DNA from: a virus
IMG/VR virus record: IMGVR_UViG_3300040801_002923
Span: 32,001 to 96,000 of that record
DNA length: 64,000 nt
Direction: 5' to 3' (one strand)
The position numbers and the translations under genes are program-made. Every line of letters starts with the position of its first letter. Position 1 is the first letter of the stretch. Shown one piece after another: positions 1 through 64,000 of the stretch. The notes beneath the pieces are model-generated. The model ran no database searches. It was not told where the DNA came from and saw only the letters and a program-made list of their open reading frames with translations.

Positions 1-54
1 GATTCGCATGAGCGCTACCTGCGCGCGATGGAGGTAGTTCATGCGAAGCCTTGA
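1..54 (+). CDS. 3' end of a hypothetical protein (partial), ends ...ERYLRAMEVVHAKP
   Basis: Frame 1 reads DSHERYLRAMEVVHAKP* to TGA at 52-54. It overlaps the next ORF and supplies its GGAGG SD. Confidence 0.6.
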   Translation, partial: DSHERYLRAMEVVHAKP

Positions 55-244
55 GGAGCTCGGTCAGCTCGAAAGTATGGACCAAATGACTGACGAAGAG
101 CGCGCTTGGGCTGAACAAGAAACACGCGAGTGGTTCGCAGCGATTGGGAAGCTATTCAATAACGATGAGCGCTCTCGATCAATCGATCTCTCGCCTAAAG
201 CGTTCGTGAAACACATAAGGACGAAAAATGAACAGCGAAGTTAA
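41..244 (+). CDS. hypothetical protein
   Basis: ORF with GGAGG SD, overlapping both neighbours. Confidence 0.7.
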   Translation: MRSLEELGQLESMDQMTDEERAWAEQETREWFAAIGKLFNNDERSRSIDLSPKAFVKHIRTKNEQRS

Positions 245-515
245 AAAGCTACCGAACGGTGACTTTGAAGTAGTGAACCCCATAAGCAAGATGAGTGATC
301 TGAGGTATTTTCAGTACAGGGTACAGAACGCCGCTGATCGTACATCTCGCGCGAAAGCTAAAAAGCAACAAGCACTGATGCAGGATGCCATCGAACTCTA
401 CCGCATCGCACGTCTTCCGGAAACAAATCCGTTTCTTGAGGAGCTCAAGCGAGCCGACCGCGCAATTGCTAACGAGCGCTATGAGCGCGCAATGATGGTG
501 GTGGACCGTGTCTGA
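228..515 (+). CDS. hypothetical protein with C-terminal ERYERAMMVV motif
   Basis: AGGA SD, coupled to neighbours. Confidence 0.75.
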   Translation: MNSEVKKLPNGDFEVVNPISKMSDLRYFQYRVQNAADRTSRAKAKKQQALMQDAIELYRIARLPETNPFLEELKRADRAIANERYERAMMVVDRV

Positions 516-795
516 AGATAACTGGGTCGATCCCAGCCTCGCCGAGGACTATATGTCAGCGCTGATCGCTGAGGTCAACAAATCTCGCAACGAGCAGCAC
601 ACCATCGATACAGGACGAGTCGAGATCGTAAAGTCCCTGGCCGATGCTCTGGCTGACGAAATCAGCAAACTTACAACGTTCGAGCTCACAGCTGTCACGA
701 AGAGCGATTGCTTCGCGGCGGTCATGCTCGCACACTCAGAACTTCATCGACGATTCGAGGAAGCCACAAATGTACTATACATCGGGAACGACTGA
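508..795 (+). CDS. hypothetical protein
   Basis: GTG start overlapping the upstream stop, GGTGG SD. Confidence 0.7.
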   Translation: MSEDNWVDPSLAEDYMSALIAEVNKSRNEQHTIDTGRVEIVKSLADALADEISKLTTFELTAVTKSDCFAAVMLAHSELHRRFEEATNVLYIGND

Positions 796-872
796 CCCAT
801 ATAAACGGAAAAATAAAAAGGGCGGAGATTGGGGTGACTTCGAGTCAAGTCTAATCGCCGAAGAGATCAACA

Positions 873-1493
873 ATGCCAAGCAGAAGCAAGACGAAAGGAA
901 ACAAGTTCGAGAACGACATCGTTAAGGCGTTCAACGACCTACACGAGACCGAAGAGTTTCGTCGCACACCAAACTCCGGTGCAATGATGGGACGCTCGAA
1001 TGCAGCGAAGTACGCAGGCCTCTCTGAGGGTGTGCAGCGCACACTGAGCTCGGACATCATCACGCCCGAATGGTATCCTTTCGCTATTGAGTGCAAGCAT
1101 TACGGCGACAAACCCAACTACGCCGCGATCATCAAAGAGAATGATACGAAACTAGATCATTGGTTAGCTGAAGCTGTTTTTGATGCTGTCAATCAAGACT
1201 TGCATCCGATGCTTTGCTTCAAGACTGACCGAAAAGGAGCTCACGTTGCAATCCCTCAGTACTGGATTAGCGAGCTTCAGATTTATCCGACGTACTATCT
1301 TCAATACGCCAACTCGTTCACAATCATGGGGCTCGAGCAATGGTTGCGCTTCGGTCCTTCGATGATCGAAGAGTCTGGTTATCGTGAGCAAACGCAGCTA
1401 AACAAGCTGACGTGGAAACGACTAGAAGAACTGCGAATGGGGTTCACCGACGTGCATAACGTTGCGGTGATGCTCCAACAACTAGAGAAGTAA
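873..1493 (+). CDS. Holliday junction resolvase (Hjc-like PD-(D/E)xK nuclease)
   Basis: SKTKGNKFE...FRRTPNSGA...SDII...IECK motif order, typical of phage/archaeal-type resolvases. Confidence 0.8.
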   Translation: MPSRSKTKGNKFENDIVKAFNDLHETEEFRRTPNSGAMMGRSNAAKYAGLSEGVQRTLSSDIITPEWYPFAIECKHYGDKPNYAAIIKENDTKLDHWLAEAVFDAVNQDLHPMLCFKTDRKGAHVAIPQYWISELQIYPTYYLQYANSFTIMGLEQWLRFGPSMIEESGYREQTQLNKLTWKRLEELRMGFTDVHNVAVMLQQLEK

Positions 1494-1860
1494 TACGGAC
1501 CGACTCCCCGGCTATTCAATTAGCGGGGTTGCGAAACTGGGTAGCGCCAGATAGGGCAGTGATGTCCTGGGATCCGTGAGCCTTGAAGCTGCTCGAAAGG
1601 TAACGCGTAAACCGCCCACACTACGAGGTGATGCCTGTAGTTCCATAGTAGTTGTGTGGGAAGCCAAAGGGTGACCGTTTCCTTCAGTACTCGAAGTGTG
1701 TCTGTAAAATAGGGTTTTAATGCGGTACCTCACCGTTAAAGTTTCCCGGTTCTCTGAACCAAAAACTGGGGGGAATTAGAACTGTGTCTGTATTAAGCAA
1801 ATTTTGAAAGACATCCGGATATGCGTATCAAGTGAACGAAGTGAACTGGTACGCATATCG
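1494..1860. ncRNA. putative large structured non-coding element (ncRNA or replication origin)
   Basis: ~370-nt gap without a credible ORF, containing at least 8 complementary helices, several with G-U pairs. Confidence 0.5.
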
Positions 1861-1871
1861 CGAAGCTACTG

Positions 1872-1901
1872 TTGCTTTGTCCACCCGATTGGCGTTATAA
1901 T
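1872..1901 (+). promoter_or_regulatory. sigma70-like promoter; probably leaderless helicase mRNA
   Basis: TTGCTT-18 nt-TATAAT, ATG at 1908 six nt after the -10 box, no SD. Confidence 0.6.
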
Positions 1902-1907
1902 CTCTCT

Positions 1908-3518
1908 ATGTCTGATATCCTCTCGTACTGGCCTATGCCAGAATTTACCCCTCGTCCTAACCAGGTTCGTGCACTCGAATGGCTGGCGGAGAACCATGAC
2001 AAGAAATACTTGTTTCTCCAAGCACCGGTTGGTGCAGGTAAATCCCTAATTGGTACCACATACGCTGCCTATCTGCAGGCACAGGCTGGAACCAATCACG
2101 GTAGCTTTATCCTGACACCACAACGGATTCTGCAAGAGCAATATGAGAAGACGTTTGAACGACACTTCGCCGCATCCCTTTACGGTAAAGGGAACTACCC
2201 TTGCAGCAAGGTGAAGTCGACATGTGATGTTGGATCCGTATTGGACAAAGCATGCCCTTCATGTCCGTACAAGCTGGCTAGGGAACAAGCGAAAGCATCA
2301 CAGAACGTCATTCTCAATTACAAGATTGCATTGTTGATGTTCCATTACACAGACGTATGGAAGCCACGCCCTCTCTGTGTACTCGATGAATGCCACACCG
2401 TCGAAGAGTACCTCACCGAGCTAGATGCAGCTGACATTAACCAACACCGTGCAGAGAAATATGGTGTTAAGTGGGCACCACAGACAGATATGCTCGAAGC
2501 AATGGCATGGGTCAAATCGGAATACATTCCGAGAGCTCAGACGTACTACGATGAGCTGTACGGTGAAGTCCAACACCTAATCGAAGGGTATGGAGACGCA
2601 CCGTCAGCTACAGAGGCACGTAAGCTCAAAGAGCTTGGCAGTCTTGGTGAACACCTCGACAACATGCGCGGTATTGTGTATCTCAGTCCGGAAGCTGTCA
2701 AGGACACTTTCGTCATGGTGGCCGACAAGGTATCATTGAAATTCAAACGCATCCACGGCGGCCCTACTTTCCACCAGATCCTAGCACCACAGGCAGATAA
2801 GTTCTTGTTCATGTCGTCGACGATCCTCAACTACAGAGGGTTCTGTAACGATTTGATGATTGACGAGGAGGATGCAGCTTATCTCGACCTCACATCTGAA
2901 TTCCCGGTGGAAAGTAGACCTGTATTCTACATGCCGCAGATGAAGATGAACGCTAAGTGGAAGGATCCCGAAAACGCAAACAACCGCAACAAGATGCTTA
3001 CGCAGATCATCGATCTGTGCAAGATGCACACTGACGAAGATGGTACTCCCCAAAACGGAATCATCCACAGTGGTAACTTCCAGATTGCACAGTGGCTGGT
3101 AGAAGGCCTTGAAGGGAACATTCCTCAGAGAATCTGGCACCATAACCCGGGTAGTGACTTCGATCGGAATGACATCATTAATGGCTTCCAGCGCGCTAGC
3201 GAGCCTTCGCTTCTAATATCGCCGTCCATCACGGAAGGCCTCGACTTGAAGCATGACCTAGCTCGATTTGCTATCTTCGTTAAGATTCCGTTTGGATTCC
3301 TAGGAGATCAGTGGATCAAGAGACGGCTCGAGATGTCACAAGAGTGGTATCAGCGACGGGCACTGATTGATGTTATTCAGGGCGCAGGCCGTGTGGTGCG
3401 CGCCGATGACGACTGGGGGCAGACGTTCATCCTCGACGCATCGTGGGGTTATCTATATCGCTCGACGTCGAAGTACATCCCCGACTGGTGGAAGGATGCA
3501 TATCTCGTTCAAGGCTAA
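1908..3518 (+). CDS. DinG/Rad3(XPD)-family SF2 helicase
   Basis: PRPNQ Q-motif, APVGAGKS Walker A, GKGNYPC and CxxCPY Fe-S-type cysteines, DECH, EGLDL, QGAGRVVR. Start moved from TTG 1872 to ATG 1908. Confidence 0.88.
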   Translation: MSDILSYWPMPEFTPRPNQVRALEWLAENHDKKYLFLQAPVGAGKSLIGTTYAAYLQAQAGTNHGSFILTPQRILQEQYEKTFERHFAASLYGKGNYPCSKVKSTCDVGSVLDKACPSCPYKLAREQAKASQNVILNYKIALLMFHYTDVWKPRPLCVLDECHTVEEYLTELDAADINQHRAEKYGVKWAPQTDMLEAMAWVKSEYIPRAQTYYDELYGEVQHLIEGYGDAPSATEARKLKELGSLGEHLDNMRGIVYLSPEAVKDTFVMVADKVSLKFKRIHGGPTFHQILAPQADKFLFMSSTILNYRGFCNDLMIDEEDAAYLDLTSEFPVESRPVFYMPQMKMNAKWKDPENANNRNKMLTQIIDLCKMHTDEDGTPQNGIIHSGNFQIAQWLVEGLEGNIPQRIWHHNPGSDFDRNDIINGFQRASEPSLLISPSITEGLDLKHDLARFAIFVKIPFGFLGDQWIKRRLEMSQEWYQRRALIDVIQGAGRVVRADDDWGQTFILDASWGYLYRSTSKYIPDWWKDAYLVQG

Positions 3519-3760
3519 CGCTTCTTGTTGACCTGTTGAACAGCCTTCTTTTCAGCCTCGTAGTGACGCTCGAGGAAGCGTGTGATAATATCGCGCTCGG
3601 CAGGACACAGGTCCAACGCTTCCTCGTACGTCAGACCACCTTTCATGTGAAATGCTAGCTCGACGGCTGAATTCAACATCGCCTCAGCCTCGCGCTGCAT
3701 GTCTTCCACTGCTTTCCTGAAGGCTTGTGGGTCGCCTGACTTCAGGATTACGTAAAAAAC
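3515..3760 (-). CDS. gp51-like baseplate/tail assembly chaperone C-terminal module (probably expressed by -1 frameshift from the upstream gene)
   Basis: LAFHMKGGLTYEEALDLCPAERDII..FL resembles gp51/tail-chaperone C-terminal modules. It overlaps the gp26-like stop in the -1 frame. Confidence 0.6.
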   Translation of the reverse strand, partial: VFYVILKSGDPQAFRKAVEDMQREAEAMLNSAVELAFHMKGGLTYEEALDLCPAERDIITRFLERHYEAEKKAVQQVNKKR

Positions 3761-4521
3761 GTGATTGGGTTCGTAGGAACGTCGATTTGCCACTCAGTAC
3801 CGCAGTCGGGGCATTCAACGGCTTTCTTCGGCATCATACCCCAGTCGCTGAGATCAATCATTTGATCAGCGAGAAGCGTGATCCAGCCGGCTGGAATCTC
3901 CGATACCCACTCTTCAATCATCTCGCGATCGTCGACGTCGTCGACCTTGAGAATCATGCTAGCAACGTTGCGAATCACAATTGTAGCTGCTTCTTCGTTT
4001 GTCATCTCTGAGAAGTCATCACGCGCCTGGAACATCGCCACAACGTCTCGATACTTCGGTGGACGCATCTCTACGACCTGCTCGTTCGGAAGATTGACGA
4101 TGAACTTCTTGGTTGGGTCCATCTCTTTTGTTGCACGAAGAATCTCACGAGGATGAATCAGGTACTTGTGTGGTTCTGCGTTCTCGCAGTCGTGGGTGAT
4201 CGTCAGCTCCATGTTCTCCCCGTACGACACCAGTCTCAAGCACATCAGTAGATAGTCGACGTCCTTCGATAGAAGATCCATTGGCTTTTCAATCTGAGGG
4301 ATTCGTCTACGAAAGACCTCTTCCACTGCTTTACCTGTGTACAGCTTATCTGGGGACTTCATCACAAGCTCATCAATCGTTGTGATTGGTGTCACTTGTA
4401 CCTCGCCGTCGACGACGTCTTCACTAAGCTCACCGTTGGTGTAGTACTTTCCGCGCGAAGGTAGTCGAAACGTTTCGCCGGGGATTTTTATCCGGCCAAG
4501 CAAAGGGTTTACGTTGTTCAT
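3748..4521 (-). CDS. gp26-like baseplate hub assembly protein
   Basis: LPSRGKYY, DVDYLLMCLRLVSYGE, two Cys/His pairs (HDCENAEPH, CPDCG) and terminal FF. GGAG SD before ATG 4521. Confidence 0.8.
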   Translation of the reverse strand: MNNVNPLLGRIKIPGETFRLPSRGKYYTNGELSEDVVDGEVQVTPITTIDELVMKSPDKLYTGKAVEEVFRRRIPQIEKPMDLLSKDVDYLLMCLRLVSYGENMELTITHDCENAEPHKYLIHPREILRATKEMDPTKKFIVNLPNEQVVEMRPPKYRDVVAMFQARDDFSEMTNEEAATIVIRNVASMILKVDDVDDREMIEEWVSEIPAGWITLLADQMIDLSDWGMMPKKAVECPDCGTEWQIDVPTNPITFFT

Positions 4522-4546
4522 ATGATTCTCCATGATGATCGCGAAC

Positions 4547-4614
4547 TATTTAGAAACTAACCTAAACCGGGAGGTTCACTGGGCCCCATCGCGCGAGGAA
4601 CCACAGAGTAAATA
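4547..4614. promoter_or_regulatory. divergent pair of T4-late-type promoters
   Basis: TATTTA at 4547-4552 (TAAATA on the minus strand) and TAAATA at 4609-4614. Confidence 0.7.
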
Positions 4615-4638
4615 CATCGTCCGCGCGGATAGAGAGCT

Positions 4639-6849
4639 ATGGCTGAAAATATCGACTACGTAAAGATTGGCAGAGAGATTGTACGGGGCATGCAAGAAGC
4701 GGGCCTCGGCTCCTCATTTGGCAATTCTTTTTCTCCTGCCAATCCAACCGCATCTGGTGGTAGCGATGGCGTACAGGAGATGTCAGATAAAGCAGCCATC
4801 GCAGCATCTCGAATGGAGAAGTTCGAAAAGGCTGTCGCCGGCACGCAGACGGGGCTTACGCGTGCAGAACGAGCACAGATTAAGCGCTATAGAGACCTTG
4901 AACTGGAACAGCGCCGTGCTGCTGCTACAATGCAGAACGCACGCAAGATATCTATGCAGTACCAAGAGGGTACTGAGGAAGGAATTAAAGCCCAACAGAG
5001 GTATCTCGACACGCAACGCGAGCTCGAAAAGGCTACTGAAAACTTAGCACACGCGACCAACGAATTTATCGATCTCCAGGAGAAAGCAAACGATCAGCAA
5101 CGCCGAGAGTTGTTCCCGACGTTTGGTAAGTTTGGTACTCTTCTCAAAAAGAACGCTGCGGCACTTGGAATGCTTGCCGTCAGTATCGGCACCGTTCTGA
5201 CTGAAGCGCTTGCAAAAGATGTAGTGCAACAGCTGAAAGCCGGATCGCAGCTAGCAGCGCTGGAGATGCAAGGGTTTAGTACTGTTCTTGGTATCTCTAC
5301 CGAAGAGATGCTGCAACTCGAAACCGCAAACCGTCAAGCAATCAACGCAATGGGTGGTTCGAGTGTCGTGTTCGGAGATCTCCGCTCGGAGATCATGTCC
5401 ACGATCCCCAACATCAACGGCCTTGCGAGAACTGTAGGTGGAATCGATGAAGCGTTCAAGTTCGTCGTCAACAGTACGGGTGACCTTGCGAAAGCTGGTA
5501 TCTCTGGTGATCAGGCTATTGGAAACTTCACAGCTCAGATGGATGAGTTCCGAACAATTTTTGGAACATCTCCGGAGCAATTCAGAGAGCTAAACAATCA
5601 GCTAGCACAAAACGTTGACATCAGACAATCGCTGCGCGGTCTTGACCGCGACGAACGTCGCCGCCGCATGGAATCGCTTCGTCTGCAGATCCAGCTGAAC
5701 GGCGCCATGGGTATGACTGCCGAACAGGCGGTCGCAGCTGCAACAAGACTGCAAGAACTTGCGGGCGGTAGCGCTAAGGATCGTATCGGGCAAGCAGCTC
5801 GACTACAGACAATGGCCGCCGCGTTTGGTATTCAAGGCGGAGCTGAAGCCGCCTCCGCTCTAAGAGCGGGTCGCCGAGCTTCGCCTGAGCAACAACGTAT
5901 CCTACAACAAGTACTCGACCAGCTATCACAAACAGGGGCGAGATTAGAGACAGGCGGCTCAATCGGTCAAGAGATACTATTTCAACAGATGGCTGAGTCG
6001 CTCAACCTGACAGATCTTGTTGGGAAAGGTTCCGACTTTAACAGCGCACTAACGGACGCGTCGCGTGTTCAGCAAGATGCGAATCTCACTGAAATGGAAC
6101 GTCGTGATATTCTTCTCAAGACCAACAGTGAGTTCTCAACACTGAACAATAACGCAAAAAAGTTGAGTGAGCGCGCGGGTGCTGCCGCAGTCGCCATTGA
6201 TGGTCTTTCAAACTCTTTAAGTGAGAAGTTTGGACAAATTCTAAGATCATCGGCGGGTCAAATATTTGGAGCCTTGGGAGGAGCGGCCATCCTTAGAGGC
6301 GGTCTTCGCGGTCTACCAGCAGCGGCGGGAGCAGCAGGAGCTCAGGGTGCAGGTGCCGCGGGCGCCGCTGCAGCGGGAGCTCGGGGTGCAGGTGCCGCGG
6401 GAAGATTAGCAGGCGCGGGGTCTCGATTGCTCGGCGCAGGCATGGGAGCTCTTCGATTTGCAGGCCCAATAGGTCTAGCGGCGGGGGCTCTGTATGGTGG
6501 ATACAATCTCTACAAGGATTGGGACAACATCGATAGCTTTGGTGACGGTGTGAAATCATTCTTTGGCTTCGGACCGGATGGAGACAATCTATCGGATGCA
6601 GCTTCAGTACCTACATTCCAGCCAATGTTTGCTGGTATGGAAATGATGGAAACCAATATTCCAATCATTACAGAGAACCTCACCAACCAAACATCACTAG
6701 CAGAAGCTGGCCTCGCTGTAATGCGCGAGCAGCGCGATCTTCTTCAGCAACTGGTTGAAATCCAGCGTAGTCTTCAAACAGCAGGACCAACGCCAACTGC
6801 GTCTGTAGACACGCCGCCCGCCAGTGGGGTGTATCCATTGTTCGCCTAA
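4639..6849 (+). CDS. tape measure / baseplate hub protein (gp29-like)
   Basis: 736 aa, helical, Ala/Gly/Gln-rich, with hydrophobic G-rich segments. Lies next to the gp26/gp51-like genes behind a late promoter. Confidence 0.65.
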   Translation: MAENIDYVKIGREIVRGMQEAGLGSSFGNSFSPANPTASGGSDGVQEMSDKAAIAASRMEKFEKAVAGTQTGLTRAERAQIKRYRDLELEQRRAAATMQNARKISMQYQEGTEEGIKAQQRYLDTQRELEKATENLAHATNEFIDLQEKANDQQRRELFPTFGKFGTLLKKNAAALGMLAVSIGTVLTEALAKDVVQQLKAGSQLAALEMQGFSTVLGISTEEMLQLETANRQAINAMGGSSVVFGDLRSEIMSTIPNINGLARTVGGIDEAFKFVVNSTGDLAKAGISGDQAIGNFTAQMDEFRTIFGTSPEQFRELNNQLAQNVDIRQSLRGLDRDERRRRMESLRLQIQLNGAMGMTAEQAVAAATRLQELAGGSAKDRIGQAARLQTMAAAFGIQGGAEAASALRAGRRASPEQQRILQQVLDQLSQTGARLETGGSIGQEILFQQMAESLNLTDLVGKGSDFNSALTDASRVQQDANLTEMERRDILLKTNSEFSTLNNNAKKLSERAGAAAVAIDGLSNSLSEKFGQILRSSAGQIFGALGGAAILRGGLRGLPAAAGAAGAQGAGAAGAAAAGARGAGAAGRLAGAGSRLLGAGMGALRFAGPIGLAAGALYGGYNLYKDWDNIDSFGDGVKSFFGFGPDGDNLSDAASVPTFQPMFAGMEMMETNIPIITENLTNQTSLAEAGLAVMREQRDLLQQLVEIQRSLQTAGPTPTASVDTPPASGVYPLFA
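6337..6401 (+). repeat. 39-bp-period direct repeat in the tape measure gene
   Basis: GGAGCTC(A/G)GGGTGCAGGTGCCGCGGG at 6337 and 6376. Confidence 0.8.
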
Positions 6850-6911
6850 TCCGGGGGAGCTGGTTCTGGTACGTCAATAAATAGAATTTAGACGTATATG
6901 GATCACTTTAC

Positions 6912-8570
6912 ATGGCTGATACACCAAAATTCAAGGGGTTCTACAAAGTAGTACAACCCTCTCCGGAGACTGCTAGACTCACCGACAGTCAATCCCTATC
7001 GGATGCTGGCATCTATGGTAACTACTCTTGGTACCAGAGACTAATCCAGGGATCCGGCTCTCGGATCACGCGATACCGTGAGTATGACCTCATGGATAAT
7101 GACGTTGACGTCTCGCGAGCTCTCGACACGATCGCCGAAGAGATATGCGGTAACGACGAGTACACCGACGAACCGCTGATCGTGAACGTTGTCGCTGAAG
7201 ATGACTCGATGATATCTGATACGGAAGTGTTTACACTCCGCACAGCTCTTCGATCTTGGATCGATCTACACAATCTGCGTACACGCCTGTTCAATATCGT
7301 GCGCATGACTATCAAGTATGGAGATGTATTTTTCCGTAAGCGCAAAGAGCACGGTGGTTGGGAATTCATTCATCCTAAGCACGTTGTTGGTGCCATCGTA
7401 GATCGCGAAGATATCACAAAGATTGTCGCGTGGCAGGTGCGTACGCAAATCAAGCACGCTAAGCAGACGTACGGCGTTGCTTTGACCTCTAGCAATGCAC
7501 AAGACGCTACAGAAATCATTCCTGTAAACGAAATCGTTCGGTTCTCGCTAAACGACGACATGTCCGATACCGCTCCTTTCGGTGAGTCGGTGCTCCGCCC
7601 TGTGTACCGCTCTCACAAGCAAAAGGAACTGCTCGAAGATTCTGTCGTCATCTATCGCATCCAACGTGCGCCCGAGCGCCGTGTATTTTACATCGATGTT
7701 GGTAAGATGCCACCGCAACGTACCAAGCAGTATCTCGAGCAGATTAAGAACGAGATCAAGCAGAAGAAGGTGCCAACGTTTAACGGTGGAACTAGCGAGG
7801 TTGACTCCGTGTATAACCCGCAGTCCATGTCTGAAGACTTCTTCTTCGCTCAGCGCGCAGACGGCCGCGGTTCCCGCGTAGATACGCTTCCTGGTGGAGC
7901 TGGTCTTGGCGAACTATCGGACCTCGAGTACTTTATGGACAAAGTACTCCGTGGTCTTCGTATTCCTTTGTCGTACATGTACCAGGATCAAGATCAACCA
8001 GGCGGTATCTTTAATGATGGTAGAACTGGTGTCGCTTACATTCAGGAGCTTCGCTTTGCCCTGTATGTTGAGCGTCTCCAGCGCTTCTTCGAAACAGTTC
8101 TTGACGTTGAGTTCAAGAAGTATCTGCGATTCTGTGGAATCATCATTAAAGATGAAGACTGGGAAGTCAAGCTACCCGCACCGCAGAACTTCGGTAAGTA
8201 TCGCCAGCAAGAGCTCGACGCCGCCCTACTCAACGGCTTTGCGCAGGCAGATCAGATTCCTTATCTGTCGAAGCGCTTTATCATGGAACGCTACCTGCAG
8301 CTTGAGGATGAGGAAATCATTCGCAACGAGCAGCTTCTCCGTGAAGAGAAAAATCTACCACCGGACGAGAAGAATCTTGATCCAGATCTTCAGCAGCTTT
8401 ACCGCCCCGAAGACGCAGCGATGGGTATGGAAGGTGACATGGGCGGTGGAGATCTCAGCGGGATGACAGCTGGAACACTTGGTGCTGACGACCCACTAGG
8501 TGGCGGTGACGCTGCGGGAGATGCCGACGGTGATACAGGTGCCGATGCAGCAGCAACCGCCGAAACATAA
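6912..8570 (+). CDS. gp20: portal vertex protein
   Basis: LLEDSVVIYRIQRAPERRVFYIDVGKMP, MSEDFFF, VDTLPGG and ELRFA are T4 gp20 signatures. TAAATA at 6878. Confidence 0.96.
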   Translation: MADTPKFKGFYKVVQPSPETARLTDSQSLSDAGIYGNYSWYQRLIQGSGSRITRYREYDLMDNDVDVSRALDTIAEEICGNDEYTDEPLIVNVVAEDDSMISDTEVFTLRTALRSWIDLHNLRTRLFNIVRMTIKYGDVFFRKRKEHGGWEFIHPKHVVGAIVDREDITKIVAWQVRTQIKHAKQTYGVALTSSNAQDATEIIPVNEIVRFSLNDDMSDTAPFGESVLRPVYRSHKQKELLEDSVVIYRIQRAPERRVFYIDVGKMPPQRTKQYLEQIKNEIKQKKVPTFNGGTSEVDSVYNPQSMSEDFFFAQRADGRGSRVDTLPGGAGLGELSDLEYFMDKVLRGLRIPLSYMYQDQDQPGGIFNDGRTGVAYIQELRFALYVERLQRFFETVLDVEFKKYLRFCGIIIKDEDWEVKLPAPQNFGKYRQQELDAALLNGFAQADQIPYLSKRFIMERYLQLEDEEIIRNEQLLREEKNLPPDEKNLDPDLQQLYRPEDAAMGMEGDMGGGDLSGMTAGTLGADDPLGGGDAAGDADGDTGADAAATAET

Positions 8571-8609
8571 CAGACTATATACATAGCCCCATAAATAGAA
8601 GGAGAAACC

Positions 8610-8774
8610 ATGTCAGATCGTACAGAAGAACTCAAGCAGTTCCTTGATAACATGATCGACGGCAACGCTGAACAGGCTGAAGTGCATCTGCACTCATATG
8701 TTGCAGACAAGATGCGGTCTATTGTTAAACCGCCTGTCGAGCCTGATCAGGAAGCTAACACAGACGACGAATAA
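8610..8774 (+). CDS. small acidic prohead core protein (gp67-like position); missing from the ORF track
   Basis: 54 aa MSDRTEELKQFLDNMIDG...ANTDDE. AAGGAG SD, TAAATA at 8592, located between portal and protease. Confidence 0.75.
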   Translation: MSDRTEELKQFLDNMIDGNAEQAEVHLHSYVADKMRSIVKPPVEPDQEANTDDE

Positions 8775-8784
8775 CGGAGGCAGT

Positions 8785-9426
8785 ATGAGCGGCGACATTG
8801 TTCTACTCGAAGAAGAGCTGAGCCCAGCAACGGCAAACCTGATTGAAGAATCATCTCGCGACGGTAAGAACGTCTGGCTGAGTGGTGTCTACATGCAGGC
8901 TGAGCTCAAGAATCGCAATGGCCGCGTTTACCCGCTCCAAGAAATTGCAAACGCCGTAAATGTAGCGAACGAACGCATCAAAGATTCCAATGGGATCCTG
9001 GGTGAGCTTGATCACCCACAGACACTCACAATTAACCTGGATCGTGTGTCCCACGTGATCACCGAGATGCGCATGGAAGGAAACAACGCATATGGTAAGG
9101 CGCGCCTGATGGACACCCCAATGGGTAACATCGCTCGTGAGCTTGTCAATGCAGGTGTTCGTCTTGGTGTTTCCAGCCGCGGAGCTGGATCGGTAGGGAC
9201 AGATGGCGGTGTTCAAAGCTTCCAGTTTGTCACTGTTGACATCGTTGCCCAACCATCGGCTCCGGGTGCCGTTCCTGACAGCATTTACGAATCTCTGATG
9301 CATAATCGCCACGGAGCTGAAGCTGTTTCACTAGCTGAGCAAGTGCGTCATGACCCCGCTGCTCAGAAGTATTTCAAACGCGAATTTCAAAGATTTCTCT
9401 CCGAGAATCTGTTCGTTAAGAAGTAA
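8785..9426 (+). CDS. gp21: prohead protease
   Basis: KNRNGRVYP, LGELDHP, TPMGNI, LGVSSRGAGS, DIVAQPSAPGA. GGAGG SD before ATG 8785. Confidence 0.96.
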   Translation: MSGDIVLLEEELSPATANLIEESSRDGKNVWLSGVYMQAELKNRNGRVYPLQEIANAVNVANERIKDSNGILGELDHPQTLTINLDRVSHVITEMRMEGNNAYGKARLMDTPMGNIARELVNAGVRLGVSSRGAGSVGTDGGVQSFQFVTVDIVAQPSAPGAVPDSIYESLMHNRHGAEAVSLAEQVRHDPAAQKYFKREFQRFLSENLFVKK

Positions 9427-9540
9427 CGGTTCATAAAAAGTCCAAAAATTATGTAAAAGGACATCGATGTGTAACCCCGCATAAACTGCGGGGGCCCACT
9501 CACACCGCTCTAAAAGTGTCCCGCATCAATCAAACCACCA

Positions 9541-9548
9541 TATAAATA
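9541..9548 (+). promoter_or_regulatory. T4 late promoter consensus
   Basis: Exact TATAAATA upstream of the scaffold and capsid genes. Also exact at 12120, 13588, 31966 and 31271-31278 (minus). Confidence 0.85.
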
Positions 9549-9618
9549 TCTTTATCGGGTAATACCGAGTTTTGGCGTACCCGTAAACACAAACGTGAGC
9601 ATTAAGGAGAAATCACCA

Positions 9619-10548
9619 ATGGATGAACTGCTTCAAAAGCTGTTCGAAGCAAACGTTCTTTCTGAGGACACAAAGAAAGAACTGCAGGAAGCATTCGGTC
9701 AGCACCTATCTGAGGCTGTTGAAGCAGCGAAGGCAGAAGCCACAGCGGATGTTCGTGCCGAGCTGACTGAACAGTGGGTTAATGAACGCGATGCTCTACT
9801 TGAGGCTATTGACAACAAAGTTGGCGATGTCCTTGATGCAGAGATGAGCGAACTCAAGGAAGACATTGAAGGCTTCCGCGATCTCAAGGCTGAGTTCGCA
9901 GAGAAGGAAGTTGAGCTGAAGGCAGCTCTCGCAGAGGAAGTCAAGCAGGACCTAGCACAACTGGTCGAGCAACTTGACGCATTCCTTGAGATCCGCCTGA
10001 CAGCAGAGCTGGATGAGCTCATGGAAGACATCCAGGAAGTCAAGAAGAACGATCTCGGTCGCCGCATCTTCGACGCAGTTGTTGAGGAGTATCAGGCTGA
10101 GTTCGCTGATGACGAGTCCGTCGCCGGCTCACTTCGTGAGACAGAGGCCCGACTCGAAGATACAACAGCACAACTCGAGGAAGCGGTTGCACGTGTAGCC
10201 GAACTTGAGCGTGCACAAAAGCTTGACGAGGTTCTTGCACCACTATCTGGCCGTCAGCGCGAGGTAATGGAAGCAATCCTTAAGCACGTAGACACAGCAC
10301 ACCTCGAAGAGGGTTACAAAACCTTCATCGGTCGTGTTCTAAAAGAATCTGATGGAGCTGAATCAGAGAAGGAAGATTCAGTACTGGCTGAAAACGCTTC
10401 GGAAGATGGTAAAGAAGAGGTCCAGGGCAACCTGGTAACAGGTGACGACGAGACACGTCTCGACGAAGAAGCAAAAGCTGATCAGCAGGCAGGTAACACA
10501 CTGACTGAATCTCAGCGTGAGCGTCTAAAGCGCCTGGCAGGTATCTAA
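9619..10548 (+). CDS. gp22: prohead scaffold protein
   Basis: Acidic coiled coil between protease and capsid genes, LGRRIFDA motif, C-terminal LKRLAGI. AAGGAG SD. Confidence 0.88.
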   Translation: MDELLQKLFEANVLSEDTKKELQEAFGQHLSEAVEAAKAEATADVRAELTEQWVNERDALLEAIDNKVGDVLDAEMSELKEDIEGFRDLKAEFAEKEVELKAALAEEVKQDLAQLVEQLDAFLEIRLTAELDELMEDIQEVKKNDLGRRIFDAVVEEYQAEFADDESVAGSLRETEARLEDTTAQLEEAVARVAELERAQKLDEVLAPLSGRQREVMEAILKHVDTAHLEEGYKTFIGRVLKESDGAESEKEDSVLAENASEDGKEEVQGNLVTGDDETRLDEEAKADQQAGNTLTESQRERLKRLAGI

Positions 10549-10607
10549 GCCTTAGGTATCTAAGGACTACCATTTAACCATTCCATTATTCAAACAAGGA
10601 GAAAACA

Positions 10608-11996
10608 ATGGAAGAGATGTTTGAAAACTGGGGCGAAGCGAAAGAAGCACTGATGGAAGGCCTAACGCCTCGTCAGCGCAAGGTCGTAGCTCCTATTCTG
10701 GAGAACCAGAAAGAGTATTCGATGCTCGGTGAGACAGCTGCAGCTGGTGCTACACAGGCTCACGACATCGCAGGATTCCGTAAGATCCTGATCCCAATGA
10801 TCCGTCGTATCATTCCTGGTACAATCGCTATGGAGCTGGTTGGTGTTCAGCCAATGCAAGGTCCAGTCGCGCAGATCTACTCCCTCCGCTACCGTTACCG
10901 TGAGGCAATGACTCACAACGCTGCGAACTCGCCATTCGGTGGTTTCGACATCGCAGACGGTGACGAGGCATTCGGTAACCAGGAGAACGATCCAACGTCC
11001 AAGCCAATCCGTGCATTCTACTCCGGTGGTGTCGGTGGCCCACAGAACCCAGGCGCATCCGGTATCGGTGCAGGCTTCGACTCCACAACTGACATCGCTG
11101 CTGCTACTGCAGATGGTGAAGCATTCGGTTCCTCTCAGTCTGCTCTGTCTGGCTGCACAACAGGCGGTTCCGGTTCGCACATCGAAGGTTCCGGTGGTCG
11201 TAAGATGTCTCTTGACGTCGTCGCGCAGGTTGTTGAGTCCAAGACTCGTAAGCTGCAGGCAGGTTGGACAGTCGAAGCAATGCAAGACTTCCAGTCCCAG
11301 CACGGCATGGACATCGAAGGTGAGATGACTCAGGCTCTGTCCGCAGAGATCGTTCAGAACATCGACGCAGAGATCATCACAGACCTTCTGACACTTGCAG
11401 GTACGGTTCAGACCTTCGACGGTTCCTCCCCAGGTACCTACGGTGGTCCTACATACCAGCCAGCATATGTCGGTGATCGTCTTGCAAACCTCGGCGTAAT
11501 CATCAACTACGTTGCTAACGAGATCGCACGTCGTACTCGTCGCGGCCAGGGTAACTTCATCGTGGTGTCTCCACTGGTTGTTTCTGTTCTGCAGACAGCA
11601 GCTAAGTCGGTCTTCGCACCAGCTGTTGAAGGTTCCTTCCGTGGTCCTAACAACACAGCTCTCGTCGGTACACTCGGCGGCCAGATCAAGGTCTACAGCT
11701 ACCTGTGGAACACAGCTGGTTCCGGCATCGACATGGGTGTTGCAGCACCTGGTACGGATGACGTCATCCTCGTCGGCTACAAGGGCGGCAACGGTGAAAC
11801 GGATACGGGTTACTTCTACTGCCCATACATCCCACTGATGTCCTCTGGTGTGGTCATGGATCCACAGACGTTCCAGCCTGTCTTCTCTCTGATGACTCGC
11901 TACGGTAAGACGTTCTTCACAGACGTCAACACGTCTCTGGGCAACTCCGGTGACTACTACGGTAAGATCAACGTGACGGACCTGTCCTTCGCGTAA
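10608..11996 (+). CDS. gp23: major capsid protein
   Basis: LVGVQPMQGP, TRKLQAGWTVEAMQD, IARRTRRGQGNF, GYFYCPYIPL, FQPVFSLMTRYG. Confidence 0.98.
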   Translation: MEEMFENWGEAKEALMEGLTPRQRKVVAPILENQKEYSMLGETAAAGATQAHDIAGFRKILIPMIRRIIPGTIAMELVGVQPMQGPVAQIYSLRYRYREAMTHNAANSPFGGFDIADGDEAFGNQENDPTSKPIRAFYSGGVGGPQNPGASGIGAGFDSTTDIAAATADGEAFGSSQSALSGCTTGGSGSHIEGSGGRKMSLDVVAQVVESKTRKLQAGWTVEAMQDFQSQHGMDIEGEMTQALSAEIVQNIDAEIITDLLTLAGTVQTFDGSSPGTYGGPTYQPAYVGDRLANLGVIINYVANEIARRTRRGQGNFIVVSPLVVSVLQTAAKSVFAPAVEGSFRGPNNTALVGTLGGQIKVYSYLWNTAGSGIDMGVAAPGTDDVILVGYKGGNGETDTGYFYCPYIPLMSSGVVMDPQTFQPVFSLMTRYGKTFFTDVNTSLGNSGDYYGKINVTDLSFA

Positions 11997-12020
11997 TCGA
12001 AACCGAAGTCAGCAGTATCG

Positions 12021-12047
12021 AAAAACCCGGCCTAGGCCGGGTTTTTT
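12021..12047 (+). terminator. intrinsic terminator after the capsid gene
   Basis: AAAAACCCGGCC-TA-GGCCGGGTTTTTT. Confidence 0.9.
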
Positions 12048-12152
12048 GTTGCCTTACGAAAAGTGACCCAGTATTATAGTTAATTCCTTGCGTTTTAGTA
12101 CGGCCCAATAGTAAGACCGTATAAATATTCATAAACGTCAAGTAAGGAACCA

Positions 12153-12482
12153 ATGGAAAAGCTCACATTCAAACGGTATCTAGAGACTAAGGCAGAACTC
12201 GTTGAAGCACTTCAGCGTACGCCTGAACAGGAGATCAGCTATGTTGTGCGTAAGTACTGCAAACTGCCTCTTGGTGAGTCTAAAGATTCTCGCGAGTATG
12301 TTTCGCTGAAACCAAAGCAGCGCATTGTCGTTCGTTGGTTGTATGAAGACATTGAAAACCCAACCCCTTTGAGGGTTCGGTTCGAAGGTCTTGGTGAACA
12401 AGACGAGCATGTGTTCGAAACATTCTGGTCTGGTGAAAAACTTGATGGGTGGCTATCACGTAACGCAAGGGAGTTGATTTAA
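12153..12482 (+). CDS. hypothetical late protein, possible internal head protein
   Basis: TATAAATA at 12120, AAGGA SD, N-terminal LTFKRYLE. Confidence 0.7.
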   Translation: MEKLTFKRYLETKAELVEALQRTPEQEISYVVRKYCKLPLGESKDSREYVSLKPKQRIVVRWLYEDIENPTPLRVRFEGLGEQDEHVFETFWSGEKLDGWLSRNARELI

Positions 12483-12946
12483 TGTTTACCCTGATTAACG
12501 AAATTCAAGGGGATGTTGAGCATCAACGTCGCCTTCAAGAGAATATCTCTGTAATCTTCGACAACGAAGAGCAGGCAGCTCTGTTCGAACGCGCTGACAA
12601 GTATATTGGCAAAGCGATTGCAAGTCTCCGTGCTTCGAAGAACCCCGTCGAGCAGGGTACTGTAGATCCAGATATCCTTGCAGCGCTTGATGGTCTTGGG
12701 GATCCAGATCTTCAAGATGCTCTTGTTCCGAACGAACGCAAGCGAGCTCGGGCACTAAGTGTTCTCGATCGTAATGCACAGGTGCAAAAGGCTCTCAAGG
12801 ATATGGGTGCAACCCGCATGAAGAGCCGTGCTGCCGCAATTCGCAAACAAGCTGCAGAAAACCCAAAGGAGCTAGCGAGCCATCTCGAAAAGCTCCAGAT
12901 GCGTATGAGCCAGGCGCAGCAAGCTGCTGCGGGTAACCAGGAGTAA
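12482..12946 (+). CDS. hypothetical late protein
   Basis: TAATG coupling, GGAG SD. Confidence 0.7.
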   Translation: MFTLINEIQGDVEHQRRLQENISVIFDNEEQAALFERADKYIGKAIASLRASKNPVEQGTVDPDILAALDGLGDPDLQDALVPNERKRARALSVLDRNAQVQKALKDMGATRMKSRAAAIRKQAAENPKELASHLEKLQMRMSQAQQAAAGNQE

Positions 12947-12949
12947 CAC

Positions 12950-13564
12950 ATGATCACTTTCACCGAACATCTAATTCTCGAAAGCACGGCTTCCGACCCT
13001 AAGCAGCTGATTCGAAGCAATCTCAACAAGATCATGCGCCTCGACACAGGAGGTAAGCGCGATCTGGATGCTTTTGACTTGATCGAAGCTCTTGAGGTGC
13101 TCCGCAAGATGTTTGCTCAAGCGGTGAAAACTTCTCAAACAACCGTGGTAACTGATCGTGGTGATGAAGTGGATCTCAGCAACGGTCACCGTAAGGGCGA
13201 AGACAAGTTTGATATGGTCGCTGATGTTAAAGGTGCCGTTGAAAGCTATTTCATGGACGGCAAAACAGAAACTGAGAGCATGCTCAATCGTCGCAAATAT
13301 CGTGCTCTAGTTACACTGATCCTCAAACCTATCGCAAACTCTTTCCGTGGTATGTCGCACGAAGAGATCGCTGAAACCTACAACAACAGAATCGATCAGC
13401 TGATTGAATACATCAAAGACAGTAACATCGTCGCAAGCTCGTCAGAGGCTGATGTTGCCAAAGAAGCCATCGCTCGCTCGGTTCGACAAGCTACTCAAGT
13501 GCAGAAAGCAGCTGATGCAATCATGAAGCTGCGCAAGAAAGCCAAGAAGAAAAGAAGCAACTAA
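12950..13564 (+). CDS. hypothetical late protein, possible internal head protein
   Basis: AGGAG SD, N-terminal ITFTEHLILE, basic C-terminus. Confidence 0.7.
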   Translation: MITFTEHLILESTASDPKQLIRSNLNKIMRLDTGGKRDLDAFDLIEALEVLRKMFAQAVKTSQTTVVTDRGDEVDLSNGHRKGEDKFDMVADVKGAVESYFMDGKTETESMLNRRKYRALVTLILKPIANSFRGMSHEEIAETYNNRIDQLIEYIKDSNIVASSSEADVAKEAIARSVRQATQVQKAADAIMKLRKKAKKKRSN

Positions 13565-13624
13565 CCCTCCCGGGAGTACCTCACCTCTATAAATACCTCC
13601 ACATTCGTGTGGAGGTATTTAAGT

Positions 13625-16621
13625 ATGGGTGTTTTCGATCCCCATGGTGATTCGCCGGAACGCATTCTTCGTGAAGGCGAGACAATCAGTCTCAAGGTAG
13701 AACGACTAACCGAGTCGACGGCACGGGTTAGCTGGAATATCCCAACGCCTGCAGATGGCTGCAATTCCAGTAACCAAGCGTACAACGGCATGGTTGTTGT
13801 TCTAAACACCGTCGCTAACAAACCAACTGATCGTCCAGTCAACGGCATCCGATACACTGCAGATCCAACTGGCAACGCAGACCTCCACGCCGGCGACCGC
13901 GTTGGTGACGCCCTCATTGTTGGTGCGTTCTACAACGACAAGACAACCAACTCGTTCACGATTACCGATCTTGTTGACGGCGCAGCGTACTTTATCACAG
14001 GTCACGCCGTCGATGCGCAAAATCGGTACCACGGCAACGGTGCTAGTGGTTACTCACTCCCGTTGACTCTGAACGAAAAGCAGCCTGACACACAGGCGTT
14101 CCACGAAATCACTCTAAGTGCAAGTGGTGCTGATATCATCGGTAGCGATGCTACCGAGCTTGTGGTCGGCGAGATCTACAATTTCTTCATTGTCATTGAC
14201 GGCGCTAAGCACGAAATTCTAATCGATGGTGGCGTCGCGCAGACATACGACGAGCTGGTGGCTGAAATCGACCGCCAGCTGCAGCAGATCGGTGGACCAT
14301 TTACAGGTCCTCTAGCCCCAAACACTGGCGGATATTTCTACAATTCAACAACCAATCAGCTGTTCCAGTGGGATGGCACTCAGAACGTTGAACTACCTGT
14401 AATCAATCACCCCACGGATCCTTCAGCTGTTGCAGCTGGTGATTTTTGGCTAGACAGCGACTCGGGGCTGAATGAGCTAAATCTTCGAGATGCGACAAAC
14501 ACGACCTGGAATATCCAGACTCCGCAGATTGAGACAGGGTATGATGTAACTAATCCGCCGTGCGATGCCTATTGGTACAACGATGGCCCATGCTTGATGT
14601 GGAAGTGGAACGGGTCCACGTGGTGTTCCAAGTCACCGGTGTTTGTACAAGAAACTGATCCATCGATACCACCTTTGCTGTCCTGTGGAACATACTGGCT
14701 GGATCAGGACGGCCAGTTGTTTGTGTGGAGTACTGTAAACGGGTGCAGTCAGTGGGTACAAGTCGAAGCAATCTCATGGGATCAAGCTCCTACACTGATC
14801 GTAAACGGTACATACTGGTTCAATGACAGTACAAATGAGCTCAATCTTCGCATTGGTGGAGCATGGGTTGTACAAACTGATGTGTTTGTACAGGATGAAC
14901 AGCCAATCACTAATATTGTCGGTGCACAATGGTACGTGCCGACAACAGGTCAGCTATTTGTACTGAACAATCAGGACATCTGGGAAGAGCAGCCTGTCCT
15001 AATCTTCGGTACAGATCCAACCTCTGTTGAATCGTGCGATCTTTGGTTTAACACTGCCAACGATCAGCTGTACACGTGGGATGCTGTTAACGGTGAGTGG
15101 GACCTCGTTGCGCAATTCTTCGATCAGGAAGCAGATCCGTCGGAGGCATCAGTCCTGGACGTCGGTGCAATCTGGGTCGATTCTGTAAACGAAACATATT
15201 ACGAATGGGATGGTGGTCAGTTCGTACTGATTAGCCAAGATACTCTAGTGGTGTGGCCGTCGGACCCAACGCAAATTCCGATTGATACAATATGGCTCCA
15301 AACCACATCGGGTGCGTACTTCCTGTGGGACGGCACGATGTGGAATATCATCGATCAGATTGTTGCTCCAAACGATCCGGCACTACCACAGCCCGGTGAT
15401 TTTTGGTTCAACACCTCGACGCAAATTCTCAACCAGTGGAATGGTGTCGCATGGATTCCGGTTGCCTACAGTAGCACACCATTAGCTCCAGCTGTTGGTG
15501 ATGTGTGGTACAGCACGGTAGATCAAACGCTTCTTACATGGAACGGTTCAGAGTGGGTGCAAGCTGATCGACAGGTCACCATAGCACTCAATCAATCAGA
15601 ACCGGCAGCAAACATCTGCGAACCTGACAGCAACATTGTTTTCACTCGTACTGCAGCTGGCAGTGAGAGATCCGTACGGATCGGCCAACAAACCGCCACA
15701 GCGTTTGCAACCAACTTCCCGACAGTTCAGTACCAGTTCGAGGGCACTCTGTTTAACAGCCTTGGGGCAACAGCTTCCCTAAAGCCTCCTGTGTTGGGTG
15801 GCGACGGACTCGAGGCTACGCCGATGTACGAGCAATTGGGTGTCGGCACTGACGGTACTCCCGACGAGCGCCGAGAGTTGGCTGACAGTATTCGCCGCCA
15901 GCTTGGCTATCCAACAATTGAAATCGAGTTAGACACGCGTCAGCTGGACGAAGCAATTCAGAGCGCTATCGAAGAGTTGCGCCTTCGAAGTTCTTCGGCG
16001 GTTCGTCGTGTGTACTTCATGATGGATTTGCAACCAGGCAAGCAGCGTTATGTCATGACTAGCAAAGCAACTGGATTCAATACGATTGTCAGTATCATGG
16101 GGATCTGGCGCGTAACATCAGCTTTCCAAAGCACCGCCTATGCATCGGGAGTGTACGGCCAGACAGTACTCCAGCACCTGTACCACATGGGTACGTTTGA
16201 TTTGGTGAGCTACCACCTGATATCGCAGTACATCGAGGAGCTCGAGCAGCTATTCGCAACCCGCGTAACATACACGTTTGACGAGGCGCGCCGGCAGCTT
16301 GACATTTTCCAATCTGTGACTCGACAAGAACGAGTATTGCTCGATGCTGTTGTTGAGCGCACAGAACAAGAGCTTCTGACCAATCGTTATACGAAGAACT
16401 GGATCGAGCGCTGGGCTCTGGCACAGGCGCAGCTTACTCTCGCATCAATTCGAGGTAAGTTTGCAACTCTACCTGGCGCCGGTGGTGGTGTATCGCTGAA
16501 TGCGGCTGACCTGGAAAACCTCGCTCGCGAGAACATTCAATGGTGCCTCGATGACATCGACAACTTTGTTGTGAACGATATCGAAAACCTAGGCATCGGT
16601 TCGGAGTTGATCATTGGCTAA
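13625..16621 (+). CDS. gp13: neck protein gp13 with a long N-terminal repeat extension
   Basis: C-terminal ~250 aa (IRRQLGYPTIEIEL...RGKFATLPGAGGGVSLNA) is gp13-like. N-terminal region has Trp-rich repeats. GGAGG SD before ATG 13625. Confidence 0.8.
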   Translation: MGVFDPHGDSPERILREGETISLKVERLTESTARVSWNIPTPADGCNSSNQAYNGMVVVLNTVANKPTDRPVNGIRYTADPTGNADLHAGDRVGDALIVGAFYNDKTTNSFTITDLVDGAAYFITGHAVDAQNRYHGNGASGYSLPLTLNEKQPDTQAFHEITLSASGADIIGSDATELVVGEIYNFFIVIDGAKHEILIDGGVAQTYDELVAEIDRQLQQIGGPFTGPLAPNTGGYFYNSTTNQLFQWDGTQNVELPVINHPTDPSAVAAGDFWLDSDSGLNELNLRDATNTTWNIQTPQIETGYDVTNPPCDAYWYNDGPCLMWKWNGSTWCSKSPVFVQETDPSIPPLLSCGTYWLDQDGQLFVWSTVNGCSQWVQVEAISWDQAPTLIVNGTYWFNDSTNELNLRIGGAWVVQTDVFVQDEQPITNIVGAQWYVPTTGQLFVLNNQDIWEEQPVLIFGTDPTSVESCDLWFNTANDQLYTWDAVNGEWDLVAQFFDQEADPSEASVLDVGAIWVDSVNETYYEWDGGQFVLISQDTLVVWPSDPTQIPIDTIWLQTTSGAYFLWDGTMWNIIDQIVAPNDPALPQPGDFWFNTSTQILNQWNGVAWIPVAYSSTPLAPAVGDVWYSTVDQTLLTWNGSEWVQADRQVTIALNQSEPAANICEPDSNIVFTRTAAGSERSVRIGQQTATAFATNFPTVQYQFEGTLFNSLGATASLKPPVLGGDGLEATPMYEQLGVGTDGTPDERRELADSIRRQLGYPTIEIELDTRQLDEAIQSAIEELRLRSSSAVRRVYFMMDLQPGKQRYVMTSKATGFNTIVSIMGIWRVTSAFQSTAYASGVYGQTVLQHLYHMGTFDLVSYHLISQYIEELEQLFATRVTYTFDEARRQLDIFQSVTRQERVLLDAVVERTEQELLTNRYTKNWIERWALAQAQLTLASIRGKFATLPGAGGGVSLNAADLENLARENIQWCLDDIDNFVVNDIENLGIGSELIIG

Positions 16622-18242
16622 CGAAACAACAACAGCATCAACGGATACAACAGTTGCAACTGTACCGTCGGGTTGCATTCTCCTTGGCGACGGTACGATC
16701 AAGTGCCCCGACACAGCTGCATCGGAGGTATGTAAGCCGTGGAAGCTCCAAGAGTCGCGTGATGCATGTATTCAAGAGGATTACGCCAACGAGGCTCTTA
16801 ACATTGGTGGTGCCACGGCGAACGTATTCAAACTACTTGGTGTTCACGAACAAACCAAGCTAGTCGATCAGACAGGTCGCGGTGTCGCGATCTCCGGTGG
16901 CGATATGGGCCAATTCTCTGCCGCAAACGCATTTACGAGCGAATGCACGGTGTGGAGATCAAAGCAACGTGGAGCAAATGTAGTCAGTAAGGCGTACATC
17001 GGCTATGACTTTGGTCCAATTAAAATCACAACAGGTCGTCAGCGCCATGGCGATGCTCGCCCGGAGACCCAGGATGTTTAGACGATCCGCATCAAACAGT
17101 TATCCTCTGCAGCAAACCGTGCGACGCGGATTCGTGTTGAACGATCGCAGGACGGAGAGAGCTGGTTTGGAGTTGAAATTGTGGACCTTGATGATAACGA
17201 TTCGCTACAGACTGTCCACATTCGTCGATCCGTGCCATCACGATTCTGGCGCATTCGTCCTCTGGCGTTTAACGGAGGCGATGGGGACTTTTGGGGTGTT
17301 ACTGCATTAGAACTATCCGACTATGAAGCGACGCGCCTCGACAATATTCAAGATCGTTTGCTGCTAGAAAACCGCAATCGTGATTACAACACCAGTCCCA
17401 TTGTGGTTAAGGTATTCTACGATCTAATCGACGTGCAAACGGAACTGTCGCGATTTGGTATTGAGTTGCCTAGCCAGTCGTACTTCATGACAGCAGGCTT
17501 CAATTCAGTTGTTGAAGCCCTTGGCCGTCCTTTTGTGATTGGTGATATCATTGAGCTACCAAGTGAAACGCAATATTCGGCATCACTTGAACCTGTCAAG
17601 AAGTATCTTGAGGTAATCGACGTTGGTTGGAGCACGGAGGGGTATACGCCAGGGTGGCGCCCAACTCTTCTCAGAATTGTTGCTCAGCCTATGCTGGCAT
17701 CTCAGGAGACGCAGGATATCGTTGGCGACTTTGTGCGCCGGGTCGACGGTGATGGACTATTCAACATCGACGATGGCAACCATCCAATCTTTCAAGATTA
17801 CTCCGAATCGGCTCAGACGATTGATGCTATCTCACGCAACGAACACAACGTACCACAGCGCGGTGCTGATGCGAGTAACGAGCTTCGACAATTTAGTCAA
17901 GAAGAGCTCCAAAAAGCTGAGGATGCTGGCATTAACATTCAGAAGCTTTCATACAACCCGAACAGTGTGTACATCGAAGATGCGGTCCCACCAAATAACG
18001 AAGATTTCACCATGGGGGACACATTTCCGGAAAATCCTTCCGATGGTGATTATCACCGCCTAACTTTCAGCGGGGTTGAGGATCCACCTCCCGCGCAACT
18101 TTGGCGGTATTCAGCACAGAAGATGCGCTGGGGTTGGCTCGAGACAGATCGCCGTGCAGAGTTTGATGGTACGCGTAAAAAGCTCCAGGAGTTTATCACC
18201 CACCCGAATGCGGTTCCTGTAAACAAGAATCTTGAAGACTAA
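16614..18242 (+). CDS. gp14: neck protein gp14-like with an inserted discoidin-like domain; interrupted by an in-frame TAG at 17079-17081
   Basis: ORFs 16614-17081 and 17181-18242 are in the same frame with only one TAG between them. IQDRLLLENRNRDY, LSRFGI and LGRPFVIGDIIELP are gp14-like. Gene order is gp13-gp14-gp15. Confidence 0.75.
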
Positions 18243-18251
18243 ATAGTCTTC

Positions 18252-19028
18252 ATGACAAACGTTGCACAAGACCCAACATTCTTCTACGACGAGCAGATTC
18301 GCCGTAATGTACTGCAGTTCATGGCGATCTTCTCCAACATGTACGTTGAGTTCGGCGCCAAGGGCGATCGCGAACCTGGACTAGTTCCTGTATTCCTCAC
18401 ATACGGCCACCGCGATCGGGTTGTCGCTCATATCAAAAGTGACAACACTCAGAACAAACCTTTACGTTTGCCAGCTATGGCTGCAAATCTAACTTCAATC
18501 AGCATGGCACCTGATCGAGCTAAGGGGCAGCAGTCAACAAGACGAGATACGTATCTCAAGAATCAGGGTGTACTTCCTGATGATGTCAGAACGATATACC
18601 AGCGCATGCCTGTTCCGTATGATTTCAACTTTGAGTTGTCCATCTACACAACGAACTACGACGAGCACTGGCAAATACTAGAACAGATTCTAACGATTTT
18701 CGATCCCTCGCTTTCGATTCAGACCAGCACCGATACGTTCGACTGGACGAAGATCAAACAGGTTGATCTCGTTGGAATTGGTCCAGAGCAAAATTACCCA
18801 TCAGGACCAGAACGTCGAATTATCGTGACGACACTTGCGTTTGTTGTGAAAGGTTGGCTGTCGTTGCCTTCGAATGTTCGTGATAACGTTATCCGAAGTA
18901 TTCAACTTCGTGTTGGAATCGTTAGCGATCTTGATGCTCCATCATCCGATATCATAGCGGAAATCGATGCTGGTGGCTTTGACTACAACAGCCAATTCGA
19001 TTTCAGCGAAGACGTTGATTTGCAGTAA
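18252..19028 (+). CDS. gp15: tail terminator / sheath stabiliser
   Basis: FFYDEQIRR, RMPVPYDFNFELSIYT, QILEQILTIFDPS. Confidence 0.9.
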   Translation: MTNVAQDPTFFYDEQIRRNVLQFMAIFSNMYVEFGAKGDREPGLVPVFLTYGHRDRVVAHIKSDNTQNKPLRLPAMAANLTSISMAPDRAKGQQSTRRDTYLKNQGVLPDDVRTIYQRMPVPYDFNFELSIYTTNYDEHWQILEQILTIFDPSLSIQTSTDTFDWTKIKQVDLVGIGPEQNYPSGPERRIIVTTLAFVVKGWLSLPSNVRDNVIRSIQLRVGIVSDLDAPSSDIIAEIDAGGFDYNSQFDFSEDVDLQ

Positions 19029-19104
19029 GTTTTGTATGGTGGCATAAATACTCACGTTATACAGTCGCAGTATACAGTTTTGGAAGTAACCAGGAGAAAC
19101 AAAG

Positions 19105-21897
19105 ATGGCTCTAGTTAGTGCAGGTGTAGAAGTTACGATCATCGATGAGAGTTTCTTCGTCCCAGCTCAGGCTGCAACAGTACCGCTGATCTTCGTAGCT
19201 ACGGCTGACGAAAAGACACAGCCAGATGGTACTACACCAGCCGCTGGTACGTATGAAAGCAACGTCGTCCGCACCGTGACCTCTCTTAACCAAAGTCAGG
19301 CACTTTATGGTAACCCACGATTCCTCGAGGATTCTAGTGGAAACCAGCAACATGGCGATGCTCGTAATGAATATGGACTGCTCGCGCTTAACTCATTCCT
19401 CGGCGTCGGTAACCTCGCGTACGTAGTACGTGCAAACGTTAACCTCAACGATGACCTTGAGGACATCCGCGCAATCTGGGATCGCAAGATGGAAGAAGCA
19501 GCGATTGTTCTCGAAGCAAACGTTACGTCGTTTATCACAGAATACAACGAAGTGAACAACCTGGTTCCTTCAAACCCGAACTTCAAGATCACGGTAACTA
19601 AAGACGAGTTCCTCTCTTTGGCTCGCGAATCGACAGATCCTGTGTTTGCTGCGTTCTCCTTCCAGAACTCCGAAGAAAACTTCTACGATGACAACACAAC
19701 GCCTGTATCTGCGACGGCTGGTTACCAAGTCATCGACATGGACGGATCGGTAAACCAAGGTCAGCAATTCCTAGACTTTGGGGGTTCGATCGCTTCCGCA
19801 TCCCAAGTAATCAACGTTGGTGGTACGATTTCTGGTGCTTCCGCAACAGGACTTGCGCCCGACGCTACAGTTTACGATTTCCGCGTGTTTGTCGAAGGCA
19901 CACTGAACACCATTCAAGTAACTGGATCCAATGCGCAGACGTACGCAGACCTCATCACAGAGATCAATGCTGACCTAACAGGGGCAACAGCTGAACTACT
20001 CGGCGGCAATGTGCGTATCATCTCTGATGATACTTCAGCGACGTCCTCTATTAGTGTTACTGAAGGTACTCTAACAGATCCTCTACTGGCCGCGTTGACG
20101 GACTTCGTTGGCATCGAATCAGCTACGAAGAACGGTGCAAACCCAACCGGACTGCTCGACGACTCGACCTCGTATACGGTAAACGTTGCAGTGAATGGTG
20201 GAGCTCCACAAGCACTAACCGTTCAGGGGCAAAATGCACAAACGTTTGGTGAGCTGGTAGTTCAACTCAACTCGCTGCTAACCGGCGGCACGGTTGAACT
20301 GTTTGAAGACGGTAACATCCGCATCTTCTCATCACTATCTGACGCGTCGTTGTCAGCCATTGCGACAACCGACACTACGCTGCTGGCTGCTCTATCAGGC
20401 TTTGTTGCAGCCGTACCAGCGACAAACAACATCACAAATCCAACGGGTCTGCCTAACACAGGCACACTGTTGCAAGCGACGGTCACAGTTGATGGTGTCC
20501 CTAACTCCGTGCAGATTGCTGGTAACGCAGCTCAAACTTTCGGAACGCTGGTTGCTGAGCTTAACACCGACCTCGGCCCAGTGGCGACGGCGGCAATCGG
20601 CGATGGTGTTACGACAACAAACGGCTACGTTGTTCCAAACGGTCAGCTCGCAATTGTCAGTGCAACCACAGGCGCGGCATCTACGGTTTCTATCGCCGAT
20701 GTGAACATCTTCTCAGGCCTTCGCGGCTTTGTTACGCTGGAGACGCCGGTTGTTGGTCTACCAGCAAACGCAAACCTGCAGGTGTTCGGTAATGGCTACG
20801 ATCAGCCATCAACAGGTACGTACCTTGGGCTGGAAGGTATCGCATCCGAGTGGGAAAACAACGCCCTCGGTTCTCTGGTTGCGGGTGAGTTTACCGCCGA
20901 AGAGGCTGCTGCTACACTTCTAGCAGCAGCCGACGATTACAAGTTCACGGTTGAGTTCCTAAACGAAACAAGCCTTGGTGCAAACGACGCAGCGCGTCGT
21001 GTTGCAATCACAACAGCGCTGCAGGCTTCAATCAACAGCAACACGGAAGTTCGATCCGAGAACTTCGAATTCAACCTGATTCTCTGCCCAGGATATCACG
21101 AATGTGTAGATGAGCTGATTGCTCTGTCCGTTGATATCAACGAAGAAGCTTTTGTCATCGCTGACACCCCAGTCAACCTTGGCGCCGACGAGGTTGTGAA
21201 CTGGTCTGCAACCACGCAGCGATTCCGCTCTCCGGGTGTGGCTTACTACTACCCGTGGGCTCTGCAGTCGAATCTTGACGGTACAAACGTGGTGGGAGCG
21301 CCTTCCGGTGTAGCCCTGCGTACGTATGCATTCAGCGACAACACTGCTGAGCTATGGTTTGCACCAGCTGGTACACGCCGCGGACTGGTTTCAGGCGTGT
21401 CGCGTCTCGGCCACGTTCGCGGAACGCTTGGCACCGCAACCACATTTGTTGAGACAAACCTGAACCAAGGTCAGCGCGACAACATGTACAAAGATCTGAC
21501 AAACCTGAACCCTATTGCGTTCTTTGTTGGTCGTGGGTTCGTGATCTGGGGTCAGAAAACGTCTTCACCAGACATCAGTGCACGCAACCGTGTAAACGTT
21601 GAGCGTCTGCTTCGCTTCATGAAACGTCAGTTCCGTAAGAGTCTGCTGTCGTTTGTGTTCGAGCCAAACGATACGCTCACACGGGACAACGTCAAGGCTC
21701 TGGCTGATAACTTCCTCGGCGATCTCGTTGTTCGTCGAGCACTGTTCGACTTCGCTACGGTGTGTGATGAGTCCAACAACACACCAGACCGTATCGATCG
21801 TAACGAGCTGTATCTTGATATCGCAATCAAGCCTACGCGCGCCGCAGAATTCATCTTCGTGCCAATTCGTGTAGTTGCAACGGATGCAGATATCTAA
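19105..21897 (+). CDS. gp18: tail sheath protein with three inserted ~100-aa repeats
   Basis: LVSAGVEVTIIDES, WFAPAGTRRG, WGQKT, RVNVERL, FVFEPND, IKPTRAAEFI. Confidence 0.96.
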   Translation: MALVSAGVEVTIIDESFFVPAQAATVPLIFVATADEKTQPDGTTPAAGTYESNVVRTVTSLNQSQALYGNPRFLEDSSGNQQHGDARNEYGLLALNSFLGVGNLAYVVRANVNLNDDLEDIRAIWDRKMEEAAIVLEANVTSFITEYNEVNNLVPSNPNFKITVTKDEFLSLARESTDPVFAAFSFQNSEENFYDDNTTPVSATAGYQVIDMDGSVNQGQQFLDFGGSIASASQVINVGGTISGASATGLAPDATVYDFRVFVEGTLNTIQVTGSNAQTYADLITEINADLTGATAELLGGNVRIISDDTSATSSISVTEGTLTDPLLAALTDFVGIESATKNGANPTGLLDDSTSYTVNVAVNGGAPQALTVQGQNAQTFGELVVQLNSLLTGGTVELFEDGNIRIFSSLSDASLSAIATTDTTLLAALSGFVAAVPATNNITNPTGLPNTGTLLQATVTVDGVPNSVQIAGNAAQTFGTLVAELNTDLGPVATAAIGDGVTTTNGYVVPNGQLAIVSATTGAASTVSIADVNIFSGLRGFVTLETPVVGLPANANLQVFGNGYDQPSTGTYLGLEGIASEWENNALGSLVAGEFTAEEAAATLLAAADDYKFTVEFLNETSLGANDAARRVAITTALQASINSNTEVRSENFEFNLILCPGYHECVDELIALSVDINEEAFVIADTPVNLGADEVVNWSATTQRFRSPGVAYYYPWALQSNLDGTNVVGAPSGVALRTYAFSDNTAELWFAPAGTRRGLVSGVSRLGHVRGTLGTATTFVETNLNQGQRDNMYKDLTNLNPIAFFVGRGFVIWGQKTSSPDISARNRVNVERLLRFMKRQFRKSLLSFVFEPNDTLTRDNVKALADNFLGDLVVRRALFDFATVCDESNNTPDRIDRNELYLDIAIKPTRAAEFIFVPIRVVATDADI

Positions 21898-21932
21898 GGT
21901 CTAACGCAAGCGTAACTTAAAGGGAAAGTAAT

Positions 21933-22520
21933 ATGGCAACCATTAACGACATCGGAATTCCTGGAGTAGGTACAGGTATCCTGCAGCCAAAGCAGAAGAA
22001 CAAGTGGCGCGTCACTTTCGCTAATATTGGCGGCGGTGCTGACTCCCAGCCTCTTTCGCTTCAGGCTGTGACGGTAACCCGTCCATCCATTACATTCGAT
22101 GAGATTCAGCTCGATCGTTACGTCTCGCGCGCGTTCGTGGCTGGTAAGTACACGTTCGAACCGATGACAATTTCCTTTGAGGATGATGTTACTGGTCTCG
22201 CTTCTCAGGTACTGCAGGATCAAATTCAGTCGCAACAATTCCTGACGGGTGCTGAAGGCGCTTTCCTTGCTACATCTGGCGAAGGTTCGTTGTACAAGTT
22301 CATCACGTATCTCGACATGCTGGACGGTAACGATCAGCAGATTGAGCGCTGGACGGTCGAAGGCTGCTTCATCTCTGGCATTGACTACACAGATCTAGAT
22401 TTTGCGACAGCAGATCAGGTCCTTATCACAGTGACAATCCGTTACGACCACGCGCGTCAAGTTCTCGGTGGCTACGACCAGGGTCAGGGTGTTGCACTTG
22501 GTGGTGCTGGTCGAGAGTAA
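21933..22520 (+). CDS. gp19: tail tube protein
   Basis: Follows the sheath gene. PKQKNKWRVTF, AGKYTFEPMTISFEDD, WTVEGCF, ITVTIRYD. Confidence 0.9.
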   Translation: MATINDIGIPGVGTGILQPKQKNKWRVTFANIGGGADSQPLSLQAVTVTRPSITFDEIQLDRYVSRAFVAGKYTFEPMTISFEDDVTGLASQVLQDQIQSQQFLTGAEGAFLATSGEGSLYKFITYLDMLDGNDQQIERWTVEGCFISGIDYTDLDFATADQVLITVTIRYDHARQVLGGYDQGQGVALGGAGRE

Positions 22521-22586
22521 GGTTAGCGTCCGTCGGAAGACAAGGAAGTCTAACACATCTAACAGGAAGTTTACTTTCTGGACGCA

Positions 22587-22612
22587 GGGGGGCCTTTTGG
22601 CCCCCTTTCTTT
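22587..22612 (+). terminator. intrinsic terminator after the tube gene
   Basis: GGGGGCC-TTTT-GGCCCCC followed by TTTCTTT. Confidence 0.85.
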
Positions 22613-22654
22613 ATTTGTTAGAACACGCTTTTTTACTGAACACTAAATAACCGC

Positions 22655-23773
22655 ATGGCTCTAGATCCTCGCTCATTTCTCACTAATCCTGTGGTCCGCC
22701 AGGTAGCCAACGCTGTGCCTGGCGGTGACCTAGTTATTCAAGCCGTAGACACAGTCCAGGACTTCCGTGATAACGGGGTGGACTTTAAGAACGGACGCCT
22801 GACAATCGGCAGTCCGTCACCATACGCAGTTGATTTAGTGGCTAGAGCTCCTAAGCACAAGTTCATGTTCGTACTGCAAGTGGTTATCGATGGGCCGTTT
22901 CAGCAACTGTTCCCTGAATCGCTGCTTGAAGAGATGGCCTTCGTGGTTAAGCGAGCAGGTCGTCCTAATGTTTCGTTCGACTACGAGGAAGTAAACTTCT
23001 ACAACCATCGATCCAAAGTACTGAAGCGGATTGAATACCAACCAATCACAATCGGCTTCTACGATGACATGAACAGCAACGTTCTTTCGTTTCTTGAGCG
23101 GTATCTTGCAGTAACGTCTCCGATTTCACGTCTTGGCGATAAAGGGCAAGTATACAAGCTGTTTGAAGAGAGCGGTATGAACTCACCGAACGACTTTGCG
23201 TCCGCATCTACGGATGGCTTCGCTCGTGTGCCCGGCGTTACGGATACTGACACATCGATCATCAGCTATATCAATCTCTTTCATATCTATAACGGTGGCT
23301 CGCTAGTGGATCAATACACGTTCGCTAAACCCAAGATCACAGAAATTCAGTTGGATGATGTTGATATGACAATGTCTGGAGACGGCACAGAGGCTGCGTT
23401 TACCTTCTCATACGAAGCACTTGGAATCCAGACACGCATTCGAGCTGCTGAGCTTCGCAATCGAATTCAAGATTACACGGATGCAGGCCTACATACGCTC
23501 AATCTACCACGCTCGCTCAACACACCCCTATCTACTGGTGGTGTATTCGGTGCAGCTGGTCCTGGTGACGTCATTCGCGAAACCGCCCGTGATATTGCTT
23601 CTGATGCGCTATCCGGTGCGGCGCTAGGAGGTGCAATTGGCGGCGCTATTGGAGGTGTCGGTGGTGCTATCCAGGCTGGGGTTGGTACAGCAACCAACGT
23701 CGTAGGAAACGCTGTTTCAGATCTTCTTGGTATTGGTGGCGACGATCAAGCCAACTCGGATAATTTCGACTAA
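22655..23773 (+). CDS. tube-like baseplate/tail tube initiator (gp54/gp48-like)
   Basis: PKHKFMF, YQPITIGFYDD and FSYE form a tube-fold paralogue pattern; G/A-rich tail. Confidence 0.65.
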   Translation: MALDPRSFLTNPVVRQVANAVPGGDLVIQAVDTVQDFRDNGVDFKNGRLTIGSPSPYAVDLVARAPKHKFMFVLQVVIDGPFQQLFPESLLEEMAFVVKRAGRPNVSFDYEEVNFYNHRSKVLKRIEYQPITIGFYDDMNSNVLSFLERYLAVTSPISRLGDKGQVYKLFEESGMNSPNDFASASTDGFARVPGVTDTDTSIISYINLFHIYNGGSLVDQYTFAKPKITEIQLDDVDMTMSGDGTEAAFTFSYEALGIQTRIRAAELRNRIQDYTDAGLHTLNLPRSLNTPLSTGGVFGAAGPGDVIRETARDIASDALSGAALGGAIGGAIGGVGGAIQAGVGTATNVVGNAVSDLLGIGGDDQANSDNFD

Positions 23774-23784
23774 ATAGACTCGCT

Positions 23785-24219
23785 ATGGCGAGATCATATA
23801 AGCAAGGTGTATTCACACCGCGACATCCAGAGAAATATGTAGGCAACGCGAATAATATCGTGTTCCGCAGTTCATGGGAGCTTTCCATGAACCAGTTTCT
23901 AGATAACAACCCCAACATTCTTCGCTGGAGTTCCGAAGAGATCGCCATACCGTACGTTAAACCTACCACCGGACGCGTGCACCGCTACTTCCCTGACTAT
24001 TGGATCGAGTATAAGGACCGTGATGGCAATTTGCTTCAGGAAATACTCGAGGTAAAGCCAAGTACGGAAGTTAACCCTAATCTCAAGAAACGCAAATCCA
24101 ACTACGATAAGCTCACCTATGCAATCAACCTTGCAAAGTGGAAAGCAGCCTCTCAGTTTTGCGAGAAGCGGAACATGAAGTTTAGAATCCTAACCGAAAA
24201 CCAGTTGTTCAGCCGCTAG
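23785..24219 (+). CDS. gp4: head completion nuclease (TnsA-like)
   Basis: PRHPEKYVG, FRSSWE, WSSEEIAIPY, HRYFPDYW, EVKP, NLAKWKAA. Confidence 0.93.
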   Translation: MARSYKQGVFTPRHPEKYVGNANNIVFRSSWELSMNQFLDNNPNILRWSSEEIAIPYVKPTTGRVHRYFPDYWIEYKDRDGNLLQEILEVKPSTEVNPNLKKRKSNYDKLTYAINLAKWKAASQFCEKRNMKFRILTENQLFSR

Positions 24220-24229
24220 TAAATACAAC

Positions 24230-24706
24230 ATGAGCAGCAAAAAAGAAATCGAAGTACCTACATCGCATCCTCTAGAGGCTGTACTTAACGTAGAGGAGGG
24301 GACTACTATGGTCCCTAAAACCATCATCCAGGGTGATGTTGAGCCGCACCAAACCTATGACGAGAAAGACATTGAGATCGATAAGCAGTTTCAAGAGATT
24401 TACGATCTAGCGTTGACTGCGTTCGAAGATCAAACAGAAACGGCTGAAATTGTAGACCCCCAGTACAAGGCCCGCACAGCTGAAGTTGCAGCAGCTTATC
24501 TAACCACCGCTCTCAACGCCGCGAATTCCAAAATGGCACTCAAGCAACAACGCGAGAAGCTAGAGGTGTCCAAGTCTCGTATTACCGGTGGCATCACAAA
24601 CAATGGCAACATGATTGTCACCAATCGTAATGACCTCCTGCGATTGATGGAAGAAAGGGACGGCGAGCGCGACGCAATCGAAGGTGAGTTTTCCTCCGAC
24701 GAGTAA
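24230..24706 (+). CDS. putative terminase small subunit
   Basis: Directly upstream of the large subunit; helical core and C-terminal NNGNMIVTNRNDLLRLM. Confidence 0.7.
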   Translation: MSSKKEIEVPTSHPLEAVLNVEEGTTMVPKTIIQGDVEPHQTYDEKDIEIDKQFQEIYDLALTAFEDQTETAEIVDPQYKARTAEVAAAYLTTALNAANSKMALKQQREKLEVSKSRITGGITNNGNMIVTNRNDLLRLMEERDGERDAIEGEFSSDE

Positions 24707-24736
24707 CCCCTTGGTTTTGGGTATGTAAATACTCAC

Positions 24737-26290
24737 ATGTCACGAGCATTCAAAGATCCGCAAATCAAACGCGCCGGAACCGAGACGGAATATACCGTCG
24801 AGCAGATCCGTGAGTTAAAGAAGTGCATGAACGATCCGGTGTACTTTATCCGGACATACTGCCGAATTCAGCACCCCGTCGAAGGCGCTATTCCGTTTGA
24901 GCTCTACGACTATCAAATTGAGATGGTCGAGAACTTCCACAATCACAGAAACAACATCGTTCTTAGTGCACGGCAGACTGGTAAGTCGACTGTCTCTTCG
25001 ATGTACCTGCTGTGGTTTGCTATGTTCAATTTCGACAAGACAATTCTCATTGCGTCGAATAAGAACAAAGGTGCGATGGAAATGATCGCTCGTATTCAGT
25101 ATGCATACAAGAACCTCCCGCACTGGCTAAAGCCGGGAGTAACTGACGATGGTTGGAACAAGCACTCACTAAAGTTTGACAACGACAGTGAAATTCAGTC
25201 TGAAGCGACGTCGGAGAATTCTGGTCGTGGTATGTCTATCTCCCTACTCTACCTCGATGAGTTTGCGTTTGTTCCCCCAGCTGTAGCTCAAGAATTCTGG
25301 ACAGCCATTGCGCCTACGTTGTCTACAGGTGGTGCTTGTATCATTTCTTCTACACCAAACGGCGATCAAAACATCTTCTCTGAGCTGTGGAACGGTGCTG
25401 AAATGGGAGTAAACAACTTCCATCCTTCTCATGTGCGCTGGGATCAACCACCGGGGCGCACTAAAGCGTTCAAGGAAGACATGATTGCGCAGATTGGTGA
25501 AACGGCCTGGCTGCAAGAATACGAGTGTGAGTTCCTATCATCCGATGCGCTGCTGATCGACACACTTGTTCTTCAGAACTTGACGCCTGGCATATCCAAG
25601 ATCAAACCAGACTTCGAGATCAATGATGTTAAGTTCTGGAAAAGACCACAGAGTGGTGTGCAATACCTTGTTGGAGTTGATCCAGCTACTGGTACCGGCG
25701 AAGACTTCACTGTGATTACTGTTTGGGAATTTCCAGCGATGGAACAAGTGGCTATGTATCGTTCGAATACGATGTCGTCGGCCAAAGTGTATCCGATTCT
25801 CAAGAACCTACTGAAGTTCTTGGAGCGCACTGGGTCGCAGGTCTACTTCTCAATCGAAAACAATGGTGTTGGTGAGGGCCTTCTAGCACTGTATGAAGCA
25901 GACGAAAACCCACCTCTGATGTCCGAAATGATTTCTGAAACGGGCAAGAATCGTCAAGGCGTAACTACGACGGGCAAGTCTAAGATGCGTTGCTGTCTCA
26001 ATCTCAAGGAATTGATTGAGAAGCGAACGATGACAATTAAAAGCGAGCTGATGCTCAAAGAGTTGAAGAAATTCGTTCGTCGCGCGGCTGGGTATTCAGC
26101 ACAAAACGGGGCAACCGACGACATCATTTCTTCAACACTAATCGTCCTTCGAATTCTCGAAGAAATCTCCTCGTATGACCAAGCGGCCTTTGATACGCTC
26201 CGTGCAGTTGAGGACAGTCCGTGGTCCGAAGCTGACGTCATTCACTACGACGAAGAAGACCCTGATCACGGACCTATGCCTTTCATCTAG
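24737..26290 (+). CDS. gp17: terminase large subunit
   Basis: ARQTGKST, LLYLDEFAFV, SSTPNG, QEYECEF, GVDPATG, ENNGVG, TDDII. Confidence 0.97.
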   Translation: MSRAFKDPQIKRAGTETEYTVEQIRELKKCMNDPVYFIRTYCRIQHPVEGAIPFELYDYQIEMVENFHNHRNNIVLSARQTGKSTVSSMYLLWFAMFNFDKTILIASNKNKGAMEMIARIQYAYKNLPHWLKPGVTDDGWNKHSLKFDNDSEIQSEATSENSGRGMSISLLYLDEFAFVPPAVAQEFWTAIAPTLSTGGACIISSTPNGDQNIFSELWNGAEMGVNNFHPSHVRWDQPPGRTKAFKEDMIAQIGETAWLQEYECEFLSSDALLIDTLVLQNLTPGISKIKPDFEINDVKFWKRPQSGVQYLVGVDPATGTGEDFTVITVWEFPAMEQVAMYRSNTMSSAKVYPILKNLLKFLERTGSQVYFSIENNGVGEGLLALYEADENPPLMSEMISETGKNRQGVTTTGKSKMRCCLNLKELIEKRTMTIKSELMLKELKKFVRRAAGYSAQNGATDDIISSTLIVLRILEEISSYDQAAFDTLRAVEDSPWSEADVIHYDEEDPDHGPMPFI

Positions 26291-26346
26291 CGTTGATCTT
26301 CCTGTTGAGCTCAGTGATAACTAAGACTCACAGGAGGAAAATAGCA

Positions 26347-26550
26347 ATGGCTGACCCTAGATATCGATGGCGCGTTGACATCTTCGAATATGAGCGTGGG
26401 TGGGGCAGACGTCACGAAGGCGCGAAGTTTTTCGACGATGAAAACGAAGCGTACCAATTTGTCCGAGACTACAATTCTGAAAACACAGAAACGGTAGTCC
26501 CTGATTGGTATATGGCTGCTTCTGCCCCCCAAAAGGTGCAGGTGGCCTAG
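26347..26550 (+). CDS. small hypothetical protein
   Basis: AGGAGG SD; EYERGWG and VPDWY motifs. Confidence 0.75.
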   Translation: MADPRYRWRVDIFEYERGWGRRHEGAKFFDDENEAYQFVRDYNSENTETVVPDWYMAASAPQKVQVA

Positions 26551-27488
26551 TGGGTATAGATGTTGTAGTTGCGTTCTTCGTATTGGGCGCTGTTTCTGTA
26601 CTCATTCGTTCACCAATCAATTTCCCCGAGGGGCTCTACCAAGGGTTGAGCCTCTTCCTGATGTTGGCTATTGGTCTGAAGGGCGGCGTGGCTTTAGCTG
26701 ACCACTTTACAGCAAATGTCCTGCTCCAATCAGCCGGAGTGCTGACCTTGGGGCTGGTGATACCCATCATAGCCTTTCTGATACTGCGAGGGGTCGGAAA
26801 CTTTGATCGCATAAATGCTGGATCGATAGCGGCACATTATGGCTCTGTTAGTGTCGGAACTTATGCTGTTGCTATGTCTGTGTTGCAGAGTATGAACATC
26901 TCTTACGAAGAGTACTTCCCGATGTTTGTTGTTCTGCTGGAGATGCCGGCAATATTGGTGGGGTTGTGGCTTGCAAACCTGGGTGCTGGTGAGCTCAATA
27001 AGAAAGCGCTCCTACACGAAATGACTTGCAATCAGGGCGTTACGTTGATGCTCGGTGGTCTCATTATTGGTGCAATGGCCGGGCATGAAGGTACGGAATC
27101 AATTATGCCCCTGTTCAAAACCCTATTCAGCGGCGCACTAGCGTTATTCCTCCTCGAAATGGGGATCGTCGCAGCCAAGCGGGCTAGAGACATCGGTAAC
27201 CGTCTGATGTTCTTGTTACCGTTCGGGATGACGATGCCAGTGATAGGCGCCGTGTTGGGGATGTGGATGGGTGATGTGTTGCACTTCTCTCAAGGTGGCG
27301 TGGTTCTACTCACTGTTTTGGCGGCAAGTTGTTCTTACATAGCGGTACCTGCTGTAATGCGCGCTGCTCTGCCTACAGCGGATCATGGGATGGCGATAGC
27401 CACATCGCTTGCAATCACATTCCCATTCAACGTAATTGTTGGAATTCCAATGTACATCTGGTTCATTCAACGCTTGCACTTGGGTTAA
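26550..27488 (+). CDS. sbtA: SbtA-family sodium-dependent bicarbonate transporter
   Basis: About 10 hydrophobic helices with FFVLG, LMLAIGLKGG, IAAHYGSVSVGTY, LLEMPAI, LFLLEMG, ASCSYIAVPA, SLAITFPFNVIVGIP. GTG start overlaps the upstream TAG. Confidence 0.88.
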   Translation: MGIDVVVAFFVLGAVSVLIRSPINFPEGLYQGLSLFLMLAIGLKGGVALADHFTANVLLQSAGVLTLGLVIPIIAFLILRGVGNFDRINAGSIAAHYGSVSVGTYAVAMSVLQSMNISYEEYFPMFVVLLEMPAILVGLWLANLGAGELNKKALLHEMTCNQGVTLMLGGLIIGAMAGHEGTESIMPLFKTLFSGALALFLLEMGIVAAKRARDIGNRLMFLLPFGMTMPVIGAVLGMWMGDVLHFSQGGVVLLTVLAASCSYIAVPAVMRAALPTADHGMAIATSLAITFPFNVIVGIPMYIWFIQRLHLG

Positions 27489-27502
27489 ATCCTCTGTATC
27501 AT
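27474..27502 (+). promoter_or_regulatory. sigma70-like promoter
   Basis: TTGCAC-17 nt-TATCAT. Confidence 0.6.
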
Positions 27503-27528
27503 GCGACTCAACTTCTGAGGATAGAAAC

Positions 27529-28653
27529 ATGTACACAGATCAAGACAAATTCATTCACTGGTACAATGAAGTGTTCCGGTACGATCCACTCTACGCAGCT
27601 ATGTGGGAGACGGTCGAGGGTTCACCGTGGCACCGTGAGGCCAACGTCGGCGTTCACACCGATATGGTAGTCAGTCAATATCTAATGCTGTCCAACAGCG
27701 AAGGGCCGGGCATGCTGGATAGTGAGTGCTTTAACGTCCGCGGCGCTCTCGGATGTGCTTTCCACGACGTTGGTAAGCCGCCCGCTATGCAGATCAAATT
27801 CAAGGAAGATCGTGGGGAGTACAAAGCATTCCATGGTCATGAATTGATTTCAGCCCGCATGTGGGAAAATTGGGCTGTTGGTAACTGGAGCTTTTTGCAA
27901 CGTGAGTTCGGCTTCGAACCCATCGACATCTACACTGTGGGTTGGATGATCGAACATCATGTACCCTGGGCAACCAAGAAGGATGAAAAGCTCGACGCAT
28001 TTGCTGCAACAGCTTACACGACGCTGGGGCATTCATGTGCATGGACCGATATGTTAATGGCTGATCAGCGTGGACGAATCTCTGATTCGAGCCACCAGCG
28101 GTTTGAAGAGGCGCAGATCTGGATTTACGATCATGAAGAGCGTCGTGCTAAGGCTGAGTGGGGGTTCGAGCTGGTCACCGACAAGACGGTGTACATGCTT
28201 ATCGGCGCCCCAGGAGCTGGCAAATCGACGTACCGCCAGAAGCTGCTAGCGGAAAATCCCGGTGCAGCGGTTCTAAGCATGGACGATCTTCGGATCGAGT
28301 TCTATGGTGAGCCGTATGAGAATGCGTTTGCCAAAGCCTCGAAGGACAGCTCTTTCAACGCCAAAGTGGATGCACGGTACATCGACACACTTCGCCAGAA
28401 TGAAGTTGTGATTCTCGACAATACCAATACGGCGGCACGCGCACGTAAGCGCTGGCTCGCTCCGGCACGGGCTCGTGACTTTCGAATTGTTGCGGTGTTG
28501 TTCCCTGTGCAATTGCAGACGGTGCTTGACCGACAGCGGTCGCGAACCGACAAGACAATCCCGGATCAGGTTGTATCCGATATGTACAACCGTATGTCGT
28601 TGCCTATGATCGGCGATTTCGATGAGATTATCGTTCACGACGGCAACCTCTGA
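27529..28653 (+). CDS. HD-domain phosphoesterase fused to a P-loop polynucleotide kinase (HD-Pnk-like end-healing enzyme)
   Basis: SPWHREANVGVHT, FHDVGKP, FHGHELISA, ADQRGR; then GAPGAGKST, SMDDLR, LDNTN, RQRSR. Confidence 0.85.
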   Translation: MYTDQDKFIHWYNEVFRYDPLYAAMWETVEGSPWHREANVGVHTDMVVSQYLMLSNSEGPGMLDSECFNVRGALGCAFHDVGKPPAMQIKFKEDRGEYKAFHGHELISARMWENWAVGNWSFLQREFGFEPIDIYTVGWMIEHHVPWATKKDEKLDAFAATAYTTLGHSCAWTDMLMADQRGRISDSSHQRFEEAQIWIYDHEERRAKAEWGFELVTDKTVYMLIGAPGAGKSTYRQKLLAENPGAAVLSMDDLRIEFYGEPYENAFAKASKDSSFNAKVDARYIDTLRQNEVVILDNTNTAARARKRWLAPARARDFRIVAVLFPVQLQTVLDRQRSRTDKTIPDQVVSDMYNRMSLPMIGDFDEIIVHDGNL

Positions 28654-28678
28654 GCAAGCCCCCTTCTGGGGGCTTTGC
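28654..28678 (+). terminator. hairpin terminator
   Basis: AAGCCCCC-TTCT-GGGGGCTT. Confidence 0.7.
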
Positions 28679-28692
28679 GCTAAATACGATCC

Positions 28693-29241
28693 ATGGAACT
28701 CAAAGTAATCCGTGGTGACCGTCTACTGACTCAATTCAACGAAGACTCTACGTACAACCAACTATACACTGGGATTGTTCAGGCTTTCCCCAACACACGA
28801 AAGCGGCAGAATGCCACAGCTCCGGTTGTGGTTAGTCGTATTGAATATGTCCCGTATGTGAACAACGGTGTGCTACGGGTTGAAGCCGAAGCCCGCAATG
28901 GTCCCGGTCGATATCAACCCGTTATACAGTTTCGTGAAGTGAGCTTTGCAGAACAGGGAGCTAGTAACACCGTCACATTTAGAGCAGCAGACGGTCAGGA
29001 GTATGGCATCGTACCTATCCGTCTAGCGGGGTCAAATATCAAAGTTCGTTGCACGTGTCTCGACTTCTATCACAGATTCAGCATGCACAACCACTCTGAC
29101 GGTAGTTTAGCGGGCAATCCCCCACCTCCGTACGTTCCGAAGGGTGGGCGGCCATCGGTTAATCCAACGCAAACGCCCGGTGTGTGCAAACACATAATTA
29201 AGCTAGTAGAGCAGCTCAAGCGAGCTAGAATCGTTACTTAA
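28693..29241 (+). CDS. SWIM-type zinc finger protein (late)
   Basis: VRCTCLDF...GVCKHI (CxC-xn-CxH). TAAATA at 28681. Confidence 0.75.
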   Translation: MELKVIRGDRLLTQFNEDSTYNQLYTGIVQAFPNTRKRQNATAPVVVSRIEYVPYVNNGVLRVEAEARNGPGRYQPVIQFREVSFAEQGASNTVTFRAADGQEYGIVPIRLAGSNIKVRCTCLDFYHRFSMHNHSDGSLAGNPPPPYVPKGGRPSVNPTQTPGVCKHIIKLVEQLKRARIVT

Positions 29242-30169
29242 CGACCTTACCGCCTTTCTTAAACGCGGCAGTGCTGGGCTTCGCAGGTTCTGCTTTGAAA
29301 CTCTCGAGAACAGCCTTCGCGCGCGCGTCAGCTTCCGCATCAATTTGAACTGAGGCGGCCTTGGGGGCACCTTCGGTAATTACAGGTTTGGCTGGAGCAG
29401 CCTTTTTGGCTTCTGCATTTTTCCGCTCAAGTTGAATCTCGCGGCGCTTTTTCTTCTCAGCTTCCTGTCGCTTGTGCTCACGAATAATTTGCTTAACGTC
29501 TTTATCGCTAGTTTTGGCTAGGGCAGAATCACCTGTCTTCTCTTCAGCAGCTAGCAGCTTCTTGGCAACGCGGCGCGCTTCCGTTAGAGCATCTTGATCC
29601 GCAAGCGGTTTAACATCTACCGGCTTTTTAGCTGGTGCTGGTTTGGCGTCCTCAATAATAGTCTCCGAAGACGTCAGACGAGAGATAATGTCCTTGACTT
29701 GATCTTCTGTGACATTATCTCCTGGTCGCGCTGGCCGCTGTACTACCCGCTTCTCAGGCACATGATCTTTGGCCTTTGGTTTCACCGGTGTGGTTGGCGC
29801 CGGCTCTTCGGTTACAGGCTTCGGTGCATCCGCCGCCCGCGACTCGACACGCATTTGCATGTCTTCGCGCTTTACGTAAATCTCCGGGGACTTACTAACG
29901 GTGATTTCGCCTCTATGGGCTTCGAAATAGTAGCCCGTGATCACAGCCGTCACAGTGAATGTGTATGTGGTAGGTACAAGGTATTGCATCTTCGGTAGGT
30001 CAACGCCCCATTTGCCGGGCTTCACACGCTTACACTCAAAACACATGTCAAATGGCTGAGACAAGATGTTGAAGCACACTTTAGCGTCACTATCATCTAG
30101 ACCTTCAACAACAAGGTCGAATTCAAAATAGTGCTCGCGGCTGTTGACGATAATCAGTTGTTCGCTCAT
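29234..30169 (-). CDS. hypothetical late protein (beta-rich N-terminus, Pro/Ala/Lys-rich tail)
   Basis: 311 aa ORF, GAGG SD, minus-strand TAAATA at 30191-30196. Confidence 0.8.
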   Translation of the reverse strand: MSEQLIIVNSREHYFEFDLVVEGLDDSDAKVCFNILSQPFDMCFECKRVKPGKWGVDLPKMQYLVPTTYTFTVTAVITGYYFEAHRGEITVSKSPEIYVKREDMQMRVESRAADAPKPVTEEPAPTTPVKPKAKDHVPEKRVVQRPARPGDNVTEDQVKDIISRLTSSETIIEDAKPAPAKKPVDVKPLADQDALTEARRVAKKLLAAEEKTGDSALAKTSDKDVKQIIREHKRQEAEKKKRREIQLERKNAEAKKAAPAKPVITEGAPKAASVQIDAEADARAKAVLESFKAEPAKPSTAAFKKGGKVVK

Positions 30170-30204
30170 GAGATCCTCTTGTACAGAGCGTATTTATGGG
30201 AGCC

Positions 30205-30660
30205 TTACCTCTTCTTCCTGAAGTTGAGGGCCTTAACGATGTTCTTGGAGATGCGTTGGATGTTCTGAGCAGCCACTCTCATTCGTTCTTCTGTCATATT
30301 CATGAAATTGGCCACACGAACAATCGTCTTCGCACGCTTAGCAGAAACAATGTATTCCTTTTCTGTGGTGGTTTCACCTATCGTGATTCGAAGGGTAACA
30401 TGATTCTTTTCACGGAAGATGTCAGGATACTCGGGGCGAACGTACCCTGGGTGATCCACAGGCTGATACAGGTTGCCAATCTCCCCAGGCGCCATGGGGT
30501 GGCTACCACCGCCGCCCGGGCGGACAATAACTTCGATCTTACCCGCTAGATGGAAAATGTGAGCTGTAATCAGTCCACCACTACATGCAGGTAAGCAACT
30601 GATGCCGCCTGTAATGATTTGGGTACAAACCTGCGACTCGGTAAGGGTCGTTTCTGACAT
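30205..30660 (-). CDS. hypothetical late protein
   Basis: TAATG-coupled to the upstream gene. Confidence 0.75.
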   Translation of the reverse strand: MSETTLTESQVCTQIITGGISCLPACSGGLITAHIFHLAGKIEVIVRPGGGGSHPMAPGEIGNLYQPVDHPGYVRPEYPDIFREKNHVTLRITIGETTTEKEYIVSAKRAKTIVRVANFMNMTEERMRVAAQNIQRISKNIVKALNFRKKR

Positions 30661-31238
30661 TACGGTTGTGGATCTCTCTCACAAACCTCAGCTGTGCTTG
30701 GTGTTCCGGTGCGATCTCTGAGCGTGAAGACAGTCAGAGGTGTCACCCCATCATCGTCAAACACAGTCAGGGTTTTAGCAGTGGTGTCAATGCGAGTACG
30801 GTTTGTGTGGTATTTGCGAACAAGATCAATTAGAGCTTCTATGTCCACAAGATCCAGCAAAATCTGTTCAGTATTCGAGAAAGTCGCGTTCGCCCGCCCG
30901 CCCATCGTAAAGACATCTGTATAAGCAGATTGATCAGCTTCCCATACGCCATCGGCAATCACCTCCGGCTCCGAGGCACAGCAGGCACCCTCTTGAAAGC
31001 GCTCAAATGGGCTGGAAATGCTACTGCCTCCGTCGGCGTCATATACGAAATCCTCACGAGGGTCAAAACCATCTACGTCAGTGAATTCATATTTGTACCA
31101 GCCGTTCGCTACCTCAACCATGGCACCATCATTTACAACTAGCGCATCGTCACTGAGTCGATAGATGTCGATAGTTGGTGTAAGACCTGTTTGTGGCGTG
31201 CCATTGTTTCGAAATCTGGCAGCGATGACTTTTGCCAT
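30660..31238 (-). CDS. hypothetical virion protein
   Basis: AGGAG SD region, minus-strand TATAAATA at 31271-31278; GLTPTIDI...EVANGWYKY beta-rich N-terminus. Confidence 0.75.
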   Translation of the reverse strand: MAKVIAARFRNNGTPQTGLTPTIDIYRLSDDALVVNDGAMVEVANGWYKYEFTDVDGFDPREDFVYDADGGSSISSPFERFQEGACCASEPEVIADGVWEADQSAYTDVFTMGGRANATFSNTEQILLDLVDIEALIDLVRKYHTNRTRIDTTAKTLTVFDDDGVTPLTVFTLRDRTGTPSTAEVCERDPQP

Positions 31239-31340
31239 AACCCTTTGTGCTCCTGACGACGTTCGACTCGTATTTATATCACCTTCCAAACGCGCTTCAT
31301 AAATAAGGCAAACACGTATACACAGGTTTCGGAGCGCTGA

Positions 31341-31586
31341 ATGAGCATGTTTTCCCTTCTTTCGGGTCTAGATCGAGACGCTAAAGCTGCAGCGGCGCTC
31401 GACCCCAATGCACCCAGTATCACATATCAGCAGTACGATATTCCGGTGAGCGGTGAGGAGACATGTGTCCTTATTCCAGAGCGAGAATGTAATAACTTTG
31501 AGAACGCCGTGATAGAAGCCGGTGAGCTCTCACAAATCAAACTGAAGAAGCTGGTGAGGGAACACCGCGGCATCTTCTCACAATAA
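31341..31586 (+). CDS. hypothetical late protein
   Basis: TAAATA at 31300, GGAG SD. Confidence 0.65.
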   Translation: MSMFSLLSGLDRDAKAAAALDPNAPSITYQQYDIPVSGEETCVLIPERECNNFENAVIEAGELSQIKLKKLVREHRGIFSQ

Positions 31587-31600
31587 CCATAAGGTAGAAT

Positions 31601-32089
31601 ATGTCAGGAGTAGTCCTACTAAGACCAGTTGGTGGCGGCGGATCAGGAACGTCAAATATCACGATCAGTACGATTAACGGCCAGCTGGTACCTACATTTC
31701 AGGACACCACACGTTCAAAGCAGCTTAGCGTTACAGATCACCCAGTTGTGTGGTCTGAAAATAGGCTACGCGACCGCGATTGGCTAAATATTGGTAATGC
31801 CGTCGATGCTGTGAGTGGTTATATTGCTGACCTCAATGGAACAATTGTGAGTGCCGTTGCACAATGTGAGAGCACAGGAGTTGCGGAAAAGGAAATCCAC
31901 GTGTTCGTAAATGGCACAGATCAGGGAAGTTTGGGTATTTTAGGTCCGGGAACTGGAGTGACCTTTATAAATACATCAACAGACATTGACTTTAACCAAG
32001 GCGACTTGATTCGCCTCCGTGCCCTGGATGGCGTTTCGGGCCAGATTGAAGACACGGTGGTTAAACTCACACTAAAGTGGCGAGCTTAA
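31601..32089 (+). CDS. fibre-tip-like structural protein; stand-alone paralogue of the next gene's C-terminus
   Basis: PVVWSENR..DW..IGNAVDA.SGY...IEDTVV...LKWR is shared with the end of 32104-34953. Confidence 0.75.
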   Translation: MSGVVLLRPVGGGGSGTSNITISTINGQLVPTFQDTTRSKQLSVTDHPVVWSENRLRDRDWLNIGNAVDAVSGYIADLNGTIVSAVAQCESTGVAEKEIHVFVNGTDQGSLGILGPGTGVTFINTSTDIDFNQGDLIRLRALDGVSGQIEDTVVKLTLKWRA

Positions 32090-32103
32090 GGAGAAGCTAA
32101 CAA

Positions 32104-34953
32104 ATGAGTTTTATCGTTCGTAACCTAACAGGTTCGGCAATCGCGATTGACGATCTGGGGTTGACAATCCCGGCATCAGCTGACCTGGACATCACATCCG
32201 AGCAACCACAAGACGTTGCTCTATCTGACGACCTTGTAGCTGCCATTCAAGCGAACAGCGTCGCTGTTCTAGATCCACTCGATGGAACTACCCCACTAAA
32301 CGCGGCACGAAGTGAAGAGATCGTTCGTGTTCACAACGATCCGCACTATCGGATCCGAGGTGGTACTCTAGATCAGCTCGAAGATGTTGATCTGACTGGT
32401 GCAGCACAAGACTTCGTGCTGCAGCAAAACGGTGCAGGCACGTTCGTTCCCGTATCTCCTTCATCGCTTGCTTCGAACATTAATCTCGACGACCTCGGTG
32501 ATGTTGATGACGCAACGCCACACACTCTCGACACAATTTATGTGTTCAAGGGTGATGGCACAAACCTCGATGTCGTTGACGCAACAGCTGATCCAGAATT
32601 TGGTGAGGTTATCGAAGACATTATTGGTGCAGCATTCCAGAATGGTACTGACACCACTTTTGTGTATGACGATGGGAATGGTACTCTTCAGGTAGACGTT
32701 GATGACGTATTCCTACGCAACACAGGCGATACACTCGACAGCGGCACGCTAACAATCGCTTCTGGTGCAGCAATCAACGTAGCGACGGGCGGCACGCTTA
32801 CAATCCAAGACGATCCCGTTAACCCCAAGGATGCGGCTAACAAGGAGTACGTTGACAGCGTAGCATCAGGTCTCGATCCAAAAGAATCCGTACGAGTCGC
32901 AACGACGCCAGTAGGCGGTGACATTGGTGGTACATATAACTCTGCTGGTGGTACAGGCGGTACGGGTAACTTCACCGGTGTCGACCTTACCTCCGATGCG
33001 ATTTTCGACGGTGTGCCATCAGGCGTCGGCGCTCTCCAGGTCGGCGACCGTATTCTCATCAAAAACCAGACTGACAGCACACAGAACGGTATCTACGTTG
33101 TAACCGTTGCTGGGGCAGCTGGCTCTATCGAACGTGCTCCGGACCACGACGCCTCTCCTTCTAACGAAGTGTCTGGTGGTAACTTCACGTTCGTTGAGAA
33201 CGGTACCGTTAACGCGGGCACAGGTTGGGTATTGCAGGGCGACGGCGAACAAACACTGAACACAGATCCGATCACATGGGCGCAGTTCAGCGAAAGTACA
33301 ACATTGAACGCCGGGGAAGGTCTGTCGCAGAGTGGTAGCACAATTGATCTCGATATCGACGACCTAACCGTTGCTTCAATCGTAGATACAGACTTCCTTG
33401 CGTTTCACGATGGCAACGGAGCAGCACAGCCATCCGGTTCTCAAACATACAAGATTACAGCAGCTGACTTTATTGCTGATCTGGGTATTCTCACCGGTGG
33501 TCCAGGTGGCGCTCTAACAGCGTCTGATGGTGTCCTGATCACAGCTGGTAATGACATCCAGCTTGACATCACTAGCCTCGCCAACACGCCTGTAACAGCT
33601 GCTGATGAGCTGGTATTTGACGATGGTGCTTCAGGCTCTCACATCAAGCGTACGGCTGGTGACTTCCTTAACGACTTGGACGTTGTACGCAATCTGGGTG
33701 GTAACGGTATTGCTGTACAAACGGCGCCTGACACATATACGGCACGCTCAATCGCAGTTGATGGTCTTGGCAACCTAGACGGTCTTGCCGTTACAAACGG
33801 TGACGGTGTTGCTGGTAACCCTACACTCGGCCTCGACATCCAGAACCTGCCAATTCAAACGGGCATTTCCACAGTTGACCGAGTTGCTGTTTACGACGTA
33901 ACTGCCGATGCAAACGTCTACTACACAGTTGGCGACATCGCTGGTGCTCTTGCAAACGTCAACTCTTTTGAAACATGGTCCGCAGCTGGTAACACGACAG
34001 GTGATGCGAGCATCGTTGCCGACGACGCGACCGATACAGTAACACTGACTGGTGGCACGGGTATCAACATCGATTTCAATTCCGCGTCTGATACGCTGGT
34101 ATTTGACTTCGACGTCGCCCTACTGACAGCTGGTACAGGTCCTCTTACGCTTTCGGATCAGATTGTTGTACTCGACGGTACAGATAATCTGCGCTTCACA
34201 CTGCAGGATCTGGTTGACGATCTCGACATCGTTAACGGTATCGCGGCTGACGGTATTCTGGTCCGCACAGCAGCTGATACATACGCTTCTCGCACGATCG
34301 AAGCTTCCGCCGCAGCTGGCGAAGAAGGTCTAACGGTAACAAACGGCGACGGTGTTGCTGGTAACCCAACAGTCGGCCTAGATATCGACAACCTGGCTGA
34401 CAGCGCCGACGATCTAGCGGCAACTGATGAGCTTGTTGCATTCGATGGCACGAACAATGTTTCGATGTCTGGTCAGCAGGTTGCTGACGGTGTATCAACA
34501 ATTCTGGGTCTAGGCGGATTGACGGTAACAACAATCGGCGGCCAGGAAGTCCTAACACTCGAAGATACAACACGAGCAAACAAAGTGCTTTCGATTGAGA
34601 CAACGCCAGTTGTATGGTCTGAAAACCGCATCACCAACAACGATTGGATGAGTATCGGTAACGCCGTTGACGCCGACAGTGGATATGTTCTTCCTCTCAA
34701 CGCAACAATTGTTAAGGTGTCGATGCACACAGCAGACGACAATAACAACTCGAAGGGCATCGATCTTTACATCGACGGTGTGAATAACGGTAACATCGCT
34801 GCGTTCACAGCTGTGAACGGTGAAAACGAAGTTACCGACGTTACTCTCAACATCGATGTCAACGCTGGCCAGAAGATTCGTCTACGCGGCGATGCAGCCG
34901 GTGGTGTAATTGAGGACACTGTAGTTACCGTATGGCTCAAGTGGAGAGGCTAA
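32104..34953 (+). CDS. long fibre / virion structural protein
   Basis: DAANKEYVD, GLDPKESVRVAT...GDRILIKNQT...QNGIYVV fibre module, and duplicated TNGDGVAGNPTxGLDI repeats. Confidence 0.8.
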   Translation: MSFIVRNLTGSAIAIDDLGLTIPASADLDITSEQPQDVALSDDLVAAIQANSVAVLDPLDGTTPLNAARSEEIVRVHNDPHYRIRGGTLDQLEDVDLTGAAQDFVLQQNGAGTFVPVSPSSLASNINLDDLGDVDDATPHTLDTIYVFKGDGTNLDVVDATADPEFGEVIEDIIGAAFQNGTDTTFVYDDGNGTLQVDVDDVFLRNTGDTLDSGTLTIASGAAINVATGGTLTIQDDPVNPKDAANKEYVDSVASGLDPKESVRVATTPVGGDIGGTYNSAGGTGGTGNFTGVDLTSDAIFDGVPSGVGALQVGDRILIKNQTDSTQNGIYVVTVAGAAGSIERAPDHDASPSNEVSGGNFTFVENGTVNAGTGWVLQGDGEQTLNTDPITWAQFSESTTLNAGEGLSQSGSTIDLDIDDLTVASIVDTDFLAFHDGNGAAQPSGSQTYKITAADFIADLGILTGGPGGALTASDGVLITAGNDIQLDITSLANTPVTAADELVFDDGASGSHIKRTAGDFLNDLDVVRNLGGNGIAVQTAPDTYTARSIAVDGLGNLDGLAVTNGDGVAGNPTLGLDIQNLPIQTGISTVDRVAVYDVTADANVYYTVGDIAGALANVNSFETWSAAGNTTGDASIVADDATDTVTLTGGTGINIDFNSASDTLVFDFDVALLTAGTGPLTLSDQIVVLDGTDNLRFTLQDLVDDLDIVNGIAADGILVRTAADTYASRTIEASAAAGEEGLTVTNGDGVAGNPTVGLDIDNLADSADDLAATDELVAFDGTNNVSMSGQQVADGVSTILGLGGLTVTTIGGQEVLTLEDTTRANKVLSIETTPVVWSENRITNNDWMSIGNAVDADSGYVLPLNATIVKVSMHTADDNNNSKGIDLYIDGVNNGNIAAFTAVNGENEVTDVTLNIDVNAGQKIRLRGDAAGGVIEDTVVTVWLKWRG

Positions 34954-35012
34954 TCATCTGATTAGCCTCTTACTCTCCTAAATACGTTAATACTGTTGGA
35001 GAGTGCTAAAGC

Positions 35013-35957
35013 GTGTTCATAATTCGTAATGTTGCTCCGGGGGTTGTAATACTCGATGATTTGGGTATCGAGCTGCAGCCCTTGGAGGAGTACAACTTCT
35101 CTGAAAACGAGAGTCCAAACGATGTTCAAATCAGTAGCGATCTCCGCGATCGCATCAGCGCTGGTGACATTGTTGTACTTGACCCCCTCGACAACGTAAC
35201 GGCCCTTAACACTATTCGTAGTTTAGAAGCTGTCGATCTAGCCAACTCTCCGAACTACCGCATCTTTGGGGGTGACCTCAACCAGCTCGAAGATGTTGTG
35301 ATCACCACACCAACCACCAATCAGTTACTGAGATACAACGGTTCGGAGTGGGTGAACGTAACGATTGACGAAATCGGAACGATCGTTGTAGAGGATGAGG
35401 GGGTGACAGTTCCAGGCGGACCGCACGGCACTCTCAATTTCGTGGGGCCGGGCGTAGTTGTAACAGACGCCGGCAACGGCGAAGCAACGGTAACAATCAC
35501 TGGTACTGAGCAATCGCATCTACTACGCACCAATGGAGTAACCACTCAAACGTTTAACACAACCCCAATCACAGTGTTGTTTGGTACGAGCGTACGCACA
35601 GACACGGAGTTCGCATATAGTGCTGGAGTTGTTACTGTGAGTGAAGCCGGCTGGTACGATATTGCATTTGATGTCACCACACAAGCCACGGCGGGTACTG
35701 CATTCTTCTCAACGGCCCAAGCGACTGCCCAAGCATCTATCTTCATAAATGGTGTGGAAGACACCGACACGAGAGCATATGGGTGGCACCACGCTTCTGC
35801 TGGCAATACAACTACTTTCTCTAGTCGGATGAAGGTTAATCTCGCGGCTAATGACGATATAGAAGTACGCGTCGTTCGTTCGGGCGGAGACAACTTGGGA
35901 CTACAAACACTAGCACAGGGATGTCGATTGGCTATTCAATCGATCGACGCACCATAA
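35013..35957 (+). CDS. fibre protein with a C1q/BclA-like C-terminal domain
   Basis: N-terminus is paralogous to 32104; LNQLEDV..QLLRYNGSEWVN; VTVSEAGWYDI...LAANDDIEVRV. Confidence 0.7.
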   Translation: MFIIRNVAPGVVILDDLGIELQPLEEYNFSENESPNDVQISSDLRDRISAGDIVVLDPLDNVTALNTIRSLEAVDLANSPNYRIFGGDLNQLEDVVITTPTTNQLLRYNGSEWVNVTIDEIGTIVVEDEGVTVPGGPHGTLNFVGPGVVVTDAGNGEATVTITGTEQSHLLRTNGVTTQTFNTTPITVLFGTSVRTDTEFAYSAGVVTVSEAGWYDIAFDVTTQATAGTAFFSTAQATAQASIFINGVEDTDTRAYGWHHASAGNTTTFSSRMKVNLAANDDIEVRVVRSGGDNLGLQTLAQGCRLAIQSIDAP

Positions 35958-35958
35958 T

Positions 35959-37626
35959 ATGGCAGTCACTTATCTAAGAGCGTTTACAACAACATGTCCG
36001 GGTGCTCTAATTGACGCAGTTAACGATGACGTGTCAATCACACCGGTACTTGAACAGATCACAAACGAAGGTGGAGCTGGGAACTCTACGTTCTACTTCA
36101 CGTCTGCTCTATCCGGGCCAGAAGAGACAGCTTTTGATGCTATTCTCTCAACGTGGACGTGTGATCCTATTCCTGAAACGTACACCAGTTTCGACGAGTT
36201 TGCTGACGATGTGCGCGGATTTGGAATCTACGCGTACGCAAAGACGCAGGGCAATGGTACGCCTGTTTCGAGCAATGGTTTGCTGGTTACGCGAACGGGC
36301 GTCGGCGTATATCAGTACGAATTCACACAACCATACGGTTCTGCCGATTACGCAGTAGTTGGCAATCCAATTCTAACCGTAACCGATACCAATTTGCAGG
36401 TATCAAACGAAACATCAACAGGATTCACAGTTACGGTAGGACAAGGCGATAACGGTACAACATCTGATGTGCCAGTCGACGAACTCCACACAGTTGTTGT
36501 GTTTGGCGTAGATGGACCAACTGGCTTAGGAAGTGCTTACCAATCATGGCTTGCAGTTGGTAATGTAGGAACAGAAGAAGACTTCCTTGATGATCTTCGT
36601 CCACCACCAGCCGATCTCGCTGTCGTTCAGGCTCGTCGTTCTACAATTGCTGCAGATATCCCCCTCGCGTGGATTGATGTAAACTTTGATGTCACTGATG
36701 TAGAAAACGATCCTGCGGTTATAGAGCACGACGATGTTCTTCGTGATCGCATCCTGATCAAGGAAACAGGACTGTACGAAGTGTGGTATTCGTGGACCGT
36801 TGACGACGAAGCGCAGGGCCGTGTGCGTGTTAACGATAATGTTGTCCTGCCTGGATCTGAGCGCGAGGCTGGTGAGATATTCGACGCCAATGATGTTATC
36901 GTAAGCATGAGCGTGAAAACAATCGCTCAGCTAACAGCGGGTGATTTCCTAACAGTTCAGATCCAATCACGCACAACAGCCGAAATTTTGTTTGAGAATG
37001 CGACATTCATTGTAACAAAACTTGAAGGCACCCAGGGCCCAGCTGGCCCACCTGGTGCTGGTTCTTCGGTTGTGCTCGAAGACGAGGGTGCTTTGGTACC
37101 CGGTGGCCCTCACGGTATACTTAACTTTGTTGGCGACGGCGTCAACGTAGTTGACGCAGGCGGCGGTAGAGCTACTGTCAACGTTCCCGGTTTCGAAGGA
37201 AAGGAAATCTTCTACCACCACAACGGCACAACGACGCAGACGTTGTCAGGTTCGTTTGCTACAGCGCTGTTTAACTCAGCTGTTCGAACAGACGGTGGAG
37301 CTTTCTCGTATGCTTCAGGAGAAGTGACAGTCACACAAACGGGGTGGTATGAAGTCACATACAACATCGGCGCTGACTCCGACAATGGCGATCGCTCGAC
37401 ACTAGAAGCAGTGCTTCAGCAAAATGCTGTCGACGTGCCAGGCACGTTTGCTTACTCGTATCATCGAACTTCCGCCGCGGGTGAAAATACAGCGTCATGC
37501 ACAGCGATTGTAAATATCACAGCGAACGATGTGATGCGAGTTCGGATTCGCATTCGCGACGGCTCAGGAATCGTAACACTATCGAACGCGTGCCGCCTAA
37601 TGATTAGACGCGTCGATGGGCCTTAA
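35959..37626 (+). CDS. fibre protein with two C1q/BclA-like domains and a short collagen segment
   Basis: ILIKETGLYEV...LTAGDFLTVQ, GTQGPAGPPGAG, VTVTQTGWYEV...ITANDVMRVR. Confidence 0.7.
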   Translation: MAVTYLRAFTTTCPGALIDAVNDDVSITPVLEQITNEGGAGNSTFYFTSALSGPEETAFDAILSTWTCDPIPETYTSFDEFADDVRGFGIYAYAKTQGNGTPVSSNGLLVTRTGVGVYQYEFTQPYGSADYAVVGNPILTVTDTNLQVSNETSTGFTVTVGQGDNGTTSDVPVDELHTVVVFGVDGPTGLGSAYQSWLAVGNVGTEEDFLDDLRPPPADLAVVQARRSTIAADIPLAWIDVNFDVTDVENDPAVIEHDDVLRDRILIKETGLYEVWYSWTVDDEAQGRVRVNDNVVLPGSEREAGEIFDANDVIVSMSVKTIAQLTAGDFLTVQIQSRTTAEILFENATFIVTKLEGTQGPAGPPGAGSSVVLEDEGALVPGGPHGILNFVGDGVNVVDAGGGRATVNVPGFEGKEIFYHHNGTTTQTLSGSFATALFNSAVRTDGGAFSYASGEVTVTQTGWYEVTYNIGADSDNGDRSTLEAVLQQNAVDVPGTFAYSYHRTSAAGENTASCTAIVNITANDVMRVRIRIRDGSGIVTLSNACRLMIRRVDGP

Positions 37627-37636
37627 AGAGTAAGCT

Positions 37637-38428
37637 ATGTCAAACTATACCAGAACATTTTCAACCGACTGTCCTGCTGCTCTGCTTGAGGCTATCAACG
37701 CAGATGCTAACATCACATCTTCGCTGGTGCAGATTGTCTCTCTTGCTGGGGGTACTGCAATATTTGAGTTCGACGGCGAACTGACGAGCAACGAAGTCAC
37801 ACAACTTGATGGCATATTGTCGGGGTGGACGTGCCCACCGCCAGTAAATGATATCGACGGAATGCTTGTTGTCGACGGTGATCCTGCTGAGACCACACCA
37901 AACACACTTTGGTCCTCGTCACGCGTGGTTGAATTCACTACAGCTGAGATTACTGCAGTTTCAGCTGGCGATCCAAATAACCTAACTGGTAAGACGTTTG
38001 GTGCAACGTTTGTTCACAACTCCGGCGCAAAAAACGTATGGCTGCGACACGAATCTCATGACGGTGGGCTATCTTCAGATAAGGTACCTTTTGTGATTCC
38101 ATGGGATTGTAACCTAGTAGCGGTTACATACAGCAACCGTGAGTACACATCACGTGTTGACGTTGAAGTATGGGCCACACCTCTGGGGCAGAACCCTGAG
38201 ACTAACTGCACAAAAAAATGTACTTTGGAAATTCGCAACCATCGAACTGCTGTAGCAACAGACCTTGGAGGTACTATCGCATTCAATCGGGGCGATACGG
38301 TAGCTGTATACGTAGCCGACCGGGGAGAAGAAGCTGATCACCCCGTTGTTCACCTAACGATGCTAATCACCGACAACACGATTGGTAATGTTAGCGATAA
38401 CTTCCGCGACGATTTCGACCGCGACTAA
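37637..38428 (+). CDS. virion structural protein
   Basis: N-terminus is paralogous to 35959; C-terminus resembles the 31601 domain. Confidence 0.7.
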   Translation: MSNYTRTFSTDCPAALLEAINADANITSSLVQIVSLAGGTAIFEFDGELTSNEVTQLDGILSGWTCPPPVNDIDGMLVVDGDPAETTPNTLWSSSRVVEFTTAEITAVSAGDPNNLTGKTFGATFVHNSGAKNVWLRHESHDGGLSSDKVPFVIPWDCNLVAVTYSNREYTSRVDVEVWATPLGQNPETNCTKKCTLEIRNHRTAVATDLGGTIAFNRGDTVAVYVADRGEEADHPVVHLTMLITDNTIGNVSDNFRDDFDRD

Positions 38429-38442
38429 TAGGTAAATACAAC

Positions 38443-39474
38443 ATGGCAAGAATCTACACACTAACTAACGTATCAGGTACTTCGCGAACATACGCAGGTC
38501 AGACAATTGCTGACACAGCTACGTATACGGTTGCTAACGAAACAGAGCGTCAGGCCTTTAAGTCCGACAAGAATCTATTCCAAGCCGTATCATCGGGAAT
38601 CGTCCGTGTTGGTGATGGCACCACGATTTTCGACGATCCCATTAAGGGATGGGAATGGTTGCAGGGCGCTGTCCCCGAAGTAACAATCGCTCAAAACACA
38701 CCCGCGCTGGGTGGTAAAGTTGCTGTGCACTCGTCATCGAAACCAGAGCTCGAAGGTACGGAAACGTTTGTTGTGTGGACGGGTGCAGGCGATGATCCCA
38801 ACGCTGCAGATGGCTGTGGTCTCGGCGATGGTGACCTGCTAAACTTTCAAATGACGATTGGCACGCCGCATGTAACGAAAGACGTAATATGGAGCCAAAG
38901 AGAATTTGGCCGCGTGTGGATTCACGAAGCGTACTTGAAATTCACCAGTGGCGGTAATGGTGATTACATCACCGCACTCGTGATGTCAAAGCCGTCGACT
39001 ATTCTGGATGCAGCCACCGTATCAGCACTCGAAGGAGCGGGACAGATTCCTCCCGGCGCGGTAAGTTTGGATCTTGTTCAGCACGAAACAGACGCAACCA
39101 GATTTAAGATGTCGCCCGATGGGCCGGGAACGGGTACACACGGCTTCGGCGACACACCTGTTTTGGTTCCTCACACATTCACCAAGAATGGCGATTGGGA
39201 CTATGATGGCGTCAACTTAATCCCGAACGTGAATGGAACCGGTGCATTCACTATTCACACCACCGAAATGAGTTGCCACAAATACGTAAACAAAGTTCCG
39301 TGCTTTGGTACATGCTCGACGTATTTCATGATGTCATCAGACGAGACGGCTGAAATCCGTGATGGCTATTTTGTCCGGATAACATGCTATAACAACTCTA
39401 ACACTAACTGGCAAGCGTCTGTGCTGATGGAGATTTATCGAGAGCAAACTGTCTCGCACGATTGCACCGTGTAA
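38443..39474 (+). CDS. virion structural protein
   Basis: TAAATA at 38433, beta-rich, located within the fibre cluster. Confidence 0.65.
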   Translation: MARIYTLTNVSGTSRTYAGQTIADTATYTVANETERQAFKSDKNLFQAVSSGIVRVGDGTTIFDDPIKGWEWLQGAVPEVTIAQNTPALGGKVAVHSSSKPELEGTETFVVWTGAGDDPNAADGCGLGDGDLLNFQMTIGTPHVTKDVIWSQREFGRVWIHEAYLKFTSGGNGDYITALVMSKPSTILDAATVSALEGAGQIPPGAVSLDLVQHETDATRFKMSPDGPGTGTHGFGDTPVLVPHTFTKNGDWDYDGVNLIPNVNGTGAFTIHTTEMSCHKYVNKVPCFGTCSTYFMMSSDETAEIRDGYFVRITCYNNSNTNWQASVLMEIYREQTVSHDCTV

Positions 39475-39510
39475 TAAATACCTCTCATAACGCGCTATGA
39501 GAGGCTATAA

Positions 39511-42500
39511 ATGAGACTGAACTTTCGCCAGGGAATCGTAAGCTACCCGCAGCCAGGTAACCCACCTAGCTTTCTGCTTGTGAGTGGTAACTTCGTTGAT
39601 CTTCGTACAACCAACGGCCCAATAAGTGTTACGTTTGCCCACAAAGATACCGATTACTTCTTCTCTGAAGGAAGAGATGTAGTCGGAGCTTGGGGACCAT
39701 TCCCCGATGGCTTTCCGGTGTGGTTGTACTGGGATATCGATCGTCAAACTGGCCAGCGTACTTTCGGTCACACAACTGTGGAGCCTATCGCCAGTATTTC
39801 AGCTCCTCTCGATCCTGTAGAAGACCAGCATTGGTTCAACACAGGCAATGCAACACACTTTGTGTGGCAAAGTGGTCGATGGGTAGAGGTAATTCGCGTC
39901 TTTGCAGCTCGATACGATGGTGGTGGTATTCCGTTTGGCGCGCTCGGCAGCAATTCACAACTCCCCTTCGCAGGTACACAGGTCGGTCTTGTTGGTGGAA
40001 CAGTTTTCGCTGGCACACTTCTATTTGACGAAGCTGGCAACCCTATTGTAAAGTCTTCAAACGGCACATTCTACACCACTGAAACAGAGTTCTTCTCCGG
40101 TGCTACACGTATCAATGGTATCCGCCTCGAGAGCGACGTCATCACAGGCGTCGTCGCGCAGAACACACCCGCGTACTCCGTTGTCCGTTTCGGCTCAGAC
40201 AACCGACTACAACTAGCTGAATACAACGACTCAGAGCTCAATGCAATCGCGATTACAACGCAGCAAGGGCTTGTTAATGATTTGATCAACGTTGTGGCTC
40301 AAGGTGTTGTCGTCAATGAACAGTGGAACTGGCCTAACATTGGTGCTGCCTTGTACATCGGTGCGGGTGGAGTGCTCACAGAAGAAGACGCGCACGATAC
40401 AAATCCATCAGTATTCCCAATCGCAAGAGTCCCAGTCGCTCGTGTAATCGGCAGACGCTCAGTTATCTTCCAACAAGGTCTCGGTGGGGTTGGTCCTGCA
40501 GGTCCGGCTGGTAGTGTTGGTAATCTACCTTTCGCCTCGTCAACAGAGCGCGGTACGACGTTCCTCGACGTAGACCCTGCAACAGGCACACTACCCATCG
40601 CAGTTGGCGTTAACAGTCCGTTGCTGGCTGGCGCGCCTTTTGCGCCTCTAGCTCACCTCACGGATCCAAACGCACACCCAGCAACGAGTATCACATTCGC
40701 GCCGAGCGGTAACCTAACGTCAACTGACGTGCAGGCGGCACTCGAAGAGCTCGATACGTTTGCTCAGAGTATTGCAGCAGGATTTGATCCAAAGGAATCT
40801 GTGCGTGCAGCTACAAACGGACCACTAGCGGGCGCTGTATACACCCCAACAAACGGTTTCGCAGGTACAGGCCAATTTACGTCCCCGCCTACGGTGATTG
40901 ACGGCGTGACGCTGCAGACAGGCGACCGTGTTCTTGTTAAAGATCAAGCTGATCCTCGTGAGAACGGCATCTACACAGTCGTTACAGCGGGTGGTTTCTG
41001 GGACCGAGCTCCTGATCAAAACGGCACACCATCGGCCGAAGTGTCCGCTGGTAACTTCACGGTCGTTGAGCAGGGTGCTGTAAACACCAACGTTGGATGG
41101 ATCCTCGCCGGCAACGGTGAACTTACACTGAACACGGATCCACTCGTATGGGTTCGCTTCTCCGGAGGCGTTCCACTATCGCACCTGACCGATCCCGACG
41201 CACACACTGCAGCTAATATCACCAACGTAGCCGCCGTGTCAACGCAGTTTGGCACACCGTCGGTCGTCGCCGATGTTGCAGCAACAGATGTTCAGGGAGC
41301 AGTTAACGAGCTACTCGACGAGAAGGCTCTGGCACGTCCTGCCTACACCGCGTTTGGAAATCTACCTGATGCAACCACGGCTAGTGGAATGTATGCCTTC
41401 GTTTCTGGCGACGACAAGCACTATGTGTCTGACGGCGTTGATTGGATCGGCCTGATCCGAGAAGACTCCAATCTCACAATTGATATTCCTTTCTTTGCGC
41501 GCGATACGTGGGCAACACCTGGTGATATCATGGCGTCATACGTCGCCGCAAGAACCATTACCGTTCCGGCTGGTGCTCCAGGTTCTGTTGCTGTGGCCAA
41601 CACACCAGCAGCATCAAACACCAGCTTCGATCTGGTTCAGGTTCCTGTTGGCGGTGTCGGTTCTTTCATCGTCGGCACAGTAGACTTTGCAGCTGGATCA
41701 AACGTCGGTACTTTCAACGTTGCTGCTAACTTTGGTCTAATTGCTGGCGAGCAGCTTCGCCTTGTTGCCTCGGCACCTGTTGACGGTACGATTGCTGACA
41801 TTTCCGTTAACATCGTTGGTTGTGCACCTCTAGCAGTTTGCATCCCTGTAACACCTGCACCGCCTCCTGTTGTCGGTCCAGAACTACTGATCTTCGGCTA
41901 TGCATATGACGGTGTGTTCTCCTTGGATCCTGAAGATCCACCAATTGTGATTGCAGATGCTGGATATCTTGTCGATGCGTACGCTGTCACGGAAAATAGT
42001 GACCTAAGTGACGTGATTGCACAAGGTGGCGATCCTATCACAAGCATCACCATCCGCGCGACGCATTACTACGCAGCCCCTGATAACTTCACACAGGTAG
42101 AGCGCGAAACGCCGCCCGAGTATCCATCGAGCGAGTGGTATGCTCTAGGCACAGGACCTAACCCAACGTATGGTGTTCGTCTGACGTACAACGCAGCGAG
42201 TGTAGATTATCCAGCTCTAACGCCGCTGGATATCACCTCTCTCACAGGCACGTTCGACTACACAGAACTTGCTGGTGGAACACCATCGGCTATCGGCCAT
42301 TGGATTCGCGCGGAAGTCACAGCTGAGAACGGCGGTGGTGGTGAAACCGTTAAGGCTCTCTACCTGCGCAGACAAGTCGCACAACCAAACGACTTGAACG
42401 CAATAGATCTCCTACTGACTGTTGATGGCTGGGTAGACCAGCACGACGCTCCAGTAACGCCTCTTGCACGTAATGCCGGTGACTGGGATCCAAACGATCT

Positions 42501-45500
42501 GTATGCGTATGATCGCCTCCCAGCCGCAGTAAAACTGTCCGCAGGGCCAAACGCCTCTTCGAACGCAACGCGAATTCGAATTGTACAGAAAAACGTAACA
42601 TCAACGGCTGATGGATCAACACCACCGGCGTCTGGATGGGTTCCATTTGACAACGAGATCGACGTAACGGGTGATGGGTTGGTCATCGGTGCTCTTGGCT
42701 CAAACCTGGGATCGTTTACCGGTCAAGACAACACAGTTGTTCTCACTGATGCGACAACCGACGAACACGTGTTCCTCGCTGACCTAACGGATATCGATTT
42801 CACAAATTTCTTTGCTGAGGCGCCTAACTCAACACCAGGCGCCTGGTATCGCATGGAAGTCACAGCACAGAACTACGTGGGCGGTGAACTCGACGCGCAG
42901 TCAAACACAGAAACGGTCGACGTTCGCGTAGGGTCTCCGCCTGCTGGCACACCAACGCTGACAATCAACGGTCCTGTCGATCAAGCAGGCGAGGGTGGGC
43001 CTTCTGCGTTTACGAACCTCCGCGACGCTATTACAATTGGTGGTGGCACTATCCAAAGCTTCGGTCTGCGTTTCACGGCAGCAGAATTCAACACCACATC
43101 GACGTCCGCGGGGCCACCGCCAACAACTGGCTGGCAACCGCTATCAATGCCTGAACTCGCAACATCATCTATTGGTGACCTGGAATCTGTGAGTTGGAAC
43201 GATGATGGCTACTACTCATCGGCATCGCGCCTAGTACCACGAAATACATCATCGTTTGGCACGGGTGTCGTTTCGCCGGTACCGTTGCCAGATACAACAA
43301 CGTTCTTCGCTCTCGGTGGCGAAGCGACGCCTGGTGTGTGGTTCCGCTATGCTGTAACAGCTGTTAACGCCAGTGGCGCATCGCGCGCTGCATTGCTAAC
43401 AATGCGTGTTGGAAGCGATGGTGTTGTTCCGACGACTCCAGATTTTCAGGTGAATGGATTTATTTCAAACCCAATTGCTCCGTTTTCCGGTAGTGTTATT
43501 GGTCACTCAGCTGCCGCTTCAACAAGCAGCAATCAAATCAACAACATTCTAACATTCCCAGGACCTAGCGTCGGCGCAACCGTGACAGCAACGGTCACTC
43601 ACTACGCGGAGATAACACCTAGACACAATCTCACACCGCCTGATTATCCAACAGATGCTGATACAACATGGTATGTACCAGGTACAGGTCCTGAATCGAC
43701 TGCAACACTATCTGTTGGGCCGTCAGGAAGTCAAGTCGTGTTCCCACCAGGTCCGAGTGTAGTATTTGACGTATCGTCGGGATTCATGGCAGCTGTATTC
43801 ACCGCCGGTCCTGATAACTCCGATGAAGTGTGGTGGAGACTTGAACTCGAGTACAACGATGGCGTTGGTGGTATTCAGACACGTCCTCTATACCTCAAGT
43901 TTAGTGAGACATCCTACGGCACCATTGACAATGTTCCTACTTTGTCAGCAGAGGGGTGGATTGACCAAACAATGGGCGATGTTACACCAGCTCAGCGTAT
44001 TCCGAATGAATACAACCCCAACGATCTGCATCCGTATGATTCGTTCCCCGACGCTGTTGTGCAGCAGGTCGATTCGGGTGGGGCAGCGACTGGCAGAACA
44101 CTAGTACCAACAATCCTCGAAAAAAACCTCACTGCCACGTTGCCGGGGGAGGCACCACCAACAGCAGGGTGGATACCGTTTGGTGGCGAAAGTGAAACTG
44201 ATGGTCTTGCTATGGGGGTCGCCTGGCGCTCAGGATCGACAGGAACTTCAACAGATATCGGATCAATTGCTGTTATCGGTGGAGACGACGTAACGGTACC
44301 CAACCTAATACCAGCTCCGTGGAGAGTATCTGGTCCGTCAACGAGTGGAACAGCACGATCCTTTGAGACGACCAACTACTTTGCGGAACTACCGGGATCT
44401 ACCCCAGGTGCGTGGTATCGCGTTGGACTCATACCTCTTCAAGCAGATTTCTACCCGCAGGGTGGTGAATTGATTCCGGGGGAAAATGAACCAATCATCA
44501 TCGAAGTCAAGGCAGGCCCAGCCGTTACGGGTGGTAATGGTGCACCAACGCTGGTGATCAATGGACCTGTTGATCAGTCGCCAGGTCGCGATTCTGGTTC
44601 CTTCGAAACGTTCGCGGATGCAATTACCGTTAGTGGTGTTGCCGGTGGGTCTGGCACGGGTCAGCTGAAGTACACACTGGTTGCTAAGAACGATACAGCA
44701 CCGCAGGCTGGTGCAACACCACCGACGACTGGTTGGGTTGCGTTCGACGCTAACGATCCAACAGACGGTTTGATTATCAACAACAGCTCTACCGATGGCC
44801 CAGGTGCAACAGGACCGTTTACGTTCCCTGCGCAGAGTTCGTTTATCTCCCCGTCGACGGGTACATATCGATGCTTAACACCATCGACAACAACCAATTA
44901 CCTTGCGGAGCGCCCTGGGGCAACGCCAGGTACCTGGTATCGTTTCCTTGTCACCGCGACACGGGACTCGGGATCTAACGATCATGGCGCAAGAACAGCT
45001 ACCGCATATCTGGATGTTCGTGTCTCCAACACGGGTGGCGGCAGCGGCGTTGAAATTCCGGGTCTGGTAACACTGTCGGCACCTGGCGCGTTCTTGGTAG
45101 ATGCTAATGGAGCAACACCAGCTGCGGGTGGTGTAACACAAATGTCGGATCTATTGGTTGTTGATCCAAGTGTGACAATTTTGAGCTTCACCCCAATAGG
45201 ATTTGTTGACGCGGCGTCGGGTAGCAGTGGGAACCCACCACCGGCACCGGGCTCGTTTGGCACAATCACAGCCGTTACGGAAGGTATTCGCTTCAACCCG
45301 CTCACACAATATAGTGGTGGATCCTTCTCGGGATACCCACCGCAGACGGATGTATGGCCTGGTGGCACGCCAAGCTATGTAGTTAACCCGTATCAGGGAG
45401 TTCTGCCAGACGACACAGGTTCGTTCCTCAATAAGTTCATCACCGGCGGCGGTGGAACATCCGCTTCGGGTCGCTGGTGGGAGGTTGAAGTGCGCGCTGA

Positions 45501-45552
45501 ACGGCTGGACGGGGACTTCACTCTCTTGACGGTGTATATGGCAGACTTCTAA
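39511..45552 (+). CDS. giant (2013 aa) fibre / structural protein with an internal duplication
   Basis: MRLNFRQGIV...WLYWDID N-terminal module, GFDPKESVRAAT fibre module, repeated TPGxWYR domains. TAAATA at 39475. Confidence 0.8.
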   Translation: MRLNFRQGIVSYPQPGNPPSFLLVSGNFVDLRTTNGPISVTFAHKDTDYFFSEGRDVVGAWGPFPDGFPVWLYWDIDRQTGQRTFGHTTVEPIASISAPLDPVEDQHWFNTGNATHFVWQSGRWVEVIRVFAARYDGGGIPFGALGSNSQLPFAGTQVGLVGGTVFAGTLLFDEAGNPIVKSSNGTFYTTETEFFSGATRINGIRLESDVITGVVAQNTPAYSVVRFGSDNRLQLAEYNDSELNAIAITTQQGLVNDLINVVAQGVVVNEQWNWPNIGAALYIGAGGVLTEEDAHDTNPSVFPIARVPVARVIGRRSVIFQQGLGGVGPAGPAGSVGNLPFASSTERGTTFLDVDPATGTLPIAVGVNSPLLAGAPFAPLAHLTDPNAHPATSITFAPSGNLTSTDVQAALEELDTFAQSIAAGFDPKESVRAATNGPLAGAVYTPTNGFAGTGQFTSPPTVIDGVTLQTGDRVLVKDQADPRENGIYTVVTAGGFWDRAPDQNGTPSAEVSAGNFTVVEQGAVNTNVGWILAGNGELTLNTDPLVWVRFSGGVPLSHLTDPDAHTAANITNVAAVSTQFGTPSVVADVAATDVQGAVNELLDEKALARPAYTAFGNLPDATTASGMYAFVSGDDKHYVSDGVDWIGLIREDSNLTIDIPFFARDTWATPGDIMASYVAARTITVPAGAPGSVAVANTPAASNTSFDLVQVPVGGVGSFIVGTVDFAAGSNVGTFNVAANFGLIAGEQLRLVASAPVDGTIADISVNIVGCAPLAVCIPVTPAPPPVVGPELLIFGYAYDGVFSLDPEDPPIVIADAGYLVDAYAVTENSDLSDVIAQGGDPITSITIRATHYYAAPDNFTQVERETPPEYPSSEWYALGTGPNPTYGVRLTYNAASVDYPALTPLDITSLTGTFDYTELAGGTPSAIGHWIRAEVTAENGGGGETVKALYLRRQVAQPNDLNAIDLLLTVDGWVDQHDAPVTPLARNAGDWDPNDLYAYDRLPAAVKLSAGPNASSNATRIRIVQKNVTSTADGSTPPASGWVPFDNEIDVTGDGLVIGALGSNLGSFTGQDNTVVLTDATTDEHVFLADLTDIDFTNFFAEAPNSTPGAWYRMEVTAQNYVGGELDAQSNTETVDVRVGSPPAGTPTLTINGPVDQAGEGGPSAFTNLRDAITIGGGTIQSFGLRFTAAEFNTTSTSAGPPPTTGWQPLSMPELATSSIGDLESVSWNDDGYYSSASRLVPRNTSSFGTGVVSPVPLPDTTTFFALGGEATPGVWFRYAVTAVNASGASRAALLTMRVGSDGVVPTTPDFQVNGFISNPIAPFSGSVIGHSAAASTSSNQINNILTFPGPSVGATVTATVTHYAEITPRHNLTPPDYPTDADTTWYVPGTGPESTATLSVGPSGSQVVFPPGPSVVFDVSSGFMAAVFTAGPDNSDEVWWRLELEYNDGVGGIQTRPLYLKFSETSYGTIDNVPTLSAEGWIDQTMGDVTPAQRIPNEYNPNDLHPYDSFPDAVVQQVDSGGAATGRTLVPTILEKNLTATLPGEAPPTAGWIPFGGESETDGLAMGVAWRSGSTGTSTDIGSIAVIGGDDVTVPNLIPAPWRVSGPSTSGTARSFETTNYFAELPGSTPGAWYRVGLIPLQADFYPQGGELIPGENEPIIIEVKAGPAVTGGNGAPTLVINGPVDQSPGRDSGSFETFADAITVSGVAGGSGTGQLKYTLVAKNDTAPQAGATPPTTGWVAFDANDPTDGLIINNSSTDGPGATGPFTFPAQSSFISPSTGTYRCLTPSTTTNYLAERPGATPGTWYRFLVTATRDSGSNDHGARTATAYLDVRVSNTGGGSGVEIPGLVTLSAPGAFLVDANGATPAAGGVTQMSDLLVVDPSVTILSFTPIGFVDAASGSSGNPPPAPGSFGTITAVTEGIRFNPLTQYSGGSFSGYPPQTDVWPGGTPSYVVNPYQGVLPDDTGSFLNKFITGGGGTSASGRWWEVEVRAERLDGDFTLLTVYMADF

Positions 45553-45555
45553 GGG

Positions 45556-45585
45556 CTAGGGTAGGAGCAGTGGCTCCTACCCTAG
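45556..45585. terminator. perfect 13-bp hairpin between convergent genes
   Basis: CTAGGGTAGGAGC-AGTG-GCTCCTACCCTAG; no U-tract. Confidence 0.6.
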
Positions 45586-46131
45586 AACGCACTCTACGAA
45601 GTCCAGGTTGGCAAAGCGGGGGAACGAGTAGTTCTCCCGTAAGTACTTGTATGTCACAGCTTTACGCCCCGTCATATCGATGTATACAAGGTCTATACCA
45701 ACAGCCCTGTAGGCTTCGGGCCACGGCCATCCGTCTTTTTGATATGGTGTCAGCGCCTGATTCTCAGCATCAGTTGTTTTATGGATTTGCCTCTGCACAC
45801 TAAGAAGATGTGAGAACTGTTTGAGTGTTGGTGGGTTATTACGCCTTGCAGCAAAGTAGTCGAGAATAATCACCCCACTCTGCTGTCTCGATCTGAAGTG
45901 CTCGGGTGTTCCTTTGAGAGCTCGTTTTTGTCGATGACATTCATCAAGTAGCGCCATCGACATGAATCCTGTCCAGATGTTGGGTAGATCGTAGATTGCG
46001 TTGCTAATGATTCGCGCCACTATACCGATTCTATCCGCGCACTGCTTATCGTAATCTTCGAGCCACCAATAAGATGTTAGCTTTTTGTGCAACATCTCAA
46101 TCATGATCTCACTTCTTCCTGCTTTTGCCAT
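45577..46131 (-). CDS. hypothetical protein, possibly His-Me/HNH-like nuclease
   Basis: GGAGG SD; TPEHFRSR...HKTTDAENQAL...YRAVGI. Confidence 0.6.
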   Translation of the reverse strand: MAKAGRSEIMIEMLHKKLTSYWWLEDYDKQCADRIGIVARIISNAIYDLPNIWTGFMSMALLDECHRQKRALKGTPEHFRSRQQSGVIILDYFAARRNNPPTLKQFSHLLSVQRQIHKTTDAENQALTPYQKDGWPWPEAYRAVGIDLVYIDMTGRKAVTYKYLRENYSFPRFANLDFVECVLG

Positions 46132-46289
46132 ATATGCCTCCCTGTTGCGATCGTCCAGGGGACAACCGGTCAGGGGGGCTTACAGGACGTCCAGCTCCGT
46201 TGTCAACGGGGACCTAGCAAATACCATTTTAACAGGTAAAAACCACGTTTAGGTAGTCTAAAAATAGGCAACTTTGTAAGGGTAAAGCA

Positions 46290-46416
46290 TAAATACCTAT
46301 GTTAAGGACGTTGTCCTTAACTCAGAACGGAAGTAGTATTCAGAACTGAAGTACAGAACAATCTCCTCCAAAAAAGAAGAGAACAACAACAAGAAGAGAA
46401 CAAATAGGAGGCCCCG
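46290..46416 (+). promoter_or_regulatory. SSB leader: late promoter, hairpin and A-rich repeated unstructured tract
   Basis: TAAATA at 46290; GTTAAGGAC-GTT-GTCCTTAAC at 46301-46321; CAGAAC(G/T)GAAGTA twice; AAGAAGAGAACAA twice. Confidence 0.65.
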
Positions 46417-47349
46417 ATGGCACTTTCTCTCGAACAACTACGCGCCGCGTTCAAAACCCCCGAGCGTTCCGGCAACACACTACCAAACAACTACTACCCC
46501 TTCTTCAACATGAAGACAGGCGAGCAGGCAACAGTCCGCTTCCTTCCGGATGCAAATGCTGATAACCCTCTCGGCTTTCTTGTCGAGAAGCTGACCCACG
46601 TACTAGAAATCAACGGCGAGCGTAAGACAGTTCCGTGTCTCCGCATGTATGGCGAAGACTGCCCGATCTGTGCCGTGTCCTCTGCATACTACAAGGCGGA
46701 AGACAAGGTGAACGGTAAGAAGTACTGGCGGAAGAAGTCACACCTTGCGCAGGCTCTTGTCGTCGAAGACCCAATGCCAGCTGATGAGCAGACAGGCGAA
46801 ACACACGAAGGCAAGGTTCGCTTCTTGAACCTCGGTTACCAGGTGTACAACGTCATCAAAGATGCGTTCGAGTCGGGTGAGCTGGATGACGTACCGTTTG
46901 CTTTCGAAGGCGGGTGCAACTTCATCCTCAAGAAGACGCAGCAGGGTGAATACCCAGCATGGACGATGTCAAAGTTTGCACGCAGCGAATCTGACCTCAC
47001 GGCTGAGGAGATTGAGATCGCTGAAGAGGGAATGATCGACTTGTCCACTCTTCTGCCGAAGAACCCAGGTCGTGAAAAGGTCGAAGCGATGCTTGAAGCG
47101 GCTCTATCAGGTGCCGAGTATGTCGAGCCAAGCTCTGGCGATTCAGCACCGACAACTCCAGCTCCCGCTTCAGCTCCCGCTTCAGCTCCAGCTCCAGCTC
47201 CAGCTCCAGCTCCTACCAAGGCAGAGAACGTGAAGGAAACTTCAGTCCCAACCCCTGCAGTGTCTGACGAAGACAGCGAAGGTGGTGAAGCCGACGCGGA
47301 GAAGATTCTTGCGCAGATTCGCGCTCGCCGCAACAAGCGCGCGGAGTAA
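46417..47349 (+). CDS. gp32: single-stranded DNA-binding protein
   Basis: VRFLPD, H...CLRMYGEDCPIC, YWRKKS, GCNFILKKT, SKFAR. Confidence 0.9.
   Translation: MALSLEQLRAAFKTPERSGNTLPNNYYPFFNMKTGEQATVRFLPDANADNPLGFLVEKLTHVLEINGERKTVPCLRMYGEDCPICAVSSAYYKAEDKVNGKKYWRKKSHLAQALVVEDPMPADEQTGETHEGKVRFLNLGYQVYNVIKDAFESGELDDVPFAFEGGCNFILKKTQQGEYPAWTMSKFARSESDLTAEEIEIAEEGMIDLSTLLPKNPGREKVEAMLEAALSGAEYVEPSSGDSAPTTPAPASAPASAPAPAPAPAPTKAENVKETSVPTPAVSDEDSEGGEADAEKILAQIRARRNKRAE
47161..47214 (+). repeat. Ala-Pro microsatellite-like linker repeat
   Basis: (GCTCCCGCTTCA)x2 followed by (GCTCCA)x4 and GCTCCT. Confidence 0.85.
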
Positions 47350-47368
47350 TCTGAAGTTGCATAATCAG

Positions 47369-47394
47369 ATGGGCGGCCCTGCCGCCCATGTTTT
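47369..47394 (+). terminator. intrinsic terminator after SSB
   Basis: ATGGGCGGC-CCT-GCCGCCCAT-GTTTT. Confidence 0.65.
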
Positions 47395-47410
47395 CCGGAG
47401 GTACGTCTAA

Positions 47411-48496
47411 GTGAAATTCCTCAACGACTTCAAAAAGGATCTGGGTAAGCTAGGTCTGCAGGAAGGTACGGCTGAGCCACCAAAGTACTGGTATTCGTCT
47501 GGTAGCTACGTCCTTAACCGCACAATTTCAGGCGACTTCATGAAATGTGTCGCACAAGGCCGCATTCTGGGTCTTGTCGGGCCGTCAGGTTCGGGTAAGA
47601 GTTTTGTAGCATGTAACATCATGCGCGAAGCTCAACGGGCAGGTGCACACATCGTCGTTCTCGACAGCGAAAACGCGCTCGATAGTGACTTTGTAAGCAA
47701 AATTGGTGTCGATCCAGAGAACAACTACACCTACGTATCGGTTGATACGATTCCGCAGGTGCAAAAGGTTGTCTCATCCTTCATCAACGGCTACAAGAAA
47801 GAGTACGATGGTAGCGATGACGATCCGCAAGTTCTGTTCGTCATTGACAGCCTCGATATGCTGATCACCGAAACAGAGGAGGAGAACTTCCGCAAAGGGG
47901 TTCACAAAGGCGATCAGGGCCAACGAAACAAGCAGCTGAAAGCTATGCTAAGGCAGTTTGTTCAGGCTATCAAGAACTACAACATCGCCATGGTAATCAC
48001 CGATCAGGTTTATCGCAACCAAGATGTGATGAATGGCGAGGGTGTTTGGATGGTGAAAGATGCGGTCAAGTATTCGCTCTCTCAAATCATCATGCTAACG
48101 AAGCTCAAGCTGCGCGGCGAAGGTCGTGATATCGAGGGCATTCGCATGAAATGTGAGGGCTACAAGACCCGCTTTACAAAACCATTCCAGACAGTAACGC
48201 TGGAGGTTCCATATGAGACGGGCATCGATCCGTATAATGGTCTTCTGGAAGTTGCAATCGAGCTTGATGTAGTTCAGAAGAAAGGCAGCTGGTATGTATT
48301 CAAAGACCAGCAGTTCCGTCGCACGGACTTTAACACGGTAGGCGAAGATGTAATGATTGCATGTCAAGCCCTAAGTGATAGGTTCCTCACAGCGTTGGTG
48401 TCAACGGATGAAGAAGAAACCGTTGATCAACCAACTAGCAAATCGCGGCGCGAAGCCAAATTCGTTGGCGATAAGCAGGAAAGACTAGACGACTAA
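47411..48496 (+). CDS. uvsX: RecA-like recombinase
   Basis: SSGSYVLNRTISG, GPSGSGKS, LDSENALD, VIDSL, KTRFTKPF, GIDPYNGL. Confidence 0.92.
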   Translation: MKFLNDFKKDLGKLGLQEGTAEPPKYWYSSGSYVLNRTISGDFMKCVAQGRILGLVGPSGSGKSFVACNIMREAQRAGAHIVVLDSENALDSDFVSKIGVDPENNYTYVSVDTIPQVQKVVSSFINGYKKEYDGSDDDPQVLFVIDSLDMLITETEEENFRKGVHKGDQGQRNKQLKAMLRQFVQAIKNYNIAMVITDQVYRNQDVMNGEGVWMVKDAVKYSLSQIIMLTKLKLRGEGRDIEGIRMKCEGYKTRFTKPFQTVTLEVPYETGIDPYNGLLEVAIELDVVQKKGSWYVFKDQQFRRTDFNTVGEDVMIACQALSDRFLTALVSTDEEETVDQPTSKSRREAKFVGDKQERLDD

Positions 48497-48501
48497 GCCT
48501 T

Positions 48502-48543
48502 GGTGGGTCCGAGCTTGTCTCGGACCCACCTTTCCTTTATACT
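48502..48543 (+). terminator. terminator hairpin overlapping a sigma70-like promoter
   Basis: GGTGGGTCCGAG-5 nt-CTCGGACCCACC-TTT; TTGTCT(48515)-17 nt-TATACT(48538). Confidence 0.7.
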
Positions 48544-48567
48544 AAGCTATTTGCTTAGGAAATAACG

Positions 48568-49266
48568 ATGAGACGAGACGAAATACTCAACCGGCTTATT
48601 TGTAGGCACGTGGCAGGATCCCGTGCCTACGGGACCAGCGGTGAAATGTCTGACTGGGATTATCGTGGTATCTGGGCGTCACCTAGAAAGGCGGTGCTCA
48701 CACCGCTGTTTGGAAATCACCAAACATTCGAAGATGGTCAAGAAGAAGATACGGTGTATTACGAGTTGCGCCACTATGTCAAGCTCGCTGCAAACATGAA
48801 CCCAAACGTTCTCGAAACGCTTTGGATTCCTCTTGAGAAGTTTGACATTGCGGAGACACCCTATATGTTTCTTCGCAACATTCGCGACTCGTTCATGTCG
48901 AAGCAAATCGCAACAACTACCATTGGCTATGCAACAGCTGAGTTCAGTCGAGTTAAGAAGAAACTCGAACGCACCGGTGCAATGAGTCATAAAAATGCAA
49001 TGCATGTTGTACGACTAATGCGTATGGGAATGGAAGCGTTACAAACTGGACAGTACAACGTTGAACGGCCAGACGCCGATGAGTTGCTCCACATTAAAAA
49101 TGGCGGGTGGACTCTCGATGAGTTAGAGGCGTATACTAACGATATGTATGCTAAAATGAAGAAGGTTGAACTCACAACTGATCTTCCTGAATCACCAGAC
49201 CGCGAAGAGATTGCTGAAACGGTTTGGGATATCTATAACCTGACGTGGAGTTTGCATGACGACTAA
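48568..49266 (+). CDS. Pol-beta superfamily nucleotidyltransferase (RlaP/YcgL-like)
   Basis: GSRAYG...SDWDYRGI, NPNVLETLW, KNAMHVVRL, LLHIKNG, LPESPD. Confidence 0.85.
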   Translation: MRRDEILNRLICRHVAGSRAYGTSGEMSDWDYRGIWASPRKAVLTPLFGNHQTFEDGQEEDTVYYELRHYVKLAANMNPNVLETLWIPLEKFDIAETPYMFLRNIRDSFMSKQIATTTIGYATAEFSRVKKKLERTGAMSHKNAMHVVRLMRMGMEALQTGQYNVERPDADELLHIKNGGWTLDELEAYTNDMYAKMKKVELTTDLPESPDREEIAETVWDIYNLTWSLHDD

Positions 49267-49798
49267 GCTCAGCCTTCTGTTCAAACGCAGATCAGAGCAG
49301 TTCAACAAAACAACAAAGGTGATCGAAGGGGCGCTCGAGCCAACACTACGGGCAATTCGCACCCATCTAGCAAACCAACAGGGACAAGACTTCGCAGATG
49401 TAGTAGAATGGATTGGATTTGGAACTGGTGAAAGAACAGATAGTGCTGATGACACGGACTATCTGGTAATCGTAGCAAAAGCTAATTACACCATCGACCA
49501 ACCTTTCCAAGATGCAGATGGTAATTACATCGCAAGCATGAGTCCGACAGATGTAGCACATCTGTCGCAGCCGTTCCAAGTTATCATGCCCATGGCTCTA
49601 GCCGAAGAGGGCGACGAAGCAAAAGTTTTGAAGTTCTTTGAGGACTTGCAGCAGGAACGCAAAGAGATGTCCGAGGCATGGATGGGTGCCTTCGATGACG
49701 AAGCCTTTGACGATGATGATGACGAAGGCATCAACGTCGATGATGAACTAGAGATGCTTGATCACCTTCGTGGACCAACGGAGAAAATCATCCATTGA
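49256..49798 (+). CDS. hypothetical acidic protein
   Basis: Coupled ORF with GGAG SD. Confidence 0.7.
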   Translation: MTTKLSLLFKRRSEQFNKTTKVIEGALEPTLRAIRTHLANQQGQDFADVVEWIGFGTGERTDSADDTDYLVIVAKANYTIDQPFQDADGNYIASMSPTDVAHLSQPFQVIMPMALAEEGDEAKVLKFFEDLQQERKEMSEAWMGAFDDEAFDDDDDEGINVDDELEMLDHLRGPTEKIIH

Positions 49799-50259
49799 GC
49801 GCACTAGATCGCATTGTAGGCAACATCCACCGTCTCCCCGCCGTACTCGAAGAGTATGAGCGGGGCCTTGACCAGGAGACAGTTGAAGCAAACCTTGCGA
49901 TCAAAGGGAAGGTACTCGAAGTAGCCAATACCGAACAAGCGGGTTGGCTACTCTATTACTCCTCACGCAAGGCTGAGCTGTACGCTCTTCTTAAATGGCT
50001 GGAGGGGCAACTGTCCGCCGTTCGAGGCAAGCACTTTCGCGCGTATACCGAACACTATCAGCGCGAGCTATCAGACCGACAAAAGGACAAGTACATCGAC
50101 AATGAGCAAGATGTACAAGTGCAGCTGGAATTGTACCTCACAGTTAAAGAGATGCACGATCGCTATGAAGCTGTAGTTGATGCGTTTCAAGCGAGAGGTT
50201 TCGCACTGCGAAACATCACCGAACTAAGAATAAGAAGTCTTGAAGACTCAGTAATTTAA
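49795..50259 (+). CDS. uvsY: recombination mediator
   Basis: Helical; YTEHYQRELSDRQKDKYIDNE...ARGFALRNITELR; immediately upstream of uvsW. Confidence 0.8.
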   Translation: MSALDRIVGNIHRLPAVLEEYERGLDQETVEANLAIKGKVLEVANTEQAGWLLYYSSRKAELYALLKWLEGQLSAVRGKHFRAYTEHYQRELSDRQKDKYIDNEQDVQVQLELYLTVKEMHDRYEAVVDAFQARGFALRNITELRIRSLEDSVI

Positions 50260-52808
50260 TGGCCCATGTTAAGGTAAAGATCCTAGACGAAGTTAACTGC
50301 GTAATCATCGGTCTCAAAGGCGACCACGCACTATATTTCTGGGAAGAATACGGCAAGCACCCACCCAACCACTTTTTCAACCCGCGATTCAAAACGGGAC
50401 AGTGGGACGGGAAGATCCGCTTTTTCACAAAGGCGGGGAAGACGTACGTCTTTCTGCTACCCGAGATTATTCCACGGCTGACGGGACTGGGGTATAAAGT
50501 CCACATTGACGACCAACGTACAGCTGAAATTCCTGAAGTCCCGCTGATTGACAAGAACTACTTTAAGCACATCTTCCATCCAGACTTCGACGAATACGTC
50601 GAACTGCGCGATCATCAAGTAGAAGCGGTAAACACCATCACACAGGACCCGGGAATTATCATTGCGGGAACCGGTGCTGGTAAGGCACAACCACTGTACA
50701 GCAAGGTTCTCACTACCACAGGGTGGAAACGCATGGGTGATATCGATGTTGGCGAAACACTAGTTAATCCGGCTGGTGGTGTGACCTCTGTGATTGGAGT
50801 GTTCCCGCAGTCGCATCCCAAGCCTGTGTATGAATTGACGTTCCACGACGGTGCAAAAGCTAGAGCGTGTAATGAGCACTTGTGGGATGCATATGTGCCG
50901 AAGCAACAACACAAGGCTTGGACGGAACGTAAAACAATCACCACCCAACAGATTGTTGATTTCTATAGTAGAAAGTCTAGCGAACGCCGCACTCCGGGGA
51001 ATATATCAATTCCACTAACCGAACCAGTTGAATATTGCGAACAGGTGTTGCCTCTTGACCCCTACGTACTGGGCCTGCTGATTGGGGATGGACACTTGTG
51101 TCACACGCCAACTTTCACCACAGCAGACGAAGAACTGTTATCTGCTCTAGAAGAAGGACTTTCATGTTTTTCAAACATCGGTGTGAAATATACTGGACAT
51201 GGATACGATTATCGTCTGTCAAAGCTAAATGAAACACACAATCGCTATGTTTCTAATGAACTATCAGATGTGTTAAAGGATCTCGGTCTGTATGGTACTA
51301 CTAGCCACACAAAGTTCATCCCTGCCACATACATGCAGGGCAGTATTGAACAGCGACTGGCTATGGTGCAGGGGTTGATGGATACTGATGGTACCGCTGA
51401 CCGCCGCGGAAATACATCGTTTAGCACCGCCAGTCCACAACTAGCCAGGGATATGCAGGAAGTTTGTTGGTCGTTGGGCATGACGTGCACAATGACTGAA
51501 AAGATATCTAACATACAGACTGTGTCGTACACTCTACAAATACGATCTAAGACACCACGACAACTCTTCCGCCTTGCGCGAAAGCGAGATCGATGCCGGA
51601 ATACCCACGCCAACGGTCGTATTGAGTTAACTCGCCGCGTGAAAGCTGTTGAATTTGTAGGATATGAAGATACGCAGTGTATAGCTGTCGATAGTGATCA
51701 ACATCTTTACATCACCGATGACTATGTTGTGACGCATAACACGTTGATGTGTGCCGCTTTGTGCGATCTGTACGGTAAGGCTGGCCTCCGCACACTAACG
51801 ATAGTTCCTTCGAAAGACCTCATTGAGCAGACGCACAAGGAATACGTTATATGTGAGCTTGACGCCGGTCGGTACTATGGCGAAAAGAAAGAATTGGGAC
51901 ATCCGCATCTAGTATCGACGTGGCAATCACTCAAGAATAATCCAGGCTTGATGGAATACTTTGATATGATCATCGTAGATGAGTGTCATGGTGCCAAGGG
52001 CCAAATGCTGCAGAGTCTTCTGATTGAACATGGTGCTCACATTGCCTTACGGTTCGGTCTAACGGGTACACTACCCAAAGCGCAGACGGATGCAATGGCT
52101 GTACGGATCTGTATAGGTGATGTGAAATACACGATCACGGCCCGACAATTGATGGATCAAGGGCACCTGGCGCAACTCGACATCCAGATCATGCAGCTGG
52201 AAGAGGACTTCGACGAAGATTATGCTGAGTATAAAGCAGCTAATCCCCTCGCCGTTGAAACCTTAACGCAATACAAGGATGGATATTTTCCTGATTACCA
52301 GGCAGAAAAGCGGTTTCTTCAGCACAATAACGAACGGATCGCCTACATTGCTGATTACATCTCGTTGAAAAGAGACGACAAAAAAGGTAATGTCCTTTGT
52401 CTAGTTGATGGAGTTCGGTTTGGTCAAAAGCTAGCTGATGCAATACCAGAGTCTAAGTTCATTTATGGAAAGGACAAACAAAAGGCTAGACAAGAGATTT
52501 ACGAGTTGTTCAGAGAGAACGATAACTTAGTTGTTATCGCGACAGTCGGAATTGCGTCAACGGGTTTGAGCATTAACCGCATTTACAACATGATGTTCAT
52601 CGACATTGGGAAATCATTCATCCGCGTTATTCAGACGATCGGGCGAGGATTACGAAAAGCGAAGGACAAGGACAGCGTACTGGTCACAGACATATGCTCT
52701 GACTTAAAGTACGGAAAGCGCCATCTAGCGGAGCGAACAAAGTTCTATAGAGAAGCGCAGTACCCATATAAGAAGATCAAGGTAAAATACAGCAATGCTG
52801 ATACTTGA
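50259..52808 (+). CDS. uvsW: UvsW-like SF2 helicase containing an intein
   Basis: GQWDGKIRFF, LRDHQ, GTGAGK|T, DECH, GLTGT, STGLSI, IQTIGRGLR. Confidence 0.93.
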   Translation: MAHVKVKILDEVNCVIIGLKGDHALYFWEEYGKHPPNHFFNPRFKTGQWDGKIRFFTKAGKTYVFLLPEIIPRLTGLGYKVHIDDQRTAEIPEVPLIDKNYFKHIFHPDFDEYVELRDHQVEAVNTITQDPGIIIAGTGAGKAQPLYSKVLTTTGWKRMGDIDVGETLVNPAGGVTSVIGVFPQSHPKPVYELTFHDGAKARACNEHLWDAYVPKQQHKAWTERKTITTQQIVDFYSRKSSERRTPGNISIPLTEPVEYCEQVLPLDPYVLGLLIGDGHLCHTPTFTTADEELLSALEEGLSCFSNIGVKYTGHGYDYRLSKLNETHNRYVSNELSDVLKDLGLYGTTSHTKFIPATYMQGSIEQRLAMVQGLMDTDGTADRRGNTSFSTASPQLARDMQEVCWSLGMTCTMTEKISNIQTVSYTLQIRSKTPRQLFRLARKRDRCRNTHANGRIELTRRVKAVEFVGYEDTQCIAVDSDQHLYITDDYVVTHNTLMCAALCDLYGKAGLRTLTIVPSKDLIEQTHKEYVICELDAGRYYGEKKELGHPHLVSTWQSLKNNPGLMEYFDMIIVDECHGAKGQMLQSLLIEHGAHIALRFGLTGTLPKAQTDAMAVRICIGDVKYTITARQLMDQGHLAQLDIQIMQLEEDFDEDYAEYKAANPLAVETLTQYKDGYFPDYQAEKRFLQHNNERIAYIADYISLKRDDKKGNVLCLVDGVRFGQKLADAIPESKFIYGKDKQKARQEIYELFRENDNLVVIATVGIASTGLSINRIYNMMFIDIGKSFIRVIQTIGRGLRKAKDKDSVLVTDICSDLKYGKRHLAERTKFYREAQYPYKKIKVKYSNADT
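50685..51740 (+). mobile_element. class 3 intein (352 aa) with LAGLIDADG homing endonuclease, inserted in the Walker A motif
   Basis: Starts AQPLYSKVLT, block B CNEHLW, LGLLIGDG and QGLMDTDG, block F TQCIAV, ends VTHN|T. Confidence 0.92.
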
Positions 52809-53289
52809 CGACGAAGAGCGTGTAATCATGCTCGACAGCATCTACAATCCGACTCCAACGGAGTTCATGTGGGTTCTAGATCTCAACATGATGGACTACA
52901 CCTTAGCACCTATAACCAATCTAGAAGAGCACATCTGTTCATGTGTGCAGCTAATGGTCAACGGGTTTCGATTCTATGTGCCTGGCGGGTGGAATGTGTT
53001 GACGGTGTCGGATGATACATCACAACTAGATGTGATTGCAGTGAAGGATCTTGTAGGCAAAGAGTTCATGGCGCTTGTTGTTGGTATGACGAAAAACGGC
53101 GCGCTCAAGCATCAGCCTTCCACGATTGTGGCTACTGATTTTCAAATGGACCACATGCTTGTGACACCACAGTTGGCAAAGCATCAAATGCTGTGTCATA
53201 TGATTGGACCAGCATGCTGGGTCAACGTAGCCCCCTCAGATACGTACAATAAATACTTCAAAGACCTCGTAGTGGGCGACATCATATAA
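52795..53289 (+). CDS. hypothetical protein
   Basis: Overlaps the uvsW stop; 164 aa, beta-rich. Confidence 0.75.
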   Translation: MLILDDEERVIMLDSIYNPTPTEFMWVLDLNMMDYTLAPITNLEEHICSCVQLMVNGFRFYVPGGWNVLTVSDDTSQLDVIAVKDLVGKEFMALVVGMTKNGALKHQPSTIVATDFQMDHMLVTPQLAKHQMLCHMIGPACWVNVAPSDTYNKYFKDLVVGDII

Positions 53290-53303
53290 GAGAGATAACA
53301 TAG

Positions 53304-54047
53304 ATGGCAATCGGCGATTGGGGTATCATTAATTCCATCAAGAGCGCAAGCAACGGACTAGATCCTGACAATTACACGTACACATCTGGTACTTCAGGTG
53401 ACTATATGTGGTACGCCATGCGCGAAAACCTAGCAAAGACGTGGAACGGATCGCAGTGGGTTCACACCCCTGCGCATAAGCTTGATGGACACACCGAACA
53501 GCTATCCGCTGATCATCCTGAAGATCCTCCGTCGGATTTGCCAGGACCATCCGACGAGTACATTTCCGTAGCAGATTTCAAGCGGGCGGTCACCAAGATT
53601 GTGCGCAACAAGGGTGGTGCCTTACCCGACGTTTCAGATTGGAAAGAAATCAAACAGCTAATGGACAAGCTGTATGATATTGAGCTACACGGAAATGTAC
53701 CCCAGCCATCCAAGGTGGATGCCTTGCCTCCCGCTCCGCAGGAAGATGAGGTATGGAAAGACGGGGTATATAATCCCCAGTCTCTTCAAGAAGACTATTA
53801 CTTTGGTGGAACTATTGGAAGTTTGGCTGCCGTCCCTCCCATGACGCATGCAGCGGTGTGTGATTCAATTCAAGTAGGAAACGTAGGATTCGATCCCCGC
53901 GTAGAATCTCTCACTGTTTCTAACATGACGGTGGCAGCACAGGTTGAGGCCAGTCTTGTGGATATTGAGAGTGAAATCTGCGACCGCCTCGCCAAACGGC
54001 TTAGAGCAGAGATAGATCAACGTTGCACCACAGGAGATTGGAAATAA
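53304..54047 (+). CDS. hypothetical protein
   Basis: 247 aa ORF in operon context. Confidence 0.7.
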   Translation: MAIGDWGIINSIKSASNGLDPDNYTYTSGTSGDYMWYAMRENLAKTWNGSQWVHTPAHKLDGHTEQLSADHPEDPPSDLPGPSDEYISVADFKRAVTKIVRNKGGALPDVSDWKEIKQLMDKLYDIELHGNVPQPSKVDALPPAPQEDEVWKDGVYNPQSLQEDYYFGGTIGSLAAVPPMTHAAVCDSIQVGNVGFDPRVESLTVSNMTVAAQVEASLVDIESEICDRLAKRLRAEIDQRCTTGDWK

Positions 54048-54478
54048 TGGCCAGTAAAGTAGAGAAGCTAAAAGCTCTGCTTGAGGCACTAGATCTCATG
54101 CAGGAAGAAGAGGAGTGGACGCCCACACCCAAGCAGTGGAAGCGCATTCGCTCGCTAATTGAGGACCTCGATGAAGAAGCACCAGCACCAGCAGCTGAAG
54201 CACCAGTACGTTTCGTAGGTGCAGATCGAGCAGGATCTGGGGCACGGCCAGCTGGTCGATCGAATCCCTGGGCCGATGGTACCGCTCGTATGCCAGAAGT
54301 ACCATCCGCGATTCCCGAAGGAGCAGAGCGCTTGGCACCAACGGGCACATCTGCACTAGCCCCCCAGGGGTCTGCGCTAAGACCACAGGGAGGTGTTGCC
54401 AACCCAAATCAACCTATCGGAATGTTAGAGGATGGCACACCTGTACACGATTCCCATCCAGGAAGCCCTGGACTGTAA
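54047..54478 (+). CDS. hypothetical protein
   Basis: TAATG coupling, AGGAG SD; PTPKQWKRIR motif. Confidence 0.7.
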   Translation: MASKVEKLKALLEALDLMQEEEEWTPTPKQWKRIRSLIEDLDEEAPAPAAEAPVRFVGADRAGSGARPAGRSNPWADGTARMPEVPSAIPEGAERLAPTGTSALAPQGSALRPQGGVANPNQPIGMLEDGTPVHDSHPGSPGL

Positions 54479-55010
54479 CCTATTCACGGAGCTAAAGGAC
54501 CGTGTCCTGTTTTTCGACGGCGATATGGTTGTTCCCTCATCAGAAGTAACAAAGTTTCTCAAATTAGCCAGCACTGGCAAACTCTGCGTTACCGAAACGA
54601 CGCCAGATATAGAGATGTTTAATTCAGTGTCTGACGTGCCGATCAGGCAGAAAGAAGATGTCACAATACCTGATCTCGCGTGGAATCTTCCTGACCCCTG
54701 GAACAGCCTGGATGTCGAAGCGTACATATATGAGCGCTTCGAAGAAGAGCTGCAGAATGATTCAACTGTGGCTGTAAATGCTAAAGTGTATCTGAAGAGA
54801 GTTGAAGAAGAGATTGAGGCCTATCGGGACCTTAAACTCTACGCGCTGCTCCGGGCAGTCATATATACGGTAAGTACACTTCGTAGCTATAATGTCGTGT
54901 GGGGAGTTGGTAGAGGAAGTAGCGTATCTAGCTACGTATTGTATTTAGTCGGAGTACATGACGTAGATAGCGTTTTCTTCGAACTAGACTACACCGACTT
55001 CCTACGCTAA
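54432..55010 (+). CDS. stand-alone DNA polymerase III alpha (DnaE)-like fragment
   Basis: YLKRVEEE...VWGVGRGSSVSSYVLYLVGVHDVD...FLR matches the DnaE GxGRGS segment. Confidence 0.8.
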   Translation: MAHLYTIPIQEALDCNLFTELKDRVLFFDGDMVVPSSEVTKFLKLASTGKLCVTETTPDIEMFNSVSDVPIRQKEDVTIPDLAWNLPDPWNSLDVEAYIYERFEEELQNDSTVAVNAKVYLKRVEEEIEAYRDLKLYALLRAVIYTVSTLRSYNVVWGVGRGSSVSSYVLYLVGVHDVDSVFFELDYTDFLR

Positions 55011-55023
55011 CAGGGAGAACCGT

Positions 55024-55377
55024 ATGGGTAAGAAAGTAAGATCAATGCGTGGCCAGCTGATCGATTGGGATCTAGCGATGGTCAAGAACGAAATGAAGAA
55101 AAAGCCTGCACCACTTAACGTCACCAACCGTCAAGATTTCATCGATGCAAAACTTCGCCGCCGAGTTAAGAAAGTCCGAGATGATCTAAGCAAGGTTGAG
55201 GCAGCTAAGGTTGAACGAGAAATTGCTTCACCGCCTGTTGAAGAACAACCACTAATCGATGAAGCTGTGGACAAGACTAATGCAGATGCACCTGAGACAG
55301 CAGTGGTTGATGAAGATACCACAGCAACAACTCATCGGACGGTTCGCAGGAAGTCTCAAACCTCCAAACCTAAGTAA
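55024..55377 (+). CDS. hypothetical protein
   Basis: GGGAG SD; N-terminal RSMRGQLID. Confidence 0.75.
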   Translation: MGKKVRSMRGQLIDWDLAMVKNEMKKKPAPLNVTNRQDFIDAKLRRRVKKVRDDLSKVEAAKVEREIASPPVEEQPLIDEAVDKTNADAPETAVVDEDTTATTHRTVRRKSQTSKPK

Positions 55378-55386
55378 GGAACATAC

Positions 55387-55707
55387 ATGGATACAACAGT
55401 TTTTGACGAGATTGAGGTACTAGACGGATTTATCCTTTTCCAATTTGAAGAGGAGATTGATCCGAGTCGCCACAACGCCTTTACGGAGAAGACACAATCA
55501 GGTATCATTCTGCCGTCTAACCCACTTACCGCAGGTCAATATGCTCGGTGGGCTACTGTTGTAGCTGTTGGTCCAAATGTTCCAGAAGACGTAGTGCCTG
55601 GATCAAAAGTCTGCATCGAAGCTCTAAAGTGGACGAAGGTCAGCACATACAAAGGCGAAGAGTTCGCACGAACTGAAGCCAAGTTTATTCTTGCCGTGGG
55701 AGAATAA
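55387..55707 (+). CDS. groES: GroES-like co-chaperonin
   Basis: EKTQSGIILP mobile loop, ATVVAVGP, PGSKV, terminal ILAV. Confidence 0.85.
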   Translation: MDTTVFDEIEVLDGFILFQFEEEIDPSRHNAFTEKTQSGIILPSNPLTAGQYARWATVVAVGPNVPEDVVPGSKVCIEALKWTKVSTYKGEEFARTEAKFILAVGE

Positions 55708-57071
55708 TGCTAGCCGCTGTTCTTGCTTTCCTAACCTCGCTCGCACTGGCCGGTGTTGCTGCATACTTCAGCATCACTGGTCTAATGGCTATTTTTGCCG
55801 CATTGCCTGTTTCCATTGCTGTAATGGCGGGTGTTCTTGAAGTTGGAAAACTGGTTACAGCTAGTGTTTTGTACCGGAACTGGTCAACAATTCCGTGGTC
55901 GTTGAAAACATATCTATCATCAGCTGTTGTCATCCTGATGTTGATTACATCGCTTGGAATCTTCGGATACTTGAGCAAAGCGCACCTTGATCAAAACGCT
56001 CCTGTGTCAACCAACCTCGCTCGCGTCGAGCGCATTGAGGCTCGAATAGAGCAACAAGAGCGTGTGATTGCTGATGCAGACGCCGAAATTGAGATACTTG
56101 ACGGTATCGTTGCCACTTTGATTGAGTACGATAAGATCAGTGGTCCAGATGGGTCTCGCGCTGTCCGTGCTAGCCAACAAGAACAGCGCGATGAGCTCAC
56201 TGATAGAATCGACGCCGCACAAGACCGCATCGAAGAATTGCAGGACGAGAAGTTCGAGTACGAGCAGGAAGTCCGCGATTTTGAAACAGAAGTCGGCCCA
56301 ATTAAGTACATCGCAGCGCTTGCGTACGACAACCCAGCTGACCATTACGATTCGGCTGTTCGTGGAATCATTCTACTGTTAGTGTTTGTGTTCGACCCCC
56401 TAGCTGTGCTTCTGTTGATTACTGCAAACATGCTACAGATGCAGCACCGCAACCCAAATCCCGATGACCCCGATGGTTTGGAAGAATTGTTCGACCCTGC
56501 AGAAGAAGTCGAACATGACCCCGCTCCCCGTAACCTTGTTGAGTTTTATCAGGACCCATCCATTCCGTTCACCTTGACGGAGGATGACCATCCTCCGCCC
56601 CCACCAATGCCCGAGAACACCGAGTGGAAAGAACATGATGTCAACATTGACAACGACTTGGGATCGGTTGAAGATGCATTCTTTAATGCGGAGATTCTAG
56701 ATGAAAACAATGGACCAAAAGCTAGCGCTAGCGAGGAGCCTCAGGAGCTACCGTGGCGGATCCAAGTCCAAGAAGAGTGGGACGAAGAAGAGGAGTCCAT
56801 CGAGACTGCTGTCTCAGAGACATTGGACAGACAAGAACATGCCGGTGAAAAAGAAGAAGTACTCAACAGCGCCGAAAACACGATGCCAGACACCCTCGAC
56901 CGAGAGCGTAGATTCGACCCAAGATCAGTACAGCTACGAGAACGAATCGCGCGCCAGCACGAGGCGCTCGAGAGAGTCGCAGGATCAACCGATCGGAATC
57001 GCGTCGGCGGCACTCGCGTTGTTCCTCCTGTCATAGCAGACGTTACGGAAAACGGTACACGTATTAGTTGA
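55707..57071 (+). CDS. membrane protein with a coiled coil and acidic tail
   Basis: Three N-terminal TM helices (LEVGKLV, ITSLGIFGYLSKAH), coiled coil, EVGPIKYIA, and a further TM (VFVFDPLAVLLL). Confidence 0.8.
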   Translation: MLAAVLAFLTSLALAGVAAYFSITGLMAIFAALPVSIAVMAGVLEVGKLVTASVLYRNWSTIPWSLKTYLSSAVVILMLITSLGIFGYLSKAHLDQNAPVSTNLARVERIEARIEQQERVIADADAEIEILDGIVATLIEYDKISGPDGSRAVRASQQEQRDELTDRIDAAQDRIEELQDEKFEYEQEVRDFETEVGPIKYIAALAYDNPADHYDSAVRGIILLLVFVFDPLAVLLLITANMLQMQHRNPNPDDPDGLEELFDPAEEVEHDPAPRNLVEFYQDPSIPFTLTEDDHPPPPPMPENTEWKEHDVNIDNDLGSVEDAFFNAEILDENNGPKASASEEPQELPWRIQVQEEWDEEEESIETAVSETLDRQEHAGEKEEVLNSAENTMPDTLDRERRFDPRSVQLRERIARQHEALERVAGSTDRNRVGGTRVVPPVIADVTENGTRIS

Positions 57072-57097
57072 CACCCGATACGCTACCCGACTATAAT
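57068..57097 (+). promoter_or_regulatory. consensus sigma70 promoter
   Basis: TTGACA-18 nt-TATAAT. Confidence 0.8.
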
Positions 57098-57127
57098 CAG
57101 CTGATAACAATAAGGAGAAACAGCTGA

Positions 57128-58051
57128 ATGCCGGGTGCTCACGCTCTGTGGGTCGAGAAGTATAGACCCACCACGCTAGACGGATACATCTTCCACGACG
57201 AGTCGCACAAGCGTGCTTTTGTGCGAATGGTTGCAGATCGCAGTATTCCACATCTCCTACTCACAGGAATTCAAGGTGCTGGTAAAACAACGATTGCACG
57301 CATACTGATCAACGAACTCGAAGTAGACGAACTTGATGTTCTATACATCAACGCCTCCGAAGAGAACTCAGTCGACACCATTCGCGACAAGATCAAAAGC
57401 TTCGTCTCCACCTTTGCTCTCGGTGATTTCAAAGTCATTCTACTTGACGAGGCCGACTTCATTACACTGAACGGTCAAGCGATTCTCCGCAACCTAATGG
57501 AAGCGTACAACGAGACTACCCGCTTCATTCTTACGTGCAACTACGAGCACAAGATCATGCCGCAGATTGTATCGCGGTGTCAGCATTTTCGCTTCAAAGC
57601 AGGTAACCGCGACGATATCACTGAGTACGTAGCTCAAATCCTCATACAAGAAGGGGTAAAGTTCGATCTGGATACACTGGACCGTTACATCAGCCTTGCA
57701 TATCCGGACGTCCGTAAGATCGTCAACTCACTTCAGCAGAATGTATACGAGGGCGCTCTTCATGACCCGATTGGTATGGCTGATTCTGGCGACTACAAGC
57801 TAGAGTTGCTGGGGAAGATTGAGGCAGGCGATTGGCACGGCGCGCGCGAAATTTGTTGCGGGGCCGTGGTAGCTGAGGAATGGGAAGACGTATATAGGTT
57901 CATTTACGAAAATGCACACAAGGCGTTTAAGGATCAGGCTAAGTGGGAAGCTGCAATCGTCGTTGTAGCAGAGCACTTGTACAAACATGGTATATGCGCC
58001 GATCCAGAGATCAACGCGGCGGCGATGTTTATTTCGCTGTCGACAATTTAG
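57128..58051 (+). CDS. gp44: clamp loader AAA+ subunit
   Basis: LWVEKYRP, GIQGAGKTT, INAS, LDEAD, FILTCN, SRC, PDVRK. Confidence 0.95.
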   Translation: MPGAHALWVEKYRPTTLDGYIFHDESHKRAFVRMVADRSIPHLLLTGIQGAGKTTIARILINELEVDELDVLYINASEENSVDTIRDKIKSFVSTFALGDFKVILLDEADFITLNGQAILRNLMEAYNETTRFILTCNYEHKIMPQIVSRCQHFRFKAGNRDDITEYVAQILIQEGVKFDLDTLDRYISLAYPDVRKIVNSLQQNVYEGALHDPIGMADSGDYKLELLGKIEAGDWHGAREICCGAVVAEEWEDVYRFIYENAHKAFKDQAKWEAAIVVVAEHLYKHGICADPEINAAAMFISLSTI

Positions 58052-58060
58052 GAGTCTAAA

Positions 58061-58822
58061 ATGAAATTACCGGCACAAACGTTACAAACTTGTAGCGTTA
58101 AAATTAGTCATACAGGTACGCATGAAATTACAGCTTCAATTGAGTACAATGTAGCAGAATCGCGCCACCCGACGGAGAACGACTACGCAACGTTGTATGT
58201 TAATGGTCAAGTTGTAGCATCTAATTGCGCATCGAAGGTATCTGATAAGGAGTGGTTCTGCGGCGTGGCAGACGGAGACCGGCGCGTGATGGAAGCCGGT
58301 TTCATCTTGCCGTTTCAAGACGGGGATATCGTAGAAGTACATTTTCACGATTCCGAGATGAAACAACTAAGTTACGTCCATACATTTGACATCACCGCGC
58401 AATCAATCTTCGAAATTGATTCCATCGAAGATTCCCAATCGCAGGCAGATGATGGTGCAATTACCTTCTGTGATGCTAGTCTGGGATCGAATGCTAACAT
58501 TGCTCTCAGTACAATCGACTCGGGGTTGCTTGCGAACGGTTCAATCTCGATTGCCGAAACGTTCGACCGTCACAAGCTACGGTTCTTTGATGGTAGTCAA
58601 GATATCATGTCGATCAATACGATGACAGGTGAGATCGAATTCCACACTGAGCCGTCGGAAGCGGCACGCAAGGCGTGGGAAATCATGGCTACAGCGTACT
58701 CAGAAATGTTCCCACCAATGAGCGCAACACTTGATGTCGACAAAGAAGCTCGCGAGGAGCTGATCGCACAATTGGAAACCAACGACGCTCGGTTTGAGCG
58801 AGCAATGAGGATTGTAGAATGA
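58061..58822 (+). CDS. hypothetical protein with C-terminal ARFERAMRIVE
   Basis: AGGAG SD; coupled to the next gene. Confidence 0.75.
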   Translation: MKLPAQTLQTCSVKISHTGTHEITASIEYNVAESRHPTENDYATLYVNGQVVASNCASKVSDKEWFCGVADGDRRVMEAGFILPFQDGDIVEVHFHDSEMKQLSYVHTFDITAQSIFEIDSIEDSQSQADDGAITFCDASLGSNANIALSTIDSGLLANGSISIAETFDRHKLRFFDGSQDIMSINTMTGEIEFHTEPSEAARKAWEIMATAYSEMFPPMSATLDVDKEAREELIAQLETNDARFERAMRIVE

Positions 58823-59334
58823 ACTGCAGAGACGCCGACAATCTAATCCGCATCAAGGAAGGAGACCCTGACTGGAAGCTTTATTGTGCTGTCGATGTTC
58901 CTTATTGTCCTGATGAAAAGCTACGCGAACGGGTAGATGCTTCCGCAGCGCTACAAACGGATATGCTGTACTCAGGCACGCTATGGAAACTCAAGGCCGC
59001 TAGACCTAACTGTACGATCTGGAATCGTGTTAGTGACTGGGTTGCCCCCGCCGTTACGCAGTACAATCCTGAAGGCCGATACGGAGGAATGCGAACCAGA
59101 CTAACGTTCCACTTCGGCGGTGACCACTATAGAGCGGGCATATATGCGGCCCGAGTCAGCTGGATTGACGATGAAACGGGTCTAGCTGCTCCAATTGGAA
59201 AACCTAGATTGATTGGCAAGGCACGTGTTGAAGCCGGTCCTCCTGTGCGAGCTGAGTCAATTCGCGATATGAATAGGTACATTCATGAACTGCTCACTGC
59301 AGAACGATACAAGTATGCCATGGAGATTGTATGA
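58819..59334 (+). CDS. hypothetical protein with C-terminal ERYKYAMEIV
   Basis: ATGA overlap. Confidence 0.75.
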   Translation: MNCRDADNLIRIKEGDPDWKLYCAVDVPYCPDEKLRERVDASAALQTDMLYSGTLWKLKAARPNCTIWNRVSDWVAPAVTQYNPEGRYGGMRTRLTFHFGGDHYRAGIYAARVSWIDDETGLAAPIGKPRLIGKARVEAGPPVRAESIRDMNRYIHELLTAERYKYAMEIV

Positions 59335-59621
59335 GTAAGAAACTGATTGAACGTGTAGCCAATACACCAAATCGAAGTGATAAGGTGTCGTGGAACCGCA
59401 AAATGGACAACATGGTGAAGCTAATCGCCAAGATGTCTGCGCTTGAGGAGCAAGCAGCAGACATCGAAGCTCAGAAGATGCCGATCTTCGATGAAATTCA
59501 AGAGCTCCGTGAAGTGATGGTTCGTGAATGCATTCACCCGCTTCAATACCTCGTTGAGCACGAAGATCACATCCTCTGCAAGTTCTGCAACACCAAGATT
59601 GCTCCAGCTGTCGATGGCTAA
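59331..59621 (+). CDS. coiled-coil protein with a C-terminal zinc ribbon
   Basis: CIHP...CKFC. Confidence 0.75.
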   Translation: MSKKLIERVANTPNRSDKVSWNRKMDNMVKLIAKMSALEEQAADIEAQKMPIFDEIQELREVMVRECIHPLQYLVEHEDHILCKFCNTKIAPAVDG

Positions 59622-60093
59622 ACAACGCGCACTTGACATCTTCAATCTGCTCTCTAACATCAGTACAAAGCGAAGAGAGCACTTTGATGCTCTCACGGAG
59701 CAGGAACTCAAGGAGATGCAACCATATGTGGTTATGCGCTGGCTGACCGGTACGTTCGATGCGCAACAGATTTATTTCATCAACGAGCTTGTCAACCCCT
59801 TCGTGTTTGAGTTGCGAGATAAGCGATTGCTGTACTACCTACTGACGATCGCCGCGGCTGGAAAAAATCAACGCTATAAGTGGATTAAGCCAGCTTCTCG
59901 CAAGGGAACAGGGTTATCGACAACGATGTTAGTAATCAAGAAAACCTATAACTACACCACCAAGCAAGCCACAGAAGTGTTGCCGATACTGACAAACGAA
60001 CAGATCATGCAGCACGCGGAGGATCTTGGTCTTCAGAAGGAGGAGATCGCCCAACTCCGTAAAGAGCTGAAGACCCGTAATGGCAAAGTATAA
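59614..60093 (+). CDS. gp62: clamp loader small subunit
   Basis: PYVVMRWL, INELVN, YKWIK, YNYTTKQA.EVL.IL; lies near gp44. Confidence 0.7.
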   Translation: MAKQRALDIFNLLSNISTKRREHFDALTEQELKEMQPYVVMRWLTGTFDAQQIYFINELVNPFVFELRDKRLLYYLLTIAAAGKNQRYKWIKPASRKGTGLSTTMLVIKKTYNYTTKQATEVLPILTNEQIMQHAEDLGLQKEEIAQLRKELKTRNGKV

Positions 60094-60760
60094 ATTCCGA
60101 TGCAAATTCTGTGGATCTGGCTTCGTTCGTGAAGACAGATACCTCAAACATCGCTGCAAAGCAATGGAGCGTGACGAAGAAATTCGCACGCCCGTTGGGC
60201 AAGCAGCATGGGAGTACTATAAGCTTTGGATGACCCTTCAGCGTCGCCAACCACCGACGATCCAGACCTTTCTTGATTCGCGCTTCTACACGTACATGAT
60301 TAAGTTCGCTAAGTTTGTGAACAAGGTTGGTATTCCAGACGCGAAACTGTACATCAAGTACATGATTAGGCAGCAGACGCCGCCTATGCTGTGGACAAAC
60401 GATGAGATCTACAGTGAGTATTTGCAATACTTGGATCGCGGTAGGGATCCAATGGGGCAGGTACAATACACTATCGACTTCTTATTCAAGGTAGCTGATG
60501 CAATTGAGTGTGACGTAGGCGACATATTCGATCACCTAGATCCCGACGAAGTGATCATGATGCTACGCCGCCGACAACTAACTCCTTGGATTCTGTTGCA
60601 TTCTCAGAAGTTCCGACAGTTTACTCAAGATAAGATGTCGACCGATCAGAAGATGGTGTTCAAAACTGTCGTCAAGCCTGAAACATGGGTAAAGCGCAGA
60701 AAGGACAATCCTGAGCTCGTTGCTCAAATGAAAGAAATCGTCCGTGAACTGAACTTGTAA
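60080..60760 (+). CDS. zinc-finger protein
   Basis: FRCKFCGSGFVREDRYLKHRC. Confidence 0.75.
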   Translation: MAKYKFRCKFCGSGFVREDRYLKHRCKAMERDEEIRTPVGQAAWEYYKLWMTLQRRQPPTIQTFLDSRFYTYMIKFAKFVNKVGIPDAKLYIKYMIRQQTPPMLWTNDEIYSEYLQYLDRGRDPMGQVQYTIDFLFKVADAIECDVGDIFDHLDPDEVIMMLRRRQLTPWILLHSQKFRQFTQDKMSTDQKMVFKTVVKPETWVKRRKDNPELVAQMKEIVRELNL

Positions 60761-60798
60761 GTCCGCCTAAATACGGCACAAGTTTTCACGGATGGAAG

Positions 60799-62103
60799 AT
60801 GTCAGATACATACTACCTCTATTACGCCGACGGCGCGTTTGCGGGAGCTGTCGAGCCGGGCACCACAGTTACTCTCAATGATTTGAAGCTAGATGGGTTT
60901 CAGAAACCCATCTATGGCGAACGACGTAACAACAACCTGATTAAACTCCTCACACACTTTGCTAGTGAGGAAGATCCGTCCAATCCCGGAAACCCACCTC
61001 CAGAAGTGATCGCAGCTCCTCGTCCAGGCCAGCTGTGGTTCAACCGAACGCCAAACCCACCTTCTTACCCCAATGGACAGCTGTTACTGTTCGATGGTAG
61101 CGTTAACCAGTGGGTAGAAATTGGGACCGACATTTATTCGATCGATGCTGTTGGCACATCTGGTACTGTGACAATCAACAAGATTGCGGCTTCAGAACCA
61201 CCTACAGAGATTACAAATATTGCGCCAAGAGACCTATTCGAAGCGCATGTAGTTGAAACCACAGATGTGCACACGTCTGGTCAAATTGAAGTAAATCCTG
61301 CAATCAACGGTCAAGAGGATGTGCAAAACGCTATTGCTGCTCTTGCTATCCCCACCCAACTTCACATCGACATGCTGACCGGTGCTCACGCTAGTGAGCA
61401 CATCTCTATTGCTGGAATTCCAGGTCTAATTGCAACTGATACCAGAGCAGCGATTGACGAGCTTCAATCAGACATCAACACCCTGAGCTCGACGGTTGGT
61501 GGGTCGGGCGCTTCGCTGATTGCCCACATCAACAGCGGCACCGACGCGCACGACGCAGAGGCAATATCCTTTGATAACGCAGTTACAGGATTTTCTGCAA
61601 CAAACGTAGAAGCCGCGCTCGTCGAACTCAACAACAACGCCAACGTATCTTCGGCGAGTAACGTACTCGATAGTTTGCGTGTATTTCGGTCAACCAACCA
61701 GACGCTAAACAGTACCGCCGGAAACAAGGTGCTGTTCAACCAGCAAACGGTTGGGATTGGAACACTGGGTGCACAATATAACACCATTACCGGCCGGTAT
61801 ACAGCAGCATATGATCAGATCATCAGGGTCCGCGTGACGCTGAGATTCCAAGGCATTCAAAATGAAAACTACTCTTTCGGAGAGATTCGCAGAAATGGGT
61901 CTGTGCAACGACGCGCTCAGATGTACGAGTGGTCAGAAAATACACCCCTAGCTGGCACAGTCGCATTCTCATGCTTGGTTGAACTGTCAGCTGGTCAATA
62001 TATCGAAGTGTTTGCGGGGCGAAATAATCCAGGATCGCATAACTTAATCGGTGGTTCGTCTTCCACATACATGGAAATTGATATTCTGAGGGATCTATCA
62101 TGA
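60799..62103 (+). CDS. baseplate-anchored fibre protein, paralogue 1 (C1q-like tip)
   Basis: YGERRNNNLIKLLTHFAS...PGQLWFN N-terminus, His repeats, VELSAGQYIEVF. TAAATA at 60768. Confidence 0.75.
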   Translation: MSDTYYLYYADGAFAGAVEPGTTVTLNDLKLDGFQKPIYGERRNNNLIKLLTHFASEEDPSNPGNPPPEVIAAPRPGQLWFNRTPNPPSYPNGQLLLFDGSVNQWVEIGTDIYSIDAVGTSGTVTINKIAASEPPTEITNIAPRDLFEAHVVETTDVHTSGQIEVNPAINGQEDVQNAIAALAIPTQLHIDMLTGAHASEHISIAGIPGLIATDTRAAIDELQSDINTLSSTVGGSGASLIAHINSGTDAHDAEAISFDNAVTGFSATNVEAALVELNNNANVSSASNVLDSLRVFRSTNQTLNSTAGNKVLFNQQTVGIGTLGAQYNTITGRYTAAYDQIIRVRVTLRFQGIQNENYSFGEIRRNGSVQRRAQMYEWSENTPLAGTVAFSCLVELSAGQYIEVFAGRNNPGSHNLIGGSSSTYMEIDILRDLS

Positions 62104-63455
62104 GCGACAGATATCTACTAACGTTCGCTGATGGCCAGTTTATCGGTTTTGTTGAACCAAACGATAGGCTCAACGTTGGTGGGTTGGTTATTACAGGTCG
62201 TGGTGACAGTCCGTATGGCGATCACCGTAACGAAAACCTACTACACCTACTTGAGAACTTTGCTAGTGACGAAGTTGCTCCGGATACCCCCGACTCAACT
62301 ATTATCGGCATCCCTGTCGTAGGTCAAACGTGGTTCAACAAAGCAACCAACAGCCTGCTGGTATTTAACGGCGTAGAATGGACTAACGTATCAATCGATC
62401 GACACGTTACTACTTCTGACGATACGCGCTTGGTGTCGGACGGTATCATTGAACTGGAACGCAATCTGCCGGTAACAGGTCTACCGGATCTGGTGATCGA
62501 GAACATTTTGCATAACACAGAGCCAGGATTACCGATACCGCTGGGTCCTGGTGGCTTCCAGCAACATCTGGTCCAAAATCCTGCACACGCAGGGACATCA
62601 GTTTCATTCATCCCTATATCAGTCAATCCTCCGGCTGTCCTTATATCAGCAACCAACGCACAAGATGCGCTGGTACAAACCTACACGCTCATTAATGACC
62701 ACATCAACAATACAGTTGCCGCACACGACGCCTCCGCAATAGGATATATCGGTGCTGTACCAGAACCCAATGTCCAGCTGGCTCTAGAAAATCTCGATAC
62801 ACAGCTAGACACTATCAGCGGCGACATTGGTGGGGGTAGTGGTGATCTTCAAGATCACATCGATGATCTGTCAGATGCGCACGATGCGTCGGCTATTTCT
62901 CTCCCTGTGGGACTGGGCATTGCAGGTAACCCAACGAATGTCCAAGATGCTATCGAGATCATCAATACTATCGTTGGCGTAGGCACTTCAGGACTACTTG
63001 AAGTTACTCGAGCAACTGCGGCTGGGGGACAGGTAATTGGTGCATCTACCAAACTTAACTTCACCAACGTAGTACTTGGTAACGCCTCCAATCAATTTTC
63101 AACCGCAACTAGCACATATACAGCAGCGTTTGATCAAGAAGTAAACATTACAGCGGCCTTATTGTACAACATTCCAAACAACACTCTATCGTCAACATTA
63201 TCTATTCGCGTTAACGGTGTTCAACGGGCCTCGTGGACTACGGCTAACAGTTCTAACACTGTTAGCCCGTCGTTGATCGATGCTGACTTTGGCTTTGAGC
63301 TTCACCTTAAAACGATATTGTCTGCAGGTGATACAGTTGAGATCTTCGCGTCTGCTGATAACCCTTCAGTTGTCCAAGTAACAGATAGAGCAGGTGCGCT
63401 CCTTGCAGGAGCCGGTACATCGGTTGAGTTCGATATTGTAAGAGATCTATCATAA
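62100..63455 (+). CDS. baseplate-anchored fibre protein, paralogue 2 (C1q-like tip)
   Basis: YGDHRNENLLHLLENFAS...GQTWFN; ends DIVRDLS like paralogue 1. Confidence 0.75.
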   Translation: MSDRYLLTFADGQFIGFVEPNDRLNVGGLVITGRGDSPYGDHRNENLLHLLENFASDEVAPDTPDSTIIGIPVVGQTWFNKATNSLLVFNGVEWTNVSIDRHVTTSDDTRLVSDGIIELERNLPVTGLPDLVIENILHNTEPGLPIPLGPGGFQQHLVQNPAHAGTSVSFIPISVNPPAVLISATNAQDALVQTYTLINDHINNTVAAHDASAIGYIGAVPEPNVQLALENLDTQLDTISGDIGGGSGDLQDHIDDLSDAHDASAISLPVGLGIAGNPTNVQDAIEIINTIVGVGTSGLLEVTRATAAGGQVIGASTKLNFTNVVLGNASNQFSTATSTYTAAFDQEVNITAALLYNIPNNTLSSTLSIRVNGVQRASWTTANSSNTVSPSLIDADFGFELHLKTILSAGDTVEIFASADNPSVVQVTDRAGALLAGAGTSVEFDIVRDLS

Positions 63456-64000
63456 TGGCTAATACGTACACAATTACATCTAGCGACGGTACGTTTGATT
63501 TTCTCGTCGATGAATCAACCGAGGTACAGCAGTACGGACTCACATTCACGGGGAGAGGCGTCACTAATTATGGTGCGAGCAGAAACCAAAACCTCCTACT
63601 ACTGTTGGATAATTTTGCAAGTGCAAACACAAGTGAACCAGTGCCGTTGCTTGGTAGATTGTGGTATGACACCACCGATGACACATTAAAATTATGCGAC
63701 GATGGAGCTAATTTCAACACGTTCGGAGATGACATCTATCTGTTGGGCGTCACGCGAGGTATCTCTGGCAATACAGTCTTGCTTCCCCGAGCTAATGCTT
63801 CTGATATAAATCTGTCGCCGACGGCAAACATCGCGCAGCAGAATGAACTATTGGACCACTTTAACGGAACGGAGTCGCACAGGGCGGATGCGATTTCATT
63901 ACCAGCAGGCCTTGGTATTCCAACGAACCCAACGAACGTGCAAGCCGCGCTGGCACAAATCGATCTGGTGCTTGATAATCACTTAGCGCTAGTCAACAGT
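63455..64000 (+). CDS. baseplate-anchored fibre protein, paralogue 3 (partial; missing from the ORF track)
   Basis: MANTYTITSSDG...YGASRNQNLLLLLDNFAS...GRLWYD; open to the window end. Confidence 0.8.
   Translation, partial: MANTYTITSSDGTFDFLVDESTEVQQYGLTFTGRGVTNYGASRNQNLLLLLDNFASANTSEPVPLLGRLWYDTTDDTLKLCDDGANFNTFGDDIYLLGVTRGISGNTVLLPRANASDINLSPTANIAQQNELLDHFNGTESHRADAISLPAGLGIPTNPTNVQAALAQIDLVLDNHLALVNS

Follow-up and report, generated by a model that had tools for sequence, protein, structure and literature searches.

A C-terminal peptide shared by hypervariable proteins, several of them copies of core phage protein pieces, in a clade of uncultured T4-related phages

The DNA analyzed here, hereafter the window, is a stretch of 64,000 nucleotides (positions 32,001 to 96,000) of IMG/VR virus record IMGVR_UViG_3300040801_002923. 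The genome has a length of 118,481 bp, and our own heuristic gene calls yielded 109 predicted proteins (37,584 aa). Six of these proteins end in related peptides. Two are encoded just upstream of the window: a 76-aa protein (genome positions 31235 to 31465) ending in DAYDRAMKGI and a 135-aa protein (31465 to 31872) ending in TSYERAMRALV. They are followed on the plus strand by a 60-aa protein (genome positions 31872 to 32054), whose C-terminal 17 codons and stop make up positions 1 to 54 of the window. Its end reads ERYLRAMEVVHAKP, with the core Y-L-R-A-M-E-V-V at 16 to 39. The fourth, a 95-aa protein (228 to 515, plus strand), ends in ERYERAMMVVDRV (core Y-E-R-A-M-M-V-V at 480 to 503). The remaining two lie in a distant locus, also on the plus strand. 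Directly after the gene for the clamp-loader large subunit (gp44-like; 57128 to 58051, plus strand; Pfam AAA and DNA_pol3_delta2) comes a 253-aa protein (58061 to 58822) that ends in ARFERAMRIVE, with the core F-E-R-A-M-R-I-V at 58793 to 58816. It is followed by a 171-aa protein (58819 to 59334) ending in ERYKYAMEIV, whose core Y-K-Y-A-M-E-I-V (59308 to 59331) runs up to the stop. A conserved 96-aa protein (59331 to 59621) and a gp62-like clamp-loader small subunit (59614 to 60093), both on the plus strand, close the slot on the right, and this border region (59331 to 60093) matches phrog_225.

The peptide is confined to protein ends in this genome. An initial annotation, made from the sequence alone, had proposed a shared C-terminal peptide on four unrelated proteins, and all four peptides were present where it had placed them. 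The pattern [YF].[RY]AM matched six times among the predicted proteins, always within 12 residues of the C terminus (8 to 12 residues from it). A position-specific scoring matrix (PSSM) built from 30 tags, all taken from relatives, recovered exactly the same six sites at 12 bits or more, while 200 shuffled proteomes gave a mean of 0.155 matches and a maximum of 2. The proposed C-terminal enrichment thus holds, and the carriers are, as had been suggested, mostly unrelated to one another. A weaker fifth member had been suspected in RRFEEATNVL, which lies 14 aa from the end of another 95-aa protein (508 to 795, plus strand). This look-alike exists, but it scored less than 3.5 bits and fell outside the 16 best PSSM scores, and we therefore do not count 508 to 795 as a tag carrier. 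The consensus is [DET]-[ARDN]-[YF]-[ED]-R-A-M-x-[IVG]-[VIL], followed by 0 to 7 further residues. Among 32 aligned carriers the residues that precede the tag are polar and variable, and in an AlphaFold2 (AF2) model of a sheath-type carrier the pLDDT dips to 62 to 66 ahead of the tag helix. The tag is thus predicted, as the initial annotation had supposed, to form a helix, which follows a less confidently modeled polar linker. In a phmmer search the 253-aa protein had matched an NB-ARC/TPR protein, which raised the possibility of a TPR look-alike; we rejected this candidate because none of 12 forty-residue tails matched TPR families at E ≤ 10.

The same tag recurs in related phages. We found 36 nonredundant copies, spread over 13 related contigs and located in the gene slots that also hold the tag in this genome. 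A six-frame scan of the corresponding loci of 48 relatives placed 22 of 24 motif matches within 20 aa of a stop, and a scan of all of IMG/VR with a narrower DNA pattern placed 12 of 23 there. Accepted copies lie 8 to 15 residues from the C terminus, and none is N-terminal. One protein (L019:5174-6148) also has the tag 247 aa from its end. One slot for tagged genes follows gp46, and another lies between gp44 and gp62. The gp44-bordered slot, with orthologs of its right border, was also found in relatives L001, L063, and L076; two to three tagged genes sit between gp44 and gp62 in L063 and L076, and five consecutive tagged genes follow gp46 in L024. Behind gp44, the window and L001 encode proteins that have nothing but the tag in common. 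The replication-gene operons of this clade of uncultured T4-related phages have two or three variable slots in which the carriers are encoded. Their clusters form operons with gp55, gp47, and gp46 and with gp44 and gp62. Late-promoter-like sites (TATAAATA/CTAAATA) lie upstream of structural genes, and none was found ahead of the tagged clusters. Judged from these promoter-like words and the neighboring genes, the tagged proteins would be expressed early.

Within and beside the window, two of the tagged bodies resemble parts of proteins that the phage encodes elsewhere. The portal gene (6912 to 8570, plus strand; phrog_213), whose fold is the source of the portal-type bodies, aligns to T4 gp20, and by mapping to gp20 we placed two portal pieces in the 95-aa protein at 228 to 515. 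Residues 21 to 70 (window 288 to 437) are a copy of stem helix alpha5 and the first clip strand, and residues 2 to 32 (window 231 to 323) are a weak copy of the clip end, the channel loop, and the start of alpha7 (BLAST E = 0.021). The protein had no match in Pfam or PHROG. Against a profile of 12 portals of the clade, the hhalign match was modest (79.9%, E = 1.4e-5); phmmer matched it to 16 portals of relatives, and its Smith-Waterman score (64) exceeded those of all 60 shuffles. The body of the 60-aa protein probably copies the last beta-strands of the C-terminal domain of the tail sheath. It aligned to tagged sheath pieces (hhalign 85.7%, E = 5.5e-6, with the tag included), and in a tag-free profile test it scored above all 2,000 shuffles, the family having been chosen post hoc, after a borderline Smith-Waterman score. 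Its ortholog in L006 retains the tag. The match of the 76-aa body was borderline only. For the 253-aa protein we found weak hints of a C1q-like tail-fiber tip only (residues 3 to 117), one tagged homolog (P0119), and a partial homolog in L063; its AF2 single-sequence model was poor (pLDDT 37.8). The body of the 171-aa protein is an ORFan, with no homolog among 5.8e9 proteins searched and with weak tail-tube look-alikes in the Atlas (TM 0.37 to 0.45, model pLDDT 0.37).

Carriers in the relatives extend this pattern. Altogether, 8 of 40 bodies, one of them weakly, could be traced to a fragment of a core gene; the other 32, including the 135-, 171-, and 253-aa proteins of this genome, were not assigned an origin. 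In a control comparison, portal, sheath, or large terminase (TerL) was matched by 6 of 40 tagged proteins and by none of 446 untagged small proteins. By type, there are at least four copies of the sheath C-terminal domain, two of the portal stem and clip, and one of the TerL ATPase. The sheath bodies, in four carriers of relatives, were identified with PHROGs, with a sheath alignment, and with Pfam PF17482 (Phage_sheath_1C; gathering cutoff, 26.9 bits), which scored 35.0 bits for L019:6152-6496, 34.4 for L076:1942-2349, 31.3 for L004:382-771, and 22.8, below the cutoff, for L005:5543-5980. The template of these copies is the last ~110 residues of the tail sheath gene product (19105 to 21897, plus strand; phrog_10581). 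A sheath-type carrier was modeled with a pLDDT of 78, and the best Foldseek matches of the model were the sheath of Klebsiella phage KP1 and T4 gp18, followed by other sheaths; these matches to solved structures agree with the Pfam result. Three more sheath-type tagged carriers were present in the protein database. The second portal piece, in L001:6927-7553, matched at 95.2% (E = 2.7e-8) and scored 33.1 bits with PF07230 (Portal_T4; cutoff, 22.9), covering only 63 of 433 profile positions. L019:6999-7670 is a tagged copy of the N-terminal ATPase part of TerL (PHROGs and Pfam), the product of the large terminase gene (24737 to 26290, plus strand). Several carriers reproduce, in re-coded form, those portions of the phage's own portal, tail sheath, and terminase that are most conserved. 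Body and tag are not strictly linked, as a small sheath-like ORF in relative L083 has no tag and, in a 379-aa protein with a portal piece, the motif-like YRTAM stands 36 aa before the end.

What could such proteins do? According to PMC13581612, host STAND sensors recognize many core proteins, TerL and portal among them, and the sheath is mentioned there as another possible target. We tentatively favor, at somewhat less than an even chance, a two-part design in which tagged mimics with a common docking handle act on host sensors. The variable body would be the bait, mimicking a core phage protein, and the constant tail would be the handle, docking every bait onto one common putative partner. 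Baits would engage host immune sensors of core proteins before the real virion proteins appear, and the engaged sensors would then be blocked, sequestered, or disposed of. We infer that the tag binds a partner and that the carriers are probably decoys for host sensors. Considerably more doubtful is a fuller version, in which a renewable library of early mimics (portal stem and clip, sheath handshake domain, terminase ATPase, and probably others) captures Avs-like or other sensors and the handle delivers each pair to one phage or host machine for inactivation or destruction; this would be a bacterial-virus counterpart of targeted protein degradation.

The peptide itself is what is conserved. 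In 36 tags, the information lies in codon positions 1 and 2, with third positions carrying 0.07 to 0.5 bit. Arginine is encoded by six codons from both codon families (AGA 11, CGC 7, CGT 7, CGA 5, AGG 1, CGG 1), and all four alanine codons are used, so the differing codons remarked on by the initial annotation were confirmed. This pattern points to selection on the peptide and not on a Shine-Dalgarno (SD) or RNA signal. It makes it extremely improbable that a nucleotide-level signal, whether SD, translational operator, or start-associated sequence, is being read through as protein here. Such a signal could account for the purine-rich x position (first base A in 20, G in 14, and T in 2 of 36 tags), which in the six copies of this genome lies 8 to 14 nt ahead of the next start, but not for a three-base periodicity that follows the reading frame of the upstream gene, a distance to the next start that varies, coupled starts that are sometimes absent, or a core Y-[DE]-R-A that lies upstream of any SD. 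The start-associated sequences of Cluster K mycobacteriophages, found just upstream of many starts and overlapping upstream gene ends, are similarly repeated at gene ends beside coupled starts and overlap the SD. They are nucleotide motifs, whereas the tag is conserved as a peptide with free third positions, and we ruled out a motif of this type on the periodicity, the six arginine codons, and the variable or absent next start. Alternatively, the tag might be a functionless relic, with bodies captured by recombination before one old 3' gene end that was kept for the translation signals of the next gene. Consistent with this, about two-thirds of tagged genes are tightly coupled to the next one (an ATG overlapping the stop or at most 4 nt past it), the residues past the tag often encode its SD, and the bodies include captured pieces of other genes from the same genome. 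A relic would hardly keep its amino acids while its wobble positions were randomized, across phages whose helicases are only 43 to 72% identical, and several tagged genes are followed by 25 to 40 nt without a coupled start; we consider a relic very unlikely. Both readings are thus already disfavored. The caution that part of the motif coincides with the SD of the next gene applies to the x residue and the trailing residues, which alone look shaped by that ribosome-binding site, and not to the Y-[DE]-R-A-M core. The tag is a short linear motif maintained by selection on the protein. The interpretation of the initial annotation is supported in part, namely as regards a C-terminal tag conserved at the peptide level; it missed that the carriers are not random clients, given that copies of core-protein pieces are among them.

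Two further explanations grant the peptide, or the bodies, a function of another kind. The tag could be a degradation signal: early fragments of portal, sheath, and terminase, possible assembly poisons that would plausibly need clearing, would be removed by a host or phage protease before late expression, and the tag would have no role in what the bodies do. A domain, a flexible linker, and a short C-terminal tail are the layout of protease adaptor and degron tails. SspB-type adaptors, for example, carry a C-terminal ClpX-binding (XB) tail; like the tagged proteins, they combine a variable binding domain with a flexible linker and a short conserved tail that contains two aliphatic residues and would dock cargo on one machine, and a short C-terminal tail behind a flexible linker is what we found here. 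The core Y-[DE]-R-A-M is nevertheless unlike the XB sequence and is not known to match other degrons. Moreover, the 0 to 7 variable residues after the tag and the internal copy in L019:5174-6148 indicate that a free carboxylate beside the motif is not required, and the prohead protease was the only protease recognized in the genome. On this evidence we judge a degradation signal unlikely. The tagged fragments could instead act on assembly, as dominant negatives or chaperones that restrain the phage's own portal, terminase, and sheath, or as sabotage of a coinfecting related phage, with the tag providing a common location or partner. The copied parts are indeed interaction surfaces: the packaging ATPase and the neck dock on the portal clip (PMC4493910), and the sheath C-terminal domain is the conserved core common to all contractile sheaths. 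Yet the carriers are hypervariable and in many cases ORFans, and close relatives encode different ones in the same slot. Such variation is more in keeping with an arms race than with a core role in assembly, and the carriers are encoded in replication operons without late-promoter-like sites. An assembly role therefore seems to us distinctly improbable.

The proposed bait with a common handle looks like an undescribed system, although parts of it have parallels. In T4, the capsid-targeting sequence (CTS) marks the internal proteins IPI, IPII, IPIII, and Alt, and T4-type phages have a polymorphic internal-protein locus. As here, proteins that are unrelated and change fast share a short constant peptide at one end and are encoded in a variable slot; the peptide serves as an address for one partner, a role that we only propose for the tag. 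The CTS is N-terminal, the prohead protease removes it, and its carriers enter the virion; here the tag is C-terminal, the tagged genes belong to replication operons and have no late-promoter-like sites, and some carriers copy pieces of core proteins. The prohead protease site after the CTS is hydrophobic-x-Glu. At position +8 of the tag, 7 of the 32 aligned carriers have Glu and 4 have Asp, and a cut there would remove only 0 to 7 residues. We rejected the CTS as a match because all accepted tag copies are C-terminal. In T4, gp43, gp55, and gp33 have C-terminal tails that bind the sliding clamp, short peptides by which different proteins dock on one hub, as we propose for the tag. A tail of this type was excluded, as the gp55-like factor and the polymerase pieces of this phage do not end in the tag and the PSSM gave no further matches. 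One of these polymerase pieces ends in a different, hydrophobic-acidic tail. For the bodies, there is a likeness to Bodo saltans virus, for which Deeg et al. (2018; PMC5871332) describe ankyrin-repeat ORFs with fragments of essential viral genes as proposed decoys. There, pieces of genes essential to the virus itself are joined to one shared module, the gene set is expanding rapidly, and the authors propose mimicry of host-defense targets (PMC5871332). Own-gene fragments joined to a shared module are seen here in the eight traced carriers. As described, that virus is a eukaryotic giant virus and its module is a large ankyrin-repeat domain (PMC5871332), whereas here a phage uses an eight-residue tail.

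Immune sensors of conserved phage proteins such as terminase, portal, capsid, and tail parts are now recognized as widespread in bacteria, and how phages escape them is largely open. If the bait-and-handle reading is correct, tagged mimics of the proteins that such sensors recognize would be a new class of counter-defense. The eight-residue tail would then provide a sequence rule by which the genes for such mimics could be recognized in uncultured phages, where early genes are annotated as "hypothetical." Should the decoy idea fail, a docking tag found across the clade would still imply a hub protein in T4-like phages, and this putative hub can now be searched for with a defined peptide.

By PHROGs and Pfam, the phage is classified as a distant relative of T4. 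The window spans bases 32001-96000 of its single contig (118,481 bp; G+C content, 50%). Matches on this contig include a gp55-like late sigma factor, gp46/47, a gp32-like SSB, UvsX/Y/W, and the clamp loader gp44/62, along with virion genes for the portal, prohead protease, major head protein, sheath, tube, and baseplate wedge. Judged by the helicase, the closest named relatives are jumbo phages of Xanthomonas and Stenotrophomonas, at merely 41 to 43% identity. Using our own codon-usage heuristic, we called 109 genes, which encode 37,584 residues in total.

The initial annotation had described a shared C-terminal peptide on four proteins of the window. All four peptides were found exactly where it had placed them, at the ends of proteins of 60 aa (ending at window 54), 95 aa (228-515), 253 aa (58061-58822), and 171 aa (58819-59334). 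Across the 109 predicted proteins, the pattern [YF].[RY]AM occurs six times, always in the last 12 residues, and the tripeptide RAM also occurs six times, in five cases in the last 10 residues. Two extra carriers, as we call proteins ending in this tag, lie just upstream of the window: a 76-aa protein ending in ..DAYDRAMKGI (genome 31235-31465) and a 135-aa protein ending in ..TSYERAMRALV (genome 31465-31872). They stand in one row with the 60-aa (end, window 1-54) and 95-aa carriers. A position matrix built solely from 30 tags of other phages found exactly these six tag sites (16.2 to 30.3 bits); the next-best site, internal in UvsX, scored 10.9 bits, and 200 shuffled proteomes gave a mean of 0.155 matches of at least 12 bits (maximum, 2). 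RRFEEATNVL in the protein at 508-795, which had been listed as a weaker copy, fell outside the 16 best matrix scores and was not counted.

With the clamp loader and the helicase as queries, IMG/VR yielded 48 loci of relatives. In a six-frame scan of their stop-to-stop frames of at least 30 aa (608,944 residues), [YFW].[RK]AM followed by a hydrophobic residue matched 24 times, with 22 matches within 20 residues of a stop. All but one of these 22 were on the gene strand in real-looking genes; the remaining match, in a 43-aa minus-strand frame, is probably due to chance. Across IMG/VR, a narrower DNA pattern matched 23 times in 20 loci, and in 12 cases a stop lay no more than 20 codons away. Seven of the 12 are on contigs of the same clade as this phage and two are in frames of merely 13 and 23 aa, while blastx of three (L066, L069, and L072) returned no match that would place them in this clade. 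A looser DNA pattern had no match in three jumbo relatives, one of them rated 100% complete. Because most relatives are contig fragments, absence of the tag from a contig means little. After removal of duplicates and doubtful outsiders, the final set held 36 nonredundant tags from 13 contigs, with the consensus [DET]-[ARDN]-[YF]-[ED]-R-A-M-x-[IVG]-[VIL] followed by 0 to 7 further residues. An internal RYREAM in the capsid protein is not kept in a relative's capsid protein and was treated as a chance match.

In the slot directly after gp46, five carriers stand in a row in locus L024, three or four in L015, and two in L013. Carriers also occupy a slot between gp44 and the conserved 96- to 114-aa gene before gp62 (in the window, L001, L063, and L076) and, in two contigs, a third position upstream of a conserved ~450-aa gene. 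The same slot can hold unlike bodies, meaning carriers minus their tags: the 253-aa and 171-aa proteins of the window share nothing except the tag with the 208-aa and 88-aa proteins of L001. When 30 carriers without their tags were compared by all-against-all BLAST, only a few small families emerged. Apart from the tag, the carriers are mostly unrelated. One 324-aa protein (L019:5174-6148) has the tag twice, as ..NYYERAMNIV.. 247 aa from the end and as ..DDYDRAMAFLE at the end, and looks like two tagged genes fused.

Because locus L076 matched this phage's sheath (window 19105-21897, + strand) by blastx, every one of 40 candidate carriers was checked for similarity to proteins of this phage. 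These candidates have a loose form of the pattern within ~20 residues of the C terminus and include a few variants such as FERARRALG. Four carriers of 114 to 145 aa (L004:382-771, L005:5543-5980, L019:6152-6496, and L076:1942-2349) were of sheath type by PHROGs, Pfam, and alignment. In the alignment, each has the sheath's last ~110 residues, then ~10 residues, and then the tag. PHROGs matches reached E values down to 1e-23, and three of the four scored above the gathering cutoff of Pfam PF17482, with one below. In the AlphaFold model of L076:1942-2349 (pLDDT, 78; pTM, 0.73), the tag lies in a terminal helix (residues 118-134) preceded by a lower-confidence stretch; Foldseek matched this model best to the Klebsiella phage KP1 sheath and to T4 gp18, and next to further contractile sheaths. 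Three further tagged sheath pieces (P0007, P0008, and P0106) were found in a large protein database. Another carrier, L019:6999-7670, is a copy of the ATPase domain of the terminase (large terminase, window 24737-26290, + strand) by PHROGs and Pfam, and weak similarity links L076:2538-3116 to the 1004-aa protein encoded at window 13607-16621.

Pieces of the portal (window 6912-8570, + strand) were also recovered. Residues 82-147 of the carrier L001:6927-7553 match portal residues 294-357 (hhalign, 95.2%; E 2.7e-8; Pfam Portal_T4), and residues 21-70 of the 95-aa carrier at window 228-515 match portal residues 216-260 (hhalign, 79.9%; E 1.4e-5). With phmmer, the 95-aa protein matched 16 portals of relatives, and its Smith-Waterman score against the portal was above all 60 shuffles. 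Its residues 2-32 weakly match portal residues 320-345 (pairwise E 0.021), with the order of the pieces swapped. Aligned to T4 gp20, with domain limits from Sun et al. 2015 (PMC4493910), the portal pieces correspond to stem helix alpha5 and the first clip strand and to the clip end, channel loop, and stem helix alpha7. This part of the portal is conserved, faces outward, and docks the packaging ATPase and neck. A long portal piece (portal residues 237-352; E 5e-17) is present in the 379-aa protein L018:2821-3960, which has a merely tag-like NPYRTAMEEI (YRTAM) 36 aa before its end.

A control based on matches to longer proteins was uninformative, as these mostly involved orthologues that differed in length or ORFs truncated at the edge of a locus, and we therefore used a family-specific control. 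With the portal, sheath, and terminase as queries, 6 of the 40 tagged proteins matched, compared with none of 446 untagged proteins of 60 to 250 aa encoded in these loci. The link between such bodies and the tag is not absolute, as shown by the tag-like sequence of L018:2821-3960 and by a small sheath-like ORF that lacks the tag in one relative. For 32 of the 40 carriers, no source was found for the body.

The 60-aa protein that ends at window 54 aligns with the terminal part of the tagged sheath pieces when the tag is included (85.7%; E 5.5e-6). Without the tag, its body outscored each of 2000 shuffles in a comparison with a sheath profile that also lacked the tag. We grade the body as only a probable sheath end because this family was chosen after a borderline Smith-Waterman score. 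When Smith-Waterman alignments with shuffles were run against the whole proteome, only the pairing of 228-515 with the portal outscored every shuffle; results were borderline for the bodies of the 76- and 60-aa proteins and not significant for those of the 135-, 171-, and 253-aa proteins. The 76-aa protein had a borderline match (E 0.01) to an untagged 162-aa protein (window 31601-32089, + strand). This 162-aa protein copies part of the next protein, of 949 aa (32104-34953, + strand; phmmer E 3e-30), and both end in ..IEDTVV..LKWR.

Neither Pfam nor PHROGs placed the window's tagged proteins in a family at E ≤ 0.01, and relaxing the threshold to E ≤ 10 added only a weak "minor tail protein" match for the 253-aa protein (E 0.015). 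A homologue search of 5.8e9 proteins returned nothing but themselves for the 171-aa and 253-aa proteins. An exhaustive search with the latter found one tagged homologue, P0119, ending in ..TAYERAMRVVEK; two repeat-protein matches were regarded as compositional. The ESM Atlas gave no usable feature matches, and structural look-alikes from low-confidence models were a tail tube (171 aa) and a C1q-like protein (253 aa). AF2 modeling of the 253-aa protein without an alignment gave a pLDDT of 37.8, so no fold search was made with that model. Against the phage's own tail-fiber tips, hhalign aligned the 253-aa protein in the expected register, but the probability of 2.6% was not significant. These are weak hints of a tail-fiber-tip fold for the 253-aa protein and, from predicted models, of a possible tail-tube fold for the 171-aa protein. 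Three tandem paralogues of ~430 to 450 aa (window 60799-62103, 62100-63455, and 63455-64750, + strand) share by alignment a C-terminal domain ending in ..EIDILRDLS or similar and are probably tail-fiber tips; a late-promoter-like CTAAATA lies 32 nt upstream of the first. Window 58640-58816 (residues 190-251 of the 253-aa protein) matched, in an exhaustive phmmer search, the repeats of one NB-ARC/TPR protein in seven stretches (E 2.8e-6).

Visual inspection suggested a likeness between the tag and helix 2 of a TPR repeat (Y-E-K-A-L-E-I), but a TPR half-repeat was rejected, as none of 12 tails matched TPR profiles. A clamp-binding tail was also rejected, as the tag is absent from the gp55-like factor and from the family-B DNA polymerase pieces, which lie far apart (PHROGs; window 54432-55010, + strand; L010:4244-4819 and L010:14931-15629, in a part of the same genome beyond the window). 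Despite the clamp loader genes, Pfam and PHROGs recognized no sliding clamp. The genome also encodes two GroES/Cpn10-like proteins (window 55387-55707, + strand; L010:10592-10876) and, outside the window, a Fe/Mn superoxide dismutase (genome 106273-106869; L010:10873-11469) and a FolE2-type GTP cyclohydrolase I (genome 104087-105178; L010:8687-9778). Between the terminase and a polynucleotide-kinase-like gene stands a gene for a 327-aa SbtA-type Na+-dependent bicarbonate transporter (window 26505-27488, + strand; Pfam Sbt_1, E 7e-105). It is a possible auxiliary metabolic gene and hints that the host is autotrophic; nothing relevant on SbtA in phages came up in the literature searched.

T4-type late-promoter words (TATAAATA and CTAAATA) occur 12 to 54 nt upstream of many structural genes (window 9541, 12120, 13588, 18239, 22643, 23770, 28680, 34978, and 60767). 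A whole-genome scan found none upstream of the tagged clusters; these share compact operons with gp55-gp47-gp46 or with gp44-gp62. From the lack of late-promoter words and the replication-operon neighbors, we infer that the tagged genes would be expressed early or in the middle of infection.

The tag could in principle be a signal read in RNA or DNA, and the initial annotation had cautioned that part of it coincides with the Shine-Dalgarno (SD) sequence of a coupled downstream gene. That caution applies to the x position, which is purine rich, and to the residues after the tag, which often encode the next gene's SD (e.g., GGAGGA or AAGGAG). We read both as a trade-off with translational coupling. 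The Y-[DE]-R-A-M core, in contrast, lies upstream of any SD, and several tagged genes are followed by 25 to 40 nt without a coupled start, so we take the core to be a protein-level motif. Information in the 36 tags sits in codon positions 1 and 2; third positions hold 0.07 to 0.5 bit, except in the Y/F and Met codons, which are fixed by the genetic code. Arginine is encoded by six codons from both families (AGA, 11; CGC, 7; CGT, 7; CGA, 5; AGG, 1; CGG, 1), alanine by all four, and synonymous changes within the tag separate the G000 and L006 orthologues. Conservation that follows the reading frame of the upstream gene argues against a nucleotide signal, which we consider very improbable; an SD explanation was rejected for the core. 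That the tag has no function and is left over from a common 3' gene end also seems improbable, if slightly less so.

Two alternatives give the tagged proteins a function. The tag might be a degron that clears the fragments before assembly, which we regard as unlikely, or the carriers might be regulators or saboteurs of assembly, which appears somewhat less likely again. To the extent that sequence data can bear on it, the earlier proposal of a common C-terminal docking tag is supported. What is new is that some of the tagged proteins mimic those virion and packaging proteins of the phage that are most conserved. Host sensors of the STAND type are reported to be widespread and to bind terminase, portal, capsid, tube, and other core proteins when these have just been made, with the tail sheath suggested as one more possible target (PMC13581612). 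For Bodo saltans virus, a giant virus of a protist, a decoy role has been proposed for core-gene fragments fused to a common module (PMC5871332). In literature searches covering C-terminal motifs shared by phage early proteins and decoys against Avs sensors, no such system was listed and no decoy proposal of that kind was found for phages. The best reading of the tagged proteins, which we hold tentatively and at somewhat less than even odds, is that they are "bait plus handle" decoys, in which the variable body would be a bait mimicking a core phage protein and the tag would serve as a common handle.
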